A stretch of 64,000 bases of DNA from Gammaproteobacteria bacterium (lineage in GTDB: Bacteria; Pseudomonadota; Gammaproteobacteria; Eutrophobiales; Eutrophobiaceae): positions 288,001 to 352,000 of the forward strand of contig CAXMWX010000001.1 of the NCBI GenBank assembly GCA_963422205.2, in the 5' to 3' direction. The first letter of the stretch is position 1, and every line of letters starts with the position of its first letter. Shown here in pieces: positions 1 through 64,000 of the stretch. The notes under the pieces are model-generated. The model was not told the DNA's origin and did not search any database. It worked only from the letters and a program-made list of their open reading frames with translations. Made by a program: the position numbers and the translations under genes.

Positions 1-216
1 GGCTTTTGCCAGCGCTTCTGTCAACAGGCCACCGCCACAACCGACATCCAGTACGCATCGATCACGCACAGGAAAGCGTGCTGTGATGTACTTCGTCCGT
101 ACCGGGTTGATGCTGTGCAGGGTCTTGACATCACCGGTTGAATCCCACCAGTCCTGCGCCAGCCGGGTGAATTTTTCGACTTCATTTGCGTCCTGATTGT
201 CAGATTCAATACCCAC
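1..216 (-). CDS. ubiG: Ubiquinone biosynthesis O-methyltransferase, N-terminal part (runs off the window edge)
   Basis: Not in the ORF track. Manual translation from GTG at 216 gives MGIESDNQDANEVEKFTRLAQDWWDSTGDVKTLHSINPVR...VLDVGCGGGLLTEALAKA, with the UbiG N-terminus and SAM-binding motif. Confidence 0.9.
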   Translation of the reverse strand, partial: MGIESDNQDANEVEKFTRLAQDWWDSTGDVKTLHSINPVRTKYITARFPVRDRCVLDVGCGGGLLTEALAKA

Positions 217-321
217 GATCTCACAGCTTAACAGACTCATTGCCCGAATGTGGCTGGTGAACCGGGGAAATTAACGGGCTGCCTGTTTAACGCACAAGCC
301 ATGCTCAGATGAGGCCGTTAA

Positions 322-1167
322 TTAATTCGGCCTGATACGATTGTCATTGATGCCAATTTGTCCGGCAAAATCCACCAGAATTTTTTGCTTGGCGCTGGCC
401 GCTTCGGCATCAATGACGGACATGGCCTGCTCTTCCAGCAGGCGCTTGTACACCGCATTAACTAACTGACTGTACTCTCCTGAGCCGATGACCGAGGTGC
501 GATCCTCCTCTTCCAGGCTGCGCCATTGCAGCACGAAGGCATCCAGTTGTTGCTCTGACCAGTTTTTCTCTGCAAGGAAGTTATCAATCAGCTGTGAGGC
601 AGCGGCAGTGATACGGCTGGCAGGCAGGGCATCTCCATCGTCTGTGGGGGTGGCATCGGCAGTTTGCTCTTCAACAGCCGGTTTGGTTGCCTGTATCTTA
701 GGGTCGGCGGTTATGGTGGTTTGCTCATCGTTTGCCGGGCGGTCAGCCTGCTCTTCACCGCCCGTGTATACGTACAGTATAACAACGGCAATGACTGCCA
801 GGGCGATGCCACCGATCAGGCGATATGGCAGCCGTTGGTTTTCGCTGCTGATTTCTGGTTGTTCGGTGTAGAGATCGCCGTAGTCGCTGTCACTGTCCTC
901 ATCATCAAACGTGTCTGCGTCAGCCGAGGCCGCATATCCCATTTGTGTGATGGCAGCGGCTTGCTCAAGATCGGCGTTCTCTTTGGTAATGTCTTCGCCT
1001 GGATCGGCCGGGATGACCGGTGGCGGAAAGTCCAATTCCTCGACAGCCGCTTTACCGAGAATGACAGCATCCAGCAGTTCAGCCCTGGCGGTGCGGTATT
1101 TTTCCTTATCTATCTCGCCCTCTGCATAAGACTTGGCGAGTTTATTCAATGTGATTGCGGCTGTCAT
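322..1167 (-). CDS. Hypothetical single-pass membrane protein (SHOCT-like N-terminus, acidic linker)
   Basis: 281 aa ORF co-oriented directly after the kinase. One hydrophobic helix (LIGGIALAVIAVVILYVY). N-terminus LAKSYAEGEIDKEKYRTARAELL resembles a SHOCT motif. Confidence 0.7.
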   Translation of the reverse strand: MTAAITLNKLAKSYAEGEIDKEKYRTARAELLDAVILGKAAVEELDFPPPVIPADPGEDITKENADLEQAAAITQMGYAASADADTFDDEDSDSDYGDLYTEQPEISSENQRLPYRLIGGIALAVIAVVILYVYTGGEEQADRPANDEQTTITADPKIQATKPAVEEQTADATPTDDGDALPASRITAAASQLIDNFLAEKNWSEQQLDAFVLQWRSLEEEDRTSVIGSGEYSQLVNAVYKRLLEEQAMSVIDAEAASAKQKILVDFAGQIGINDNRIRPN

Positions 1168-1187
1168 GGTTATCCTGTTTATCTTAA

Positions 1188-4100
1188 CTAGGCTGCATCG
1201 ACTTCTTCAAGCACCAGCCTGAAGCCGGTGGTCTCATCACCCCCGCCGTTGTGAGGACGTTGCAGACTGATGTCACATTTGGAGTGGGCATCTGACCAGG
1301 ACCCCCCGGCGGCCAGTGTGCCATCACCCGCCATGATCCATTCCTGCACATTACCGATGTAGTTTTTCAGTCCCCAGCCGTTGGCTTTACCGGACTTGAT
1401 GCTGACGATACCGTTACCCTTGAGCACCTTATCCCCCAGCACCACCCGACAATTCACGTCTTTGCGCGGCTGTTTACCGGCGGCCGTGGCGGCATATTCC
1501 CACTCGGCCTGTGTCGGCAGGCGATAGGTCTTGCCGGTTCTCTCTGAAAGCCATTCGGCATATTTTTGTGCATCAGCCAGCGAGATGCCCGTCATCGGAT
1601 CATTAAATCTGCTCTTCTCTGTGATCGGCTTGCAATAGCCCGTCAAGGCACAGTATTTGCTGTAATCGGCAACCGATATTTCATACTTGCCAATGGCAAA
1701 CAGATCACCGAAGCCCTCGCCTGTTGGCACGACCACCATGAGCGGGCCACGCCAGCCGGTATTGACCAGATCAAAACAGACAGCACGGGCACGGACACCG
1801 TAGCCTGCCAGATTGGAGGCACACTCCCGGCCGCTGGACACCGGCTTCCAGTCTGCCTGGGCTTTGAGCAGGGCCTGTTCGCTTGAGGCGGCGATATTCA
1901 CCTGTTCACGCAGCATCACCTTGCGGGCCGGGTTATCTGGGGCGGCGGCGATGAGGTTGTTGATATCCTCTTCGGCCGTGTCAAATTCCGGATTGTCTAC
2001 CCACTGTGCCTGTGCCCGGGAGAGTAATTTTTTTGTCTGCCTTAACTTATTATAATCATCGCCGGAGGCGGTCTTGGCGGCCAGATATTTCTCGTAACTT
2101 GCATTCGCCAGGGCGGTGTTTTTCTGTATGTCTCGAAGCAGCCCGGCGACCTGTGGATGCGTGGCGAAATCGGTATTCGCCGCCTCATCCAGCAAGGCCC
2201 TGGCACGGTTAAGCTCGCCTGCGGCGATGGCGGCCTCGGTCTCACCAACGCCCGGCCAGGGTTCGAGTATGTTCTCTCTGGCAAGGTCCGCCAGGATGCT
2301 GCTGGCCGGGAACATGCGGCTGGATGCGGCGGCCAGGGCGGCGGCGGTGTTTTGATCTGAGCCTTTCAGCGCATTGATGCGCTCGGCCAACCGGTCTTCA
2401 GATTGGTTGCGGAATTCCGTATAGCGCTGTGGATCACCCCGGGAGATTTCGCTGACCTTGCGGGCTATATCAATGATCTCATCTTCGGTGAATACGCTGG
2501 CATTTTTGAACACCTCACCCAGCTCGGCGATGTTCACCTCCACCCGATATTCTTCCTGCAATGCAAGCAATATCGGATTACGTGCCGATAAGGCCAGACC
2601 TGCCTGCACCAGTTTATAGGCGTTCTCGGTATCGCCACTGTTGCTGCGGCTTTGTGCCAGCCGGGCATAGCTTTCCGCCAGCGCATTCGGCGCCGTCTTG
2701 GTGAGATACACATCATCGGCGGGCAACTCGGCCTTCAGTTTTTCAAAGATTGCATTTGCCTCGGCTATCTTGTCGGCATCGGCGACCACCACAAACTGCT
2801 CTTTCAGATCTTTAACCCGCAGTTGTTTCTCAAATTCTTTTTTCGCTTGAGTCACGCTGTTTCGGGTTGTGTTGATCAGGGCGGACCCAGGGGCGAAGCG
2901 CTCGGCACGATCGATATAGTTTGCTGCCGCATCAAAGCGGTTGGCGCTGACCACATCATTGGCGCGGTCGACATAGATCTGGGTGATCGTTGCACGCAAA
3001 TCTGCAAGCTCATCAGCAATGCTGGCATCTTCCTGTTTCAAGCCGTCCAGTTCACGTATGCTGGCCAGCAGGGTGGATTCCCACTGGCTGTCGTTCAGAT
3101 CGACCGTGGCGAGTTGCTCGGTAATCGCCGCCCTGTTGGCATCGGCGATCTCGGCCACCGCTGCCGCCCGTTGCTCGCCCGCCAGATGGGCGAGCTTGAG
3201 TTGGGTCAATTCCTGGCTGAGTTGCAGTGCATTGAGTAATTCGCCATATTGCCCGGCTGATGCTTCGGCGGCTTCCCTGGTGCTGTTCAAGACGGTTTCA
3301 AGCTCGCCATTAATCGCTGTTTGCATGGCCTTTGCCAGGGTGGTTAGCACCGGGGTTTGTGCAGGTGTGCTAAGTTGCGCCAGTTTTTTAATGTCGGCTT
3401 CATTGGCCTTGAACTCTGCCAGGTTAGTGATCTCGGCGGCGCTGAGCCGGGTGTTGAGTTCGGCGACGGTAATAGCTGTTTGAATCTTGCTTTCCAGGTC
3501 AGTCAGGCGCACATCATCTGGTGCTGTTTTCAGGCCATTGCCGACCAGCACCAGCGCCTGTTCCAGTTTGTTATCGTTGAATGCCTGCTCGGCGGCCAGC
3601 CGGTAGGCGTTGGCCGGGCGCGGATCATCGAGCAGCGGATGTTGCGGGTCAATGCGCGTACGTAACAGGGCCAGGATGTCATTCGTGGCATTGATGATAT
3701 TGGGATCCTCCACCGCTGCCGATGGATCCAGGGCGGCGATGTATTGTTGATAGAGATCGGATTCAATCGACTTTCTGTTCTCGGCAATGCTGGCCTGCTG
3801 TTCGAGATAAAAAGTCGTCTCCGGGTAGAATTCGCCCACGCTTTGCAGCGTCTTGTTGGCCCTGGGAAAATTGTATTTGTCTGTGCTGATGTCGATCTGC
3901 CGGGCGATTTCCCGGGCAAAATATTTTTGGATCATATCTTTGCTTTCATCAAGGATCCGGGCCTGGTCGGTTTTGTCCAACGCATCCAACTCAGCCAGGG
4001 TCTCTTCAATCACCAGCCGGTCGCCGCTGTTGGTATCGGCAATCATATTGTCGATCTTCCGTGTATGCAGGTAATCCAGCGCCGGGTTGATCAGGATGAT

Positions 4101-5639
4101 ACCGATCAGTGCCAGGATAGCGGCGGCGATAGTCAGCGGATTTTTATGCCAGGTGGGTCTGCCTTTGAATTCTTCCAGGAAGTGATCAACGGTGGGGCTG
4201 CGCTCCTCGCGCTTGAACGCCAGCGCATGACGGAGGGCGCGGTTTGATTTCTTGTTCAGACCTTTAATCGGCGCCGGAATCAGGCCGTTCTCCCGCGCCG
4301 TGGTGGCAGGCAGCTTGTCAAACGGGTGTTTGCCGGTCAATAACTCATAGGCCACACACCCCAGGGCGTAGGTGTCATCGCGGGTGTCCGGCTCTTCGCC
4401 TTCGAGCATCTCCAGGCTGGCATACGCTGGCGTCAGTGCGCCCAGCTTGCCCGGGTCAAACAGGGTCTTGTCTGCCTCGCCGGTGACCGGGTTTTTCACT
4501 GCCCTGGCGATGCCGAAGTCGAGCGTCTTGACCGTGCCATCGTTACACAGAAAGGCGTTACCGGGTTTAAAGTCAGAATGCACCAGGCGCCTTGCATGGG
4601 CATAGGATAATGCCGAGCCAAGCTGCTCAACAACGCCATACGCCTCATCAAATGGCAGACCGCCTTGTTTGCGTACCGTTTTTTTGATGTAGGTGTTCAG
4701 CGGCGAGCCTTCCATTAATTCCATGGTGATGTAGACCGGTGTCCCCTTGCCGCCTACGCGGTCAAAGTCATACACGGTGGCAATATTCGGGTGTGCAAGT
4801 TTTTGCTGACGGGATGATTCACGTTGCAGTGAAATGAAGGCTTCGGGGTGTGACTTGAAGTCATCGTTCAGCAGTTTGATCGCCACATAGGGATTTTTGT
4901 CGCGCGCCTCTTCTTTTAACAGATCAATCCCCCGATACACCTTGCCCATGCCGCCCACACCCAGCACGTCCAGCAATTTAAAGCGGTACTTGATGACATC
5001 GCCCGGGCCGAACTCTTTGCCGGGCACATATTCCTCGTCCTGGAACTCCTGCCCGCCTGCACCATCAAGGCCGCTGCCGGAAGTGCTGGACAGCTCGCCT
5101 GTCATCAGATCGAAATCAACGCCGGTATCTGTGTCCTGTCCAGTCTCCAGGTGTGTGCGGACGGTGATCTCCTCGGATGCGTCCATATCTGTGCGGACGG
5201 TGATGTCTTCGGTCTCCTCCAGGCGGGTTCTAACCGTGATGTCCTCGGAGGCATCCAGGTCGGTTCGGACGGTGATATCCTCTGAGTCCGCATCATAATT
5301 CTGGAGTGTTTTATCATCATCCTCAGGGGCATCTCCGGCGCTGTCTGCGGGACTGACATCATCCGGGTCGAGCACGGTTGCCTCATCCGGGTCAAGCACG
5401 GTTGCCTCTGCCGGGCCGTGAACGGCATCGTTAATCTGGCGTTTCAGCTCGAGGTAGCAGGACTCTTCAATGCCGCCTGCCACCTGCACTTCATCCAGTT
5501 GAGAGAGCATGCCTTCGGCATAGCGTATATCGGCATTCAGCAGCTTGTCGATCTGCTCGCTTAGAACGTCCAGCTTCAGCTTGCCGGTACCCAGCGCTTT
5601 AAGGGCGGTTTTAAAGTCAGCCACGGTTACACCTCGCAA
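1188..5639 (-). CDS. Membrane-anchored Hanks-type Ser/Thr kinase with long helical periplasmic region and C-terminal FGE/SUMF1-like domain (PpkA-like)
   Basis: Kinase motifs GVGGMGKVY, VAIK, HSDFKPGN, DFGIA and TPAYAS. TM helix LTIAAAILALIGIILI. FGE-family motifs RLPTQAEWEYAA, NGWGL..GNVQEW and TGFR. The true start may be a few codons downstream. Confidence 0.9.
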   Translation of the reverse strand: MRGVTVADFKTALKALGTGKLKLDVLSEQIDKLLNADIRYAEGMLSQLDEVQVAGGIEESCYLELKRQINDAVHGPAEATVLDPDEATVLDPDDVSPADSAGDAPEDDDKTLQNYDADSEDITVRTDLDASEDITVRTRLEETEDITVRTDMDASEEITVRTHLETGQDTDTGVDFDLMTGELSSTSGSGLDGAGGQEFQDEEYVPGKEFGPGDVIKYRFKLLDVLGVGGMGKVYRGIDLLKEEARDKNPYVAIKLLNDDFKSHPEAFISLQRESSRQQKLAHPNIATVYDFDRVGGKGTPVYITMELMEGSPLNTYIKKTVRKQGGLPFDEAYGVVEQLGSALSYAHARRLVHSDFKPGNAFLCNDGTVKTLDFGIARAVKNPVTGEADKTLFDPGKLGALTPAYASLEMLEGEEPDTRDDTYALGCVAYELLTGKHPFDKLPATTARENGLIPAPIKGLNKKSNRALRHALAFKREERSPTVDHFLEEFKGRPTWHKNPLTIAAAILALIGIILINPALDYLHTRKIDNMIADTNSGDRLVIEETLAELDALDKTDQARILDESKDMIQKYFAREIARQIDISTDKYNFPRANKTLQSVGEFYPETTFYLEQQASIAENRKSIESDLYQQYIAALDPSAAVEDPNIINATNDILALLRTRIDPQHPLLDDPRPANAYRLAAEQAFNDNKLEQALVLVGNGLKTAPDDVRLTDLESKIQTAITVAELNTRLSAAEITNLAEFKANEADIKKLAQLSTPAQTPVLTTLAKAMQTAINGELETVLNSTREAAEASAGQYGELLNALQLSQELTQLKLAHLAGEQRAAAVAEIADANRAAITEQLATVDLNDSQWESTLLASIRELDGLKQEDASIADELADLRATITQIYVDRANDVVSANRFDAAANYIDRAERFAPGSALINTTRNSVTQAKKEFEKQLRVKDLKEQFVVVADADKIAEANAIFEKLKAELPADDVYLTKTAPNALAESYARLAQSRSNSGDTENAYKLVQAGLALSARNPILLALQEEYRVEVNIAELGEVFKNASVFTEDEIIDIARKVSEISRGDPQRYTEFRNQSEDRLAERINALKGSDQNTAAALAAASSRMFPASSILADLARENILEPWPGVGETEAAIAAGELNRARALLDEAANTDFATHPQVAGLLRDIQKNTALANASYEKYLAAKTASGDDYNKLRQTKKLLSRAQAQWVDNPEFDTAEEDINNLIAAAPDNPARKVMLREQVNIAASSEQALLKAQADWKPVSSGRECASNLAGYGVRARAVCFDLVNTGWRGPLMVVVPTGEGFGDLFAIGKYEISVADYSKYCALTGYCKPITEKSRFNDPMTGISLADAQKYAEWLSERTGKTYRLPTQAEWEYAATAAGKQPRKDVNCRVVLGDKVLKGNGIVSIKSGKANGWGLKNYIGNVQEWIMAGDGTLAAGGSWSDAHSKCDISLQRPHNGGGDETTGFRLVLEEVDAA
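5139..5282 (-). repeat. Intragenic tandem repeat, 4 x 36 bp, encoding E[DE]ITVRTxxxxx
   Basis: Units are EDITVRTDLDAS, EDITVRTRLEET, EDITVRTDMDAS and EEITVRTHLETG, alternating in pairs. Confidence 0.9.
5361..5408 (-). repeat. Intragenic tandem repeat, 2 x 24 bp, encoding EATVLDPD
   Basis: GAGGCAACCGTGCTYGACCCGGAT occurs twice on the minus strand with one mismatch. Confidence 0.9.
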
Positions 5640-5654
5640 AAATATCTGATTGCT

Positions 5655-6401
5655 TTATTTAATATCAACGATGATAGCCGTCACGTTGTCACCCGCACCC
5701 CGCTCCAGGGTGGTGTCAATCAGTTGGCGACAACAGGTCTCAGCATTGCCTTCTTTCATAAAGGCTTCGATTTCAAGGTCCAGGATATGTTTGGTCAGCC
5801 CATCACTACAGAGCAGGTATCGGTCGCTTTTGTGTATCTCCTGAATACCTATGTCCAGATACAGATCGTCTGTTGCCCCTACCGCACGGGTGATCATGTT
5901 GCCATGGGGGTGGGTTGCGGCCTCCTCACGGGTGATCAGCCCTTGCTCTATGTACACTTCAACCTGTGAATGGTCGGTGGTAATCTGCCGAATCTGTTTA
6001 TTACGTAACCGGTATAATCTGCTGTCGCCCGCCCAGAGGTAAATGCAGTATTTTTTATAGGCAATCATGCTGACAATGGTGCTGCCTATGGTGGTTCGTT
6101 TTTTTGCCTCTTTCGCCTGTTGGAGTAATTTTTTGTTTACCTCGGTTATCGAATCTTCTATCGCATCAATAAAGTGCGACAGGCGGGTGCCTTCCTTGAC
6201 TTGCTGCAATGTAGAGACGATCATCTGGCTTGCCACATCGCCTTTCGCATGACCGCCCATGCCATCGGCAACCACCCACAGACCGGCCGCAGAGCGCTCC
6301 AGCATGGAATCCTCGTTATGCTTGCGTACCTTGCCGGTGTCGGTTATGCCGAAGGATGACCAGCGCAGCTTGTTGTTTGTGTCAGAGGTGGTCGCAGACA
6401 T
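5655..6401 (-). CDS. PP2C-family Ser/Thr phosphatase (PppA/Stp1-like)
   Basis: Motifs RKHNED, VADGMGGH, GDSRLY, LCSDGL and DNVT. Start moved to ATG 6401 to avoid overlap with the upstream gene. Confidence 0.92.
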   Translation of the reverse strand: MSATTSDTNNKLRWSSFGITDTGKVRKHNEDSMLERSAAGLWVVADGMGGHAKGDVASQMIVSTLQQVKEGTRLSHFIDAIEDSITEVNKKLLQQAKEAKKRTTIGSTIVSMIAYKKYCIYLWAGDSRLYRLRNKQIRQITTDHSQVEVYIEQGLITREEAATHPHGNMITRAVGATDDLYLDIGIQEIHKSDRYLLCSDGLTKHILDLEIEAFMKEGNAETCCRQLIDTTLERGAGDNVTAIIVDIK

Positions 6402-6456
6402 CAGGTTCGTATCCCGGTCAAGTGTGTTACGTGGGTGATCATTATGTGGTTGCTCG

Positions 6457-7365
6457 CTAACTGGTGGCGCGCTTGAATGTGACCACTTCCTCGGGGTGTT
6501 CATCAAACCCGCGCCCCAGGCTTAATCGCCCATCACTATTGATCGGCATCTCTTCACGTCTTAGAAAAGCCTTCTCGGCATTATCAAACAAGACAAACGT
6601 GCCGTTGGTGCTTTGATCGATGATAAAGAACTTGTCTTTCCGCAACTCAAGACGCACATGTTGTCTGGATGCCAGCTTTTCATTCACCAGCAGATCACAG
6701 TTTCGGCTGCGCCCCAGAATGAGGCTGCTTTTTGATTTGTCCAGGGCCATTTCGTTATCGTGGTAACGCAATATCAGGGATAAGTCTTTATCCTCATTGA
6801 CCATACGCCCGCTTGCCATGCGGGTGACATCTTCTTCTTGCCAGATGATCTCGTAGATATCAATTTCTTCTTTCTTGCCCTTGATCGCTGCACGATCGAC
6901 AAAACGGGTGCTGGCCTGTAGCAGCGTCGGCAGCTTGTCTACAGTGATTTTTGAGGTGATGATCTGGCCGCCTTTTGCCTGTGCAGCCATGCGGGCGGCG
7001 ACATTGACCGCATCCCCGAAGACATCATCGGACTCCAAAATAGCAGGCCCGAAGTGCATGCCCACCCGAATCCGCATGGCGATATCCCCATCAACAGAGT
7101 CGCCTTCGGTCACATCCTCATCAATCTCCTCCTGCATGGCGATAGCGGCTTTTGCCGCCGCTTCAGCCGAGGGGAAGGTAGACATGATCTCATCACCGAT
7201 GGTCTTGATGACCTTGCCTTTGTACTCATTGGTGATATTGGTCAGAGTGGCCAGGCATTCGGCCACCTTGACTCGTGCAACGGCATCACCCAGCGTCTCA
7301 AATAGCTGGGTGCTGCCACTCACATCGGCAAATAGAATTGCCAGATTTGCTGTTTTTGGTGCCAT
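6457..7365 (-). CDS. Class III adenylate/guanylate cyclase with C-terminal FHA domain
   Basis: Cyclase motifs FADVSGST, KTIGDEIM and DVFGDAVNVAARM. FHA motifs LGR, SRQH and STNGT. Confidence 0.9.
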   Translation of the reverse strand: MAPKTANLAILFADVSGSTQLFETLGDAVARVKVAECLATLTNITNEYKGKVIKTIGDEIMSTFPSAEAAAKAAIAMQEEIDEDVTEGDSVDGDIAMRIRVGMHFGPAILESDDVFGDAVNVAARMAAQAKGGQIITSKITVDKLPTLLQASTRFVDRAAIKGKKEEIDIYEIIWQEEDVTRMASGRMVNEDKDLSLILRYHDNEMALDKSKSSLILGRSRNCDLLVNEKLASRQHVRLELRKDKFFIIDQSTNGTFVLFDNAEKAFLRREEMPINSDGRLSLGRGFDEHPEEVVTFKRATS

Positions 7366-7785
7366 TCAAACGGTGTCGAGTGCTAATTTGACTTAACGCT
7401 GTGCGATCACTGATATTTTGAAGTTTGTCCGGTATGTTTGCCCAATATATTTTCCCAGTATAATCATTATGTTAGCCCATACAACAGGGATTTGACATTA
7501 CCTTACAGCCACACCGTTTATACGCCTGCCCACCCAGCCGCCGACAGGCCGACCAGGGTATGCTGTTATGAATTTGCTGTCATGCCGTCCAATGCTATCA
7601 TACCTTGCTATTATTAAAGGAAAAAATACGTCACATTCCCCATAAGGTTCGAGCCGGATTTGCCAGCGGCTCAAGCCGGGTTTGAGATCATTCTGCCTTG
7701 CTTGTACCATAAATGCCGCCGGGTCAATGGGCAATCTAATGGCCTGGGGGCTTTTTCAGTGATCAACGAGTTGGGTTAATTAGTC

Positions 7786-8790
7786 ATGAATATCAAATAT
7801 TATCTGGCCGGTGCTGGCATTTTATGTGTGCTGGTGTCAGGTGTGCTTGTCAGCGCAAATGCCTTCTCTATCAAGGAACTGCTTGGTTTTGATGACGATG
7901 AGGCAACGCTCACAGCAGAGAAAGAGGCAAAACAGGCCGAACCGGGCGCTGACTGGGGAGAGCAGCTGGGTGCAGATTCAGCCCCCCTGTCGATTGACAC
8001 CCTCAAGCAGATACTGGCGAACCTCAATCAGGGGCAGCGTACTGTCTTGTTGCAGGATGAGGAACGTTTTAAGCAATTCGTTGGCCAGGAGGCGCGTAAT
8101 AAATCCGTGTTCGCCGCCGCTGTGGCCAATAACCTGCACAAAGATCCCAATGCGGTTTTTCTCATGCAGCGTGGTGCTGAAACCGTGTTGCGGGAGGCCT
8201 ACCTAAACCACTTGTTGAACAGCAAAATCCCGAACGACTTTCCCTCGGATGAGCAGGTCAGGGAGTATTATGAAAAGAACAAGGATCAGTTTGTGATCGG
8301 TGAACGAGTCCACGTCTGGCAGATATTTTTCTCCACCGAGGAGAGAGATGAGAATGAGATCAAGGCGATAAAAAAGAAGGCGGATGATCTGGCAAAGCAG
8401 ATCGCTGCCGGCAAGGTGAATTTTGCGGACGCTGTCAAGACTCATTCGGAACACGAACAAAGCCGCACTAATGCCGGTTATGTGGGCCTGCCCAAGGTGA
8501 CCGAATTGAAACCGGAGGTGCGTGATGTGATCGTGGGTTTGCGGCCCGGCCGGGTGAGCAAGGCGATCGAAAGCGACACCGGCATACATATCTTCAAGCG
8601 GGGCGACAAGGTGGCAGAACAGGATGTGGAACTGGAGCAGATCAGCGGCCAGGTGCGGGATTTGTTGCGTAAACAGGCCACCACACAGCTACTGGATGCC
8701 ATCTTCCAGCAGGCCGAAGAGACCTATCCCGGCGGTATCAGTGATGAGCAGATTGAGCAATGGCGAGTACAACTCAGCCAGGAATCATAG
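7786..8790 (+). CDS. Exported PpiC/parvulin-type peptidyl-prolyl isomerase
   Basis: Signal peptide followed by rotamase-like motifs (YYEKNKDQF, FADAVKTHSEH..S..NAGYVG, VSKAIESDTGIHIFK). Confidence 0.8.
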   Translation: MNIKYYLAGAGILCVLVSGVLVSANAFSIKELLGFDDDEATLTAEKEAKQAEPGADWGEQLGADSAPLSIDTLKQILANLNQGQRTVLLQDEERFKQFVGQEARNKSVFAAAVANNLHKDPNAVFLMQRGAETVLREAYLNHLLNSKIPNDFPSDEQVREYYEKNKDQFVIGERVHVWQIFFSTEERDENEIKAIKKKADDLAKQIAAGKVNFADAVKTHSEHEQSRTNAGYVGLPKVTELKPEVRDVIVGLRPGRVSKAIESDTGIHIFKRGDKVAEQDVELEQISGQVRDLLRKQATTQLLDAIFQQAEETYPGGISDEQIEQWRVQLSQES

Positions 8791-8834
8791 CCGTGACTCT
8801 CTCCATGGCGGGTAAAATAATTTTATAAATCACT

Positions 8835-8864
8835 TAGTTAAATAATAAATAGTTAAATAATAAA
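8835..8864. repeat. Perfect 15 bp AT-rich tandem duplication
   Basis: TAGTTAAATAATAAA occurs twice in intergenic DNA. Confidence 0.85.
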
Positions 8865-9387
8865 ACCCGGCCGTTATCCTGAACGATGGAGGAATAGAGC
8901 ACGGGTTTGCCTTCATGCACATCAACAGCCGCCTGACCATGCCTGGCGGCTTGTCTTGCTATCGCTGCTACTCTTACTCTTACCCTTACCCTTCTTACCC
9001 TTGGGCCTGCTGCCTCAAGCCTGCCCCCGGACTTGCTGCCCCGGCAGGGCCGGACGGAATTTTTTCCCTGCCACCTGCCCGGCGTTGACAGGTTTCGCTT
9101 GTTCCAGCCAGAGAAAATCAGCCCCTGATCAGGCTGAATTTATTGCGATGCAACAAAAAGACTGCGTACTTTGGTGGATAAAAAAAGTTTTATTTTTCAT
9201 GATCTAACGTGTTTTTTTTATTGCAGCGTATGCAGATTATTGCTTTACCTGATCAACTGCCTTCTGCTATAGTCAAACGTTGCCAGTGGTGTGTGTACAG
9301 CTTGCTTGATTAAAGACTGCTTACACTTGGAATTTTACATGACATAATAAGTTGTAAGTATTTAAAATATAAAGCAAAAAAACTAAC

Positions 9388-11235
9388 GTGAGCTACGTTT
9401 TGGGTAGTAGAGAAAATACACTGCTGATCGGGCTGTTAGTTATCCTCACAGTGGCCCCGGCACATGATACGGCCGCCGGCCCGCTGGGTTTGCCTGATGC
9501 GACCCGCCCGGGTGCTGTTCGCCCCGAAGAGCAGCCTGAGGGTCGGGCAGGACCGCCAGCCTCTGCTGCCGAGATGCCTGGTGAGGTCCCGGGCGAAGTT
9601 CTGGAAGTGCCTGCTGTGATTGACCGGCCATTTGAGGTCAATGAGGGGCCGACCATGATCGTCAGGCAATTCCGCTTGCTTGATGCCCGTGATCTGCCGG
9701 AGTTCGGCATCAAGCTGTCTGAGGTGCAGGCGCTGCTGGCACAGGAAAAACAAAAATACCCTGACGGCTTCACCATCGGCCAACTCCAGGAAGCCGCTGA
9801 TGCCGTGACCCGTTATTATCGGGAGAAAGGGCTGATCCTGGCACAGGCTGTGCTGCCGGTGCAGACCATCAGCGGCGGCCTGGTGGATTTGCAGATATAC
9901 GAGGGCAGGCTGGGTAATGTCCTCACGGAAGGGAATGTGGATTACAGTGATCTGATGTTACGGGCGCCCCTCAAGGGCTTGCTGGGTAAGCCGGTAACAA
10001 AAGATACCATCGAGACTGTCTTGTTATACTTAACTGACTTTCCGGGCCTGTCTGTGTTTGGCGTGTTCGTACCGGGCAAACAGGTAGGCACGGCCGACAT
10101 CGTGTTGAGGGTACAGGATGAGGATCGCCTGGATGTGGCCTTTCGGGCGGATAACCACGGCTTGCAGGAAACCGGCCGTATGCGCTGGCGCACCACGATT
10201 GACTGGAATAACCCCACGGGTGGGGCGGATAAATTCAGCACCACGATTCAGCAGACATACAATCCCAAAAATAATGTTTTTCTGTCGTTTGATTATCAAC
10301 GCTACCTGGCGCCCGGCTGGACGGCGGGCGGCTTTTGGCAGAAAAACCGCTTTACTGTCGGCGGTGAATTTGCCGATCTGAACATCACGGGTGAGACCAA
10401 ACTGATCGGCTTGTGGCTGGATAAGGCCTGGCGGCGCTCTCGTCAGTTTAATCTATCAACCCGCCTGGGCCTGACCAAGAAGGACTCGGACAGTCTCGCC
10501 AGAGGCTCTCAAACCAACCGTGATCGTCTGGCTGTCGCCTCGCTGGAGTTCAACATGGATCACGTTGATACACGTTTTAAGGGCATCAATTTTGGCACGC
10601 TGGAGTTCAGCCGGGGTTTCAATGATCTGTTCGGTGCCATGGGTTCAAGTGCCAGTGCGACCGCCCTGCCGGTCGGTGTCAGGCCCTCAAGACAAGCGGG
10701 TGATGGACGCTTTGCCTCCGGTCAGTTCTCCAAGGTGTTTCTCAGCGCCTCACGTCTGCAAACCCTGTGGAAGAATGCTTCGCTGCTGGGCCGGCTTGAG
10801 TATCAATGGACGGATGACTTTCTGTTATCGAGCGAGCAGTATTCGGTCGGTGGCCCGGATAATGTCCGGGCCTACTCACAGGCGCAGTTCCTGCTTGACC
10901 GGGCAGCGTTCTTATCGCTGGAGTATATCCAGAATATGCCGTTCATCACGGATGTGCCGGCATTTGGTAACCGCACCTGGGGCGAGTTGGTGCAGCTATC
11001 GCTGTTCTATGATCATGCTGTCGGTCGGCTGGAGAGGCCATTGCCTACGCAACAGCAGGGGTATATCAATTTTCGTGGGGCCGGTATACAGGCACGTTTC
11101 ACCTTGCCGGGCGTGCTCGAATCCCGTTTGATGTGGGCCTGGGAGTTATCCGGTCATGATGATCCTGAATCTCCCAAGACGCCAGCAAATGGCAGGAAGC
11201 CGCAGTTCTGGGGTGAATTGATTTACCGCTTTTAG
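9388..11235 (+). CDS. ShlB/FhaC/HecB-family two-partner secretion outer-membrane transporter (TpsB)
   Basis: POTRA motifs (YYREKG..LAQAVLPVQTI, YEGRLG), DNHG..TGR, barrel motif GGPDNVRAY and C-terminal Phe. Confidence 0.9.
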   Translation: MSYVLGSRENTLLIGLLVILTVAPAHDTAAGPLGLPDATRPGAVRPEEQPEGRAGPPASAAEMPGEVPGEVLEVPAVIDRPFEVNEGPTMIVRQFRLLDARDLPEFGIKLSEVQALLAQEKQKYPDGFTIGQLQEAADAVTRYYREKGLILAQAVLPVQTISGGLVDLQIYEGRLGNVLTEGNVDYSDLMLRAPLKGLLGKPVTKDTIETVLLYLTDFPGLSVFGVFVPGKQVGTADIVLRVQDEDRLDVAFRADNHGLQETGRMRWRTTIDWNNPTGGADKFSTTIQQTYNPKNNVFLSFDYQRYLAPGWTAGGFWQKNRFTVGGEFADLNITGETKLIGLWLDKAWRRSRQFNLSTRLGLTKKDSDSLARGSQTNRDRLAVASLEFNMDHVDTRFKGINFGTLEFSRGFNDLFGAMGSSASATALPVGVRPSRQAGDGRFASGQFSKVFLSASRLQTLWKNASLLGRLEYQWTDDFLLSSEQYSVGGPDNVRAYSQAQFLLDRAAFLSLEYIQNMPFITDVPAFGNRTWGELVQLSLFYDHAVGRLERPLPTQQQGYINFRGAGIQARFTLPGVLESRLMWAWELSGHDDPESPKTPANGRKPQFWGELIYRF

Positions 11236-11347
11236 GCGGCATTTTATCGTGATGCTAAAAATCATTCCGGGCAGGTACGTGTATGATGCTGGTCATATTG
11301 TTTGTACCATGTTGCAACGTGATTACCCCTCAAGAATCAGTTAAGAC

Positions 11348-11926
11348 ATGAAAATGGCTATCAGGCAGATGAGTCTCATGACACTGGCTGGTGTGGTCAT
11401 GTTGTTACAGTCTGTCGTCCAGGCGGCGGCCGGTTTTGTGGATGTGGATGAGATCAAAGCCGTTGGCATTGAGCAGTTGATGTCTGAGATCTCGCTGATC
11501 GATACCATCGGCAAAGGTATATTGCTGGCTATCAGCCAGTGTGAGACTGACGAGGTTTGCCTTGGGCATGTTGACCGGGCGGAGGTGCAGCAGATGATCG
11601 AGGCGATCGATGATCGTGTCCAACTGCTTGGTGAGCGCAGAGAGGAGACTGGCGAGCCGGGGCTTGAGGATGTGCTGATTGCCTATGTTGAGCAGCGGGA
11701 AAATCTGACGAATTATCTTGAGAGAATCGATGTGATTGTGCCTGATGATGCCGAGGAGGATGTCGGCAATGACTTCTTTGGCATTACCACCACCAGCGTA
11801 TCTTCAATCGCTGAGCGCTATCGCATCTTCAATGACGTGGATGAGGCATTGGAAGATGAGGTGTTTCAACCTGACGATGAGGCGGCTGAGGCCGCTCAAG
11901 TGCCACAGGATAATGTGCCTGAATAA
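11348..11926 (+). CDS. Hypothetical exported acidic protein
   Basis: 192 aa ORF with a signal peptide (VQA/AA), a Cys pair and a very acidic helical body. Lies between tpsB and sapC. Confidence 0.7.
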   Translation: MKMAIRQMSLMTLAGVVMLLQSVVQAAAGFVDVDEIKAVGIEQLMSEISLIDTIGKGILLAISQCETDEVCLGHVDRAEVQQMIEAIDDRVQLLGERREETGEPGLEDVLIAYVEQRENLTNYLERIDVIVPDDAEEDVGNDFFGITTTSVSSIAERYRIFNDVDEALEDEVFQPDDEAAEAAQVPQDNVPE

Positions 11927-12021
11927 TCATAAACAATCATGTCTGCCCGTATCATGATATTGCTGGAGAATCGTTTTAAGGCAAAGCACGCCATAAGCCG
12001 GTACGGCTGCACTGAACGAAG

Positions 12022-12771
12022 ATGACCATGAACACACTGCCGCTGTTTTACAAAAAAGTTGTGCCCGTCAATCAGGAGCAACATCGCCAACTGCGTATCA
12101 AGGCAGTTGATAATTATGGCTTTGCCCGCCAGACGAACAGCGTGTATATAGCGGCTGTTGAATTTTCTAGGGCATGTCAGCATTACCCGATAGTATTTGC
12201 AGAAGATAGCGCAGGGGCTGCCTTTCCGCTGGTGTTATTGGGCTTGCAGGCCAATCAGAACCTGTATGTGGATAGTCACGGTGCATGGAACGCTGGCTAT
12301 ATTCCCGCCTATGCCCGTCGTTATCCCTTCATTCTGGCGAGTCCGGCGGCAGACAGTGATCAGTTTACGGTGTGTATCGATGAGGGTTATGCCGGTTTTA
12401 CCACTGCCAAGCAAGGCCAGCCCTTGTTTGATGAGGCCGGCGAGCAGGCGGCCTCACTCAAGCAGGCCGTTGATTTTCTCAAAGAGTATCAGTCCCATGT
12501 CACGCTGACCCAACAGTTCTGTCAGCGATTGGCGGAGATAAGGGTGCTTGAGCCGATGCAGGCCAGTGTCAAAATGCACTCAGGCGAGGAGTTTAATCTC
12601 GCTGGTTTTACCTGTGTGAGCAGAGAGAAACTGAAGGCACTGGATGCCGAGCAGCTGGCCGCTTTGCTCAAAGCAGAGCAGCTGGAGTTGGTTTACGCCC
12701 ATTTATTATCGCTGCAAAATCTTGAGTTGCTGATGAGACGAATCGCTAAAGACAAAGACGCCACATCCTAG
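12022..12771 (+). CDS. sapC: SapC family protein
   Basis: Motifs EFSRACQHYPIVF, LLGL..NQNLYV, W..GYIPAYARRYPF and YAHLLSL. Confidence 0.88.
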   Translation: MTMNTLPLFYKKVVPVNQEQHRQLRIKAVDNYGFARQTNSVYIAAVEFSRACQHYPIVFAEDSAGAAFPLVLLGLQANQNLYVDSHGAWNAGYIPAYARRYPFILASPAADSDQFTVCIDEGYAGFTTAKQGQPLFDEAGEQAASLKQAVDFLKEYQSHVTLTQQFCQRLAEIRVLEPMQASVKMHSGEEFNLAGFTCVSREKLKALDAEQLAALLKAEQLELVYAHLLSLQNLELLMRRIAKDKDATS

Positions 12772-12847
12772 CAGGCAATAGAGCGAGTCCGGCGGCGGAT
12801 AGCACAGGCGCAACGGCAATGCCACATCCAGGTGCTAGTGGCCGGTG

Positions 12848-13387
12848 TTAATTGATTTTATTTGTGCTGCCGGTGCTCGGTGGGTTCTTGTCCTCTTCAC
12901 GAGGACCATATTTCTGGATCAATTCTGCTGATAATTTTTCTGCCTCCGCCAGCTCGGCGGGCGATAAAAAACGCTTTGCCTCCGCTAGAGCCTGGATGGA
13001 TTGCTTGTGTTTGAACGCTGCCCCGACACGATACCAGGCATAGGCATATTCATAGTCCTTTGGCAGGCCATTGCCTTGCAGATAAAGATTGCCCAGCTTG
13101 AACTGCGCTTGTTCGATATGCCGTTCGGCGGCCTTACGCAGCCATTTGGCCGCCTCGGTATAATCCTGTTCAATGCCTTGGCCGTTGAGATACATGACCC
13201 CCAGATAGTATTGTGCAAGGCCGGTATATTCATCGTTGGTGGTCTCGGAGAGCGAACGCAGGGTGGCATAGGCCCGCTCATACTCGCCCCGGTGAAACGC
13301 GACAACCGCCTGGCTGAAATCAGCGATTGCGGTTGTGCTTGATAATAAAAGCATGACTGATAACAGAACGTGATATTTTATCTGCAT
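12848..13387 (-). CDS. Exported Sel1-repeat protein
   Basis: Sel1 units AQYYLGVMYLNGQGIEQDYTEAAKW and AQFKLGNLYLQGNGLPKDY. Signal peptide follows ATG 13387. Confidence 0.88.
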   Translation of the reverse strand: MQIKYHVLLSVMLLLSSTTAIADFSQAVVAFHRGEYERAYATLRSLSETTNDEYTGLAQYYLGVMYLNGQGIEQDYTEAAKWLRKAAERHIEQAQFKLGNLYLQGNGLPKDYEYAYAWYRVGAAFKHKQSIQALAEAKRFLSPAELAEAEKLSAELIQKYGPREEDKNPPSTGSTNKIN

Positions 13388-13516
13388 GTCGTATGGTTGG
13401 GTTAAGCGTTGTTGTGTTAGGACTGCCGAGCTGCTGAATTGTTGCATGCGGGCGCTGAAATGTAAACATGGTGTATAAGTCCACCACTATATTGCACTTT
13501 TTGTTGTGCTGGATAG

Positions 13517-13537
13517 GGTTCGACAAGCTCACCAACC
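13517..13537 (+). repeat. Palindromic micro-element type A (REP-like)
   Basis: GGTTCGACAAGCTCACCAACC inside the transposase 3' end. Confidence 0.8.
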
Positions 13538-13847
13538 AAATGTACTGCACGGGTGTTTGTCATCCCAGCCCCTTGTGTGGCCTTAGCCCGTTATATTTGA
13601 CCAGTCAATCGGCCAATGGTCGAAGCACTGGGACAGGGCAATCCCCTGGCCTGACACCAGGATCTGAGCAGTACCTGACACTGCTCTTTATCCAGATTGG
13701 GCAGGTCTTGGCGCCGTTGGCGTATCTGCTGGATAACCGCTTGTGGTCAGCGGCGAGTGCGCTTCGGTGCTTTGGGGGTCGGACACAAGCCAGACAGTCC
13801 CCACTCGCGGTAGGCTTTGCGCCAGGCATACAGGGTACGGCGGCTCT

Positions 13848-13868
13848 GGTGGGTGAGCTTGTCGAACC
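13848..13868 (-). repeat. Palindromic micro-element type A (REP-like)
   Basis: Reverse complement is GGTTCGACAAGCTCACCCACC. It interrupts the HTH motif G-x-SRRTLY. Confidence 0.8.
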
Positions 13869-13928
13869 ACTGCCACTGTGGTCAAGGGCGGGTCAGGCCA
13901 TGCTTGTCCCAGAATCTAAGCACACTGA

Positions 13929-13955
13929 CTTGCCTGCACGCAGCACGCAAGCAGG
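13929..13955. repeat. Palindromic micro-element type B (27 bp, degenerate)
   Basis: CTTGCCTGCACGCAGCACGCAAGCAGG. Removal restores QRLSVLRFWDKHGL. Confidence 0.75.
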
Positions 13956-14104
13956 GACGCTGTGCGGCGATTTGATTATTCATGTCCGCCCTTATTGCAT
14001 GGCTGCCCGTGCGATAAAAGCCTTTTATTCGATACCCTATATGCTGATAGTGCTCTCGTTCTCTCTCTTACGAATAGGGCAATAGGTTTCTGGACTTATA
14101 CACT

Positions 14105-14450
14105 GCCATTAACGCTGAAAACCGCCATACGGTAACGCCCCGGGGCTGGAGCCACGAGCAGGACAACACCAAAACGGTTCGCAATGACCGCAACACAGAT
14201 AAGATCATTGTGCGTGAGTTTGGTTTTAACGACTACCAGCGCATAGACAATTACGATTTTTCACCGGCCTATAATTACTGGGAAAAAACGTCCGGGTACT
14301 GGGGCAAGGTCAGGGAACTCTGGTCGCAGCGTATCGCTGAAACAGGATTGATTAATCTGAAAACTGAAGTCGATGGCATGCCCATTATCGAAGCCACGTT
14401 TAAACAGGCGGCAGCTATTGAAGAGGGCAGAGCCCGGCCAACTCAGAAAG
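14105..14450 (+). pseudogene. Fragment of a DUF6607-like gene, 5' part removed at the IS end
   Basis: Frame reads AINAENRHTVTPRGWSHEQDNTKTVR...REFGFNDYQRI..DFSPAYNYWEKT..YWGKVRELW. It begins abruptly at the IS terminus with no start codon. Confidence 0.6.
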
Positions 14451-14451
14451 A

Positions 14452-14485
14452 GGGGGTTGACGTATCTCTCGACAAATGCTGACAT
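14452..14485 (-). pseudogene. Stub of about 11 codons from a second Rpn-like gene
   Basis: MSAFVERYVNP versus MSEFVEKYVNP at 17620. About 34 bp direct repeat with 3 mismatches. Confidence 0.7.
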
Positions 14486-14531
14486 GAAGCGTGCTATGAT
14501 TGCATATTACAGCGTTAGGTACATATCTTTG

Positions 14532-16702
14532 CTATTTCAATTTTATCATCACTGAATCTGTTGGCATATTAAATTTCTCCATTATATTAGCCAGTCTCAA
14601 TATACAGGTTGGTGCAGGGATGTTAATGTGAATGAACAGCAAGTCATCATTCGGGTCTTTAACTTTATTCTTTGGTATTCCATCAAACGTTTTGTATTTA
14701 TTGTTGAAGTTCACATCTGTTCTTTCTCTTTCTTTCAGCACACTCCATTTTAAAATAGTTTCTTCCCTAATGAATAAATCACGTTGATTATCCATGATGA
14801 ATTCAAAATCAAAGTCCGGATTGTTTTTAATATACTTGAGAAATTGAATAAACACATCCTGCCACGATTTAACTTTAAATACTTGATCTTCTATTGTTAA
14901 TTCTCCAGGTTTATTTCCTTCAGCCATTTCACCAGCATCAGATTCTAATGGAGAAAAGGTAGATTTTTCGACAAGCCGGGTATTCCAATTTGACGCCTCC
15001 TTTAAATTTTCAGGTAACGGAAAGGCATTTAGCAACCAGTTAATCATATTGGATTGGTGTTCCAATATGCTCTGTTCGTTCCAATTTTCACGTTTAATTA
15101 TGTCCAATCTGTAATTAAGCGAAGAGGTTTCAATCTTTCTTTTCTTCTCCTCAAACGATTTATTTCCAATCTCGCTGTTAAATTCTGTAAGGATTAAATT
15201 ACCAATATTGTCTAAATAGGTTTTATGGATTTCTTCATGGTTTTCCCCTAATTCTGATTTCCATTTATCCTCAATCTTTTGAGGCATTATATGCTCAACG
15301 GTCACTTTTTTATTATTTTCTTCAATCTTGCCAAGAATCAATTTAGAGTACTTGCTAAGACCTTTGTAGAAATTCATTGTTTTTAAGTTGTTACTTAGCT
15401 CTGTATCGTTCGGAAGTCTGAGCCTGAAACTCATATTGGTTAACAACTCCAGCATTGATCGTTCACCACGAATGATTTTTGGTATTCTCTTACTTAACGT
15501 TACTATATAATTTTCCCCTTGCGTAAGTCCCAATATTCTTCTTCTGATAAGATAAGTTCTGATTGATTGTAATATGTCTATTAACGCGTCATCCCTCAGC
15601 ATAAGTTCATTCACCTCATACTGGTGATATTCTAATAATCCTAATACAAATGGTTTAAATGCTTCTGATTTAATATCGTGAAATATTATTCTAAGTAATT
15701 CCTTAATCTCCTTATCCTTGGTGTTGTCGGGAGATATAGTGTCAGATGAAACCTCTGTTATTATCGGCTTATAACATTTTACATATCTGATAATGTCATG
15801 TATAAAGTCATTATGCTTTCAAAACTTCCGTCTACAAAATCCTTAAATTGTTGATATAACTCCTTTGTGTTATTGTCGCTTACAACTTTTAATGGTGTTG
15901 CTTTCCTGTATTGAAGATAATCTCGAAAAAACTTTGATGTGTTTTCATTTAAAATTTCTTCAATTTTTGGATACCAGGTTTGTTCGTAAATATCAGATTG
16001 TTTTTCGCTTTCCATGTTAAGCAGTACAAAGTTTCTTACAAGGTCAGATAGTGTTAATGGTTTGCCAAGAGAATTGAGTGTTTCAAAAATGACTTGAGGG
16101 TCTTCACTTTTAAAAGGTCTTTCATCCAGAAATATAACCGCTACATTTATTCTTTGTATAGCAATAATATATTGGTCAAATTTGACTTCCAGATTATCTT
16201 TCTTCTTTTCACGGATGAGTTTTTTAAACAATTCATATGCTATTTTTATTGTGCCAGGGTCTGCTTTCGTACCATTTACCAATGATTTGTATGAATCCCA
16301 ATCTTTTGTAACTTGTTTGAGTTTTATTTTGTCTTGAAATGTTGACGAATTATTCGTTAGATAATTCTGATTGATAAAATCGCTCTTGTCTTGCTCTGTT
16401 TCTGCATCTCTTAAAGCAATTAGAAATATTAATGTGGTTGTTAGCCTTTGTTGACCATCCACAATCACAGATTTATTTGCGAACCCGGCCTTTTCATCTT
16501 TGATAACAAGTGTACCGAAAAAGTGTTCACGTTTGTCTTTTTGCTTTTTATTTAACTCTGAATCAATAATTCTTGCTACATCGCTAAAATATCTTTCAAT
16601 TTCAGGTTTACCCCAAGCGTAGGATCTTTGAAATGGAGGAATGAAGAATGAGGTTGCATTCTTAGCTAATACATCATTTATAGAGTGGCTTTCCGTCTTC
16701 AT
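14532..16702 (-). pseudogene. GmrSD-like type IV restriction protein (DUF262 + DUF1524), one frameshift near 15818
   Basis: Motifs IPPFQRSYAW, VDGQQRLTT, IFETLNSLG, VEHIMPQ and IGNLILT..NS. The two ORFs join with a single-base shift in a short A run, which may be a sequencing error. AT-rich. Confidence 0.85.
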
Positions 16703-16832
16703 TTATATTTTATTTTTTCGTTTTGGTTATGACTAATGTCCAGACAAACTCACTGAGCCTATCCCTTCAAATGTATTCTAAATGTTACTGCCTCGTAAAT
16801 AGATTCGGTGTGCTCATGGGGCTTATCATCTG

Positions 16833-17620
16833 TTACCCCTCGTTGATTTTTTGTTTGAGGGCGTGGAGTTGTTCCAGGGACAAGCCGGTCATTTCAATAA
16901 TGACTTCATCGCTTTTTCCCTGCTGAATCCCGTTTATTGCTACCTGCTCAATTCCTTGCTCAATTCCTTCTTCCCTCGCCGTATCCAGGGAATTCTTTAA
17001 ATCCCGATAGTATTTCAGACTGTCTTCATAGTTATTGAGCTGCTGGATATTGAACCTGGCAATCTCTGCCGTCTCAAACAGTTGGTCAAAGATCCGCTCC
17101 CGCAGCTTTTCAGGGATGCGATCCAGTTTGTTGAGGTTTCTCAGGATGTAAAGCCACTTGTCAAACCGGCTCACCAACTCATCAAGGGTTTTGCTGAACT
17201 TGGGCATTTCAAGGTAAATGAAGGTCAGCTTGTCGTAGAACACCCGGCATGTCTCCTCATCCATTAATTTAACGTCATACCGGTACTTGTGCGGCTCGTT
17301 TGGCCTGTTCGCGGATGGAAAAGGTGGCGTAGTAGACGGTGCGGTCTTTGAAGAAATTCTGCTTGGTTTTTTTGAAGTTCGACGATAAAGCGTTCGCCGC
17401 GCTCATTGGTGCAGTACAGGTCGAAAATGGCCCTGCGGTTCATATCTTGGTCAAGGTGTTCGTTTTTGAGGTAGGTCAACTCGGTGATGTGCCCCTGTTC
17501 TTCTCGGAGGAGTTCGTTGAGGAAGTCCAGCAGTAGGGCTTTGTTGGGTTCTTCTCCAAAGAGCTTTTTGAACCCAAAGTCGGTGAAGGGGTTGACGTAT
17601 TTTTCGACAAATTCTGACAT
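16833..17620 (-). pseudogene. Rpn-family PD-(D/E)XK nuclease-like gene, frameshifted and internally deleted
   Basis: Motifs NPFTDFGFKKLFG, AIFDLYC..GERFIVELQ, FIYLEMPKF and C-terminal EEGIEQGIEQ. Frameshift in an A run near 17370, and an apparent deletion joining EQAKRA directly to HKYRYDVKL. Confidence 0.85.
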
Positions 17621-17632
17621 GGCGTTTTACGG

Positions 17633-17640
17633 CAAAGGTA
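17633..17640 (-). promoter_or_regulatory. Bacteroidota-type -7 promoter element (TAnnTTTG)
   Basis: TACCTTTG lies 12 nt upstream of the Rpn ATG, with no Shine-Dalgarno sequence. Confidence 0.55.
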
Positions 17641-17685
17641 CGACATTCAAGATCAGATTTCAATCTCTGTAATTTGAAATCTTGG

Positions 17686-17814
17686 AAGTAACGGTCACGT
17701 GTATGAGTAATGTGGGAGATTATGAGATGAAAACTTATCCAGTTACACCAACTTCTGTACGAGCCACAAACGCTCGCAAACCACTGAAACCCGCATATAC
17801 TATACACATTAGCT
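17686..17814 (-). other. Degenerate attC-like imperfect inverted repeat
   Basis: Begins AGCTAAT shortly after a stop codon and ends GTTACTT. Arms GTGTATAGTATATGCGGG and CCCACATTACTCATACAC pair with single-base bulges. About 130 bp. Confidence 0.5.
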
Positions 17815-17827
17815 GTGCTTTTTTGTT

Positions 17828-18410
17828 TTATTCTCTATTTTCAATTTCTTCCTCTTCTTTCTCAATGTCTCTGGGGATTTCAAAATGTTTATTAATTCCC
17901 TATCTATCAATTATCCACGATACAAGTGTTTCTCGTCTTTGCTTACAACTCTCAGAAGTCCAATCTTCGAATTCGGCTATTTTACGTTCTTGTTTGATGT
18001 CAGAATTTGCGTAACAATGTCCTGTCCCAGAGTTTCCTTTTTTTCTATCAAAGTCAAAATTTAGATAGCCCAGCATTACTACGTTTCCCCGACCACAGGA
18101 AAACTCGGTAAGAAAACAACTCTAAGGCTTTTAGTAAATCAATATATTTCTCGAGGCTTATCTCACCTGCTACAACTCTTTTTCCGAACAGCAATCATTA
18201 ATGGTAAATAATTAGCGACATTACCCGTGTTTTTAATTTTAGTCAGCCATATAAATTCATTTTTTATTTCCGAATCTTCTAATGGCTTAATAATCGCAGA
18301 ATAATGCATAGAGATTTCTGCTAAACCAGAAGTGATGATTGAAATAAAATTCTGTGTATCCTCTTTGGTCTTTTGGGAGAAGTCTCTTAATGGAATAACA
18401 TCATTGGACT
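17828..18410 (-). pseudogene. Decayed AT-rich gene, probably a second DUF262/DUF1524-like protein
   Basis: Fragments YIDLLKALELFSYRVFLWSGKRSNAG and KK..YANSDIKQERKIAEFEDWTSESCKQRRETLVSWI, with stops and frameshifts. Confidence 0.45.
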
Positions 18411-18414
18411 TAAA

Positions 18415-18483
18415 ACCCTATATGCTGATATTGCGCTCGTTCTCTCCCTTAAGAATAGTGCAATATGTTTCTGAACTTATACA
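18415..18483 (-). mobile_element. Isolated terminal fragment of the same IS481-family element (copy 3)
   Basis: ACCCTATATGCTGAT...GAACTTATACA matches 14033-14102 and the right end of copy 2. It truncates the IS1595 transposase 3' end. Confidence 0.8.
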
Positions 18484-18529
18484 CCTCTCTCTACGAATGC
18501 CTTTGCTGGCACTAAGCCGCAGTTTGGCA

Positions 18530-18559
18530 CCTGTCTGCATGCGGACACGTACAGGCAGA
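18530..18559. repeat. Palindromic micro-element type B (30 bp)
   Basis: CCTGTCTGCATGCGGACACGTACAGGCAGA adds LPVRVRMQTG in frame between FWAY and AK. Confidence 0.85.
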
Positions 18560-18740
18560 TAAGCCCAGAAGGGCTCCATGCCATGGATGTGACTGGGCTG
18601 GTTGGCAAACGCATTGGCCCCGTGCACAACCCGAAAGTGCCTGGCGTAGCCCATATTGACTAGGCCATGATCGCCGCGCCAATCCTCCGAATGAAGGACG
18701 CTCTCGGGCGCGACTTTTCCCCGGATCACCGCTGGCAGTG

Positions 18741-18767
18741 CCTGCCTGTGCGATGCACGCAGACAGG
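18741..18767. repeat. Palindromic micro-element type B (27 bp)
   Basis: CCTGCCTGTGCGATGCACGCAGACAGG adds CLRASHRQA in frame between NAT and LPAVIRGKV. Confidence 0.88.
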
Positions 18768-19124
18768 TGGCGTTGCGGGCATCGGGCAGGATCTCCGTGA
18801 ACCGCTGCCCGTGGCGCTGGAGTAGACCAAAGACGAGGGTTTTCTGCTTGGCACCGCGACCGCGTTTGCCACGGATGCACTTCCGGCCAAAGCAGGATTC
18901 ATCGACTTCGACCGCGCCGACAAAGGGCGATTGTTGTTCGCAAAAATCCGCAATGCGCTGGCGCAGTTTGAGGGAAATCGGGTGTACCGAGCTCAGGCGG
19001 ATGCCGGTCAATCGGGCACTGTCGGAAACGGTCAACTCCAGGGCAAAACAGCGGATCAGTTGCCGAAATGTCCGCTCGGTGATTTAAGGAACGGATGGAA
19101 TGCCTGTTTTCCCTAGTCATTTCA

Positions 19125-19154
19125 CCTTCCTGTGCGTGTCAGCACGCAGACAGG
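19125..19154. repeat. Palindromic micro-element type B (30 bp)
   Basis: CCTTCCTGTGCGTGTCAGCACGCAGACAGG, 4 bp upstream of the transposase ATG at 19120. Confidence 0.85.
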
Positions 19155-19407
19155 GAAGCGTAGCACCCATCTGGTAGGGCTTAACTTCCTATGATCCAAA
19201 CAGGATAAAAATCCAGCCATGCCAGCGGCAGCGGGCTGTGCTGTAGCAAGGCCGGGCAGGACGGCAGAACCTCGCCGGCCTCTTCAGACATCCCCCCATC
19301 CGCCTGCTGGAACAACGCTACCGTGCTCATATCCTCTGTATCCCCTGACATCTGCCCCGTTATATTGCCTAAGACAGGCACAACACGCTGCAATATAATG
19401 GCGCACT

Positions 19408-20394
19408 ATGCGTATGCTGACCCAAGTCGGCCTGGTGGCCGGTCTGCTGTTGCTTATCGGCCTGCTGGCCTGGCAGGGTGTGCTGGATATTTTGGCGCTG
19501 CTGCTGGCCTCTGGCTGGTGGCTGCTGGCCCTGCCGTTTGTCTGGCTGCCCAGCCTGCTGGTCGCAACCCAGGGCTGGTTATGCGTGTTCCCCGAAGGTG
19601 CTGCCCCCCGTTATGTCCATGCACTGGTCGCTATGTGGGTAGGCCGGGCGGTCAACGATCTGCTGCCGGTTGCCACCATCGGCGGTGAGATCATCAAGGC
19701 ACGTATGTTGTTCATCAAGGGATATGCGGGGCTGGATGCAGCGGCCTCGGTGATGGTGGACAAGGCAGTACAGGCCCTGTCGGTGGCCTGCTGGGGCTGC
19801 ATCGGCGTGCTCGTATTGTTGATGATTTCACGCCACGCCGAACTGGCCGGTTATGCCGTTATCGGTTTTCTCATTTTGAGCATTTCGGCCATGATCTTCA
19901 TGCGTATGCAGCATCTGGGCATCTTGGGTGTGCTGGCAAAATCAGGCGGCCGGCTGATTAAAACCGATAGCTGGCGGGGATTGACCCTGAACGCACATCA
20001 GGTGGATGAGCGGATAAGGCAGCTCTATAGCCACCACCACCAGATCATCGGCTGCCTGCTGTTAAGAACCGCCTCGCTTGCACTGCAAACCCTGGAAGTC
20101 TGGCTGGCGTGCTATCTGTTAGGCCACCCCATCAGCCTGCCAGAAGCGGTCATGCTCAGGAGCCTGACCTCCACCTTGAGCGATATCGCCTTTATTATCC
20201 CCAATGCCTATGGCGTACAGGAAGGCGCTTTCATTATCATCGGCAGCATGATAGGGCTGAGTGCGGAGCTTGCTCTGGCGCTTTCCCTGTCGCTTCGAAT
20301 TCGTGATCTGTTGCTGGACCCGGCCGGGCTTATCTACCTGCAACACCTCGAAAGTCGGCGCTACCTTGCCCAAAAAAAACTGGCATCGGGCTGA
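19408..20394 (+). CDS. HpnL-like membrane protein (LPG-synthase TM / flippase-like family)
   Basis: Polytopic ORF with AVNDLLPVATIGGE and F.IPNAYGVQEG motifs. First gene of the hopanoid-associated cluster. Confidence 0.75.
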   Translation: MRMLTQVGLVAGLLLLIGLLAWQGVLDILALLLASGWWLLALPFVWLPSLLVATQGWLCVFPEGAAPRYVHALVAMWVGRAVNDLLPVATIGGEIIKARMLFIKGYAGLDAAASVMVDKAVQALSVACWGCIGVLVLLMISRHAELAGYAVIGFLILSISAMIFMRMQHLGILGVLAKSGGRLIKTDSWRGLTLNAHQVDERIRQLYSHHHQIIGCLLLRTASLALQTLEVWLACYLLGHPISLPEAVMLRSLTSTLSDIAFIIPNAYGVQEGAFIIIGSMIGLSAELALALSLSLRIRDLLLDPAGLIYLQHLESRRYLAQKKLASG

Positions 20395-20468
20395 ATTGGC
20401 CGGGCATGGTGGTGATTTTTTGCGTATCGTTCGCAGTTTGTCATGCTGCCGTAACATTATAAAATACC

Positions 20469-21554
20469 ATGATGGCTACAGAGAAGACCTCGCCAGCCAA
20501 TGACCTGACGCAGGCTGAAGACTACCAGAACAGAATTCTGCAGGGCGTATCACGTACCTTTGCGCTGACTATCCCGCAACTGCCGGGGCCGCTGGCTTCT
20601 GTGGTCGGTAATGCCTATCTGCTGTGCCGCATTGCAGATACGATCGAAGATGATAAAGACCTGGCCTTTGAACAAAAGCGAAAATATGCCGATCTGTTTA
20701 TCCGCATCGTTGAAGGCCATGCGGCGGCGGATGATTTTGCCTCGGAGCTATCGGCCGCCCTCTCGCCCGGCAACAATGCCGCCGAGTTGGATCTGATTCG
20801 GAACACAGCCACAATCATTCGCATGACGCATTCATTTAATCCGCACCAGCGCCATGCCATGCAACGGTGTATACGTATCATGGCCGATGGTATGGCGAAA
20901 TATCAGGAAAACAGGGTTCACAATGGATTACAAAACCAGGCGGATATGGACAGCTATTGTTATTATGTGGCCGGTGTGGTTGGCGAGATGCTGACTGAAT
21001 TGTTCTGCGACTATTCAGCGGAGATAAACAACAACCGCAAAGCACTGGCCCGCTTGTCCTTGTCCTTTGGGCAGGGGCTGCAAATGACAAACATTCTAAA
21101 AGACATCTGGGATGATCACCGCAGAGGCATGTGCTGGCTGCCCCGCTCGGTCTTTGAGCAACACGGCTCCGGCATTGATGCGCTGAGGAAGGGCAACAAG
21201 GATAAAAATTTTCAAGCGGCGCTGGGACATTTGATCGGCGTTGCACATACGCATTTGCAACAGGCCCTGGCCTATACGCTGCTGCTGCCAGGGCATGAAA
21301 CCGGTCTTCGAAAGTTCTGTCTTTATGCCCTGGGCATGGCCGTGCTGACCTTACGCAAGATAAACCAACATCGGGATTACAGCACGGGCGAGCAGGTGAA
21401 GATCTCCCGAAGCAGTGTCAAGGCAACGATGATCAGCATGAATGTACTGGTTAGACATGACTATCTCCTAAGACAACTTTTCCGTCTGGCTACCCGGTCG
21501 CTGCCTCGCACAGCCTTGGCCGGAGAGTATATGCCGGCTTTGCAACAAGAGTGA
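20469..21554 (+). CDS. Squalene synthase (farnesyl-diphosphate farnesyltransferase type)
   Basis: Motifs VSRTFALTI, YLLCRIADTIEDD, YCYYVAGVVGEML and GLQMTNILKD. Confidence 0.88.
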   Translation: MMATEKTSPANDLTQAEDYQNRILQGVSRTFALTIPQLPGPLASVVGNAYLLCRIADTIEDDKDLAFEQKRKYADLFIRIVEGHAAADDFASELSAALSPGNNAAELDLIRNTATIIRMTHSFNPHQRHAMQRCIRIMADGMAKYQENRVHNGLQNQADMDSYCYYVAGVVGEMLTELFCDYSAEINNNRKALARLSLSFGQGLQMTNILKDIWDDHRRGMCWLPRSVFEQHGSGIDALRKGNKDKNFQAALGHLIGVAHTHLQQALAYTLLLPGHETGLRKFCLYALGMAVLTLRKINQHRDYSTGEQVKISRSSVKATMISMNVLVRHDYLLRQLFRLATRSLPRTALAGEYMPALQQE

Positions 21555-21561
21555 ACACACG

Positions 21562-22269
21562 GTGACCCGGCTTGGCATTATCTGTGCGCTAAAACAAGAG
21601 GCCAAGGTCTTCATCAGCGGTCAATTAACTGCACAAACACTGCTGCCGGTTGATGAGAAGATCATCGTCATCTTATCGGGCATGGGTTTGGATAACGCAG
21701 AACAGATGGCATACAAATTAGTTGCACAAAACATTCAGTGTCTGATCAGCTTCGGCACAGCCGGCGGTTTGTCAGAGGCCCTGAAGGCGGGCGATATTTG
21801 CATCCCTGAGACAGTCAAAGATGACAGGCAATATGCAGCCCGTATCGACAATGCCTATCGGCAGCGATTGATAACCTCACTCATACATGCACAGCATCCC
21901 GTCCACACCGGCCCGTTGTTAAGCATGGGCAACATGATGGTAAGCTGCCGTGAAAAACAACAAACATACGCCCGCTATCAATGCGATCTCGTGGATATGG
22001 AATCGGCCGCTATCGTTCGCATCGCCGCCATACATCATCTCCCGGCATTGGTCATACGGTGTATTATTGATACGGCAGATACCTGCATTCCGGCATCGGT
22101 GTTGCAGCGCACAGGCAGCTTCGGGGATGTCAATCTGCCACGACTGGCAGCAGATCTGATACACCACCCCGCAGATATCATAAAATTAATCCAGCTTGCC
22201 TCGGCCTTTAAAAAAACCCGGCGCTGCCTGCAACTGCTTGGCAGACACACCGTGGCGCTGGCGGCCTGA
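21562..22269 (+). CDS. hpnG: Hopanoid-associated nucleoside phosphorylase
   Basis: PNP/UDP-family motifs SGMG, LISFGTAGGL and VDMES, plus gene context. Confidence 0.75.
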   Translation: MTRLGIICALKQEAKVFISGQLTAQTLLPVDEKIIVILSGMGLDNAEQMAYKLVAQNIQCLISFGTAGGLSEALKAGDICIPETVKDDRQYAARIDNAYRQRLITSLIHAQHPVHTGPLLSMGNMMVSCREKQQTYARYQCDLVDMESAAIVRIAAIHHLPALVIRCIIDTADTCIPASVLQRTGSFGDVNLPRLAADLIHHPADIIKLIQLASAFKKTRRCLQLLGRHTVALAA

Positions 22270-22313
22270 AGTCATCGTCACTCCACGGCAATTAGCACGA
22301 TGCTGATGCAAAC

Positions 22314-24938
22314 ATGAACAACGGCAAAAAATTCGGTGTGCAGTTATTGTCCGTTTGGGTTGGATCGGTACAACGCCACAGCCTGGCTGTCTTGATCACC
22401 GCCACGGTCCTCGCCGGCCTCTGCCTTAACTATACGATGAATAATCTGGGCATGAACACCGACACCCTGGACATGCTGTCGAGCGATCTGCCCTGGCGCC
22501 AACTGGACAATCAGTACAAAAAAACCTTCCCCCAATACCGGGACCGCCTGGTCATTGTGATCGAAGCCCCTACCCCGGATCAGGCCAGCGATGCGGCGGA
22601 CTTTCTGCATCAACAGTTGCTGACCCGGGATGAGCTCTATGATGATATGTTCTACAAAGGGGCATTGCCCCCCTTCACAGACTCTGCCCTGCTATATCTT
22701 GGGCAGGACGAACTGGAGCAACTGGCCGATGATCTGGCGCACATTCAACCCTTCCTGGCCCGGCTGACCGAGAACCCGACTCTGGCCGGCCTGTTCGCCA
22801 TGCTAAGGCAGATCATCAATGCCATGGAGGAAGATGAATCGATCGAGATCACGCCGCTGCTGAACGCAATAAACACCAGCCTGGCCGCCAGCGAGACTGA
22901 TCCCGGCCACCGCCTGTCCTGGCAGGCATTGATGACGCCGGGCGGGGCTGAGAAAAGTCGCTACCGAGAATTTATCCTGCTAAAGTCTGCCCTTGATTAC
23001 AGCAGCCTGATGCCTGCTGATGACATCATCAAGGCCATTGGACGCCTGCGAGCAGAGACAAAATTGGAAGAGCGATACGGAGTCAAGCTGCGTGTTACCG
23101 GCGGCGTGGCATTACAACATGAAGAACTGCTTGCTGTCACGGAAGGCACCCAACTGGCCATGGGCCTCGCCCTGCTCATGGTGACCTGCATCCTGTTACT
23201 GGGGTTGCGCTCCGTCAGGCTGCTGCTGTTTACGATCTTCAGCCTGCTGATCGGGCTCATCGTCACCGCCGCATTTGCCACACTGACTGTAGGCCAGTTA
23301 AACCTCATCTCGGTGGCCTTTACCGTGCTTTATATTGGCCTGGGGGTCGATTTCGCGATCCACTTTTGCCTGCGTTATCAGGAACATATACGCCACCAGG
23401 CCAGCAATGAGGCGGCATTGACGGAAACGGCGACCCACATAGGAAGTTCGCTGTTTATTTGTGCATTGAGTACCGCCGTGGGTTTTTTCTCCTTTATGCC
23501 GACAGACTACCAGGGAGTTGCCGAGTTAGGCTGGATCGCTGGCTTCGGCATGTTTTTCAGTTTTCTCTTTACCCTGACCCTGCTGCCTGCCTTGCTCACA
23601 TTATTCCCCTTAAAAATGCAGCCTACCCATCATCGCCCGCCATCCCCGCTGCCGGGAAGGCTTGGCAACTTCCCCGGTCGCCACAGTAAACCGATCATCG
23701 CCGTCACCAGCCTGTTGCTCATCGCTGCCCTGATCATGGTCACCGATATCCGCTTTGATCCCAACACCCTGAACCTGCAGGACCCGAACAGTGAATCGCT
23801 CAAGGCCTACCGAGACCTGCTGGCTGATAAATCGACCTCGCCCTGGACGGCGATCGCCCTGGCGCAGGATCGGGCGGAAGCCGAGGCCATGATCGCCGCA
23901 CTCTCCAGCTTGGACACAGTGGATAAAAGCCGGTACCTCCATGACTTCATCCCCGCCATGCAGGATGAGAAGCTGGCTATCATTGATGAACTGGGGCTGT
24001 TGCTCGGTGAGCTGGACATGACAGAAAATACCGCCACTGCCGATCCTGCAAAAGACCGGGCGGCTATTGATGCGTTGCTGGCAACACTGGCAGGCACTGA
24101 CAGGGCGATACAAAGCCCGGCGCTGATGAGCCAACTGATGACCTTGCAAACCCACCTGAGACGCCTGCAACAGGCAGATGACAGCCGATTGACGCTGCTA
24201 AAGAAAAGCCTGCTGGATACACTGCCGGGGCGGATTAAGGCACTCAAGCGCTCGCTTGATGCCGATTATATCACCCTGGAGACGCTGCCCGCCGCATTAC
24301 GCAAACGCTGGCTAAGTGATGATGGGCATTACCGTATCGAGATTTTTCCCCGCAACGACCTGCAAGATGGGCGGGCGATGCGGGAATTTGTGGAGAGAAT
24401 ACAGGCCGTCAACCCCCAGGTAACGGGCTCACCTGTGGTCAAACTGCACGCCAGTGATTCTGTCGCCATGTCTTTCAAGCAGGCTTTTTTGTATGCCCTC
24501 ATCGTCATCACCCTGATACTGTTGCTGCTGTGTCGGCAAAAGACAGATGTTATCTTTATCCTGGCGCCGATGCTCATGGCCGCCGTCTTTACTGCCGCCA
24601 TCACGACGCTTCTGGGTATGCCGTTGAACTTTGCCAATGTCATCGCCCTGCCGTTATTGCTCGGCATCGGGGTAGATAGCGGGATCCATATCATGCACCG
24701 CTTTCGTACCGACCTGCCTGCCGATGGCAATATATTACACAGCAGCACGGCCCGCGGCGTGTTTATCAGCGCCTTAACGACGATGGTCGGTATCGGCAAT
24801 CTGGCCATATCACCCCATGCCGGCACAGCCAGCATGGGAATTTTACTCGCCTGCGGGATAGGCATGACGATGTTATGTATGCTGGTGGTATTGCCGGCCT
24901 TGCTTTCCTTGACAGGCCGGCAAACGGTAAAGACATGA
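22314..24938 (+). CDS. hpnN: Hopanoid-associated RND/MMPL transporter
   Basis: 874 aa. Motifs LNLISVAF.VL.IGLGVDFAIH, AQPFL..L and NFANVIALPLLLGIGVD. Confidence 0.9.
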   Translation: MNNGKKFGVQLLSVWVGSVQRHSLAVLITATVLAGLCLNYTMNNLGMNTDTLDMLSSDLPWRQLDNQYKKTFPQYRDRLVIVIEAPTPDQASDAADFLHQQLLTRDELYDDMFYKGALPPFTDSALLYLGQDELEQLADDLAHIQPFLARLTENPTLAGLFAMLRQIINAMEEDESIEITPLLNAINTSLAASETDPGHRLSWQALMTPGGAEKSRYREFILLKSALDYSSLMPADDIIKAIGRLRAETKLEERYGVKLRVTGGVALQHEELLAVTEGTQLAMGLALLMVTCILLLGLRSVRLLLFTIFSLLIGLIVTAAFATLTVGQLNLISVAFTVLYIGLGVDFAIHFCLRYQEHIRHQASNEAALTETATHIGSSLFICALSTAVGFFSFMPTDYQGVAELGWIAGFGMFFSFLFTLTLLPALLTLFPLKMQPTHHRPPSPLPGRLGNFPGRHSKPIIAVTSLLLIAALIMVTDIRFDPNTLNLQDPNSESLKAYRDLLADKSTSPWTAIALAQDRAEAEAMIAALSSLDTVDKSRYLHDFIPAMQDEKLAIIDELGLLLGELDMTENTATADPAKDRAAIDALLATLAGTDRAIQSPALMSQLMTLQTHLRRLQQADDSRLTLLKKSLLDTLPGRIKALKRSLDADYITLETLPAALRKRWLSDDGHYRIEIFPRNDLQDGRAMREFVERIQAVNPQVTGSPVVKLHASDSVAMSFKQAFLYALIVITLILLLLCRQKTDVIFILAPMLMAAVFTAAITTLLGMPLNFANVIALPLLLGIGVDSGIHIMHRFRTDLPADGNILHSSTARGVFISALTTMVGIGNLAISPHAGTASMGILLACGIGMTMLCMLVVLPALLSLTGRQTVKT

Positions 24939-25555
24939 AACCGGGCAAACCCCGCAGGAAAGCATTAGATGCACATCTGGCCTGCCTGCTGGTGTATCCG
25001 CTGCGTCATACCCGAATAACGCCGAACCATCTGACGACTTTGCGACTGGGCTTTGGGCTGGCAGCCGCAGGGCTGATCGCCCAGGGCACGTATCTGTTGA
25101 TCAACTTAGGTGCCTTGTGTTTTGTATTCTCATTTTTTCTTGACCACACCGATGGCGAACTCGCCCGCCTGACCGGCCGGATGAGCCAATTCGGCCACGC
25201 CTATGATCTGTTGAGCGATCTGCTGATCAACACGCTCTTGTTCATCAGCATCGGCATTGGCCTGATGCGTACTGGTATGGAACATGCGGCGGGCATGGGG
25301 CTGCTGGCCGGGCTCTCGGTGCTGCTGGCCGTTATTTATCACGACCGGCTGGTGCAACTGTCCGCCGAAGCCAAAGACAACACCGCCGCCAGCGGCCAGT
25401 ATGTTGAACTTGAAGACATCTTGTATCTGTTTCCATTGATTACCTTGTTCGATCAACTGCCGCTGTTCCTTGCAGCCGCTGCCATCGGTGCACCGCTCTT
25501 CGCCCTGTGGGTATTGGCACGATGCTTCATCTTCACGCCGGGGAAAACCAAATGA
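24935..25555 (+). CDS. CDP-alcohol phosphatidyltransferase family protein
   Basis: ITPNHLT plus signature LDHTDGELARLTG..S.FG..YD..SD. ATGA overlaps with both hpnN and hpnA. Confidence 0.85.
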   Translation: MKPGKPRRKALDAHLACLLVYPLRHTRITPNHLTTLRLGFGLAAAGLIAQGTYLLINLGALCFVFSFFLDHTDGELARLTGRMSQFGHAYDLLSDLLINTLLFISIGIGLMRTGMEHAAGMGLLAGLSVLLAVIYHDRLVQLSAEAKDNTAASGQYVELEDILYLFPLITLFDQLPLFLAAAAIGAPLFALWVLARCFIFTPGKTK

Positions 25556-26547
25556 CGACACTGGTGACCGGTGCCAGCGGTTTTGTTGGTTCAGCCATCG
25601 TCAGGGCGCTGCTCAATGCTGGCCATCGGGTGCGTATATTGCTTCGGCCCGGGAGCGATCACAGGAATATCAAGGCGCTTGATGTGGAACCCGTATACGG
25701 CGATTTGACCGATGCGGAGTCGCTGAAAAAAGCGGTTTCAGCCTGTCGCTATCTGCTGCACGCTGCCGCTGACTACCGCCTGTGGATACCTGATCCAAAA
25801 AACATGTACCGCATCAATGTCGATGGCACGGCGAATTTGATCCGCCTCGCAACCGCAGCCGGGGTAGAGAAAATTGTCTATACCAGCAGTGTCGCCACAT
25901 TGGGCATACATGCAGACCGAACACCGGCTGATGAGACCACCCCGGCTGCCCTGTCGGCGATGGTCGGTCACTACAAGCGCTCCAAATTTCTGGCCGAAGA
26001 ACGCATAGGCCAGTTGATCGGCGAGCAGGGCTGCCCGGTGACGATCGTCAATCCCTCCACACCGATTGGCCCCCGGGACATCAAGCCCACCCCCACCGGT
26101 CGCATCATCGTCGATATGTTAAATCAAAAGCTCCCCGCTTATGTGGATACGGGTTTAAATATTGTTCACGTTGATGACGTTGCCGCCGGGCATCTGCTGG
26201 CACTTGAAAAAGGCCAGACAGGCGAGCGCTATATCCTCGGTGGTGAGGATATGAGCTTGCAGCAGATCCTGGCAACGATTGCCGACCTGGCCGGTATGCG
26301 CCCCCCTAAAATCCGCCTGCCTCATCACCTGGTCATGCCGGTCGCCTGGCTCAGCGAGCGGTTGGCAAAAGTCACCGGGAAAGAACCGCTGGCCACCGTT
26401 GATGGGGTCAGGATGGCAAAGAAATACATGTACTTCTCCAGCGCAAAAGCTGTTGATTTACTGGCCTACCGTTACCGCCCGGCACGGCAAGCCATCAGCG
26501 ATGCGATTAACTGGTTCATCATGCACGGCTATGTGGCGGGCAGATGA
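25552..26547 (+). CDS. hpnA: Hopanoid-associated NAD-dependent epimerase/dehydratase
   Basis: Motifs TGASGFVG, AADYRLW, YKRSK and NPSTPIGPRDIKPTPTG. Confidence 0.92.
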   Translation: MTTLVTGASGFVGSAIVRALLNAGHRVRILLRPGSDHRNIKALDVEPVYGDLTDAESLKKAVSACRYLLHAAADYRLWIPDPKNMYRINVDGTANLIRLATAAGVEKIVYTSSVATLGIHADRTPADETTPAALSAMVGHYKRSKFLAEERIGQLIGEQGCPVTIVNPSTPIGPRDIKPTPTGRIIVDMLNQKLPAYVDTGLNIVHVDDVAAGHLLALEKGQTGERYILGGEDMSLQQILATIADLAGMRPPKIRLPHHLVMPVAWLSERLAKVTGKEPLATVDGVRMAKKYMYFSSAKAVDLLAYRYRPARQAISDAINWFIMHGYVAGR

Positions 26548-26561
26548 CACCCAGGCAACGT

Positions 26562-27632
26562 TCAGGGATGGCTTCTCTCAAGCAGCCAGTGCGCGATCAG
26601 CGGCGCTAGCTTGCTTTGGCTGGTACGGCTTACATACAGGCCGATATGACCACAGTCAAGTTCCACTTCAGTGTAATCCTGGCTGCTGATGCAACCCGCC
26701 AGGGCCTTAGCTGAGTCCACCGGCACAATGTGATCAGTCCTGGCATAGATATTCAACACAGGCAGGGTCAGCGTTTGCAAATCAACAGTATGCCGGGCTA
26801 ACTGCAACTCGCCCTTGATCAGGAGATTTTGTTGATAAAAATATTCGATGAACTCCTGATACGCCCGACCCACCTGATCCGGGCTATCGAAGATCCACTT
26901 CTCCATACGCATAAAGTTTTTGATCTTCCCGGCATCCTCAACCACCTCAAGCAGATCAAAATATTTTCTATCCAGTAACTGATACGGCTTTAGCATAAGG
27001 AAGGTCCAGTTCAGAAACTCGCCCGGGATGTTGCCCATGGCCTCAACGCTGAGTTCAGCATCGACATACTGCACCAGATGGCTGAGCAAATCCTTGTCGG
27101 TCTTAAAATCAACCGGCGTTACCGTGGTCATGAGATTCGCAATCTTGTGCTGGTGCAGGCTGCTGTAGCACAGGCTCAAGGTGCCGCCCTGGCAAATACC
27201 GAGCAGGTTTATCCTGCTGGTGTTGTGTTGGTGTCTGATAAAATCAACCGCCCGGTCAAGGTAGCCGTTGACATAATCATTCAAGCCAAGCGCCTGATCA
27301 GCGGCATCTGGATAACCCCAGTCAAGCAGGTAAATCTCCAGCCCCTGGTGCAGCAGGCTTTCTATCAGGGAGCGGCCGGTCTCCAGATCGACCATATACG
27401 GCCTGTTGACCAGGGCATAAACGATCATGACAGGCGGCACCTCTGCCAGCCGTCTCTCCGGTTGATAGCGATACAGACACACCTTGTCCTGTGCAAACAC
27501 CTGCTCTTTCTCAGAAGCCCCCACATCCAGCGCTGAAATCTCTGCCAGGGCCTGGAAGCCGGCGGCAATTTTCTTATTTATCTGCTCCAGTTCTGACTGA
27601 ATCGCATGGCGATGGAAATTAAACCTGCTCAT
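26562..27632 (-). CDS. phaC: Class III PHA synthase subunit PhaC
   Basis: Motifs YALVNRPYMVDL, GICQGG lipase box, MEKWIFDSPDQ and GHIG. 356 aa. Confidence 0.93.
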   Translation of the reverse strand: MSRFNFHRHAIQSELEQINKKIAAGFQALAEISALDVGASEKEQVFAQDKVCLYRYQPERRLAEVPPVMIVYALVNRPYMVDLETGRSLIESLLHQGLEIYLLDWGYPDAADQALGLNDYVNGYLDRAVDFIRHQHNTSRINLLGICQGGTLSLCYSSLHQHKIANLMTTVTPVDFKTDKDLLSHLVQYVDAELSVEAMGNIPGEFLNWTFLMLKPYQLLDRKYFDLLEVVEDAGKIKNFMRMEKWIFDSPDQVGRAYQEFIEYFYQQNLLIKGELQLARHTVDLQTLTLPVLNIYARTDHIVPVDSAKALAGCISSQDYTEVELDCGHIGLYVSRTSQSKLAPLIAHWLLERSHP

Positions 27633-28690
27633 CAGCCTTTATCCTGCTCATCGGCCAGATGACTGCCGGATGTCTGCATAAAATTTTTCAACTCATCAAG
27701 CTCGCTGGTTAAATCATCAATATCAAGCTGATTTGCCGTTGATGCGTGTTCGGGTGGCTGAGGGTCTGCTTCCGCTGCGTCCTGTTGTTCGAGCAAAGAT
27801 GCCGGCTTGATCTGATCGGCAGCCGTAAATAACTTGGCCGCATCTTCTGATAACTGGTTCAGTTCTCTCTTCAGGCGCATAAAACTGTTGATCATGGCCG
27901 CAAACGCCTTTGCATGCTGATCGGTAAAGACGATTTCCTGGTAGGCATGTGCATGACAGTCAATCCAGAGATGGTAGAGCGTCTTGACACGCTCAATCTG
28001 CCCGTCTGATGTGAATAACTCAACCAGTGCCTGCCTGAATTTCTGCACAGCAAGCCGGCCTGCCCCGGTCAGGCTGGCCTCATAGGCAGTAAATGCCCGG
28101 CTGTATTCCCGCCATAAATCAAGCAATGTATGCAGCTCATCCATGACTTGCCCGCTGATGGTCTTGTGGTTGGTCAGCTCTGCCAGTTGTCGCTCAAAAT
28201 CCTGATCAAGATCATGCACGCATACCGAATGGACAAATTCCTGCCAGTAATTCTGCAACGGATGGATTGCACAGGCAAAACCGAGATGCCACATCACCCC
28301 CTGGTTGAGGGGCTGCCATTGCTGTGCCATGTAGTCGCAGAATTGATCAACCGCCGAGTCGATAGTGGGCTGTTCCTGCCGCTTCAGGTCATGAAAAAAT
28401 TTCCCGACATGCTGATAAAAGGCGTTGACTTTATCAGACTGCAACAGCAAATTGCTGAAAACCGGAAAAGCCTCACGCGTGAAAACCGCCGCCGCGGCCT
28501 GATTAAGCTGCTGAAAAAAAATCGACTCTGGCTGACTGGCAGGCTGGTCCTGTGCCTGTAGTGTCACGAAGTATTGATTAACCGCATTCAGATACTGCGT
28601 CTGCGCCTTCAGGGCTTCAGAGGACCAGGCGTTGTTATCATCGAACTGCATGTCTCTAGGCTGCCAGGCCGGTTTTGCATGGCAGATCAT
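27632..28690 (-). CDS. phaE: Class III PHA synthase subunit PhaE
   Basis: C-terminal LYHLWIDC..AY..FT....INSFMRLK motif, coupled to phaC. Start uncertain. Confidence 0.75.
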   Translation of the reverse strand: MICHAKPAWQPRDMQFDDNNAWSSEALKAQTQYLNAVNQYFVTLQAQDQPASQPESIFFQQLNQAAAAVFTREAFPVFSNLLLQSDKVNAFYQHVGKFFHDLKRQEQPTIDSAVDQFCDYMAQQWQPLNQGVMWHLGFACAIHPLQNYWQEFVHSVCVHDLDQDFERQLAELTNHKTISGQVMDELHTLLDLWREYSRAFTAYEASLTGAGRLAVQKFRQALVELFTSDGQIERVKTLYHLWIDCHAHAYQEIVFTDQHAKAFAAMINSFMRLKRELNQLSEDAAKLFTAADQIKPASLLEQQDAAEADPQPPEHASTANQLDIDDLTSELDELKNFMQTSGSHLADEQDKG

Positions 28691-28859
28691 CGGCCACGGT
28701 GAAATCCCTCAAATCAACAGGGTGAAGGGACAGTATACCCCTTAAATAGCGGCCGTTATGAATAGGCACAAAACGGCCACGGCCTGCAACAAGATGCCGA
28801 CAATGGCGAGGCAGCCGCCCGCCGGATAACAGATTCCGGCGAGCAGATTCAACCAATCG

Positions 28860-29288
28860 CTATGCCGGTCTCCTCGCCGCCCTGCTTTTTGCCGTTTTCT
28901 TCCGGGTTTTTTTGACCGGCTGATCAACGGCTGCCGGGGTTGCTGGCGCTGTTGCTGGTGATGCTTCGGCCGGCCCCGGCAGGATATCCTGATAACCTGT
29001 GGTCACCGTCTGCAACCACGCCTGGCCGATGCGGCTGGCCTTGCTCTGGTATTGCTGCATCAAGTCCGTCTCTGCCACAAAAAAATCCTGGCTGCTTGCC
29101 GGGTCGGTCAACAACTTGAACTGCTCTATGCCCGTATCGACATGCAGCGTCATCAGCTCCCAGTGCAACCGCCCCAGATGATCGCATGTGTTGATATGGG
29201 CGGCGTTGAACGCCGTCATGGACGTGATTGCCGGGGAATCCGCTGCGGACAGGTGGGGGACAAGGTTTGAATAAAGTTCTGTATACAT
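28860..29288 (-). CDS. Phasin-like protein with Ala/Pro/Lys-rich tail
   Basis: Helical protein with a histone-like tail (KKTRKKTAKSRAARR), upstream of phaE. Confidence 0.55.
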   Translation of the reverse strand: MYTELYSNLVPHLSAADSPAITSMTAFNAAHINTCDHLGRLHWELMTLHVDTGIEQFKLLTDPASSQDFFVAETDLMQQYQSKASRIGQAWLQTVTTGYQDILPGPAEASPATAPATPAAVDQPVKKTRKKTAKSRAARRPA

Positions 29289-29448
29289 GGTCAGTCTGCC
29301 GATAATGATTGTGCAGCGCACAATAATCTATTCGAAAGGGGCTGTCAAACCCGCTGGCAGGGTTTATGCGGGTTGGATGTGCCGGGATTTCATGCCGTGC
29401 TGTCTTCGGTATACTTGATTATCCGTTCAACCTCAACGCCCGTGGTGC

Positions 29449-31095
29449 ATGGTGCAAATGCCGCTGCTGACTGTCGATAATCTGGCTGTTCAATTTCATA
29501 CCCGCCAGGGTGTCGTGCAGGCGGTGCAGGGGGTCAGTTTTCAGCTTGAACAAGGCAAAACACTGGGCATTGTCGGGGAATCCGGGGCTGGCAAGTCGGT
29601 GATTTGTCTTGGCCTGATGCGGCTTCTGGCCTCACCACCGGCCAGGCTGACAGCAGATAGACTGCACTTTGCCGGCCAGGAATTGTTGCACCTGGATAAC
29701 AGGCAGATGCGTACCCTGTGCGGGGATCGAATGACCATGATCTTTCAAGACCCCATGACTTCCCTGAATCCATACCTGACCATCGGCCAGCAGCTAATTG
29801 AACCCTTGCGGCTGCATAACCGCCTGAGCAGGACAGAGGCACATGAACGGGCAACCGCCGCACTGGCCGAGACCGGCATAGCACGGGCAAAGCAGCGTAT
29901 GCACAGCTACCCGCATGAGTTTTCCGGCGGCATGCGCCAACGCGTGATGATCGCCATGGCCATGCTCAACCGACCGGATCTGCTGATTGCCGATGAGCCA
30001 ACGACAGCACTGGATGTGACAGTGCAGGCACAGGTGCTGGAGTTGATGCAGAAACTACAGCACGAATATCAGCTTGCCATGATCTTCATCAGCCACGATC
30101 TGGGGGTGATCGCCGGGCTGGCCGATGAGGTTATCGTCATGCAGCATGGCCGCTGTGTTGAGCAAGGCAGCGTGAATGATATCTTCTGCCACAGCACGGC
30201 GGCTTACACCCGGCGTCTGCTGGCCGCCATCCCTGACACGGCGAAACCGCCACAGTACCAGCAGCCGACCGATGACAGTAAACTGCTGGAGTTAGTCGAT
30301 ATCCGCATTGCCTATAGCAGCAGGCCACACATCTTTGGTCGGCGCGAATCTGTCACCGCGGTCGATGGCATCAACCTGACGCTGCACACAGGTGAAATAC
30401 TTGGCCTCGCCGGCGAGTCCGGCAGTGGCAAATCCAGCCTGGCACGTGCCCTGGTGCGCTTGGTCAAGTTGACATCCGGGCGCATCGAATTGGCCGGGCG
30501 GGACCTCGGCCAGCTATCGGGTAAGCACCTGGCATCGGTTCGCCCGGATATACAGATGATCTTTCAAGACCCTTATTCCTCACTAAACCCGCGCATGACC
30601 ATCCACGATTGCCTGGCCGAGGCCATTTGCCACACACTTCATAACCAGGGCCGGCAGAATCAACCCGCCCTCACGGACCGGGTGACAGCACTGCTGGAAG
30701 AGGTGGAACTTGACAGCAGGCAGTTATACCGCTATCCGTACGAGCTCTCCGGTGGACAACGGCAACGGGTTGCCATTGCCCGCAGCCTGGCACTGAAGCC
30801 GAAATTGATCATCGCCGATGAACCGGTGTCCGCACTGGATGTGACCGTGCAGGCGCAGATCCTCAAGCTGTTCATGCAGCTTAATCAACAACACCAGCTC
30901 AGTATTCTCTTTATATCGCACGATCTCTCGGTCATACGTTATATCGCTGATCGAACCGCCATCATGTATCACGGCAAAATTGTTGAACTGGATGACACCG
31001 AGCGAGTCTTTCAGCAGCCACAGCATCACTATACACAGTCTTTATTGAATGCTATCCTTAAAAACAAGCTGCCCGGCATGAGGGCAGAGACGTAA
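29449..31095 (+). CDS. Peptide ABC transporter ATP-binding protein with two ATPase domains
   Basis: Two Walker A motifs ([16 protein letters not shown]), two SGG.RQR signatures and two DEP motifs. Confidence 0.93.
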
Positions 31096-31169
31096 AAACA
31101 CCTGCAATTTATCGAGATACCGGATATGACAGACTGGCATACGACCGATACATCCTGTGAAGCTAACGC

Positions 31170-31946
31170 ATGAGTCTGCTGGCGGGCAAACGCGCACTGA
31201 TCGTCGGTGTTGCAAGCAAGCGCTCGATCGCCTGGGGGATCGCCAGGGCCATGCACCGTGAGGGGGCGGAGTTGGCATTCACCTATCAAAACGACAAATT
31301 GCAAGGGCGGGTGGAGCAATTTGCCAGCGAGGTCAACTCGGCGATCACCCTGCCCTGTGATGTCGCTGATGACAGGCAGATAGCCGATGTATTTACGCAT
31401 CTAAAGCCCCACTGGGAGCATCTTGATATCATGATACACTCGGTCGCCCATGCGCCGAAGGAGTTGCTGGCCGATGATTATCTGGCAAGCCTCACCCGTG
31501 AGGGGTTTCTGATGGCACACGATATCAGTGCTTACAGTTTCTGCGCCCTGGGCGCCGCTGCCCGGCCGCTGATGGCCGGCCGGCAGGGTGCCATGCTGAC
31601 GCTAAGCTACATCGGCGCTGTGCGTGCCATGCCCAATTACAATGTCATGGGAGTTGCCAAGGCCAGCCTGGAGGCCAGCGTGCGCTACATGGCGGCTGGC
31701 TTGGGGCCAGAGGGGATCCGGGTGAATGCCATCTCTGCCGGCCCTATCCGTACCCTGGCCGCATCCGGCATCAAGGGCTTGAAAAGTTTCCTGGGCAAGG
31801 TCGAAAAAAACGCACCGCTGCGGCGTAATGTGACCATCGATGAGGTCGGCAATGTGGCGGCTTTTCTATGTTCTGATTATGCCTCGGCCATCACGGGCGA
31901 GATCACCTATGTGGACTGCGGCTACAACGCCGTGGGTCTCACCTGA
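31170..31946 (+). CDS. fabI: Enoyl-ACP reductase
   Basis: Motifs [20 protein letters not shown] and [14 protein letters not shown]. Confidence 0.96.
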
Positions 31947-31956
31947 GGCGGCGGGC

Positions 31957-33192
31957 ATGGAGAACAATCGTCTGCTGATTGCGATCTTCATTAGCGCCCT
32001 GGCGGGTATTTTCTGCGGCTGGTATTTTGGTGAGTCCATGCTGGCCGTTAAATGGCTGGGGGACAGTTTCCTCGATGCCTTGAAGATGCTGATCATCCCC
32101 TTGATCGTTGCCGCCGTGATCACCGGCGTTGCCTCCATCGGCGATATACGTCGCTTAACCCGGGTGGGCGGCTTCACCTTGCTGTATTATGCCTCAACCA
32201 CCGCCATCGCCGTATTCATCGGCCTGGTGGTGGTCAATATCATGCAGCCCGGTGCTGGCATCGATGCGCTCGCCCGAGAGGATGCCGCCGGGTTTGCCAG
32301 CCGAGAGCCGAAGACCCTGGTCGATATTATTCAATTCGCCATTCAGCCGAACCTCATCGCCGCCGCCGCCGATGCACAGATCCTGCCCATCATCGTGTTC
32401 TGTCTGGCATTCGCCACGGCGCTGACCATGGTCGGTCATCGTGGCGATACCGTGCTGGGTTTTTTTGATGGCCTGAACGAGGTGATGATGAAGCTGGTGC
32501 TGTGGCTGATGTATCTGGCGCCGGTGGGGATCTTCGCCCTGATCGCCGCCAAGCTGGGCAGCACGGGCGGCGGTGAAGCCTTCATGCAGCAAATCAGCGC
32601 TGTCGGTAAATACATTATCACCGTGCTGGTCGGCCTGGGGCTGCACTTTCTGGTACTGGTCGGAATCTTGTATCTGCTCACCGGGCGGGGAGTGGCGTAT
32701 CTGTTGACCCTGTCCAAGGCGCTGCTGACTGCTTTTGGCACCGCCAGCTCATCGGCCACACTGCCGCTGACGATTAAATCTGCCATTGAAGCGGGCGTTG
32801 ATGCGCGCTCGGCCAAATCCGTCCTGCCCCTGGGCGCCACGGTCAACATGGATGGCACCGCCCTGTATGAAGCGGTTGCCGTCATGTTCATCGCCCAGTC
32901 GCTCGGTATCGAGATGGGGATCACCGAGCAGATCATCATCTTCATCACCGCCACCCTGGCCGCTATTGGTGCTGCGGGTATCCCGCAAGCGGGCCTGGCA
33001 ACCATGGTGATCGTGCTAACAGCAGTCGACCTGCCGCAGGAGGGAATCGGCTTAATTCTCGCGGTGGACTGGTTTTTGGATCGTTTCAGGACAACGGTCA
33101 ATGTCTGGGGAGACAGCACGGGGGCCGCTGTGATCGAGAAGGTTTTGCCAGAAGAATCCGACACAGCCCAAAATGCCAGCCAGCCTGCGTGA
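31957..33192 (+). CDS. Dicarboxylate/amino acid:cation symporter (DAACS)
   Basis: Motifs TASSSATLP, PLGATVNMDGTALY and DWFLDRFRTTVNVWGD. Start set to ATG 31957. Confidence 0.92.
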   Translation: MENNRLLIAIFISALAGIFCGWYFGESMLAVKWLGDSFLDALKMLIIPLIVAAVITGVASIGDIRRLTRVGGFTLLYYASTTAIAVFIGLVVVNIMQPGAGIDALAREDAAGFASREPKTLVDIIQFAIQPNLIAAAADAQILPIIVFCLAFATALTMVGHRGDTVLGFFDGLNEVMMKLVLWLMYLAPVGIFALIAAKLGSTGGGEAFMQQISAVGKYIITVLVGLGLHFLVLVGILYLLTGRGVAYLLTLSKALLTAFGTASSSATLPLTIKSAIEAGVDARSAKSVLPLGATVNMDGTALYEAVAVMFIAQSLGIEMGITEQIIIFITATLAAIGAAGIPQAGLATMVIVLTAVDLPQEGIGLILAVDWFLDRFRTTVNVWGDSTGAAVIEKVLPEESDTAQNASQPA

Positions 33193-33349
33193 GTTCCCCG
33201 CATAGCGTACCCCATCCTGATGACGTTCCTGCTGCTTATATTCCTGGCATGGCGGGTTCACATGATCGGGGAATGCGGTATCGCACTTCTTTATTTTGCT
33301 GCTGGCGGGGAGATGCCAGCCAAGGTATTTAAGTAAAAGATAAAAAAAC

Positions 33350-33441
33350 TGGCGGAGAGAGAGGGATTCGAACCCTCGATACGGGATAAACCGTATACTC
33401 CCTTAGCAGGGGAGCGCCTTCAACCACTCGGCCACCTCTCC
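33350..33441 (-). tRNA. tRNA-Ser(GCT)
   Basis: GGAGAGGTGGCCGAGTGG...CCCTGCTAAGGG...GGTTCGAATCC...CTCCGCCA with long variable arm and encoded CCA, downstream of csrA. Confidence 0.97.
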
Positions 33442-33663
33442 GTTGCTCGAAAAACCCGTATCAGTCAGGCCGCCCAAACCCGCCTGCCAGAACGATCAAA
33501 GCACCGGGCATCGCCGGATAAAACTGATCCCATCCCGGCGGACGGCTGTGCCGTATGCACCACACACGACACACAGCGTGTTTATATGAATACTGCCACC
33601 ATCCCCCTCATCCCGGCCGATGGCTGCAAAAGCCTTGTTTGGATTTGGTTAAGGATGGCCTGA

Positions 33664-33906
33664 TCAGCTATTGCCAAGGTTATCATCATCATCTGCGTAC
33701 TCTCCATATTCCCTAGCCAGATCAGCCTTCGCCTGGCGAACTTTCTCTAACTGGATACGCTCATAAATCTCTTCACGATGCACCGCAATCTCCCTGGGCG
33801 CATTTACGCCGATTCTCACTTGATTGCCTCGAATCCCAAGCACGGTGACGTTGACATCATCGCCAATCATCAAAGACTCGCCAATCCTGCGTGTTAAAAT
33901 TAACAT
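33664..33906 (-). CDS. csrA: Carbon storage regulator
   Basis: [17 protein letters not shown]...[11 protein letters not shown]. Confidence 0.97.
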
Positions 33907-34025
33907 CGGTGTTTCTCCTGCTGTCCTTTCAACTGTAAGTGTAGTTGACTGACAGTATTTTTGTCATGATACTTACTGCACCGTTACAATTTTGCCCAAT
34001 AGCAAACCAGCACTATCAGGCTGCC

Positions 34026-35246
34026 TCAGGTGGGGATCTGAAGGCCAAATGCCGCATGCAGTGTTCTGACGCCCAACTCCAGATACTTCTCCGCAACGAC
34101 CACCGATATCTTGATCTCTGAGGTGGCGATCATTTGAATGTTAATGCCCTCATCCGCCAGCGCCTTGAACATGGTGCAGGCAATGCCGGCATGTGAACGC
34201 ATGCCCACACCGATGACCGATATCTTGACGATGGTATCATCCCCGGACACCTTGCGAGCATGCAACTGTTCAGCCGTTTTATGTAATATTTTTAACGCCT
34301 TGTCAAAGTCATTTCGATGCACGGTAAAGGTGAAATCCGCGGTATCATCAACGCCAACATTCTGGATGATCATATCCACATCAATATTGGCATCGGCTAC
34401 CGGGCCTAATATGGCACTGGCGATGCCCGGCGTATCAGGTACGCCCCGGATAGTCAGCTTGGCCTCATCACGATTATGGGCAATGCCGGCAATCTGCGCT
34501 GCTTCCATCGCCCGCTCCTCATCGGTAATCAAGGTGCCTTCCCCCTCTTCAAAAGAGGACAAGACACGCAAGGGAATATGATATTTACTAGCAAACTCCA
34601 CCGCCCTGATTTGCAAAACCTTGGCGCCCAAACTCGCCATCTCCAGCATCTCCTCGTAGGAAATGCGCTGCATCCGACGGGCGGCAGGCTCGATATGCGG
34701 GTCTGCCGTATACACCCCGTCAACATCAGTATAAATCTGACACTCACTGGCCTGCAAGGCGGCCGCCATCGCCACCGCCGTGGTATCTGAACCGCCCCGC
34801 CCCAGCGTGGTGATATTGCCTTGTGAATCCACGCCCTGAAAACCAGCAATCACTGCAATTTTATTATCATCCAAACACTGATGCACTCGATGTGCGTCAA
34901 TATCGACAATACGCGCCTTGTTATGCACCGCATCTGTTAAGATGCTGGCCTGCCCGCCAGTAAAAGACTGCGCGGTTTTGCCCAGCGCCGACAGGGCGAT
35001 ACCAAGCAGGGCGATGCTGACCTGCTCGCCGGTTGCCAGCAACACATCCAGCTCCCGCTCATGCGGCGCCGATGAGACCTCATGGGCCAGTCCTAACAGC
35101 CGGTCGGTCTCTCCACCCATGGCCGAGAGCACCACCACCACCTTGTGCCCCCGCTCGGCAGTGCGGCTCACCCGCCTGGCCACGGCCTGTATCCGACCGA
35201 CCGATCCAACCGAGGTGCCGCCATATTTTTGTACAATCAGTGCCAT
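34026..35246 (-). CDS. lysC: Aspartate kinase
   Basis: Motifs VQKYGGTSV, TTLGRGGSDTTA, TDVDGVY and two ACT domains. Confidence 0.97.
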   Translation of the reverse strand: MALIVQKYGGTSVGSVGRIQAVARRVSRTAERGHKVVVVLSAMGGETDRLLGLAHEVSSAPHERELDVLLATGEQVSIALLGIALSALGKTAQSFTGGQASILTDAVHNKARIVDIDAHRVHQCLDDNKIAVIAGFQGVDSQGNITTLGRGGSDTTAVAMAAALQASECQIYTDVDGVYTADPHIEPAARRMQRISYEEMLEMASLGAKVLQIRAVEFASKYHIPLRVLSSFEEGEGTLITDEERAMEAAQIAGIAHNRDEAKLTIRGVPDTPGIASAILGPVADANIDVDMIIQNVGVDDTADFTFTVHRNDFDKALKILHKTAEQLHARKVSGDDTIVKISVIGVGMRSHAGIACTMFKALADEGINIQMIATSEIKISVVVAEKYLELGVRTLHAAFGLQIPT

Positions 35247-35652
35247 TAATATCCGAGTTTTGCCGAAACGGTAAAGCCCCTAAATCCAGGGCGGAAAAAG
35301 ATAAGGCCGGGGAGTCTAACCGAATGACCGGCAACGGCAAACAGGATTCTCCAGCCAATGCCCCTTGGTCTTAATGACCGGCACCGACAACAAACCGACA
35401 TTGCCATCTCCCTTTGCCATAACATCGACAATAGCCACCACCCGCTTGCACGGCACGCCCTCCATACCCCCTGCCTGACATGGCAATAATAATTATGATC
35501 TGTACAAACACATGCCATTCAGGCGAATTGCAGTACACGTGTTGCCTGCACCTTTATGATGTACATGCAGGGGATCCCCCGGACCGTGAAGGGCAACCCA
35601 CACTATGCCATCGACCATGGCCTGCCATCACAACTGATGATACAATAACCCC

Positions 35653-35955
35653 ATGAGCCAAGTCGCCTTTGACACATTAGAAATTCACCGAAACCCTGAA
35701 GCAAGCCGGCATCTCTGACCAGCACGCCACAAGGCCGAAGCCATCGCCATTCAGGGCGCCCTTGGCGAAGCCCTGAATACCCAGGTGGCAACGAAAGAGG
35801 ATATCCATAAGTTAAGAACAGAGCTGAAAACCGACATTCACCGCCTTGAGCGGGGTCAGGGTGAATTACGGGCAGAGCAGCGTTTACTGAAATGGATGGT
35901 TGGCTTCAACCTGGCTTTTACTTTAGCCATGTTCTGGAAACTGTTCAGTCAATAA
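35653..35955 (+). pseudogene. DUF1640/CCDC90-like coiled-coil protein, frameshifted
   Basis: Pieces MSQVAFDTL, KFTETLKQAGISDQHA, VATKEDI and LLKWMVGFNLAF lie in different frames. Confidence 0.65.
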
Positions 35956-36158
35956 CTCAACTCCCACCAAACCGCAAGCGCTGGCAAGCAGTGCTTTCAA
36001 GGCAGACAAAACAGCCCACCTTATTGCCTTTATTCAGGCTTTGCCCTTACAATGAGCGCAAGAGAAAGCCCCAACCTCACCAATGATCAACAACATCAAT
36101 ACAAACAACACATTAGCCAGCATTGGCGATCAGGTTGAGTGATTAAGAGACTACAGAC

Positions 36159-36500
36159 ATGAACACAGCGACCCTGATGATAGCGACTATTGGCACAGGC
36201 ATTTCCTTGGCTGGTCTGATGATTGGCCTGGTGGCCTGGCTGCGAGCCGATACGCGCCGCATGGAAGATCGCTTGCGTGAAGATACGCGCCGCATGGAAG
36301 ATCGCCAGCGTGAAGATGCACGGCAAATGGAAGAGCGCTTGCAGGCAGAAATCGCGGCAGTCCGCAATGAAATCGCCGAAATCCACGAGGACATCAACGC
36401 CCACCGCAAGGAGACTGCCCAGTTGCGTGAGCGCATGGCGCACCTGGAAGGTCTGCTGGACGGGTTGCGCGAGGCTATTGTGGCAAGGGCGGTGGCCTGA
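36159..36500 (+). CDS. Small N-anchored coiled-coil protein
   Basis: Hydrophobic N-terminus, repeated DTRRMEDRxRE and C-terminal LRERMAHLEGLLDGLREAI. Confidence 0.7.
   Translation: MNTATLMIATIGTGISLAGLMIGLVAWLRADTRRMEDRLREDTRRMEDRQREDARQMEERLQAEIAAVRNEIAEIHEDINAHRKETAQLRERMAHLEGLLDGLREAIVARAVA
36249..36347 (+). repeat. Intragenic tandem repeat, 3 x 33 bp (11 aa)
   Basis: Two near-identical units of GATACGCGCCGCATGGAAGATCGC..GCGTGAA and one diverged unit. Confidence 0.88.
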
Positions 36501-36610
36501 TTGATATTATTCCGAGTTCGCCTAGACCCGCACTAGCCAACCCAACAAACCACAGCAAGACAACCGCAATCCAACACAACTAACTTGAATAAGCAGTATA
36601 GTCCCTCAAC

Positions 36611-37561
36611 CTAAGTAGCCAGCCAACCCGCCACGATTGCCGCGACATTGGGGTGAATTAAATAACCTGTACTGGAGTGTGGATTGGATTTGTCGCACCT
36701 GACAGCCAGATTGTAGATACGGATGTCAGTGATCGAATCCAGCATTCTGTTATCTTCCATATAGTCATAGTCATCATTGACGGACTCATCATGGGCGATG
36801 TAATCATCTTCCGCAGCGACATTGATCCAGCGTTTGATATTGACCGGATAACGTCTGTTGCCTTTCGCATTTGCGCCTTTTAATCTGTCCTTGACAGTCT
36901 CATTTCCCAGGGGGCTGCCCAAAGTTACCCATACAGATAATTTTTTATCTCTCACTTCCTGATGCTCGCCGTAATAAGAGAATTTCCAGAGCGTATCATA
37001 GGCGATCATGGTGCCCAGACTGTGCGATATCAATAAAACGTCATCACCGTTTAGCAGTGATTTTTTCAGAGGTTCGGTTAATCGCCACCTGACCTTGCTG
37101 CCGTAAGGACTGCTATCCTGCTTCCAGTATGCCTGCATGTCGGGGGCGCATTTTTTGATCAGGTTGTCGCTTAGGCTAAGCAGGTTCATCGGGCCAGCGA
37201 ATAGATCAGCGCCGATTTCTTTCAGGCTGGATTTCCCGGGCAGGTCTTCATAGTTGGCTCTGCCAGTCTTGCCCAGGAAGCCATCCCGGCTGTAACGTTT
37301 CAGCTCTTCCAGGCAACGGCGCCGGTTACTGATATCATCTTCCGCATCGTACTCTCTCCCCCTTTTTCTAAGAAAGGCGTTGGACACATCCCCAAAGTAG
37401 ACAAACTCTGCGGACTTGGCTACTGCATCATAGCTGCCAAGAATATCTGTGTCGTGATCGCGCTTGATGCCATGGCGCAAGGCACCTAGCCAGATTTCCT
37501 TGAGTGCCTCTTTTTCCGGTTTGAAATTGCGACCATGAATAAGAACGATCTTCTTTGCCAT
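36611..37561 (-). CDS. Uncharacterised alpha/beta-hydrolase-fold protein
   Basis: Motifs IVLIHG, SHSLG nucleophile elbow, TLGSPL, W.N..A.DD and NPH...GYL. Confidence 0.75.
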   Translation of the reverse strand: MAKKIVLIHGRNFKPEKEALKEIWLGALRHGIKRDHDTDILGSYDAVAKSAEFVYFGDVSNAFLRKRGREYDAEDDISNRRRCLEELKRYSRDGFLGKTGRANYEDLPGKSSLKEIGADLFAGPMNLLSLSDNLIKKCAPDMQAYWKQDSSPYGSKVRWRLTEPLKKSLLNGDDVLLISHSLGTMIAYDTLWKFSYYGEHQEVRDKKLSVWVTLGSPLGNETVKDRLKGANAKGNRRYPVNIKRWINVAAEDDYIAHDESVNDDYDYMEDNRMLDSITDIRIYNLAVRCDKSNPHSSTGYLIHPNVAAIVAGWLAT

Positions 37562-37704
37562 TGTGAGGTACCTCTCTGTCTTTATCTGCTATTCTTATCC
37601 AATTCTTTGCGGTTTTAATCATTCGAGTATAGCCAGAAATCAGAAATAAAAACAAGCTCCTGTATGGATCCACCCCCTATTGCCCTTTTTATTGTGCTGG
37701 ATAG

Positions 37705-37725
37705 GGTTCGGCAGGCTCACCAAGC
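37705..37725 (+). repeat. Palindromic micro-element type A
   Basis: GGTTCGGCAGGCTCACCAAGC, at the same position in the IS as 13517. Confidence 0.75.
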
Positions 37726-37796
37726 AAATGTACTGCACAGGGGTTTGTCATCCCAGTCCCTTGTGTGGTCTTAGTCCGTTATATTTGACCAGCCAG

Positions 37797-37826
37797 CCTG
37801 TCTGCGTGAAGGGACGCACAGGCAGG
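37797..37826. repeat. Palindromic micro-element type B (30 bp), absent from IS copy 1
   Basis: CCTGTCTGCGTGAAGGGACGCACAGGCAGG. Removal restores KLADWLVKYN. Confidence 0.9.
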
Positions 37827-37890
37827 TCGGCCAGTTTTTCGTTGAACAGGTTCAGGTCTTCAAACAGCAGCTGTTCATGGAAGTCCACGA

Positions 37891-37920
37891 CCTGTCTGCG
37901 TGCGGACACGCACAGGCAGG
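37891..37920. repeat. Palindromic micro-element type B (30 bp)
   Basis: CCTGTCTGCGTGCGGACACGCACAGGCAGG. Removal restores ERFNRTSQEQFVDF. Confidence 0.9.
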
Positions 37921-37956
37921 ACTGCTCTTGACTGGTGCGGTTAAAGCGCTCACAGA

Positions 37957-37979
37957 TGGTTCGGCAAGCTCACCAGCCA
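37957..37979 (+). repeat. Palindromic micro-element type A (23 bp, frameshifting)
   Basis: TGGTTCGGCAAGCTCACCAGCCA. Removal restores KMNAVCERFN. Confidence 0.85.
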
Positions 37980-38397
37980 CGGCATTCATTTTGGGGGTTT
38001 TGGGATAGGTGTATAGATGCAGGATCTGACTATCATTGAGCCGTTGGTCAAACGCGCCCTTGAACGTAACGCCACTGTCGGTAATCACCTGCTGGATGGG
38101 GAAGGGGGTCAAGCGGAAACACGTCTCAAAGAAGTCTCTGGCAGCTTGGCTGCTCCGTTTCGGCACCGCCAGGACTAAGGCATAGCCACTGGCTTCGTCA
38201 ATAGAGGTGAGGAGATACCCCCCGGCCACCTGCCTACGCCGCTCGATGGCGTCCAGTCCCACACACTCGCCAATCTGGCTGGGGCGATAGCCTTTAGGGC
38301 GGCGTGTGACGGGGGTTCTTCGATAGGCTTTGGCTTTCCCCTTCGGGCTCAAGGCCGGGGGTGAGATTCGCCTCTTGTCGGGGGTATCGGCAATCAG

Positions 38398-38423
38398 CCC
38401 GTCTGCGTACCCGCACAGACAGG
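38398..38423. repeat. Palindromic micro-element type B (26 bp, degenerate)
   Basis: CCCGTCTGCGTACCCGCACAGACAGG. Removal restores STIGRLIAD. Confidence 0.8.
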
Positions 38424-38662
38424 GCGGCCAATGGTCGAAGTACTGGGACAGGGCAATCCCCTGGCCTGACACCAGGATCTGAGCAGTACCTGACACTGCT
38501 CTTTATCCAGATTGGGCAGGTCTTGGCGCCGTTGGCGTATCTGCTGGATAACCGCTTGTGGTCAGCGGCGAGTGCGCTTCGGTGCTTTGGGGGTCGGACA
38601 CAAGCCAGACAGTCCCCACTCGCGGTAGGCTTTGCGCCAGGCATACAGGGTACGGCGGCTCT

Positions 38663-38683
38663 GGTGGGTGAGCTTGTCGAACC
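38663..38683 (-). repeat. Palindromic micro-element type A
   Basis: Identical to 13848-13868. Confidence 0.8.
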
Positions 38684-38743
38684 ACTGCCACTGTGGTCAA
38701 GGGCGGGTCAGGCCATGCTTGTCCCAGAATCTAAGCACACTGA

Positions 38744-38770
38744 CTTGCCTGCACGCAGCACGCAAGCAGG
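38744..38770. repeat. Palindromic micro-element type B (27 bp, degenerate)
   Basis: Identical to 13929-13955. Confidence 0.75.
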
Positions 38771-39009
38771 GACGCTGTGCGGCGATTTGATTATTCATGT
38801 CCGCCCTTATTGCATGGCTGCCCGTGCGATAAAAGCCTTTTATTCGATACCCTATATGCTGATAGTGCTCTCGTTCTCTCTCTTACGAATAGGGCAATAG
38901 GTTTTTGAACTTGTACATACGTCCTACCTGATTGCCCTCAGCTTCGTCTTGCTGGGGCAGTGACCACTTTGGCGACCGGCAGCGTATCCTCACTGTCTCA
39001 ATGGTTGCG

Positions 39010-40047
39010 CTAGTCCTTATATACATGCTGTTTGCCGGCATAGTCCTTGAGCAGATAATGGGTATTGTCGCGGTGTGTTGTTACATAGTCAGGGCCTATC
39101 GGGATTTTCCCATAACCGCCCGGTATTTCCAGGACGTATGTCGGTAAACACAGGCCGGAGATGTTTTTGCGAAGCTCGGCCATTAGTTGTTGACCTTTTT
39201 TGATGCTGACACGAAAGTGGCCTGTGCCTCTGGCGCGATCCGGATGGTGCAGGTAATACGGTTTAATCCTGGCGGCGGCGAGGCGATAGAACAGCGCCGT
39301 CAACGTGGCGACATCGTCATTCACCCCCCGCAACAACACCGACTGGCTCAGCAGCGGTATGCCGTGATCAATAAATTGACTGCATGCCTTGATAGCGGCT
39401 GGCGTGAGTTCCCTGGCGTGGTTGCAATGCAGGACAACGTACACCGGCCTGGTTGTCTTGAGGGAGTGAATCAGCTTATCGGTGATACGTTTGCTGTCAA
39501 CGATGGGGATGCGGGTATGTATTCTGATCATGATCAGGTGGTCAAGCCGGGCAAGTGCCGTCAGGATCCCTGCCAGCCTGTCAGCCGATAACATCAGCGG
39601 GTCGCCGCCGCTTAGGATCACCTCACGTATCTCTTTATGATCCGAGATATAGGCGATGGCCTTATCCAGTGTATCTTGTCGAGTTTGGCTGGCGGCCGGC
39701 CCAATCATGTCTTTTCTGAAACAGAAGCGGCAGTACACCGCACACATTGAGGTCACTTTTAGCAATACCCGGTCAGCATGGCGGTGTATCAGGCCCGGCA
39801 CCGGGCTGTGTGGCAGATCACCGGTGGGGTCATGCCGCTCATCTGCTGTGGTGTTGAGTTCGTTTATCGTTGGCAAAAACTGTTTACTGACAGGCCCCTC
39901 GCCTTGTTCTGCCTGGATCAACGCGGCCATTTGTGGCGTGATGGCGAGCGCCGTATTCGCCACCACACGGGAGAGGGCGGGGCTGGCTTCTGTGCGAATT
40001 AAACCAGCGGCTTTTAGGGCAGGCAGCGAATTGAGTTGCTCTGGCAT
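39010..40047 (-). CDS. Lysine 2,3-aminomutase-like radical SAM protein (KamA/EpmB family)
   Basis: Motifs CAVYCRFCFRK, ILSGGDPL, QSVLLRGVND and PGGYGK. Confidence 0.9.
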   Translation of the reverse strand: MPEQLNSLPALKAAGLIRTEASPALSRVVANTALAITPQMAALIQAEQGEGPVSKQFLPTINELNTTADERHDPTGDLPHSPVPGLIHRHADRVLLKVTSMCAVYCRFCFRKDMIGPAASQTRQDTLDKAIAYISDHKEIREVILSGGDPLMLSADRLAGILTALARLDHLIMIRIHTRIPIVDSKRITDKLIHSLKTTRPVYVVLHCNHARELTPAAIKACSQFIDHGIPLLSQSVLLRGVNDDVATLTALFYRLAAARIKPYYLHHPDRARGTGHFRVSIKKGQQLMAELRKNISGLCLPTYVLEIPGGYGKIPIGPDYVTTHRDNTHYLLKDYAGKQHVYKD

Positions 40048-40055
40048 CTTGCAGA

Positions 40056-40859
40056 CTAAAGCAATGCCTCGGCCAGCAGCTGATGCACCTGCTCCGGGTT
40101 TTCGCTTAACATCATGTGGCCGGTGTGCTTGAGCAGGCAGCTTTGGCTGTGTGCCAGCCGGGTGAGTAAGTCGGTGGTGGCTTTAGCTGGCGTCATGTTA
40201 TCTTCCGCACCACTTACCAGGTAGACTTTATGTGTGATGTTGGCAGCCATCCCGATAGCGCCGGTATAGTCGTTGCAGGCATTCAGATCGGTATATAAAG
40301 TATGCGGCAAACCACGCTCAAGTAAACACCGGTTGCTGTTGAGAATATTGATTCCGGCCACCGGGTTGCCGCCCAGTTGCGAGCCATAGGCATGACCGGC
40401 CAACATGATCATATCCACCGCCGCCGGTTGCTTGTCCCGTGCCGCCTGGAGTAAAGAATCACCTACCGTCATCGGCGCTGCTGTGCCCAGCAGCACGGTC
40501 GTACTGACGCGGTTGCTGTCACTGCCCTGATGACGCCCGGCGGTCTCCAGGGCGATCAATGAACCCATGCTGTGTCCCACCAGCTTGATATCGTGCAGTT
40601 CCAGGGCATGGATGAGTTGTATCAACCAGTCTGCCATTGCCTCTATGCGCTTGAGCGGTTGGCCGGATGAACGCCCGTGTCCCGGCAGGTCAATGGCCAG
40701 CGAATTGAGACCATTGCGGGCAAAGAAACGGTTAAATAACACCCACACCGTGTGATCAAGCCCGGCCCCGTGGATGAAGATCACCGTGGGTTTGTTGTGA
40801 TCGATCGGTATGCCGACATCGGCCACATAAACGGCTTCGTTCAATAAGGTGAGCAGCAC
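40056..40859 (-). CDS. Alpha/beta hydrolase
   Basis: Motifs FIHGAG, DLPGHGRS, GHSMG and GH..LSE.P. Coupled to the upstream PLP enzyme. Confidence 0.88.
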   Translation of the reverse strand: MLLTLLNEAVYVADVGIPIDHNKPTVIFIHGAGLDHTVWVLFNRFFARNGLNSLAIDLPGHGRSSGQPLKRIEAMADWLIQLIHALELHDIKLVGHSMGSLIALETAGRHQGSDSNRVSTTVLLGTAAPMTVGDSLLQAARDKQPAAVDMIMLAGHAYGSQLGGNPVAGINILNSNRCLLERGLPHTLYTDLNACNDYTGAIGMAANITHKVYLVSGAEDNMTPAKATTDLLTRLAHSQSCLLKHTGHMMLSENPEQVHQLLAEALL

Positions 40860-40861
40860 CC

Positions 40862-42178
40862 TCAGCCCCCTGATGGATGCGATTGATACTGCTGCGATTT
40901 ATACAGCGCCCTGCTCAAGTCGGCGATCAGGTCATCCGGGTCTTCGATGCCCACAGAAAGCCGCACCAGTCCTGCCGTGATGCCTGCTTCTGCCAATGCA
41001 GCGGCATCCATCCGGCCATGGGTGGTTGATGCGGGATGGATAACCAGTGATTTGGCATCCCCCACATTGGCCAGGTGTGAGAACAGGCGCAGCGACTCAA
41101 TAAATTGTTTGCCCGCCCTGCGCCCGCCTTTCAATTCAAAACTGAACACCGCCCCACACCCCGAGGGCAGCAGCCGTTCTGCCAGGGTATGATCGTGATG
41201 GGTGCTGAGTTCAGGATAGGTGACATAGTCAACGGCCTCATGCTGCGCCAGGAATTTGACGATTGTGCGGGTGTTGCTGATATGTTTTGTCATTCTGACT
41301 GTGAGCGTCTCCACGCCCTGCAAGATATAAAACGCATTGGCCGGGCTCATCGCCGCACCAAAGTCTCTCAGCCCTTCCCGCCGTGCCCGGATCAGAAAAG
41401 CCGCCGGCCCGAAGTCTTCACTGAAATCAATCTGATCAAAACCGGCATAAGGTGCAGTCAGGGTGGTCAACTTGCCCGAGCTCTCCCAGTCAAAGCGACC
41501 GGAGTCAACCACGATACCGCCGATTGCCACGCCATGCCCGCCGATAAATTTGGTCAGGGAATGGATAACGATATCCGCCCCGTGTTCAAACGGTCGCAAT
41601 AAACACGGCGGTGTCAGTGTGGAGTCCAGCATCAGTGGCAGCTGATGGTGATGGGCGATATCGGCAATCACCGGGATGTTTAACACCTCACAGCCGGGGT
41701 TGGCGATCGTCTCGGCAAAGATCAGCCGGGTGGCGGGCGTGATGGCTTTTGCAAATGCCTCGGGCCGTTGTGGGTCAACAAATGTCGTCTCGATGCCGAA
41801 GCGGGGCAGGGTATAACTCAGCAGATTATGTGTGCCACCATACAAGGCCCGTGAGGCAACGATATGACTGCCTGCCCCCGACAGCGTCGTAATGGCCAGA
41901 TGAATGGCCGCCATGCCGCTGGCCGTTGCAACCGCACCGACGCCTCCCTCCAGGGCGGCGATGCGCTCCTCCAGCACAGCCACAGTCGGATTGGAAATGC
42001 GGGAATAGACATGGCCGGAGCGGCCGAGATCAAACAACGAGGCGGCCTGCCCGGTGTCCTGAAAGACAAACGATGTGGTCTGGTATATCGGCATCGCCCT
42101 GGCACCGGTGGTGCTGTCCGGTTTCTGACCACCATGCAGGCTAAGCGTATCAAAGCCGGGGTAGTTGAGTTTTGCCAT
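40862..42178 (-). CDS. O-acetylhomoserine aminocarboxypropyltransferase-like PLP enzyme (MetY family)
   Basis: Motifs PIYQTTSFVF, YSRISNPT, HSLTKFIGGHG and LANVGDAKSLVIHPASTTH. Confidence 0.92.
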   Translation of the reverse strand: MAKLNYPGFDTLSLHGGQKPDSTTGARAMPIYQTTSFVFQDTGQAASLFDLGRSGHVYSRISNPTVAVLEERIAALEGGVGAVATASGMAAIHLAITTLSGAGSHIVASRALYGGTHNLLSYTLPRFGIETTFVDPQRPEAFAKAITPATRLIFAETIANPGCEVLNIPVIADIAHHHQLPLMLDSTLTPPCLLRPFEHGADIVIHSLTKFIGGHGVAIGGIVVDSGRFDWESSGKLTTLTAPYAGFDQIDFSEDFGPAAFLIRARREGLRDFGAAMSPANAFYILQGVETLTVRMTKHISNTRTIVKFLAQHEAVDYVTYPELSTHHDHTLAERLLPSGCGAVFSFELKGGRRAGKQFIESLRLFSHLANVGDAKSLVIHPASTTHGRMDAAALAEAGITAGLVRLSVGIEDPDDLIADLSRALYKSQQYQSHPSGG

Positions 42179-42321
42179 GATGATCGCACATTAAGATGAG
42201 AAAGCCCCTGATTATATCGCAAAGCGAGATATAAGGCTCACACTCCCCCGGCAGGATGATGGCTGCAATACTCGCCCCCGGATGACGTATAATGCCATGT
42301 TTCTTAACCAGGCGGGTCAAC

Positions 42322-43342
42322 ATGAGAGAGGCCGATCTCAGTCTATTTGAAATTGCAGTCAACTGGCTGCAACAGGGCAGTGCGCTGGCTGTTGCGACGG
42401 TGATAAAGACCTGGGGCTCCTCGCCTTGCCCGGCGGGCTCCATGTTGTTAGTGGACAGCAAGGGTAATTTCCAAGGCTCGGTTTCCGGCGGCTGTGTTGA
42501 ATCTGCCGTGATCGCCACCGCCCTTGATTGCATTGCCGAAAACAAGACAGAGCGCCTGCGCTTTGCGGTGAGCAATGATAGGGCCTGGGAGGTCGGGCTG
42601 GCCTGTGGCGGCGAGATGGATATCTGGGTTGAACCGGTCGGCGCCGAATCGGTCGGGCTGTCCCCGGCATTACTGCAACAGGCGGCGGCCGCCTGTCATG
42701 CCCAGCAATCACGGGTGCTGGTGAGGAATCTGTCCACCCATACCGCTACTCTTTATCAACCCGATTCCCTTGATGCAGCGGATGCGGATATCCAGGCGGC
42801 GGGCGCCCATTCTCTTGCCACGGATAACTGCCAGTTGCTGGAGAGACAGCGGCAGATGGTATTTATCCAGCCAGTGAATCCGGCCCTGCGTATGCTCATC
42901 ATCGGTGCTGTACACATTGCACAAAAACTGATCACCATTGCCAGCACCTGTGGTTATCATCTGGTCATTATCGATCCCCGCCAGTCGTTTGCCTCCGAAG
43001 AGCGTTTTCCTGATGTCCTGCTCCATACCGATTGGCCGGACAAGGCGCTGGAGACATTAAAACCGGATCACAGAACGGCGGTCATCACCTTAACGCATGA
43101 TCCCAAGCTGGATGAGCCGGCCCTGGCGATGGCCTTGCATTCCTCGGCATTTTATATCGGTGCCCTGGGCAAGCCAGAGGACCCATGCCGGCAGGATACA
43201 ACGCCTGGCCGGGCGGGGGGTAAGTGAGGGGCTGCTGGCAAAGATACACACCCCGGTGGGGCTGGACATCGGCGCCCGGTCGGCGGCGGAGATCGCCGTT
43301 GCCATCATGGCGGAGGTGACACAGGCGCTGCGCTGTGCATAA
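42322..43342 (+). CDS. xdhC: XdhC/CoxI-family molybdoenzyme accessory protein (apparent frameshift near 43171)
   Basis: Motifs TWGSSP, GSVSGGCVE, GLACGG, THDPKLD and YIGALG. An extra A shifts the C-terminal PVGLDIGA..AEIAVAIMAE into another frame. Confidence 0.85.
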
Positions 43343-43419
43343 GCGCACCGGTCATGAGTGATGGACTGCTGGCCCCGCCGATGTGCTGTCTGTTACATGC
43401 CCGGCTTATCTTTCAGGTC

Positions 43420-44595
43420 TTATCCTTCAGGGCGGGAGAAGGTCTGACAGATTTTTTCAATCTGCTCATCCGTGTGTGCGGCGCTGACACTGCATCGTAC
43501 CAGGGATTTACCGCCCGGTGTGGCTGGCGGGAAGATAAGATTGACGTAGATACCGTTTTCATACAGCCCCTGCCAGATCATCAGCGCCTGCCTCCCTTGA
43601 GTCCAGCAGGACAGCCACAACCGGGCCTGGCTCCGGCCCCACTTGATAGCCGGCAGATTGTAAATGGGCATACAGTTTCTCTCCATGTGCCCAGAGTCTC
43701 TCACGCCGGTCGGTGGCATTTTGCAGGATTTTCAAGGCGGTGCGTGTTGAGGCGATCACCGCCGGCGAAGGAGAGGCAGTAAATATAAAGGGCCGGCTGG
43801 CATAGCGCAGCAGGTTTACTGCCGCATGATTGCTGACACAATAGCCGCCGATACTGCCCAGGCTTTTACTGAAGGTGCCAACGATAAAATCGGTCTCATC
43901 AATCACACCGGCCGCCTCTACCAGCCCCCGGCCCCTGGCGCCCAGCACGCCCAGCGAGTGTGCCTCATCCACCATCAAGAGGCTGTTGTGCTGTTTTTTT
44001 ACCTCGATGATTTCCCGTATCGGCGCCCGATCCCCCAACATGCTGTAGATCCCCTCGATAATGATCAGGGTATTTCAGCGTGACTGCCAAGCCGCCCTAA
44101 GCGTTTGTCCAGGTCGTCCGGGTTGTTGTGACGAAAACGTATCACTTCCGCCCCGCTGAGTTTGCAGCCGTCATAGATGCTGGCATGGCTGTCAGCATCG
44201 ATCACAATCACATCGCCAGCCCCGGCTAGGCCGGAGATCATCGCCAGATTGGCCTGATAACCGGTGGTAAAGACGATCGCCTGTGTGCAGCCGTAGAAAT
44301 CCGCAAACTCCTTCTCCAGGGCAAGATGGCCGGCGAAGCTGCCGTTAGCCATGCGTGAGCCGGTTGTGCCGGTGCCTTGCTCATCCAGCGCCGCATGTGC
44401 GGCTGCCAGACAGTCAGCGTTGAAGGTGATGCCAAGGTAGTTGTTGGTGCCGGCCAGGATGGTTCGCCGGCCGTGAATCAGCGCTTCAGTGGGAGAGTAT
44501 ATCTCCTCTATGGGCGCACCGAAGGGATCAATGCTTTGTGATAGCAGCGCCGCCCTGTCTCTTCCCAGGGCGTGGAGTTTGTCAAGCAACGCCAT
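43420..44595 (-). CDS. spt: Serine palmitoyltransferase, split by apparent single-base errors
   Basis: Motifs GTNNYLG, GTTGSRMANG, TTGYQANL, DSHASI, VDEAHS and GTFSKS. Shifts near 44072, 43590 and 43432 all fall in short homopolymers. Adjacent to an ACP gene. Confidence 0.88.
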
Positions 44596-44618
44596 GGCCG
44601 GCTTATCGCCCAGCCTCT

Positions 44619-44879
44619 TCAGCCCTCTTCCCGGGCCGTGATGAGTTCATGAATTTTTTCGCTCAAGTCTTTTATCGTGTGGACATCGGCGAGTACATTC
44701 ATCGGTATGGAGATATTGAATTCATCTTCAATGTCCATCAGCAGGTCCAGCACTTTCAGCGAATCCAGCCCTAGCCCATTGACGATATCGGTGTCATCCT
44801 GCAAGACGGCGTCGCTGTTGGCGATTGTCGCTAACTGCTGTTTTATCTGTTCGTCTATTTGTTGATAAGAAATACTCAT
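44619..44879 (-). CDS. Acyl carrier protein (sphingolipid-associated)
   Basis: LGLDSL phosphopantetheine motif, IEDEFNISIP, acidic, 86 aa. Confidence 0.92.
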   Translation of the reverse strand: MSISYQQIDEQIKQQLATIANSDAVLQDDTDIVNGLGLDSLKVLDLLMDIEDEFNISIPMNVLADVHTIKDLSEKIHELITAREEG

Positions 44880-45796
44880 ATTAATGTCTGGCTGGTTGCC
44901 GCATCAATCGCATCGGGCAATTTAATGCGGGGCCCTCCAGCCCAGTTGCTCTGTCAGTGGGTTATTATTGCATACCCAGTCAGGATGCGTTATTTCATTT
45001 ATTTTTCCCGGTGTGAGCATGGCCGGATAGCCAGCAGACGGGCACAGTATAAATTAACTTCAGCCAGGGTGTGCAGCAATCGCAACGGGATTGGAATTTT
45101 CCTTATCTTGCGCTGCCAGACCTGCTCACCGGTGTGGATGAAGGCATCCCAGTCAAAGCCGTTTTCTGTGCCATCATCAAGCTCATAACAGCCTGAGAGG
45201 GTGGTATTTTTTAGCCATAACAACACAGCGGCGATAAGATCGTCAACATGCAGAATACCGATTCTGGATTTGACCCCCGCCGGGGTGAATAAAAATCCGC
45301 GCCGCATGGTTTTGAACATGGCCTGCATCTCCTTATCACCCGGGCCATACACGGCGGCCGGCCTGAAGATGGCCGGTGCGGGGGCCAGGCCAGCGTTTAC
45401 TATAGCCTGCTCTGCCCGATATTTGCTTTGTGCATACCAGGAACAGGTCGGTTGCCGTGCTGCCAGAGAGGATATAAACAGCAGGCGGGTGGGGTTGGCC
45501 TGGGATTTAATCGCCGCCAGCAGATGTTCGGTGCCGTGCAGATTGACATGCAGAAAATCATTCAGATGGTTACCGCGCACCACACCAGCGCAGTGGATGA
45601 CGGCATCACAGTGATGGCAGAGGTTTTGCAGACTGGCCGGGTCGTGGAGCTCGCCTGGCACCCAGTTAAGCTGCCCGGCATCCGCCCGCGGCTGGCGGGT
45701 CAGTGATTTGACCGAGATCCCGGCATGGCGCAGCGCCCTGGTGATGTGGCTACCGATGAAGCCTGTGCCACCAGTAAGCGCCACCTGCACCGGCAT
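44876..45796 (-). CDS. cerR: NAD-dependent epimerase/reductase, ceramide reductase-like (apparent C-terminal frameshifts)
   Basis: Motifs TGGTGFIG, SSLAAR, YAQSK and VYGPGD. The conserved tail MLTPGKINEITHPDWVC is in a shifted frame. Lies between the acyl ligase and ACP genes. Confidence 0.72.
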
Positions 45797-45809
45797 GGGC
45801 TACGCCAGG

Positions 45810-47574
45810 TCAGCATGCCCCTGTTGTCCGGTTACACCAGTCAACGCGCTTGATAAAGCCGGCACGGGCGGCAACGCGGGACAATTTACCCGAGGGATGT
45901 GCGCGGCAGCGTATGTTGTGGTACCAGATCGATCTGGCAGCGAATGCCGAAACCTGCATAAATCTGCTTTTGCAGGCGGTTTATGAGCGTTTGTCGTGCG
46001 CTCGCCTCGGCCAGACGACACTCCACCACCAGCACCACGGTCGGCTCGCCGGTATCATCGTCAATGCCAAATGCCGAAGCATTGCCCATGCGTACCTCCG
46101 GCTGTTGTTCGGCCAGCTCTTCCAAATCCTGGGCGCGTATATTACGCCCGTGCGTGATGATGATATCCTTGCGCCTGCCCGTCAGGTACAAATCGCCCTC
46201 AAACAGATAGCCGAGATCGCCCGTATCCAGCCAGCCATCGGCGCGCAGGCCCTCAGTGCCGGATTCAGTCTCGCCGAGATAGCCGCTCATCAGGCTGGGG
46301 CCTTTGATCAACACCCGGCCAACGCGCAAGTCCGGCTGGGCCTCATCGTTATCGTTGACAATTTTGATGTCGTGATCGGGAATGGCGCCGCCACAATTCA
46401 CGATCTCATTGATCTTCCGCTGCTCTGACTGTATGCGAACGGCGACCCCTCTCTCGGCCATCACCAGGGCATCGACTGACATGGTATTGAGGCCCCGGCC
46501 TAACTCGGAAAACGAGACGGCCAGGGAGGCTTCCGCCAGGCCATAACACGGCAGAAAGGCACGGGCGTTGAAACCCGTGCTGGCCATCGCCCGGGCAAAA
46601 TTATCCAGAATGGCTGGCCGGATCATCTCGGCACCGACGCCAGCGATACGCCAGCAGCAGAGGTCAATTTTTTCCAAATCTGCCTGGCGTATGCGGCGGG
46701 CGCATAACTCATAGCCAAAGGGCGGCGCAAAGGCGATGCTGCATCGATTGCGACTGATCAGCCGTAACCATTGCAGCGGCCTGACGGCGAAGTCACGGGT
46801 TCGCAGATAATCAACCGATAGCTGTGAGACAATCGGCCCTAAGACAAAGCCCACCAGCCCCATGTCATGGTAAAAAGGCAACCAGGAGGCACACCGGTCG
46901 CCACGCTCTACCGCCAGGCCGTGGCGCACAATGGCTCTCAGGTTACGCATGACGGCATTGTTGGTGATGATGACACCCTGGGGGGAGCGGGTGCTGCCTG
47001 AGGTGAACTGCAAATAGGCCGGCTCGCTGGCCGTGTTCGGTGTCAGCGGGGCTGCCTTCGATGGGGAGGCGGCAGAGGAGTCAGACACATCAATGAGATG
47101 TTCGGATGCGCCGACCCACAGTAAGTCATGGCTGCCTGCTGCGGCCTCCTTCAGGAACGCCAGATAGTCGCCGGGGGCGACAGCGGCTTTTGCCTCGCCT
47201 GTGGCAAGCAGCCCGCGCAGTTGCTGCACGTAGATACGGTGACTGCCAAGGTTGGCGGGGACGGGCATGGCAAATGGCACCAGACCCGCGTACTGGCAGG
47301 CAAAAAACAGGACGATAAAGTCCATGCCTGTCTCGGCGATGAGAGCGATGTGATCGCCACGCTGTAAACCCAGCTGGTTCAGCCGGGCGCCGGTTTGCAC
47401 GGCCAGCCCTCGCAACTCGCCATAGGGCAGGGCAGCGATCAACTCGCCACTGGCATCGTAGAAATTCGCACCTGTATCGCCAGTGGCGGCGTAATCCAGC
47501 GCCTCTGTCAAGGTCGCAAATTCAGCCAGGTTCTGTGCGATGCGGTTGTGAGTCTTCGTTACATCTCGATCCAC
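45810..47574 (-). CDS. Fatty acyl-AMP ligase / acyl-ACP synthetase (apparent frameshift near 45895)
   Basis: Motifs YLQFTSGSTR.P.G, SWLPFYHDMGLVG, YGLAEA and DTGDLG. RTSSGKLSR is restored by removing one C. Confidence 0.9.
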
Positions 47575-47817
47575 GGTCTGTCAACTCCTGACGGGGTGTT
47601 TTAACTGATTTATCAACATGCCCAATCAGGCGAGCACAGGCAGCATCCTGCCGGTTTTATCGGCAATGATCGGGCTAGTCATATAAATCGGGTTAGTTGT
47701 ATAAATTGTGTTTTCATTATTAAGCGGATGTTTACGTAGATCCGATGAGCAGTCTGTTGATACCAACACACAAGCGGTTGATGTTACACAACATTGCAAA
47801 AACATGCATCTTGATCT

Positions 47818-48291
47818 TTAATTCGCTGTCATGCTGGCAGGCCAAGCGTCTTTTAATTCGGCGGTGAGCCGGGCAAGAACAGCGGCGTTGGCAGCATGAT
47901 CAGCCAAGTTATCATACCCAAGGTCGGGCGTCCCCGGCCAACCACGATCAATAAATTCTGCACCAGCGAACTGCCGGGCTGCCGCATACCTTGGAATGAC
48001 ATGAAAATGCACATCCTTGTCGATCATCATCAGCATCAAATAGTTTACTTTATCGTAGGCAAATTTATTTTCCAGCACGGCTTCAATATCGCCTGTCACG
48101 GCAGCCAACTCGGTAAACGCTGCCCGGCTCAAGGCGGAGAGGGCCGTGGCTTTCTCAACCGCCGCCAGCACCAGCGAGCCTAAAGTCGCCTGTGCGGGTC
48201 TTAGCATCACCAGCCAGTGTACATAATGCCGAAGGATGGTGGCGGGTGCGCCAAACTTCAGCATCGTTTCATTATAATGCGCTGTCGACAT
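47818..48291 (-). CDS. HIT-family nucleotide hydrolase
   Basis: Motifs NYLMLMM.D and HFHVIPRY (variant triad). Confidence 0.85.
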   Translation of the reverse strand: MSTAHYNETMLKFGAPATILRHYVHWLVMLRPAQATLGSLVLAAVEKATALSALSRAAFTELAAVTGDIEAVLENKFAYDKVNYLMLMMIDKDVHFHVIPRYAAARQFAGAEFIDRGWPGTPDLGYDNLADHAANAAVLARLTAELKDAWPASMTAN

Positions 48292-48479
48292 CTTTATGAT
48301 TATTATGATAAAAAAGCCGGACTCTATCGCATCCCGGGCGGATCTTCCAATTTTTTCCAGTGCAGGGAATAGGCGACAGATTTCATATTGTGATTGTAAA
48401 AATACAACATGACTGCCGTATCGTGCGGCAGAACAGCATAAAATACATATAAATCATAGAGATAAAAACGACAGAATGC

Positions 48480-49619
48480 GTGGTGATGGCCGCCTTACAG
48501 ATTAAGCCGGTGAACAGCAATGCGGCGCTACGGCGCTTCATCAAGTTGCCCTGGCACATTTACGCCGACGATCCACACTGGGTACCGCCACTGTATCTTG
48601 AGCGTCGGCTGCATTTCTCCCGCCTGAATCCTTTTTTCCGGCATGGCCGCTGGGCCGCCTGGCTGGCTTGCCGTGGACAGGTGGTCGTGGGGCGGATCTG
48701 TGCACAGATTGATGAGCTGCATCGGCAGCACTACGGCCAGATGTCGGGGCATTTCGGCCTGCTGGAGGCAGTAGAGGATGCCGAGGTGTTTGCCGCCTTG
48801 CTGTATGCGGCCGAGAGCTGGCTGCTGGGGCAGGGAACCCGGCGGGTGACCGGGCCCTTCGGCCTGTCCATCAACCAGGAATCCGGCCTGCTGGTGCAGG
48901 GGTTCGATACGCCCCCGGTGGTGATGATGCCGCATGGCCGGCCCTGGTATGACGGCATGGTGCAACGGCTGGGTTATACCGTGGCACAAAACCTTCACGC
49001 CTACTGGGTGGATGTCTGTTTCGATAAGCCCCGGGCGATGCGGGCCCTGCTGAAGCGGTATGAGGGCCGGGTTCGCCTACGGGCGCTGAATCGTCGACAG
49101 TTCCGGCAGGAGTTGGCCATCATTCGTGATATTTTTAACGATGCTTGGTCGAATAACTGGGGGTTTGTGCCGATGACGGCGGCTGAAATCAACGAGTTGG
49201 GCACCAGTCTCAGGCTGTTTGTCCCCGATGGGTTTGTCCATATCGCCGAGGTGGATGAGCAGCCGGCCGCCTTTATCGTTGGCCTGCCCAATCTGCATGA
49301 GAGCGTTAAGAAGCTGAATGGCCGCTTGTTGCCGATGGGGATAGTGACCCTGATCGGCGATGTCAGCAGGCGGCGGATCAAGACCGGCCGGGTGCCCCTG
49401 ATGGGGGTGCGGCGGGCGTTGCAAAATACGCCGCTTGGCATGGCGCTGGCCTTTATGGTGATCAATGCCTTGCGGGAGCCGCTGCATGAGCACGGCATCG
49501 GCGAGGTGGAGATGTCCTGGATCCTGGAAGGTAACAGGGGTATGCGCCATATTCTCGATGCCATCGGCAGCCGACACTACAAGACCTATCGTGTGTATGA
49601 GAAACGGCTGGCGCCATGA
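48480..49619 (+). CDS. bcerS: Bacterial ceramide synthase-like GNAT-fold protein
   Basis: Motifs IYADDPHWVPPL, GPF.LSINQESGLLVQGF, IFNDAWSNNWGFVP, SWILE.N and YKTYRVY, plus sphingolipid cluster context. Confidence 0.8.
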   Translation: MVMAALQIKPVNSNAALRRFIKLPWHIYADDPHWVPPLYLERRLHFSRLNPFFRHGRWAAWLACRGQVVVGRICAQIDELHRQHYGQMSGHFGLLEAVEDAEVFAALLYAAESWLLGQGTRRVTGPFGLSINQESGLLVQGFDTPPVVMMPHGRPWYDGMVQRLGYTVAQNLHAYWVDVCFDKPRAMRALLKRYEGRVRLRALNRRQFRQELAIIRDIFNDAWSNNWGFVPMTAAEINELGTSLRLFVPDGFVHIAEVDEQPAAFIVGLPNLHESVKKLNGRLLPMGIVTLIGDVSRRRIKTGRVPLMGVRRALQNTPLGMALAFMVINALREPLHEHGIGEVEMSWILEGNRGMRHILDAIGSRHYKTYRVYEKRLAP

Positions 49620-50422
49620 TCTGTAAGGTGAGTCAGGGAGCTATCGCCGTGCTGGTGCTGGCGGGCGATCGTACGGCCAACGATCCCGTGCGGCTTGCCG
49701 CCAATGCGAGCTGCAAGGCATTGGTAAGCGTGGCAGGCCAGCCCATGTTGCTGCGGGTGCTGGAGGCCCTGGCGGTGCTGGATTCAGTAGAGCGCATCAC
49801 CCTGTGCGGGCCATCGAAGCGTGCGGTTGGTAAGTCACCAGCACTACAGCGCTGGCTACAACGGGGCGATGTTGTCCATCTTGAGGCCGAGGCGAGCTTG
49901 AGCGCCAGTGTGGCGGCTGGTCTTCGCCAGGGCCAGGCGCATGAGCGGCTGTTGCTGACCACGGCAGATAATGCCTTGCTGGATGCAGAAATCCTGGCGC
50001 ATTTTCTGCAATCCTGCGAGGCGAGTGAGGCTGATTTCTGTATCGGCATGGTGAAGTATGAGACCTTGAGGCAGCAGTACCCGGGGGTGAGGCGGACGGT
50101 CCTGAAATTCAGCGATACGGCGTATTGTGGCTGCAATCTTTACTTTATCAAGACCGCCGCTGGTCGGGGGGTGATTGATCACTGGCAGGCCACACAGCAG
50201 GACAGAAAAACGCCCTGGCGCATGGTGAGCAAATTAGGCGGTGTATCAATGCTGCTGCGTTATCTGCTGGGGCGTTTATCTGTGCCGGCGGCCTGTCATG
50301 CGCTGAGTGAGCGGACCGGCATAAAAATTATCCTCATTGATGTGCCGTTTGCCCGGGCCGGGATTGATGTGGATACCGCGGCTGATCATCGGCTGGTGGA
50401 GGAGATACTCCAGCACAGATAG
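49616..50422 (+). CDS. MobA-like nucleotidyltransferase family protein
   Basis: Motifs LVLAG, KAL..VAGQPML, TTADNAL, YCGCNLY and IDVD. ATGA-coupled to bcerS. Confidence 0.8.
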   Translation: MICKVSQGAIAVLVLAGDRTANDPVRLAANASCKALVSVAGQPMLLRVLEALAVLDSVERITLCGPSKRAVGKSPALQRWLQRGDVVHLEAEASLSASVAAGLRQGQAHERLLLTTADNALLDAEILAHFLQSCEASEADFCIGMVKYETLRQQYPGVRRTVLKFSDTAYCGCNLYFIKTAAGRGVIDHWQATQQDRKTPWRMVSKLGGVSMLLRYLLGRLSVPAACHALSERTGIKIILIDVPFARAGIDVDTAADHRLVEEILQHR

Positions 50423-50443
50423 CCGTCAGCCAGGAGCAAACAA

Positions 50444-51175
50444 TCAGGAACAGGCCGGGGCAAACAGGCGCCGGGCGGCGGCCAGGTCATCCGGGAAGTC
50501 TATCTCGCACCAGCGCTTGCCATCGATAGCACAGGGGCTGACATGCCCGTCCCCGGCCAGGGTATTGATGACGGATAAAAACCAGGCGCCAAGGCCCTGG
50601 CCTGATTTCATCTCCCCCTCCAGCCCCTGCTTGAATAGATCGCCGCCGGCATGTCTGAAATACAGCAGGCCGATGGACTCGGCATGGGTCTGGTCTGGTG
50701 GCAGGTGTTTACTGACGGCATGGATGCGCCCGGCCTGTAATTCGACCTTCATGTCATCTGCATCATACTGCGCCTTCACATCGGTGGCCAGGGTGATGTT
50801 CGCCGCCGGTGAGTGCAGCAGCGTATCCAGCAGGGCGGACTCAAACAAGGTATCGCCATTGATGATGAGGAAATCGTCCTGCATGGCAGCCCGTGCCATC
50901 CAGCAACTGGCCAGGTTATCGGCCACCTCATAAAACGGGTTATGGATGATGTGAATATTGGCGCTGGGGAAAACCGTGGCGATGTGAGAACGGACACTGT
51001 CCACATTGTAGCCGGCCACCACGTGGATCGGGCCGATGCCCGCTTGCATCAGGGTGCTTATCTGCCATGCCAGGATGGATTGATTGCCCACCTCAAGCAG
51101 GCATTTGGGGCACTCTTCGGTTAGTGGCAGCAGCCGCCGACCCTGGCCGGCACTCAGGATGATTGCCGTTATCAT
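50444..51175 (-). CDS. Cytidylyltransferase family protein (LicC/CpgD-like)
   Basis: Motifs ILSAGQGRRLLPLT..PKCLL, NPFY..DNLASCW, NGDTLF, DDMKV and WCEIDF..D. Confidence 0.85.
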   Translation of the reverse strand: MITAIILSAGQGRRLLPLTEECPKCLLEVGNQSILAWQISTLMQAGIGPIHVVAGYNVDSVRSHIATVFPSANIHIIHNPFYEVADNLASCWMARAAMQDDFLIINGDTLFESALLDTLLHSPAANITLATDVKAQYDADDMKVELQAGRIHAVSKHLPPDQTHAESIGLLYFRHAGGDLFKQGLEGEMKSGQGLGAWFLSVINTLAGDGHVSPCAIDGKRWCEIDFPDDLAAARRLFAPACS

Positions 51176-51307
51176 GGGGTTATCATGGGGCTGGCATCGT
51201 ATGAGGCGGCATTGGCTGGTATGATGCCGTTCCGGTAAACTGACTCATGCTGAAATATCATACAGTAGCCTGCACGCAGACGCATCAGTCTGCATGATCC
51301 TGTCATA

Positions 51308-52387
51308 TTGCAGATGATATCCACCCTGGAACGTTATATCAGTTATGAAGTGCTGAAGCCGATGGCGGTGGTGTTGTTGATCTTTGCCACGCTGTTTGCC
51401 TGTTTCAGCAGCGCCCGCTATCTGGCCGAGGCCGTGACCGAGACGCTGGGCCTGTATTACCTGCTGGAGTTGATCTTTCTCAAGACGTTTATTGCGCTGG
51501 AGGTGTTGACCCCGGTGGCATTGTATGTGGCGGTCATCATTGGCCTTGGCAGATTACACCGGGATCAGGAGATCATCGCCATGCGTGCCTCTGGCCTCAG
51601 TAATCGCCATATCATCCGGGCCGTGCTGTTGATCGCCGTGCCGACGGCCATTGCCGTGGGCCTGCTCTCTGTGGCTGGCCGGCCTTGGGCCTATGAGCGC
51701 AGCTACTGGCTGGATGCCCAGGCGAATGCAGATTTAAACACCGACCGCTTTCAGGCCGGGCGCTTCTACGGCAATGAGGATGCTGAACGGGTCATTTATA
51801 TCGGGCAAAAAGACCCGGACACGGGCGTGATGAGGCAGATTTTTCATTATGTGAGACGACCGGACAGCAGCGAGATCACGATGGCGAGCAGGGCAACCCG
51901 TTCACAGGTGCCGCCCGATGCAGCACCAGCGCTTAACCTGTTTCAGGGCTATGTGTACAGACTGCACCATAGCGATGCTGTGGATGAGGTGACTCAGTAC
52001 GACACGCTGGTGAGAAACCCCGACCCACAGGCCGAGGCGGTCGGCTATAAGCGCAAGGCCGCCAGCACCTTGGCACTCAGCCAGTCAGCAGAACCCACCG
52101 ATATCGCCGAGTTGCAATGGCGTTTGTCCCGGCCATTGGTGACCATCCTGCTGGCGCTGATCGCCATACCATTAAGCCGCAACTCGCCCCGGCAGGGCAA
52201 GAACGAAAGAGCGTTTATCGCCGCCTTTGTGTTTGCCGTGTATTATAACTTGAGTGGGGTTGCCAGAACCTGGGTTGAGCAGGGGCTGGTGGCGCAATTT
52301 CCGGGGATTTGGTGGTTGCATGCCCTGATGCTGGTGCTGCTGGTCATCATCTTTGCGCCGGATCCGCATCGCCGGAAGGTGTCATGA
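51308..52387 (+). CDS. lptF: LptF-family permease (second, sphingolipid-cluster copy)
   Basis: YjgP/YjgQ motifs LGRLHRDQEI.AM.ASG and AELQWRLS.P. Confidence 0.85.
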   Translation: MQMISTLERYISYEVLKPMAVVLLIFATLFACFSSARYLAEAVTETLGLYYLLELIFLKTFIALEVLTPVALYVAVIIGLGRLHRDQEIIAMRASGLSNRHIIRAVLLIAVPTAIAVGLLSVAGRPWAYERSYWLDAQANADLNTDRFQAGRFYGNEDAERVIYIGQKDPDTGVMRQIFHYVRRPDSSEITMASRATRSQVPPDAAPALNLFQGYVYRLHHSDAVDEVTQYDTLVRNPDPQAEAVGYKRKAASTLALSQSAEPTDIAELQWRLSRPLVTILLALIAIPLSRNSPRQGKNERAFIAAFVFAVYYNLSGVARTWVEQGLVAQFPGIWWLHALMLVLLVIIFAPDPHRRKVS

Positions 52388-53448
52388 TCCTGCTGGATAA
52401 GTATCTGGCCCGGCAGATCATGATCGGTATTTTAATTGCCGCTGCCGTCCTGCTGCCCTTGTTCAGCTTTCTTGATCTGGTGGAACAACTGGATGATGTC
52501 GGGCAGGGGTTTTATAGCGTACAGGATGCGTTTTATTTCACTGCCCTGATGCTGCCCCGGCGCCTGCTTCAGCTCATGCCGTTTATTGCGCTGATAGGCC
52601 ATGTCATTGCCCTTGGCAGGCTGGCGGTGCATTCAGAAATTATCTGTATGCGTGCCGCTGGTCTGTCGCCGCTTGAGATCAGCAAAACCCCGTTGCGTAT
52701 CGCCATCTGCCTGCTGGTTGCCATGGCGGTGTTGGAGCAATACATCGCCCCGGTGCTGGAGCAAAAAGCCCATGCACATCGCTCTGCCGCCCTGGCTTAC
52801 AGCACGCAACTGAGCGAGGACTTGGGCCTGTGGTCACGTGATGCAGCGCATATTCTGCGTATTGGCGATCGAATACACTCGGCCTTGATGCGGGATATCG
52901 AGATCTTCAACCTGGATGAGGCTGGGTTTCTGCTGGCGTATATCCATGCTGGCGAAGCCGAGGTGGTCGATGATCGGCTGTGGCGCTTGCATGATGTCAC
53001 CCGCAAGCGGTTCAACGGCTTGCAGACTGTCACGGAAGGCATTGAGGCGATGGACTGGCAGCCGTTTCTCAATCCTGAGCAGATCACCACCTTGACCCTG
53101 CCGGTTGGCAGCTTGTCACCGCTGGATTTGCATCAGTATATCGCTTACTTAAAACAAACCGGGCAAACCTCCGCAGCTTATGAGCTGGCACTGTGGCGCA
53201 AGCCCGGCAGCGGGCTGATCACGATTGCCATGGTCTTGTTGTCTGTGCCGTTTGTCCTGGGCTCGATACGTTCGGGCCTGGCGAGTAAGCTGGTGCTGGC
53301 CGGCATGACCGGCGTTTGTGTCTATCTGTTTGATCAGATCATCTCCAACCTGGGGTTGTTGCTGAATCTTAATCTGGTGGTTGTTGCCCTGGCACCGGGT
53401 GTGTTGTTGATCTGGTGTGCATACCTGTGGCTGGCGAGGGTGAAGTGA
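52384..53448 (+). CDS. lptG: LptG-family permease (second, sphingolipid-cluster copy)
   Basis: Motifs LDKYL, LGRLA.HSEI..MRAAG.S and YELALWRK. ATGA overlap with lptF. Confidence 0.85.
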   Translation: MILLDKYLARQIMIGILIAAAVLLPLFSFLDLVEQLDDVGQGFYSVQDAFYFTALMLPRRLLQLMPFIALIGHVIALGRLAVHSEIICMRAAGLSPLEISKTPLRIAICLLVAMAVLEQYIAPVLEQKAHAHRSAALAYSTQLSEDLGLWSRDAAHILRIGDRIHSALMRDIEIFNLDEAGFLLAYIHAGEAEVVDDRLWRLHDVTRKRFNGLQTVTEGIEAMDWQPFLNPEQITTLTLPVGSLSPLDLHQYIAYLKQTGQTSAAYELALWRKPGSGLITIAMVLLSVPFVLGSIRSGLASKLVLAGMTGVCVYLFDQIISNLGLLLNLNLVVVALAPGVLLIWCAYLWLARVK

Positions 53449-53467
53449 AACCCACTTGCCATCGGTG

Positions 53468-54400
53468 TCAGGCAGCCCGACCCTGGCTGAGGATATAGCG
53501 GCACTGGGCTGTCGTTTTTACAGCATAGCCGGTGATATCCAGCGATAAGGACTGCCTTTGGATCTGCCAGCCCGGTTCAGGCTCTTCTTTAATTGATGTA
53601 ATCTCATACAGGTTATAACCGGCGCCGGGGTGGGTCTGTGTCGGCAGCGCCGAGGCCGAGGGCACGCCCAGCACGGGGATGTTATTCGTCCCGGCGGCGA
53701 TGAAGTTCTCCACATGTTTATGCCCATGACCGTGCAGTATCAACTCTGCCCCCTGTTGCTGGATGGTGCTGATGAATTTTTTCTCATCCACCAGCCGCTT
53801 GCGCCTTTTATAGGTGCCGGGCACCGGCCCGTGGTGCAATACAAGCAGGCGAAACAAGCCTTGTGCCCTGGTCTCTTCCAGTAGCCCGATTAGCCTGTTG
53901 CGCTGTTGTGTGCCTATCCGGCCGGTCGCCAGGAAGGGGGCGGTCGGCACGGCGGTATTGATGCCGATAACCGCCAGCTGGTTTTTAATGTAAGCAGAGG
54001 GGAAGCGGTGTTCACCGCCTCCGCCGGTATCAGGATAGAACGGTCGCCACAGCGCCCGGGCAGACTCGATCGCCCCGGCATCCCTGGCTGGAACATAGCA
54101 ATCATGATTGCCCGGCACCAACAGGATGGTCATATCCCTGGCGGCGGCATGCAGCCAGGCGTGTGCCTGCCGGTATTCCTGCACGCTGCCTGTGTGCGTC
54201 AGATCGCCGGCGATGATTAACAGATCGGGGGCATCCCGGCGGATGCACGCCAGCAGGGAATCCAGAATCTCGCGCCTGTGTATAAAACGGCGCCTATACC
54301 GCCAGGACAGATACCCCAGCAGCCGTTTACTGCATAACGCTGGCCAGCGAAGATGCGCCAGCGAAGTCAGGTGCAGATCGGCAATGTGAGCGATCTTCAA
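53468..54400 (-). CDS. Calcineurin-like metallophosphoesterase
   Basis: Motifs HIADLH, AGDLT, PGNHD, HH.P and LHGHGH. Confidence 0.9.
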   Translation of the reverse strand: MKIAHIADLHLTSLAHLRWPALCSKRLLGYLSWRYRRRFIHRREILDSLLACIRRDAPDLLIIAGDLTHTGSVQEYRQAHAWLHAAARDMTILLVPGNHDCYVPARDAGAIESARALWRPFYPDTGGGGEHRFPSAYIKNQLAVIGINTAVPTAPFLATGRIGTQQRNRLIGLLEETRAQGLFRLLVLHHGPVPGTYKRRKRLVDEKKFISTIQQQGAELILHGHGHKHVENFIAAGTNNIPVLGVPSASALPTQTHPGAGYNLYEITSIKEEPEPGWQIQRQSLSLDITGYAVKTTAQCRYILSQGRAA

Positions 54401-54481
54401 GCGGCTTACCTTTTATAACCGGCTGTAATAAAATACTGGCGTGTCTTCATGCGGGGTGATGTTTCCACAGCCTGACTGCCT

Positions 54482-55765
54482 ATGTCGTTATCAACCAAAG
54501 TGAGATTATTCAGGAAAAAATTATCCGGGGCAAAACCATCCGCAGCGAGCGGTTTGCAGGTTCTGATCACCTCTGAGAGTGATAGTACACTGTGGCAGTT
54601 GAGCGGTCGACAGCGTTTGCAAAAACAATTCACCCGGTTTCCCGAGGTGCGGCTGATCGATACGCCCGCCCAGCGGCAGCCCGGGGCGCCGTTGTTGCTG
54701 ATACGGGGTGACTTCATCTATGTGCAGCAGCTGATTCAGGGGCTGGTGGCCAATACGGTGGCGTGCGTGCTGACGGATAACCGCCAGGGCGAAGCCGTTG
54801 CCATCTGGATGTCATCTCATGCGGCAGCACGGGATGTGACCGGGGATGTGGCCGGGGATGATGCTGTGTCGGCGATGATCGCACGGCTTAACAGCGGCGA
54901 GGTGCCAACCGGTTTTAAGCCGTTGCCGGCACAGGAGTTTGTCGCCCCTTACGATGTCTCGTTACGCAAGCATGAGGCGGTTGAGGTCTACAAAATAGCG
55001 GCGGATAAAAAAGTGCAGTTAGAGAATTTTTTATTCGGCAACGCCTATAAAGGCGTGACGGATTGTATCACCAGGTTTATCTGGCCTTATCCGGCGAGGT
55101 GGGCAACGTACTGGTGTACCACACGGGCGATTACGCCCAATCAGGTGACCTTGTTGAGTTTGCTGCTGGTGATCGCCAGCGGGTTTTTATTCTGGCATGG
55201 CTGGTTTCTGACCGGCCTGCTTTGTGCCTGGGTGATGACGTTTTTGGATACGGTGGATGGCAAGCTGGCACGGGTGACCATCAGCACCTCAAAGACCGGG
55301 CATGTACTGGATCATGGCATGGACATCATCCATCCGCCGCTTTGGTATTATGCCTGGGGTATGGGGCTGGTCGATGCCGGTCTGCCGGATGCTGTGTTTG
55401 TGGTGCTTATGTGGGTTATGCTGCTTGCCTATGTCGGCGGGCGTCTGATTGAAGGCGGCTTTGAGTTGTTCACGCCCATCACGATCTTTACCTGGCGCCG
55501 GTTTGATTCTTATCATCGCCTGGTGACGGCAAGGCGCAACCCCAACCTGGTCTTGTTGACCGGCTTTACCTTGGCCGGCCAACCCGTACAGGGGCTGTAT
55601 GCGGTGGTTGCCTGGCATGTGATCTCCACCGCCGTGCTGGTCGTGCGTACCGGCCAAATCTGGCAGCAGCACAAACAGGGCCAGCCGATGACTTCATGGC
55701 TCATGCACCTGACCTCCGCCGACAAGGACGTGGCCGTGCGCCTGTTTGCCGGTGTGCGGCCCTGA
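54482..55765 (+). CDS. CDP-alcohol phosphatidyltransferase with N-terminal extension (CpgA-like)
   Basis: Motifs YKGVTD, TPNQVT, FLDTVDGKLAR...GHVLDHGMD and TARRNPN. Confidence 0.85.
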   Translation: MSLSTKVRLFRKKLSGAKPSAASGLQVLITSESDSTLWQLSGRQRLQKQFTRFPEVRLIDTPAQRQPGAPLLLIRGDFIYVQQLIQGLVANTVACVLTDNRQGEAVAIWMSSHAAARDVTGDVAGDDAVSAMIARLNSGEVPTGFKPLPAQEFVAPYDVSLRKHEAVEVYKIAADKKVQLENFLFGNAYKGVTDCITRFIWPYPARWATYWCTTRAITPNQVTLLSLLLVIASGFLFWHGWFLTGLLCAWVMTFLDTVDGKLARVTISTSKTGHVLDHGMDIIHPPLWYYAWGMGLVDAGLPDAVFVVLMWVMLLAYVGGRLIEGGFELFTPITIFTWRRFDSYHRLVTARRNPNLVLLTGFTLAGQPVQGLYAVVAWHVISTAVLVVRTGQIWQQHKQGQPMTSWLMHLTSADKDVAVRLFAGVRP

Positions 55766-55786
55766 TACAGTCTTCCTTACGCTGCC

Positions 55787-56743
55787 ATGCAGAACACGTT
55801 TGTTTTATGCAATCCACACAGTGGCCGGGTCAAGAAACAACTGGGCAGGATCCGTGCTTTCACCGCCACATTCCCGCAACTGATCTATGTGGAAGCCAGC
55901 ACATCGGCGGAATTTGAGTTGTTCTTCAAACAACATCTGCTGCATGAGGACAGTTTATTGGTCGTGATCGCTGGCGATGGCACGTTCCATGCCGTTCTGA
56001 CATGGCTGTTTGCTGATCCTCCGGGCCATGCCGGGCCGGTGATCTATCTCATTGCTGGCGGCACAACCAACATGACAGCGGCTGACTTTGGCGTGACCAG
56101 GCCGCCCTACCAGCAGTTGCAACACCTGATGCGGCGACTGGCAGCGATGGATGCGCTGGATGCCCCCTGCATACGGCGGGCATCTCTGCGAGTGCAAAAT
56201 GGCCAGCAAACATTATGCGGCATGTTTCTGGGTACTGGCATGATTGCCGAGGGCGTGAACTATTTTCAGAAAAATCTGCGGGCGATGGGCATCACCGGCA
56301 ACCTCCTGCCGGGCCTGGTGTTGTTGCGTTTTTTGGCATTGTGCCTGTTACGCTCATCCCGCATCCTGCCCGCAGACCCTCATCTGATCATCAAAACAGA
56401 CGGCCACGTCAGATTTCAGGGCCGGGCGGCGCTGACGCTGGTTTCGGTTCTAAACCGGCTGCTGCTGGGGTGTCGTCCGTACTGGGGAGAGGGCGAGGGT
56501 GTACTCCGGCTGACCAACGTCACTGAAGAGATCACGGCAAAGCCAGCCGCCCTGCTGCGCTCCTGTGCTGCGCTCCTGTGCGGGCGTGGAGGAAGGCGGC
56601 CGCCGGATGGTTGCCTGAGTTTTTCCGCAGCGGACATTATCCTTAAATTCAGTGGCGACTTCATCATCGATGGTGAGTTATATGCTGCCGCTTCTGATCT
56701 TGTGATCAGCACGGTTGAGTTCAGGTTATTGATCTGTGACTGA
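55787..56743 (+). CDS. Diacylglycerol/sphingosine kinase-family protein (ceramide kinase CpgB-like)
   Basis: Motifs NPHSG, AGDGT, GGTTNMTA.D and IDGE. Confidence 0.82.
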   Translation: MQNTFVLCNPHSGRVKKQLGRIRAFTATFPQLIYVEASTSAEFELFFKQHLLHEDSLLVVIAGDGTFHAVLTWLFADPPGHAGPVIYLIAGGTTNMTAADFGVTRPPYQQLQHLMRRLAAMDALDAPCIRRASLRVQNGQQTLCGMFLGTGMIAEGVNYFQKNLRAMGITGNLLPGLVLLRFLALCLLRSSRILPADPHLIIKTDGHVRFQGRAALTLVSVLNRLLLGCRPYWGEGEGVLRLTNVTEEITAKPAALLRSCAALLCGRGGRRPPDGCLSFSAADIILKFSGDFIIDGELYAAASDLVISTVEFRLLICD

Positions 56744-57704
56744 GCGAGCAGAGCCCCTGGCCGAGGTGGCGGCCTATCTGACGGCCATCAGTACGCCGCC
56801 GGTAGCAGCAGAAGTCATGACCATCACGGCACGGCTTAAACAGCGTTACGGCGAGAGGGTCCAGGCGGTGTTGCTGTATGGTTCTACCCTGCACCGGCCG
56901 GATGTCAGCGATGCGGTGATTGATCTGTATGTACTGATGGACAGCTACACAGATCTCTATGCCAATCGGCTGCTCGCCTGTGCCAATCAGCTGCTCGCCC
57001 CGAATGTCTTTTATATGCAGACTCAGCACGGGCAAACACAGCACGGGCAGACACTCGTCAGGTGCAAGTATGCGGTGATCTCCTTATCGCAGTTTGCCGA
57101 GGGCTGCCGTCACTGGTTTCATTCGTATCTATGGGGCCGGTTTTGCCAACCGGTCAGGCTGGTCTATGCCGCCTCTGCGGCCGTGCAAACCCGCATCATC
57201 ATGGCATTGGCGCAGAGTTGTTATACACTGCTCAACACTGCCTGTGTCCATCGTCCGGGGGAGATAATACCAGCAGAGGAATTATGGGCGACCGGCCTGT
57301 CGTTATCCTACCGGGCAGAGTTAAGACCAGAGGATGCTGAACGGGCGGCTTTGCTGGTTAAGCGTGATGCCGATCATTACCTGACCTTGACCCGCCTGCT
57401 GTTGCCGCTGCTGATTTCGCAGTATAAAAACACCGCCACCGGGGTGCAGATTGTTGCCGACCGCCAGTCGGTCAACCGGTTATGCGCCCACTGGCGCTGG
57501 CGGCGCTGGCTGGGCCGGTTGTTATCTGTGCTGCGTCTGGTCAAGGCCGCATTCACCTTTAATGACTGTATCGACTATGCAGCCTGGAAGATACAACGGC
57601 ATACCGGCGAGGTGATTGACGTCACACCTAAGTTAAGAAAATATCCGCTGCTGTTTGGCTGGCAGGTGGGCTGGCGTTTGTTAAGACGAGGAGTATTAAA
57701 ATAG
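56736..57704 (+). CDS. Nucleotidyltransferase-fold protein (CpgC-like)
   Basis: Motifs LLYGS...DLYV, PNVFY, WGRFCQP, SYRAELRPE and KAAFTF...DYAAWKI.RH.G. Confidence 0.7.
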   Translation: MTERAEPLAEVAAYLTAISTPPVAAEVMTITARLKQRYGERVQAVLLYGSTLHRPDVSDAVIDLYVLMDSYTDLYANRLLACANQLLAPNVFYMQTQHGQTQHGQTLVRCKYAVISLSQFAEGCRHWFHSYLWGRFCQPVRLVYAASAAVQTRIIMALAQSCYTLLNTACVHRPGEIIPAEELWATGLSLSYRAELRPEDAERAALLVKRDADHYLTLTRLLLPLLISQYKNTATGVQIVADRQSVNRLCAHWRWRRWLGRLLSVLRLVKAAFTFNDCIDYAAWKIQRHTGEVIDVTPKLRKYPLLFGWQVGWRLLRRGVLK

Positions 57705-57705
57705 C

Positions 57706-58470
57706 GTGATGATTGAAACACAGCAACCTGCCGGGGCCGACAGGCCGGTTAAAAAGAAACACCGCATGAGCGTGGCGCTAGGCCTGTGGCTGATCAAAAA
57801 AATTGAGGCCGCATTGATACGTTTCTCCACAGTGGCGGATGCGCCTTTTCTGCCAGCGGCGGATTTTGACTGGGTGGCCTCTCTGGAGCGCAATGCCGGC
57901 CTCATCCGGGCGGAGCTGGACGAATTATTGAAAAAGCCGGAGCGCATCCCCAATTTTCAGGACATCTCCAGGGATCAGAGCAATCTGACCCGGGACGATA
58001 AATGGAAGTCGTTTTTTCTCTACGGCTATGGTTACAAGATGGAGAACAACTGCGCGCTTTGCCCTGAGACAACGGCGATTGTGGAGCAGATTCCGGGCCT
58101 GTTTACCGCGTTCTTCTCCGTCCTCGCCCCCGGCAAACACATCCCCCTGCACCGCGGCCCGTACAAGGGGCTTTTGCGTTGTCATCTTGCCCTGATCGTG
58201 CCACAACCGGCACAGGACTGCTGGATTGAGGTGGGCGGCGAGCGGGCGCACTGGATGGCGAATACCTGCATGGTGTTTGACGATACCTACAAGCATCGGG
58301 TTGAGAACAATACCGATGGCTTACGGGTGGTGTTGTTTTTGGATATTCTGCGGCCATTGCGCCCGCCTGGCGACTGGTTGAACCGGCGGGTGTTGCAACT
58401 GATCCGGCTGTCCCCTTTCATTCAGGATGCCAGGCGTAACCAGATTGCCTGGGAGCGGCGTTATGAATGA
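57706..58470 (+). CDS. Aspartyl/asparaginyl beta-hydroxylase-family dioxygenase (LpxO-like)
   Basis: Motifs CPETT, AFFSVL.PGKHIPLHRGPY.G.LR.HL, FDDTY.H and RVVLFLD. Confidence 0.88.
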   Translation: MMIETQQPAGADRPVKKKHRMSVALGLWLIKKIEAALIRFSTVADAPFLPAADFDWVASLERNAGLIRAELDELLKKPERIPNFQDISRDQSNLTRDDKWKSFFLYGYGYKMENNCALCPETTAIVEQIPGLFTAFFSVLAPGKHIPLHRGPYKGLLRCHLALIVPQPAQDCWIEVGGERAHWMANTCMVFDDTYKHRVENNTDGLRVVLFLDILRPLRPPGDWLNRRVLQLIRLSPFIQDARRNQIAWERRYE

Positions 58471-58612
58471 TCGCTGTCTTACCTTGCCGCTCCGACTCAC
58501 AACGGGCGCCCTCGTTTTTGCCGCCATGCCATCAGCACGGCCCGATGCGACAGTCCTGTATCCGCCGTAGCGCATTGCCCGACAGGATGCGCCGGATCAG
58601 GGGTTCGAACCG

Positions 58613-59551
58613 TCACACCACCGCGGCCATCTGCTGTATGATATGGTTTGCCAGCCGGATTTTATCCTCTGCCTGTTGCATCCGTGTGGGCAGGGCGAGC
58701 GCCTGCACACCTGATTCATACACCGCCGGGATCTCATCCCGGTCGCCCTCATCAATGATCAGGTAATCGACAATATCCTGATAGTGTCGGGCAATCGTGG
58801 CATGCGTGACGGCCAGACCCAGCTCCTGCATTATCTTGGCCGCCGGCCCCTTGACCACACGGCCCTGGATGAGAGGTGAGACGGCAAACACTTTACGCCT
58901 TGCCAGCCGCTGTCTCACACCGGGCAGGGCCAACAGCGGATCGATACTGAGCAGGGGATTGGACGGGCAGATAATCACGGCTGCTGCGCTCGCCAGCGCC
59001 CGGGCAAAGTCCGCCTGTGGTCGTGCCTTATCGCTGTGCCGGAAGCTGATCGAGGTCACCACCGGCTGGCATCCTCGCCGGACAAAATAGTCCTGGAACG
59101 GCAGCGCCCCGGCGGTGGTGTGTACCACAGTCTGCACCGGATCGTTACTCATGGGGACGATGCGATGGGCGATGCCCAGTGCTGTGCTGAGTTCCCGTGT
59201 CACCTCATCCAGGGCGAGCCCCTGCTGCAAGGCCGCCGTGCGTTGTATGTGGGTGGCGAGATCCTTATCGCCGAGGTTAAACCAGGTGGGCGCCCTGAGT
59301 GCCGCCAGCATCTGCATGCACTGCCAGCTTTCACCGGCCATGCCCCAGCCGCGCTGCTGATCGTTAATCCCGGCCAGGGCATACATCACGCTGTCGAGAT
59401 CAGGGCAGATCCGCAGGCCCAAATGGGTAAAATCATCGCCGGTATTGACCACGATCAGCAGCTTATCGGCAGGCAGCACCCGGCTTAGGCCATAGGCCAG
59501 CTTGGCACCGCCCACGCCACCACACAGGCACAGTATGTTCGCTGTCGTCAT
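58613..59551 (-). CDS. cofD: 2-phospho-L-lactate transferase (F420 biosynthesis)
   Basis: Motifs GGVGGAKL, NTGDDF.HLGL.ICPDLD, WFNLGDKDLATH and PSNP.LSIDP. Confidence 0.93.
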   Translation of the reverse strand: MTTANILCLCGGVGGAKLAYGLSRVLPADKLLIVVNTGDDFTHLGLRICPDLDSVMYALAGINDQQRGWGMAGESWQCMQMLAALRAPTWFNLGDKDLATHIQRTAALQQGLALDEVTRELSTALGIAHRIVPMSNDPVQTVVHTTAGALPFQDYFVRRGCQPVVTSISFRHSDKARPQADFARALASAAAVIICPSNPLLSIDPLLALPGVRQRLARRKVFAVSPLIQGRVVKGPAAKIMQELGLAVTHATIARHYQDIVDYLIIDEGDRDEIPAVYESGVQALALPTRMQQAEDKIRLANHIIQQMAAVV

Positions 59552-59552
59552 A

Positions 59553-60335
59553 TCACAAAAACAGATCGTCCTGTGCCGGGCGGATCAGTGTTGCCGCGGT
59601 TTGTGTGGCAGGGGCAATGGCCAGCCCCTGCACCAGCACGGCGGGTATGCCCTCATCCGCCTGCCCCATCACCAGGGAGGCCGCCGCGGCGATCTCATCG
59701 GCGATTCCGGTTTCTGTGTTGATAAGTACATTACCCATCAGATCAGGCTGGCCGGTTTTTTTCAGCAGACAGGTGATGCCGGCGGCGCCAATCGCCATGC
59801 CGGTGGTGCCGGTACGCCAGGCACGGCCAACGCTGTCACTGATGATCACGCCGACTTGTCGCCGCAGTCGGCTGGCAATCCCAGCTTGCAGTTCTCTGGC
59901 GGTTTTATCCGGTGCTTCAGGCAGTAACAAGACCCGCTGCCCGGCCGCATCCTGTTCAATATTGGAATGGTCTATCCCGGCATTGGCATGGACGAAGCCG
60001 AGTTTATGCTGGACGATAATCACCCCGGGCCGACAACGTATCACGCGTTGCGATTGTTGCAGGATCAACTCAACCAGATGCGGATCCTTGCCGCATTTCC
60101 CCGCCAGCCTGCTGGCCTTAGATGAGGGGACGATGTCATGCAGATGGACATAGCGGTTCTCTGCCTTGGAGATGATTTTCTGGGCGATGACCAGGATATC
60201 CTGAGCAACCGCATCATCGCTGGCCGGGATGCGTTGCAATGCGGGCAGAAGTACCTCCACCAGATCATCGCCCGGGCTGACCAGCGGGATGTCGGTTAAG
60301 GGGATAATGCTAAGGGGCGCCGCCATGAGATTCAC
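59553..60335 (-). CDS. cofE: Coenzyme F420-0:L-glutamate ligase
   Basis: Motifs AQKIISKAE, ANAGIDHSN, DSVGRAWR.G and ADEIAAAASLVMG. Confidence 0.93.
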   Translation of the reverse strand: MNLMAAPLSIIPLTDIPLVSPGDDLVEVLLPALQRIPASDDAVAQDILVIAQKIISKAENRYVHLHDIVPSSKASRLAGKCGKDPHLVELILQQSQRVIRCRPGVIIVQHKLGFVHANAGIDHSNIEQDAAGQRVLLLPEAPDKTARELQAGIASRLRRQVGVIISDSVGRAWRTGTTGMAIGAAGITCLLKKTGQPDLMGNVLINTETGIADEIAAAASLVMGQADEGIPAVLVQGLAIAPATQTAATLIRPAQDDLFL

Positions 60336-60476
60336 CGGATGATTATCGTGTGCATGATGTTCGGGCAGCTGCTGCTGAGTCTTTGCATTGTCATGGCAGC
60401 AGTATACTATCTGCCATCGGCCGCATGATTTTCCCCCTGTTTATTTTGCTTGTTTATTTCAGTTTAAGGATACGGC

Positions 60477-61997
60477 ATGTCATTGAGTAAAGAAAATACC
60501 CCCATCATCGGGATCGTTGGTGCTGGCATCATGGGGCGCGGGATCGCGCAGTTGTGCCTGCAATCGGGCTTTCAGGTGAGGCTCTATGATGCCGATGCCG
60601 CCGCCTGCCAGGCCGCCGCCGAGTACATCTTCACGATGCTGCAAAAGCTGGTCGACAAGGACAAACTCACCGCCGCCCAGCTGGCTGCCAGCCGGCACAG
60701 GCTGAACCTGTGCGATAGCCCGGCAGGGTTGGCCGGTTGTGCTGTCGTGATCGAGGCGATCGTTGAGGATCTGGCGATAAAGCAACAACTCTTTGCCAAG
60801 CTGGAGGGCATCGTCTCAGCCAGCACGGTGCTTGCCAGCAACACATCATCTTTGTTGATCGCTGATATTGCCGCCGCCTGTCAGCGCCCGGAGCGTGTGT
60901 GCGGCCTGCATTTTTTTAACCCGGTGCCGTTGATGCCGCTGGTGGAAGTGATACCGGGGGTGAGGACGGCCCGGCAGTGCATCAGCGATGTTGTTGCCCT
61001 GGTCAACCGCACCGGTCATCGGCCTGTTATCGCCCAGGATCAGCCCGGCTTTTTGGTCAATCATGCCGGTCGTGCCTATTACACCGAGGCACTGAAGATC
61101 ATGGAGGAGGGGATCGCCGATGCGGTTGCCATCGATCGGGTGATGCGCGAGGGCTTGGGGTTTCGCATGGGCCCGCTGGAGTTGATGGACTTGACCGGTC
61201 TGGATGTTTCAGGCCGGGTGATGCAGTCTGTCTATGAGCAGTTCCAGCATGATCCCTGGTATCGCCCCTCGGCCTTGATCGCACCGCGCATCTCGGCAGG
61301 ACTCCATGGCCGCAAGACCGGGGAGGGATTTTATCGTTATGAGGAAGGTGTGCAGGCAGTGCCGGCTGAACCTGCCGTGCCAGCGGGCAGCTGCCGTGAT
61401 GTCTGGGTGAGTGATGATGTGACGGCTGGGCTGGTGGACAGGCTACGGGCTAATGGGGCGAGACTGGTGGATACGCCGCATGGCGAGCAAACCATTCATA
61501 TCCTGCAATTCTGGGGCAAAGATGTGAGCCATGTCGCCGCTGCCAGGCAACTCAATCCGGCGCTTTGTGTGGCGGTTGATCCCCTGCCAGCGCTGGAGGG
61601 GAGGCGTACCCTGATGGTATCGCCAGTGACCCGTGCGGTGATACGGGACAGCGCCCATGCGCTGTTGGCCGCTGACGGGGTGCCGGTGACCGTGATCAAT
61701 GACAGCCCGGGATTTATCAGCCAGCGAATCCTGGCCATGATGGTGAATATTGCCTGCCATATCGTCCAGCGCCGGATTGCCTCGGTGGCTGATCTGGAGG
61801 CTGCCGTTACGCTTGGTCTGGGCTATCCGCAAGGCCCCTTGGCCTGGGGTGATGCGGTCGGGGCTGGCCGGATAGCGGAGATTCTGCACAATATACACCA
61901 GCTTACCGCCGACCCGCGCTACCGTGCCGCGTTGTGGTTGCGCCGGCGGGCCGAGTTGTCACTGTCTCTGCGGGCAGAAGAGCATGACCGGCACTGA
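60477..61997 (+). CDS. 3-hydroxyacyl-CoA dehydrogenase (PaaH-like)
   Basis: Motifs GAGIMG.GIAQ, ASNTSS, GLHFFNPVP and a duplicated C-terminal domain. Confidence 0.9.
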   Translation: MSLSKENTPIIGIVGAGIMGRGIAQLCLQSGFQVRLYDADAAACQAAAEYIFTMLQKLVDKDKLTAAQLAASRHRLNLCDSPAGLAGCAVVIEAIVEDLAIKQQLFAKLEGIVSASTVLASNTSSLLIADIAAACQRPERVCGLHFFNPVPLMPLVEVIPGVRTARQCISDVVALVNRTGHRPVIAQDQPGFLVNHAGRAYYTEALKIMEEGIADAVAIDRVMREGLGFRMGPLELMDLTGLDVSGRVMQSVYEQFQHDPWYRPSALIAPRISAGLHGRKTGEGFYRYEEGVQAVPAEPAVPAGSCRDVWVSDDVTAGLVDRLRANGARLVDTPHGEQTIHILQFWGKDVSHVAAARQLNPALCVAVDPLPALEGRRTLMVSPVTRAVIRDSAHALLAADGVPVTVINDSPGFISQRILAMMVNIACHIVQRRIASVADLEAAVTLGLGYPQGPLAWGDAVGAGRIAEILHNIHQLTADPRYRAALWLRRRAELSLSLRAEEHDRH

Positions 61998-63438
61998 TCC
62001 AGCCAGTGCATCGGCCACGCCCGACAGGCCGGTGAGAACCCGCTTTGCGCCCAGCCCCACGGGCGATCTGCACATCGGCGGGGTACGCACGGCGCTGTTC
62101 TCCTGGCTCTATGCCCGCCATTGCGAGGGGGAGTTTCTGTTGCGGATAGAGGATACCGACCGCAAGCGCTCCACCGAAGAAGCAATCGCCGTCATTTTAA
62201 CCGGCCTTCGGTGGCTGGGGCTGATCGCAGATCAGCCGCCGGTATTGCAATCGCAACGTCTGGACCGGCATAAAAAAGCCATTCAACAACTGCTGGATGC
62301 GGATAAGGCGTATCGGTGTTATTGCACACCCGCCGAGCTTGCCCGGATGCGTGAGCAGGCGATGGCCGATGGCGGCAAGCCGCGTTACGATGGCCGTTGT
62401 CGTGACCGGGCCGACAAGCCTGCGGCCCTTAGGCCCGTGATTCGATTCAAAAACCCGCCGGCGGGCGAGGTGGTGATCGATGATCTGATTCAGGGCCGGG
62501 TGGTGTATCGCAATGCGGAACTGGATGATCTGATCATCGCCCGTGCGGATGGCTCGCCCACGTATAACCTCAGCGTGGTTGTCGATGATGCCGATATGCA
62601 GATCACCCATGTCATTCGCGGGGATGATCATCTCAATAATACCCCCCGGCAGATCAATATCTTTCGGGCGCTGGGGCAAACACCGCCACACTATGCCCAC
62701 CTGCCGCTGATCCTGGGGCCGGATGGCAGCAAGCTCTCCAAGCGTGATGGCAGCACCAGCATCCTGGCCTGCAAGGCGCAGGGCCTGCTGCCGTCAGCCG
62801 TGTTGAATTATCTGGTGCGCCTGGGCTGGTCGCACGGCGATCAGGAAATTTTCTCTCTTGCCGAGATGATCGCCTTGTTTGATGTCAGGCAGGTGAATAA
62901 ATCTGCCGCTGCGCTGAATCTGGAGAAGCTGGCCTGGCTTAACCAGCATTATATGAAGATCAGCCCTGTGGCCGATTTGCTGGCCCTGGCCGAGGCACAG
63001 TTCGAGCGGGCCGGGGTCGCGCTGGCCGATGGCCCGGGATTAACAGAGCTGCTGGCAGTGCAGAAGGAGCGGGTCAAAAATTTGCAGGAACTGGTGGAGC
63101 AAAGCCGGTTTTTCTATGAGGATATCGTTGCATACGATAAGGCGGCGGCAAAGAAACACCTGCGCCCGGCCATCCTGCCAGCGATGGAATTGCTGGCCGG
63201 GCGCCTGGCCGCCCTGACTGAATGGACGGGGGCGGATATCAAGGCCGTCATCGATACGCTTGCGACTGAATTGAACATGAACATGGGCCGGCTTGCCCAG
63301 CCGTTGCGGGTGGCCGTCACCGGCGGGGCAATCTCGCCCGGCATTGATATGACGCTCGCCCTGCTGGGGCCGGACAAGGTGCAACAGCGCCTGCACACCG
63401 CCCTTGAGTATATCCGCCGGCGGGCTCGGGCCGGATAA
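61984..63438 (+). CDS. gltX: Glutamate--tRNA ligase
   Basis: Motifs RFAPSPTG, HIGG, RIEDTD and KLSKR. Start set to ATG 61984. Confidence 0.96.
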   Translation: MTGTDPASASATPDRPVRTRFAPSPTGDLHIGGVRTALFSWLYARHCEGEFLLRIEDTDRKRSTEEAIAVILTGLRWLGLIADQPPVLQSQRLDRHKKAIQQLLDADKAYRCYCTPAELARMREQAMADGGKPRYDGRCRDRADKPAALRPVIRFKNPPAGEVVIDDLIQGRVVYRNAELDDLIIARADGSPTYNLSVVVDDADMQITHVIRGDDHLNNTPRQINIFRALGQTPPHYAHLPLILGPDGSKLSKRDGSTSILACKAQGLLPSAVLNYLVRLGWSHGDQEIFSLAEMIALFDVRQVNKSAAALNLEKLAWLNQHYMKISPVADLLALAEAQFERAGVALADGPGLTELLAVQKERVKNLQELVEQSRFFYEDIVAYDKAAAKKHLRPAILPAMELLAGRLAALTEWTGADIKAVIDTLATELNMNMGRLAQPLRVAVTGGAISPGIDMTLALLGPDKVQQRLHTALEYIRRRARAG

Positions 63439-63589
63439 ATTCACAAACCTGTTACGCCCCCCGCAGGCGATGAGCGGGTGCGATATCACCACGCCGTTTA
63501 TCGCATTTAAAGGCCATTATCGCTTTTATCGCCCGGTTAGCCATGGCCTGGTTAGCTATGCGATAAAAGCCAGTGTGAGCAGCGACAGG

Positions 63590-63614
63590 CCACAGGCCGG
63601 GGCCTGTGGTTTTT
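63590..63614 (+). terminator. Possible intrinsic terminator downstream of gltX
   Basis: CCACAGGC-CGGG-GCCTGTGG followed by TTTTT. Confidence 0.5.
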
Positions 63615-63634
63615 ACGCACTTGGAAAAAAATGC

Positions 63635-63696
63635 TGGACAGGTGTTGACGGGGTGGACAGGTGTTGACGGGGGGGGGGGATAAGGTATCGTACACT
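63635..63696 (+). promoter_or_regulatory. Putative sigma70 promoter with duplicated -35 region and poly-G spacer
   Basis: TGGACAGGTGTTGACGGGG occurs twice in tandem (19 bp), followed by G11 at 63669-63679 and the hexamers TATCGT and TACACT. Confidence 0.5.
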
Positions 63697-63729
63697 ATTA
63701 CCGTGCAAAGCACCAATGGGAGGAATCCA

Positions 63730-63996
63730 ATGAAACGCTATGTCAAACAACTGGGCCAGGGTATGACCGAGTACATTATTATTGTGGCGCTGATTGCTAT
63801 CGCTGCCATCGCTGTCTATACATTCTTTGGCGATACCATACGTGGTCAGACCGCCGCCATGACTCAGGAACTTGCTGGCAAGGATGGTAGTGGAAGCACT
63901 GGCTCTGCTCAAACGGCTGCTGGCAAAGCCGCCACTGAGGGAGCCGCGGTTAAAGGTCTGGGTAATTTCGCTGACGGTCAAGAGGTTAATAATTAA
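63730..63996 (+). CDS. Flp/Tad-type pilin-like protein
   Basis: GQGMTEY prepilin motif followed by hydrophobic IIIVALIAIAAIAV. AGGA ribosome-binding site before ATG 63730. Confidence 0.88.
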   Translation: MKRYVKQLGQGMTEYIIIVALIAIAAIAVYTFFGDTIRGQTAAMTQELAGKDGSGSTGSAQTAAGKAATEGAAVKGLGNFADGQEVNN

Positions 63997-64000
63997 GAAG

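Follow-up and report, generated by a model that had tools for sequence, protein, structure and literature searches.

Two kinds of very small DNA unit, type A (23–24 nt) and type B (26, 27 or 30 nt), have been inserted seamlessly into two insertion sequences (ISs) of this genome (G000). We lean, by a small degree, towards regarding them as tiny, REP-like, non-coding units mobilised in trans, and their IS-only pattern as a by-product of hitch-hiking and IS amplification, not the work of a system aimed at ISs. By analogy, types A and B would best be read as belonging to the broad kind of element that includes REPs, RPEs and NTS/SRM hairpins.

Small inserts in two IS families

A preliminary description of the window (the whole 64,000-nt stretch analysed) had reported 13 hairpin copies at 10 independent sites. 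Their number and positions were reproduced (Table 1), three sites occurring in both IS481-like copies, and the hosts were confirmed as two IS families by matches to rve and HTH_28 (IS481-like) and to DDE_Tnp_IS1595. Eight copies are type B or B' hairpins, in both orientations. The type A core GGTTCGRCAAGCTCACC gave five window matches (≤2 mismatches) versus 0.02 expected from shuffles, and all five are in IS481-like DNA. No further family member was found in the window, the sole other loose match (35541) being without the family arms. Type B, CCTGTCTGCGTG-loop-CGCACAGGCAGG, is an imperfect hairpin (folds of −8.7 to −10.2 kcal/mol, z −2.3 to −2.9) whose arms differ in a constant manner; this asymmetry was retained in 82/82 copies examined, with unrelated flanks. 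What did not hold was the hairpin nature of type A: six folds gave z between −0.27 and +1.03, and its terminal inverted repeat, TGGTT...AACCA, is merely 4–5 nt long.

The transposase of the IS481-like element IS_A, on the minus strand, is interrupted by seven inserts plus frameshifts and is 64–66% identical to the intact IS481 transposases P0003 and P0004 (347–348 aa). About 15 copies or fragments of IS_A relatives are present in the genome; the deleted window copy has a 632-nt skip with filler TCAAT that recurs in public contigs. IS_B aligned with intact 225-aa IS1595 transposases at 55–62% identity, and copies of it also lie on contigs C5 and C9.

Table 1. Insertion sequences and inserted units in the window
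Feature	Position	Strand	Length (nt)	Remarks
IS481-like element IS_A	37661..38917	-		near full length; ends TGTA...TACA; rve, rve_3 and HTH_28 matches on pieces
IS481-like, internally deleted copy	13472..14102	-		blastn against genome, alignment; retains sites A(a), A(c), B'
IS481-like right-end fragment	18415..18483	-		88–90% identity to IS_A right ends; abuts IS1595 remnant
IS1595 (ISXO2-like) remnant IS_B	18484..19189	-		DDE_Tnp_IS1595 at 1.3e-8; right end ...GGCTTAACTTCC
Type A, site a	37703..37726	+	24	near IS_A left end
Type A, site a, deleted copy	13515..13538	+		core match and alignment; same site as 37703..37726
Type A, site b	37957..37979	+	23	
Type A, site c	38662..38684	-	23	HTH region
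Type A, site c, deleted copy	13847..13869	-		core match and alignment; same site as 38662..38684
Type B, B1	37797..37826	+	30	loop AAGGGA; between ...EKLAD and WLVKYNG... of transposase
Type B, B2	37891..37920	+	30	loop CGGACA; fold −10.2 kcal/mol, z −2.8
Type B, B3	38398..38423	+	26	variant CCCGTCTG...CAGACAGG; between ...STIGR and LIAD...; frame shifted
B'	38744..38770	+	27	CTTGCCTGCACGCAGCACGCAAGCAGG; in frame after ...AAQR
B', deleted copy	13929..13955	+		alignment; same site as 38744..38770
Type B in IS1595	18530..18559	+	30	in frame as LPVRVRMQTG
Type B in IS1595	18741..18767	-	27	in frame as CLRASHRQA
Type B near IS1595 right end	19125..19154	-	30	variant CCTTCCTG...; upstream of remaining reading frame

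That the units are insertions was confirmed by comparison with hairpin-free IS relatives and intact transposases. Against hairpin-free IS481 relatives from three other genomes (G036, G007 and G022), the seven IS_A sites (a, B1, B2, b, B3, c and B') appeared as gaps of exactly 24, 30, 30, 23, 26, 23 and 27 nt. The B1 gap (fold −9.0 kcal/mol, z −2.7) is exact in five relatives, without target duplication; at B2 the gap is exact relative to G007, and the 18-column gap in the G036 rows is due to extra residues of G036 itself. The type A unit at site b splits the conserved motif PKMNA|(V/I)CERFNRT and shifts the frame, where P0003 and P0004 read PKMNAVCERFNRT in the alignment. Insert-free sequence was likewise found at site c in intact homologs (HSGKSRRTLYAWKK) and at B3 in P0003 (STIGRLIADAPDK). 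P0003 and P0004 lack the insert peptides, and the 10-aa (18530) and 9-aa (18741) peptides correspond to gaps in five of five intact 225-aa IS1595 transposases. A search for the peptides as native parts of intact relatives was thus negative, and the insertion part of the reading stands. The unit at 19125, common to the C5 and C9 paralogs, has no empty site for comparison and is presumably an insertion, judging by its family membership.

Altogether, eight insertion sites were found in the IS481-like element and four in the IS1595 element. Insertion occurred in either orientation, at fixed unit length and without target-site duplication, and transposase genes were broken or lengthened. Given their precise insertion and a size too small for any coding capacity, the units must have been placed by a trans-acting factor; the window holds no candidate for it, in line with the earlier placement of the enzyme outside it.

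Distribution within and beyond the genome

Enrichment in IS DNA is real within this genome: 35 of 37 type B/B' copies (2–3 mismatches allowed per arm) and all 33 type A copies (≤2 mismatches) lie in IS DNA amounting to 12.7 kb, or 0.43% of the genome. Counted as independent sites, 12 of 13–14 are in IS DNA. The earlier statement that the units occur only inside ISs holds for the window but not for the genome, where two B' copies, at C9:170532 and C9:180123, sit in intergenic DNA rich in heptamers. The inserts are missing from the genome's other transposase genes, namely an intact-looking IS1595 (305 aa) on C1, a second IS1595 on C10 and, on C14, two rve genes. With 12 sites in ~2.3 kb of IS consensus, the inserts are far denser there than anywhere else.

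IS481-like copies that are at least 98% identical carry identical insert sets, without insert polymorphism, and so give no sign of insertion after the most recent IS expansion. Only paralogs that have diverged differ in their inserts: C9_98 lacks the units at sites a and b and shares a filled site d with C3_436 alone, C7_345 lacks B', and the C5 copy lacks the 18530 unit. Several IS_A lineages with differing insert sets coexist in the genome at 8–13% divergence, with inserts that are still near-perfect. The inserts multiplied along with the IS copies and also served as recombination points at which IS segments were deleted and chimeras built (a/d deletion in four copies, a/b deletion in two, a B1/B2 hybrid in two, and in C3_59 a chimera joining IS_A to IS_B at B2).

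Among 41 relatives, four carry type B (G000, 15 sites; G007, 3; G019, 4; G039, 3; reversed-pattern controls, 0). It is absent from the same-genus G001, a fragmented, 92%-complete assembly, and from 21 of 23 other family relatives. A species-genome collection contained at least 113 type B stretches in dozens of phyla, compared with a chance expectation of ~4 in 596 Gb (our arithmetic, equal base frequencies), and the B2 30-mer is present in MAGs of several phyla. Five MAGs (including G045, flagged unpublished) have 24–41 sites each (controls, 0); such type-B-rich MAGs carry roughly one copy per 60–150 kb. In viruses we found 36 copies in 32 contigs, with 2–3 copies in 23–32 kb in some and in-frame copies inside capsid-region and terminase ORFs of one phage contig.

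Type B is mostly extragenic, an ORF of at least 200 aa spanning 12/56 copies versus 821/1120 random positions. Housekeeping genes make up the 156 flanking ORFs; among the 25 flanking families shown per set the one transposase is Y2_Tnp with Zn_Tnp_IS91 (one member), and of the 10 rve loci in four type-B-rich MAGs a single one has a copy closer than about 0.5 kb. The proposal of an IS-directed, anti-transposon or IS-parasitising system is not supported by this distribution, which crosses phyla, lies mostly between housekeeping genes, extends to phage genes and leaves other transposases untouched. In 14/79 copies the junction coincides with a flanking hairpin's loop, versus 208/2370 random positions (Fisher p 0.014), so that type B sits at the apex of another palindrome at about twice chance frequency; it nests in its own copies and in NTS/SRM-like hairpins. 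Predictions gave weak structure at the target sites in the ISs. A search of 241 million metagenome records for the exact 18-nt B2 junction yielded 12 matches attributable to chance and no IS_A sequence, and a plasmid search for insert-bearing ISs gave nothing.

Candidate mobilisers and the origin of the IS-only pattern

No match to Y1_Tnp (Y1 transposase) was found in this genome, and type B was not found near its three GIY-YIG genes. In type-B-rich MAGs, 0 of 10 Y1 loci examined have type B within about 1.5 kb. Across 21 GIY-YIG loci of five genomes, three small GIY-YIG genes are flanked by SRM-like hairpins and none by type B; a 633-aa ORF has one type B copy at a distance of about 1.1 kb. 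No mobiliser was identified anywhere, and no published description of these units was found. The putative trans-acting enzyme may be a nuclease or transposase specific for hairpins or single strands, of the HUH-Y1 or GIY-YIG type, probably absent from this genome or no longer active in it. The units would have hit two IS lineages earlier, while active in an ancestor or on a different replicon, and then been amplified with those ISs; such earlier collection followed by amplification would make the IS-only pattern a historical by-product. Four points speak against this reading: 12 independent sites in ~2.3 kb, as opposed to 1 per 60–150 kb, are more than hitch-hiking alone can account for; the metagenome and plasmid searches revealed no outside reservoir; coexisting IS_A lineages with different insert sets fit local accumulation as well as import; and no mobiliser came to light. 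A mechanistic bias towards mobile DNA, with insertion into single-stranded or structured intermediates of replication, transfer or transposition and no defensive purpose, appears rather unlikely, although it would explain why ISs, phages and incoming DNA are hit above the resident chromosome. It is favoured by the very high insert density in both ISs, by the excess of type B in hairpin loops and its nesting, and by the copies in phage ORFs and small viral contigs. The seamless, duplication-free insertion also matches the product of HUH enzymes acting on single strands, as known for IS200/IS605. Ssn nucleases, which have comparable hairpin targets, are described in the excerpted text of PMC11893778 as active solely on single-stranded DNA. 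Against such a bias stand the single rve locus near type B, the lone transposase family among those shown for the flanking ORFs, the untouched transposase genes of this genome and the weak structure predicted at IS targets.

We consider it decidedly unlikely that insertion was random and in situ, intergenic copies having been purged or decayed while dead, multiplying IS copies were preserved. The two intergenic B' copies show that non-IS sites were hit, and the genome is compact, its 150 kb of repeated DNA being mostly paralogous genes rather than junk. However, IS inserts as old as the 8–13% divergence are still near-perfect, so equally old copies elsewhere should be detectable, and the search at 2–3 mismatches per arm gave only two; the lack of type B in G001 and most family relatives also argues against this explanation. 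A dedicated host system that disables ISs by writing hairpins into transposase genes would fit the concentration of independent sites in IS DNA and the destruction of the reading frame by most inserts. It is nevertheless highly improbable, given that type B is not IS-associated elsewhere, that the inserts at five of the window's eight type B/B' sites, 27 or 30 nt long, are read in frame, a poor way of killing genes, that the 305-aa IS1595 and two rve genes are untouched, and that neither an enzyme candidate nor a sign of recent activity was found. There is virtually no probability that the units are native IS parts, for instance regulatory hairpins or binding sites of the transposase: despite their fixed positions across many IS copies, this is refuted by hairpin-free relatives and intact transposases of both families, and the units are polymorphic among paralogs and occupy unrelated contexts in other phyla.

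Related repeat families

Like REPs and REPINs with their RAYT (TnpA-REP, an IS200-like Y1 HUH enzyme), as presented in excerpts of PMC3116915, PMC3733652 and PMC8266576, type B units are short, GC-rich, imperfect palindromes that are dispersed, mostly extragenic and non-coding. Both are presumed to be mobilised in trans, and both at times lie within ORFs and within other small palindromes (excerpt of PMC3733652). In contrast to REPs, 0/82 type B copies have a GTAG or CGTC end tag, copies number in the tens and not hundreds, arms are near-identical across phyla where REPs are usually species-specific, and Y1 genes are absent from this genome or away from type B. NTS/SRM hairpins share a length of roughly 30 nt, oriented non-palindromic features and an occurrence in distant phyla (Chenal et al. 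2025, PMC11893778, in excerpt); the same excerpt offers a precedent for such repeats being partnered by a small nuclease of their own that acts on single-stranded DNA, Ssn, described there as modulating transformation and not as an inserter. The NTS sequence given there is CGTCATTCCCGCG..GCGGGAATC, from which type B differs, sitting inserted in NTS/SRM-like loops. Unlike SRM, type B flanks none of the small genes at the GIY-YIG loci.

RPE-1 is about 100–150 nt long. RPEs, the Rickettsia palindromic elements, are repeats within protein-coding genes, read through in frame, and RPE-1 is called a "longer" palindromic insertion (excerpt of PMC3733652). Similarly, the 27- and 30-nt units here add 9–10 residues to the IS1595 transposase and are read through in phage ORFs; RPEs as excerpted are restricted to one genus, whereas type B is 26–33 nt long and cross-phylum. 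SDRs of cyanobacteria are reportedly 21–27 nt long and lie within other repeats and mobile elements. They are very small (about 20 nt) repeats thought to be mobile (cited in PMC3116915 and PMC2884548, in excerpt), described within one phylum and likened to types A and B by description only. MITEs resemble the units in being non-autonomous, trans-mobilised, of terminal inverted symmetry and in or near genes, but are 70–300 bp long, derive from DDE ISs and have target-site duplications, of which the 23–30-nt type A and B units have none.

Insertion of short units into two transposase genes

Two kinds of short unit interrupt insertion sequences (ISs) in the window: type A, an insert of 23-24 nt with TGGTT...AACCA ends, and type B, a hairpin of 26, 27 or 30 nt, which has a 27-nt variant (B'). 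The type A core was matched five times, compared with 0.02 matches expected from shuffled sequence, and type B and B' together gave eight copies, confirming the count of 13 copies at 10 independent sites in the preliminary description. The units interrupt two host elements, IS_A and IS_B. IS_A belongs to the IS481 family as judged by an rve (DDE) core, an N-terminal HTH and homology to IS481 transposases. Its product is 54-66% identical to IS481-type proteins, one of which is named 'IS481 family transposase' by NCBI; HTH_28 scored over the curated cut-off, and rve and rve_3 scored under it because the gene is broken. IS_B was assigned to IS1595 by its match to PF12762 (DDE_Tnp_IS1595; 35.4 bits, cut-off 27), and it is 55-62% identical to five aligned 225-aa IS1595 transposases. 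An Rfam search of window positions 37600-39000 with E values up to 1 returned no family. A low-GC stretch (12001-20000; 0.45-0.46 compared with 0.53-0.59 in the rest of the window) that looks like a horizontally acquired island contains both the remnant of IS_B and the deleted copy of IS_A.

Host elements of the inserted units in the window
Element	Position	Orientation or context	Domains
IS_A, near full length, IS481-like	37661-38917	transposase on minus strand	rve, rve_3, HTH_28 on broken pieces
IS_A copy, internally deleted	13472-14102
IS_A right-end fragment	18415-18483	adjoins IS_B
IS_B, IS1595 (ISXO2-like) remnant	18484-19189

Hairpin-free relatives of IS_A provided the empty sites. A related IS481-like element is matched 15 times in G036, a genome of the same class (63-86% identity), and fragments are present in the genomes G007 and G022. 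In the alignment with IS_A, the gaps in these relatives measure 27 nt (B'), 23 nt (A site c), 26 nt (B3), 23 nt (A site b), 30 nt (B2), 30 nt (B1) and 24 nt (A site a). The gap lengths equal the units exactly, with zero flanking bases duplicated; for B2 the clean gap of 30 nt is seen in the comparison with G007, and G036 has extra residues of its own at this site. At the protein level, two intact IS481-type transposases (347-348 aa, 64-66% identical) are uninterrupted at every site (e.g. PKMNAVCERFNRT, STIGRLIADAPDK, NERLADWLVKYN), and the five intact 225-aa IS1595 transposases have a nine-residue gap opposite CLRASHRQA (18741-18767) and a ten-residue gap opposite LPVRVRMQTG (18530-18559) of IS_B. 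As claimed earlier, taking the units out precisely restores transposase motifs, because the intact IS481 and IS1595 transposases lack the inserted peptides. With these peptides not native to intact relatives, the claim of insertion stands. The units have fixed lengths, occur in either orientation, neither duplicate nor remove target bases and have no coding capacity. The comparison of filled with empty sites, in transposase genes of two unrelated kinds, is unusually direct proof of the seamless insertion of 23-30 nt, a size at the lower limit for mobile DNA.

Both families had been described as hairpins, which holds for type B and B' and not for type A. Type B and B' fold on both strands (-6.2 to -10.2 kcal/mol; z -2.3 to -2.9, except for the plus strand of B' with z -1.1), and type B folded as single-stranded DNA reaches -8.7 to -10.2 kcal/mol. 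Type A folds no better than shuffled sequence (z -0.27 to +1.03) and is therefore not a hairpin; its ends are merely a short inverted repeat.

Distribution and history within the genome

Across the genome under study (G000; 2.99 Mb in 14 contigs, G+C ~54%), of which the window covers C3:288001-352000, all 33 type A matches with up to two mismatches lie within IS_A copies, at four sites (a-d). Allowing three mismatches added seven matches, in unrelated contexts. For type B, loose candidates were sorted by their arms into 37 true members (25 type B and 12 B'), 35 of which are inside DNA derived from IS_A or IS_B, which amounts to 12.7 kb (0.43%). At the scale of the genome, the initial statement that the units occur only inside ISs fails for the remaining two, mutually inverted B' copies on contig C9 (C9:170532-170558 and C9:180123-180149; loci L186 and L187). 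Counted as independent sites, 12 fall within ~2.3 kb of IS consensus compared with one or two elsewhere in the genome, and the paralogs of IS_B together have four type B sites.

The B' pair on C9 sits in heptamer-rich repeats (GAGGACAGAC and similar) that bracket a 9.6-kb segment, and this segment includes an ORF with Phage_base_V (VgrG/baseplate-like).

Paralogs differ in the sites that are filled. Sites a and b are unfilled in the IS_A paralog C9_98, site d is occupied only in the paralogs C3_436 and C9_98, the B' site is unfilled in the paralog C7_345, and site 18530 is unfilled in the C5 copy of IS_B; IS copies with at least 98% identity have the same set of inserts throughout. Inserts also mark points of rearrangement: deletions between a and d (four copies) and between a and b (two copies), a B1/B2 hybrid (two copies), and an IS_A/IS_B chimera with its junction at B2. 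Conservation of inserts and flanks in diverged paralogs followed a weak trend only (in C3_436, 103 of 107 insert positions are identical compared with roughly 91% outside). No insert-free variant was detected in the contigs of three public runs (two samples, one study), which contained the paralog forms of the assembly only and, being contigs, drop rare variants.

Some transposase genes of G000 are without inserts, namely two of the IS1595 type (an intact-looking one of 305 aa on C1 and another on C10) and two with rve, both on C14. The remaining repeats of the genome (150 kb of repeated DNA in total) were dropped as a control IS set, as they consist mostly of autotransporter, Uma2-family endonuclease and DUF5649 repeat paralogs and not of ISs (e.g. 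C3:1-4658, C9:39022-44412, C11:52326-56429 and C5:183456-184670). A search of metagenome contigs for the exact 18-nt IS_A/B2 junction, as a trace of an outside source of insert-bearing IS_A, matched 12 stretches of unrelated coding DNA, all by chance, and one of these also has 32 nt in common with the hairpin. IS_A DNA had no match among plasmids.

Type B in other genomes and the search for a mobiliser

The type B pattern was found in four of 41 relatives, and reversed-pattern controls gave no match. Copies in G007 and in two further genomes (G019 and G039) are intergenic, near a methyltransferase-HNH gene and toxin-antitoxin-like genes, and are not in ISs. A scan of one genome per species returned at least 113 stretches with type B, for which we estimated a chance expectation of ~4. 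Sources among the matches listed were Thermodesulfobacteriota, Zetaproteobacteria, Gallionellaceae, Brocadiaceae, Methylomirabilis, Latescibacterota, Verrucomicrobiota, Firmicutes MAGs, WOR-3, Bipolaricaulota and others. The 82 copies at the 80 loci returned all have the arms CCTGTCTGCGTG...CGCACAGGCAGG with constant asymmetry and unrelated flanks, most of them being 27 nt (46 copies) or 30 nt (24 copies) long. Five MAGs have 24-41 sites each (one of them, G045, is flagged as unpublished and contributes to this count alone).

Long ORFs are avoided: an ORF of at least 200 aa spans 12 of 56 copies compared with 821 of 1120 random positions. The genes next to the copies (156 ORFs) are ordinary ones (secretin, ALAD, MTHFR, GidA, acetate kinase, Lgt etc.). 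No family has more than two members among them, and the 25 families listed for each set of flanking ORFs include one transposase family (Y2_Tnp with Zn_Tnp_IS91, one member). A copy was near only one of ten rve loci in four type-B-rich MAGs. Type B is not IS-specific outside G000. It is also present in viral sequences (36 copies in 32 stretches). On one viral contig (L238), 27-nt copies are in frame at 2943-2969, in a phage capsid-region ORF just before Phage_capsid_4, and at 7061-7087, where the GpA nuclease domain of the large terminase ORF begins; a related viral contig (L252) has the same spacing. Genes between paired type B copies on two viral contigs encode phage capsid, portal and terminase proteins or match no family, and contain no nuclease or transposase cassette.

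Type B nests in opposite-orientation copies of itself and in hairpins resembling NTS/SRM, the repeats paired with Ssn GIY-YIG nucleases, where it occupies loop sites (L040 2009-2035 and 2245-2271; L059 5122; L044 3576; L062 1570; L116 7761, ..GTCATTCCGG^CGAAAGCCGGAATCC..). The apex of a flanking hairpin is the site of 14 of 79 copies compared with 208 of 2370 random positions (p 0.014), a roughly two-fold excess. Predicted structure at the IS target sites is weak and inconsistent. Judged by its anatomy, the insertion would fit a cut-and-join enzyme acting on hairpins or single strands, such as HUH-Y1; it does not fit a DDE transposase as inserter.

The preliminary description proposed a search for clusters of the motifs beside a candidate mobiliser, and neither of two candidate enzymes had them. 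Y1 genes are present in all four type-B-rich MAGs tested, and PF01797 (Y1_Tnp) had no match in G000 or G007; no type B copy was within ~1.5 kb of Y1 at any of the ten loci fetched from type-B-rich MAGs, and the Y1 transposase was rejected for this lack of a link. GIY-YIG/Ssn nucleases were likewise rejected, as type B flanks none of 21 PF01541 loci (G000 and G041-G044) on both sides, with one single copy ~1.1 kb off; the Pfam GIY-YIG family is wider than cd10448.

Two arrangements at such genes were seen besides. At L220 (G041:C156), a truncated IS200-like tnpA fragment lies between type B copies at 1537-1561 and 2117-2160. The fragment has end hairpins of its own, unrelated to type B; the right-hand type B is a nested pair, an SRM-like hairpin is next to the left copy, and the region is repeat-rich. 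In the MAG G042, where type B also occupies loops of NTS/SRM-like hairpins, three small GIY-YIG genes (L210, L212 and L214) are flanked by SRM-like hairpins. Chenal et al. (2025, PMC11893778) tie a cross-phylum NTS/SRM hairpin, different from type B, to small GIY-YIG single-strand nucleases, an arrangement that L212 and L214 match.

Type B and B', but not type A, are short (20-40 nt) imperfect stem-loop palindromes like those of the REP/REPIN-RAYT system. The GTAG/CGTC end tag of REPs is absent: both the 82 cross-phylum copies and those of the window were inspected and have CCTG.../...CAGG ends, commonly G/C-flanked. REPs are high-copy and extragenic. Type B has 37 copies in G000, 35 of these inside ISs, and 24-41 mostly extragenic copies in each of the other genomes counted. 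At the loci examined, type B flanks neither a RAYT gene, as REPs and REPINs do, nor a small cd10448-type GIY-YIG gene, as in the Ssn/SRM system. Unlike MITEs, with their target-site duplication and origin from DDE ISs, the units alone make the difference between empty and filled sites. The units resemble REPs, RPEs and NTS/SRM in behaviour yet lack the defining features tested for each family. The nearest analogue may be the cyanobacterial SDRs (Elhai 2008). Literature searches by sequence string gave primer coincidences only, among the matches listed, and searches by concept gave REP, RAYT and MITE papers with nothing on type A or type B units; neither returned a description of the type B family, which the supplements of the REP (PMC3733652) and Ssn (PMC11893778) papers, outside the scope of these searches, might list.

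Origin of the pattern and possible relatives of type A

We favour a historical explanation for the IS-only pattern in G000. Two IS lineages would have been hit repeatedly where the units were active, and the hit ISs would then have multiplied as non-autonomous copies, which now carry the units in G000. G000 is without sign of current activity: young copies are not polymorphic, the run contigs contain no insert-free variant and no candidate enzyme was found. Several results speak against a purely passive form of the historical account: the inserts are denser than in type-B-rich genomes by one to two orders of magnitude, insert-bearing ISs were not found elsewhere in the metagenome and plasmid searches, and several diverged IS_A lineages with different insert sets coexist in G000. 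Because of this density, the missing outside source and the coexisting lineages, we regard a real mechanistic bias toward mobile or single-strand-exposed DNA as possible, if rather improbable. We consider a dedicated anti-IS function unlikely, because, of the eight type B/B' sites in the window, five read in frame, and type B has no IS association elsewhere. The original observation was largely correct. Its IS-directed, anti-transposon interpretation is mostly unsupported, type B elsewhere being mostly extragenic, near ordinary genes and rarely at rve loci, and the idea of a specific anti-transposon system is not borne out; the density in ISs is the unexplained residue.

Type B is near-identical letter for letter across many phyla and phages without the known partner-gene arrangements (RAYT, Ssn), so an unrecognised insertion activity may be widespread. 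It is a doubtful proposal, which we put forward as speculation, that type B and perhaps type A are among the smallest mobile units, cross-phylum and seamlessly written by a hairpin- or single-strand-specific enzyme that prefers DNA on the move (ISs, phages, incoming DNA), and that they act as parasites and incidental inactivators of mobile elements. In practice, inserts of this kind interrupt or lengthen reading frames and give rise to deletions and chimeras between repeats. They can also lead gene callers astray in MAGs.

Type A (22-nt pattern) is rarer than type B outside G000: of 400 further genomes searched within the phylum, three, which belong to a single genus, have it, as single intergenic copies and one 45-nt tandem array. 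The array (L158, G377:C119, 17-251) repeats a unit with the type A 22-mer inside it, five times exactly and once in degenerate form, and could be read as GFDKLTHQLSNQFDR repeats; the ORF just downstream looks like the C-terminal portion of the R subunit of a type I restriction system. In the genome G005, a single type A match (17-nt core) lies in CCGTTCGTGGTGAGCCTGTCGAACCAC at L002 (G005:C124), ~1490-1520. We take CCGTTCGTGGTGAGCCTGTCGAACCAC to be a longer, widespread repeat of the 'PFVVSLSNH' type, common in proteobacterial genomes. The 17-nt core in common suggests that type A is kin to this repeat, perhaps a shortened relative.
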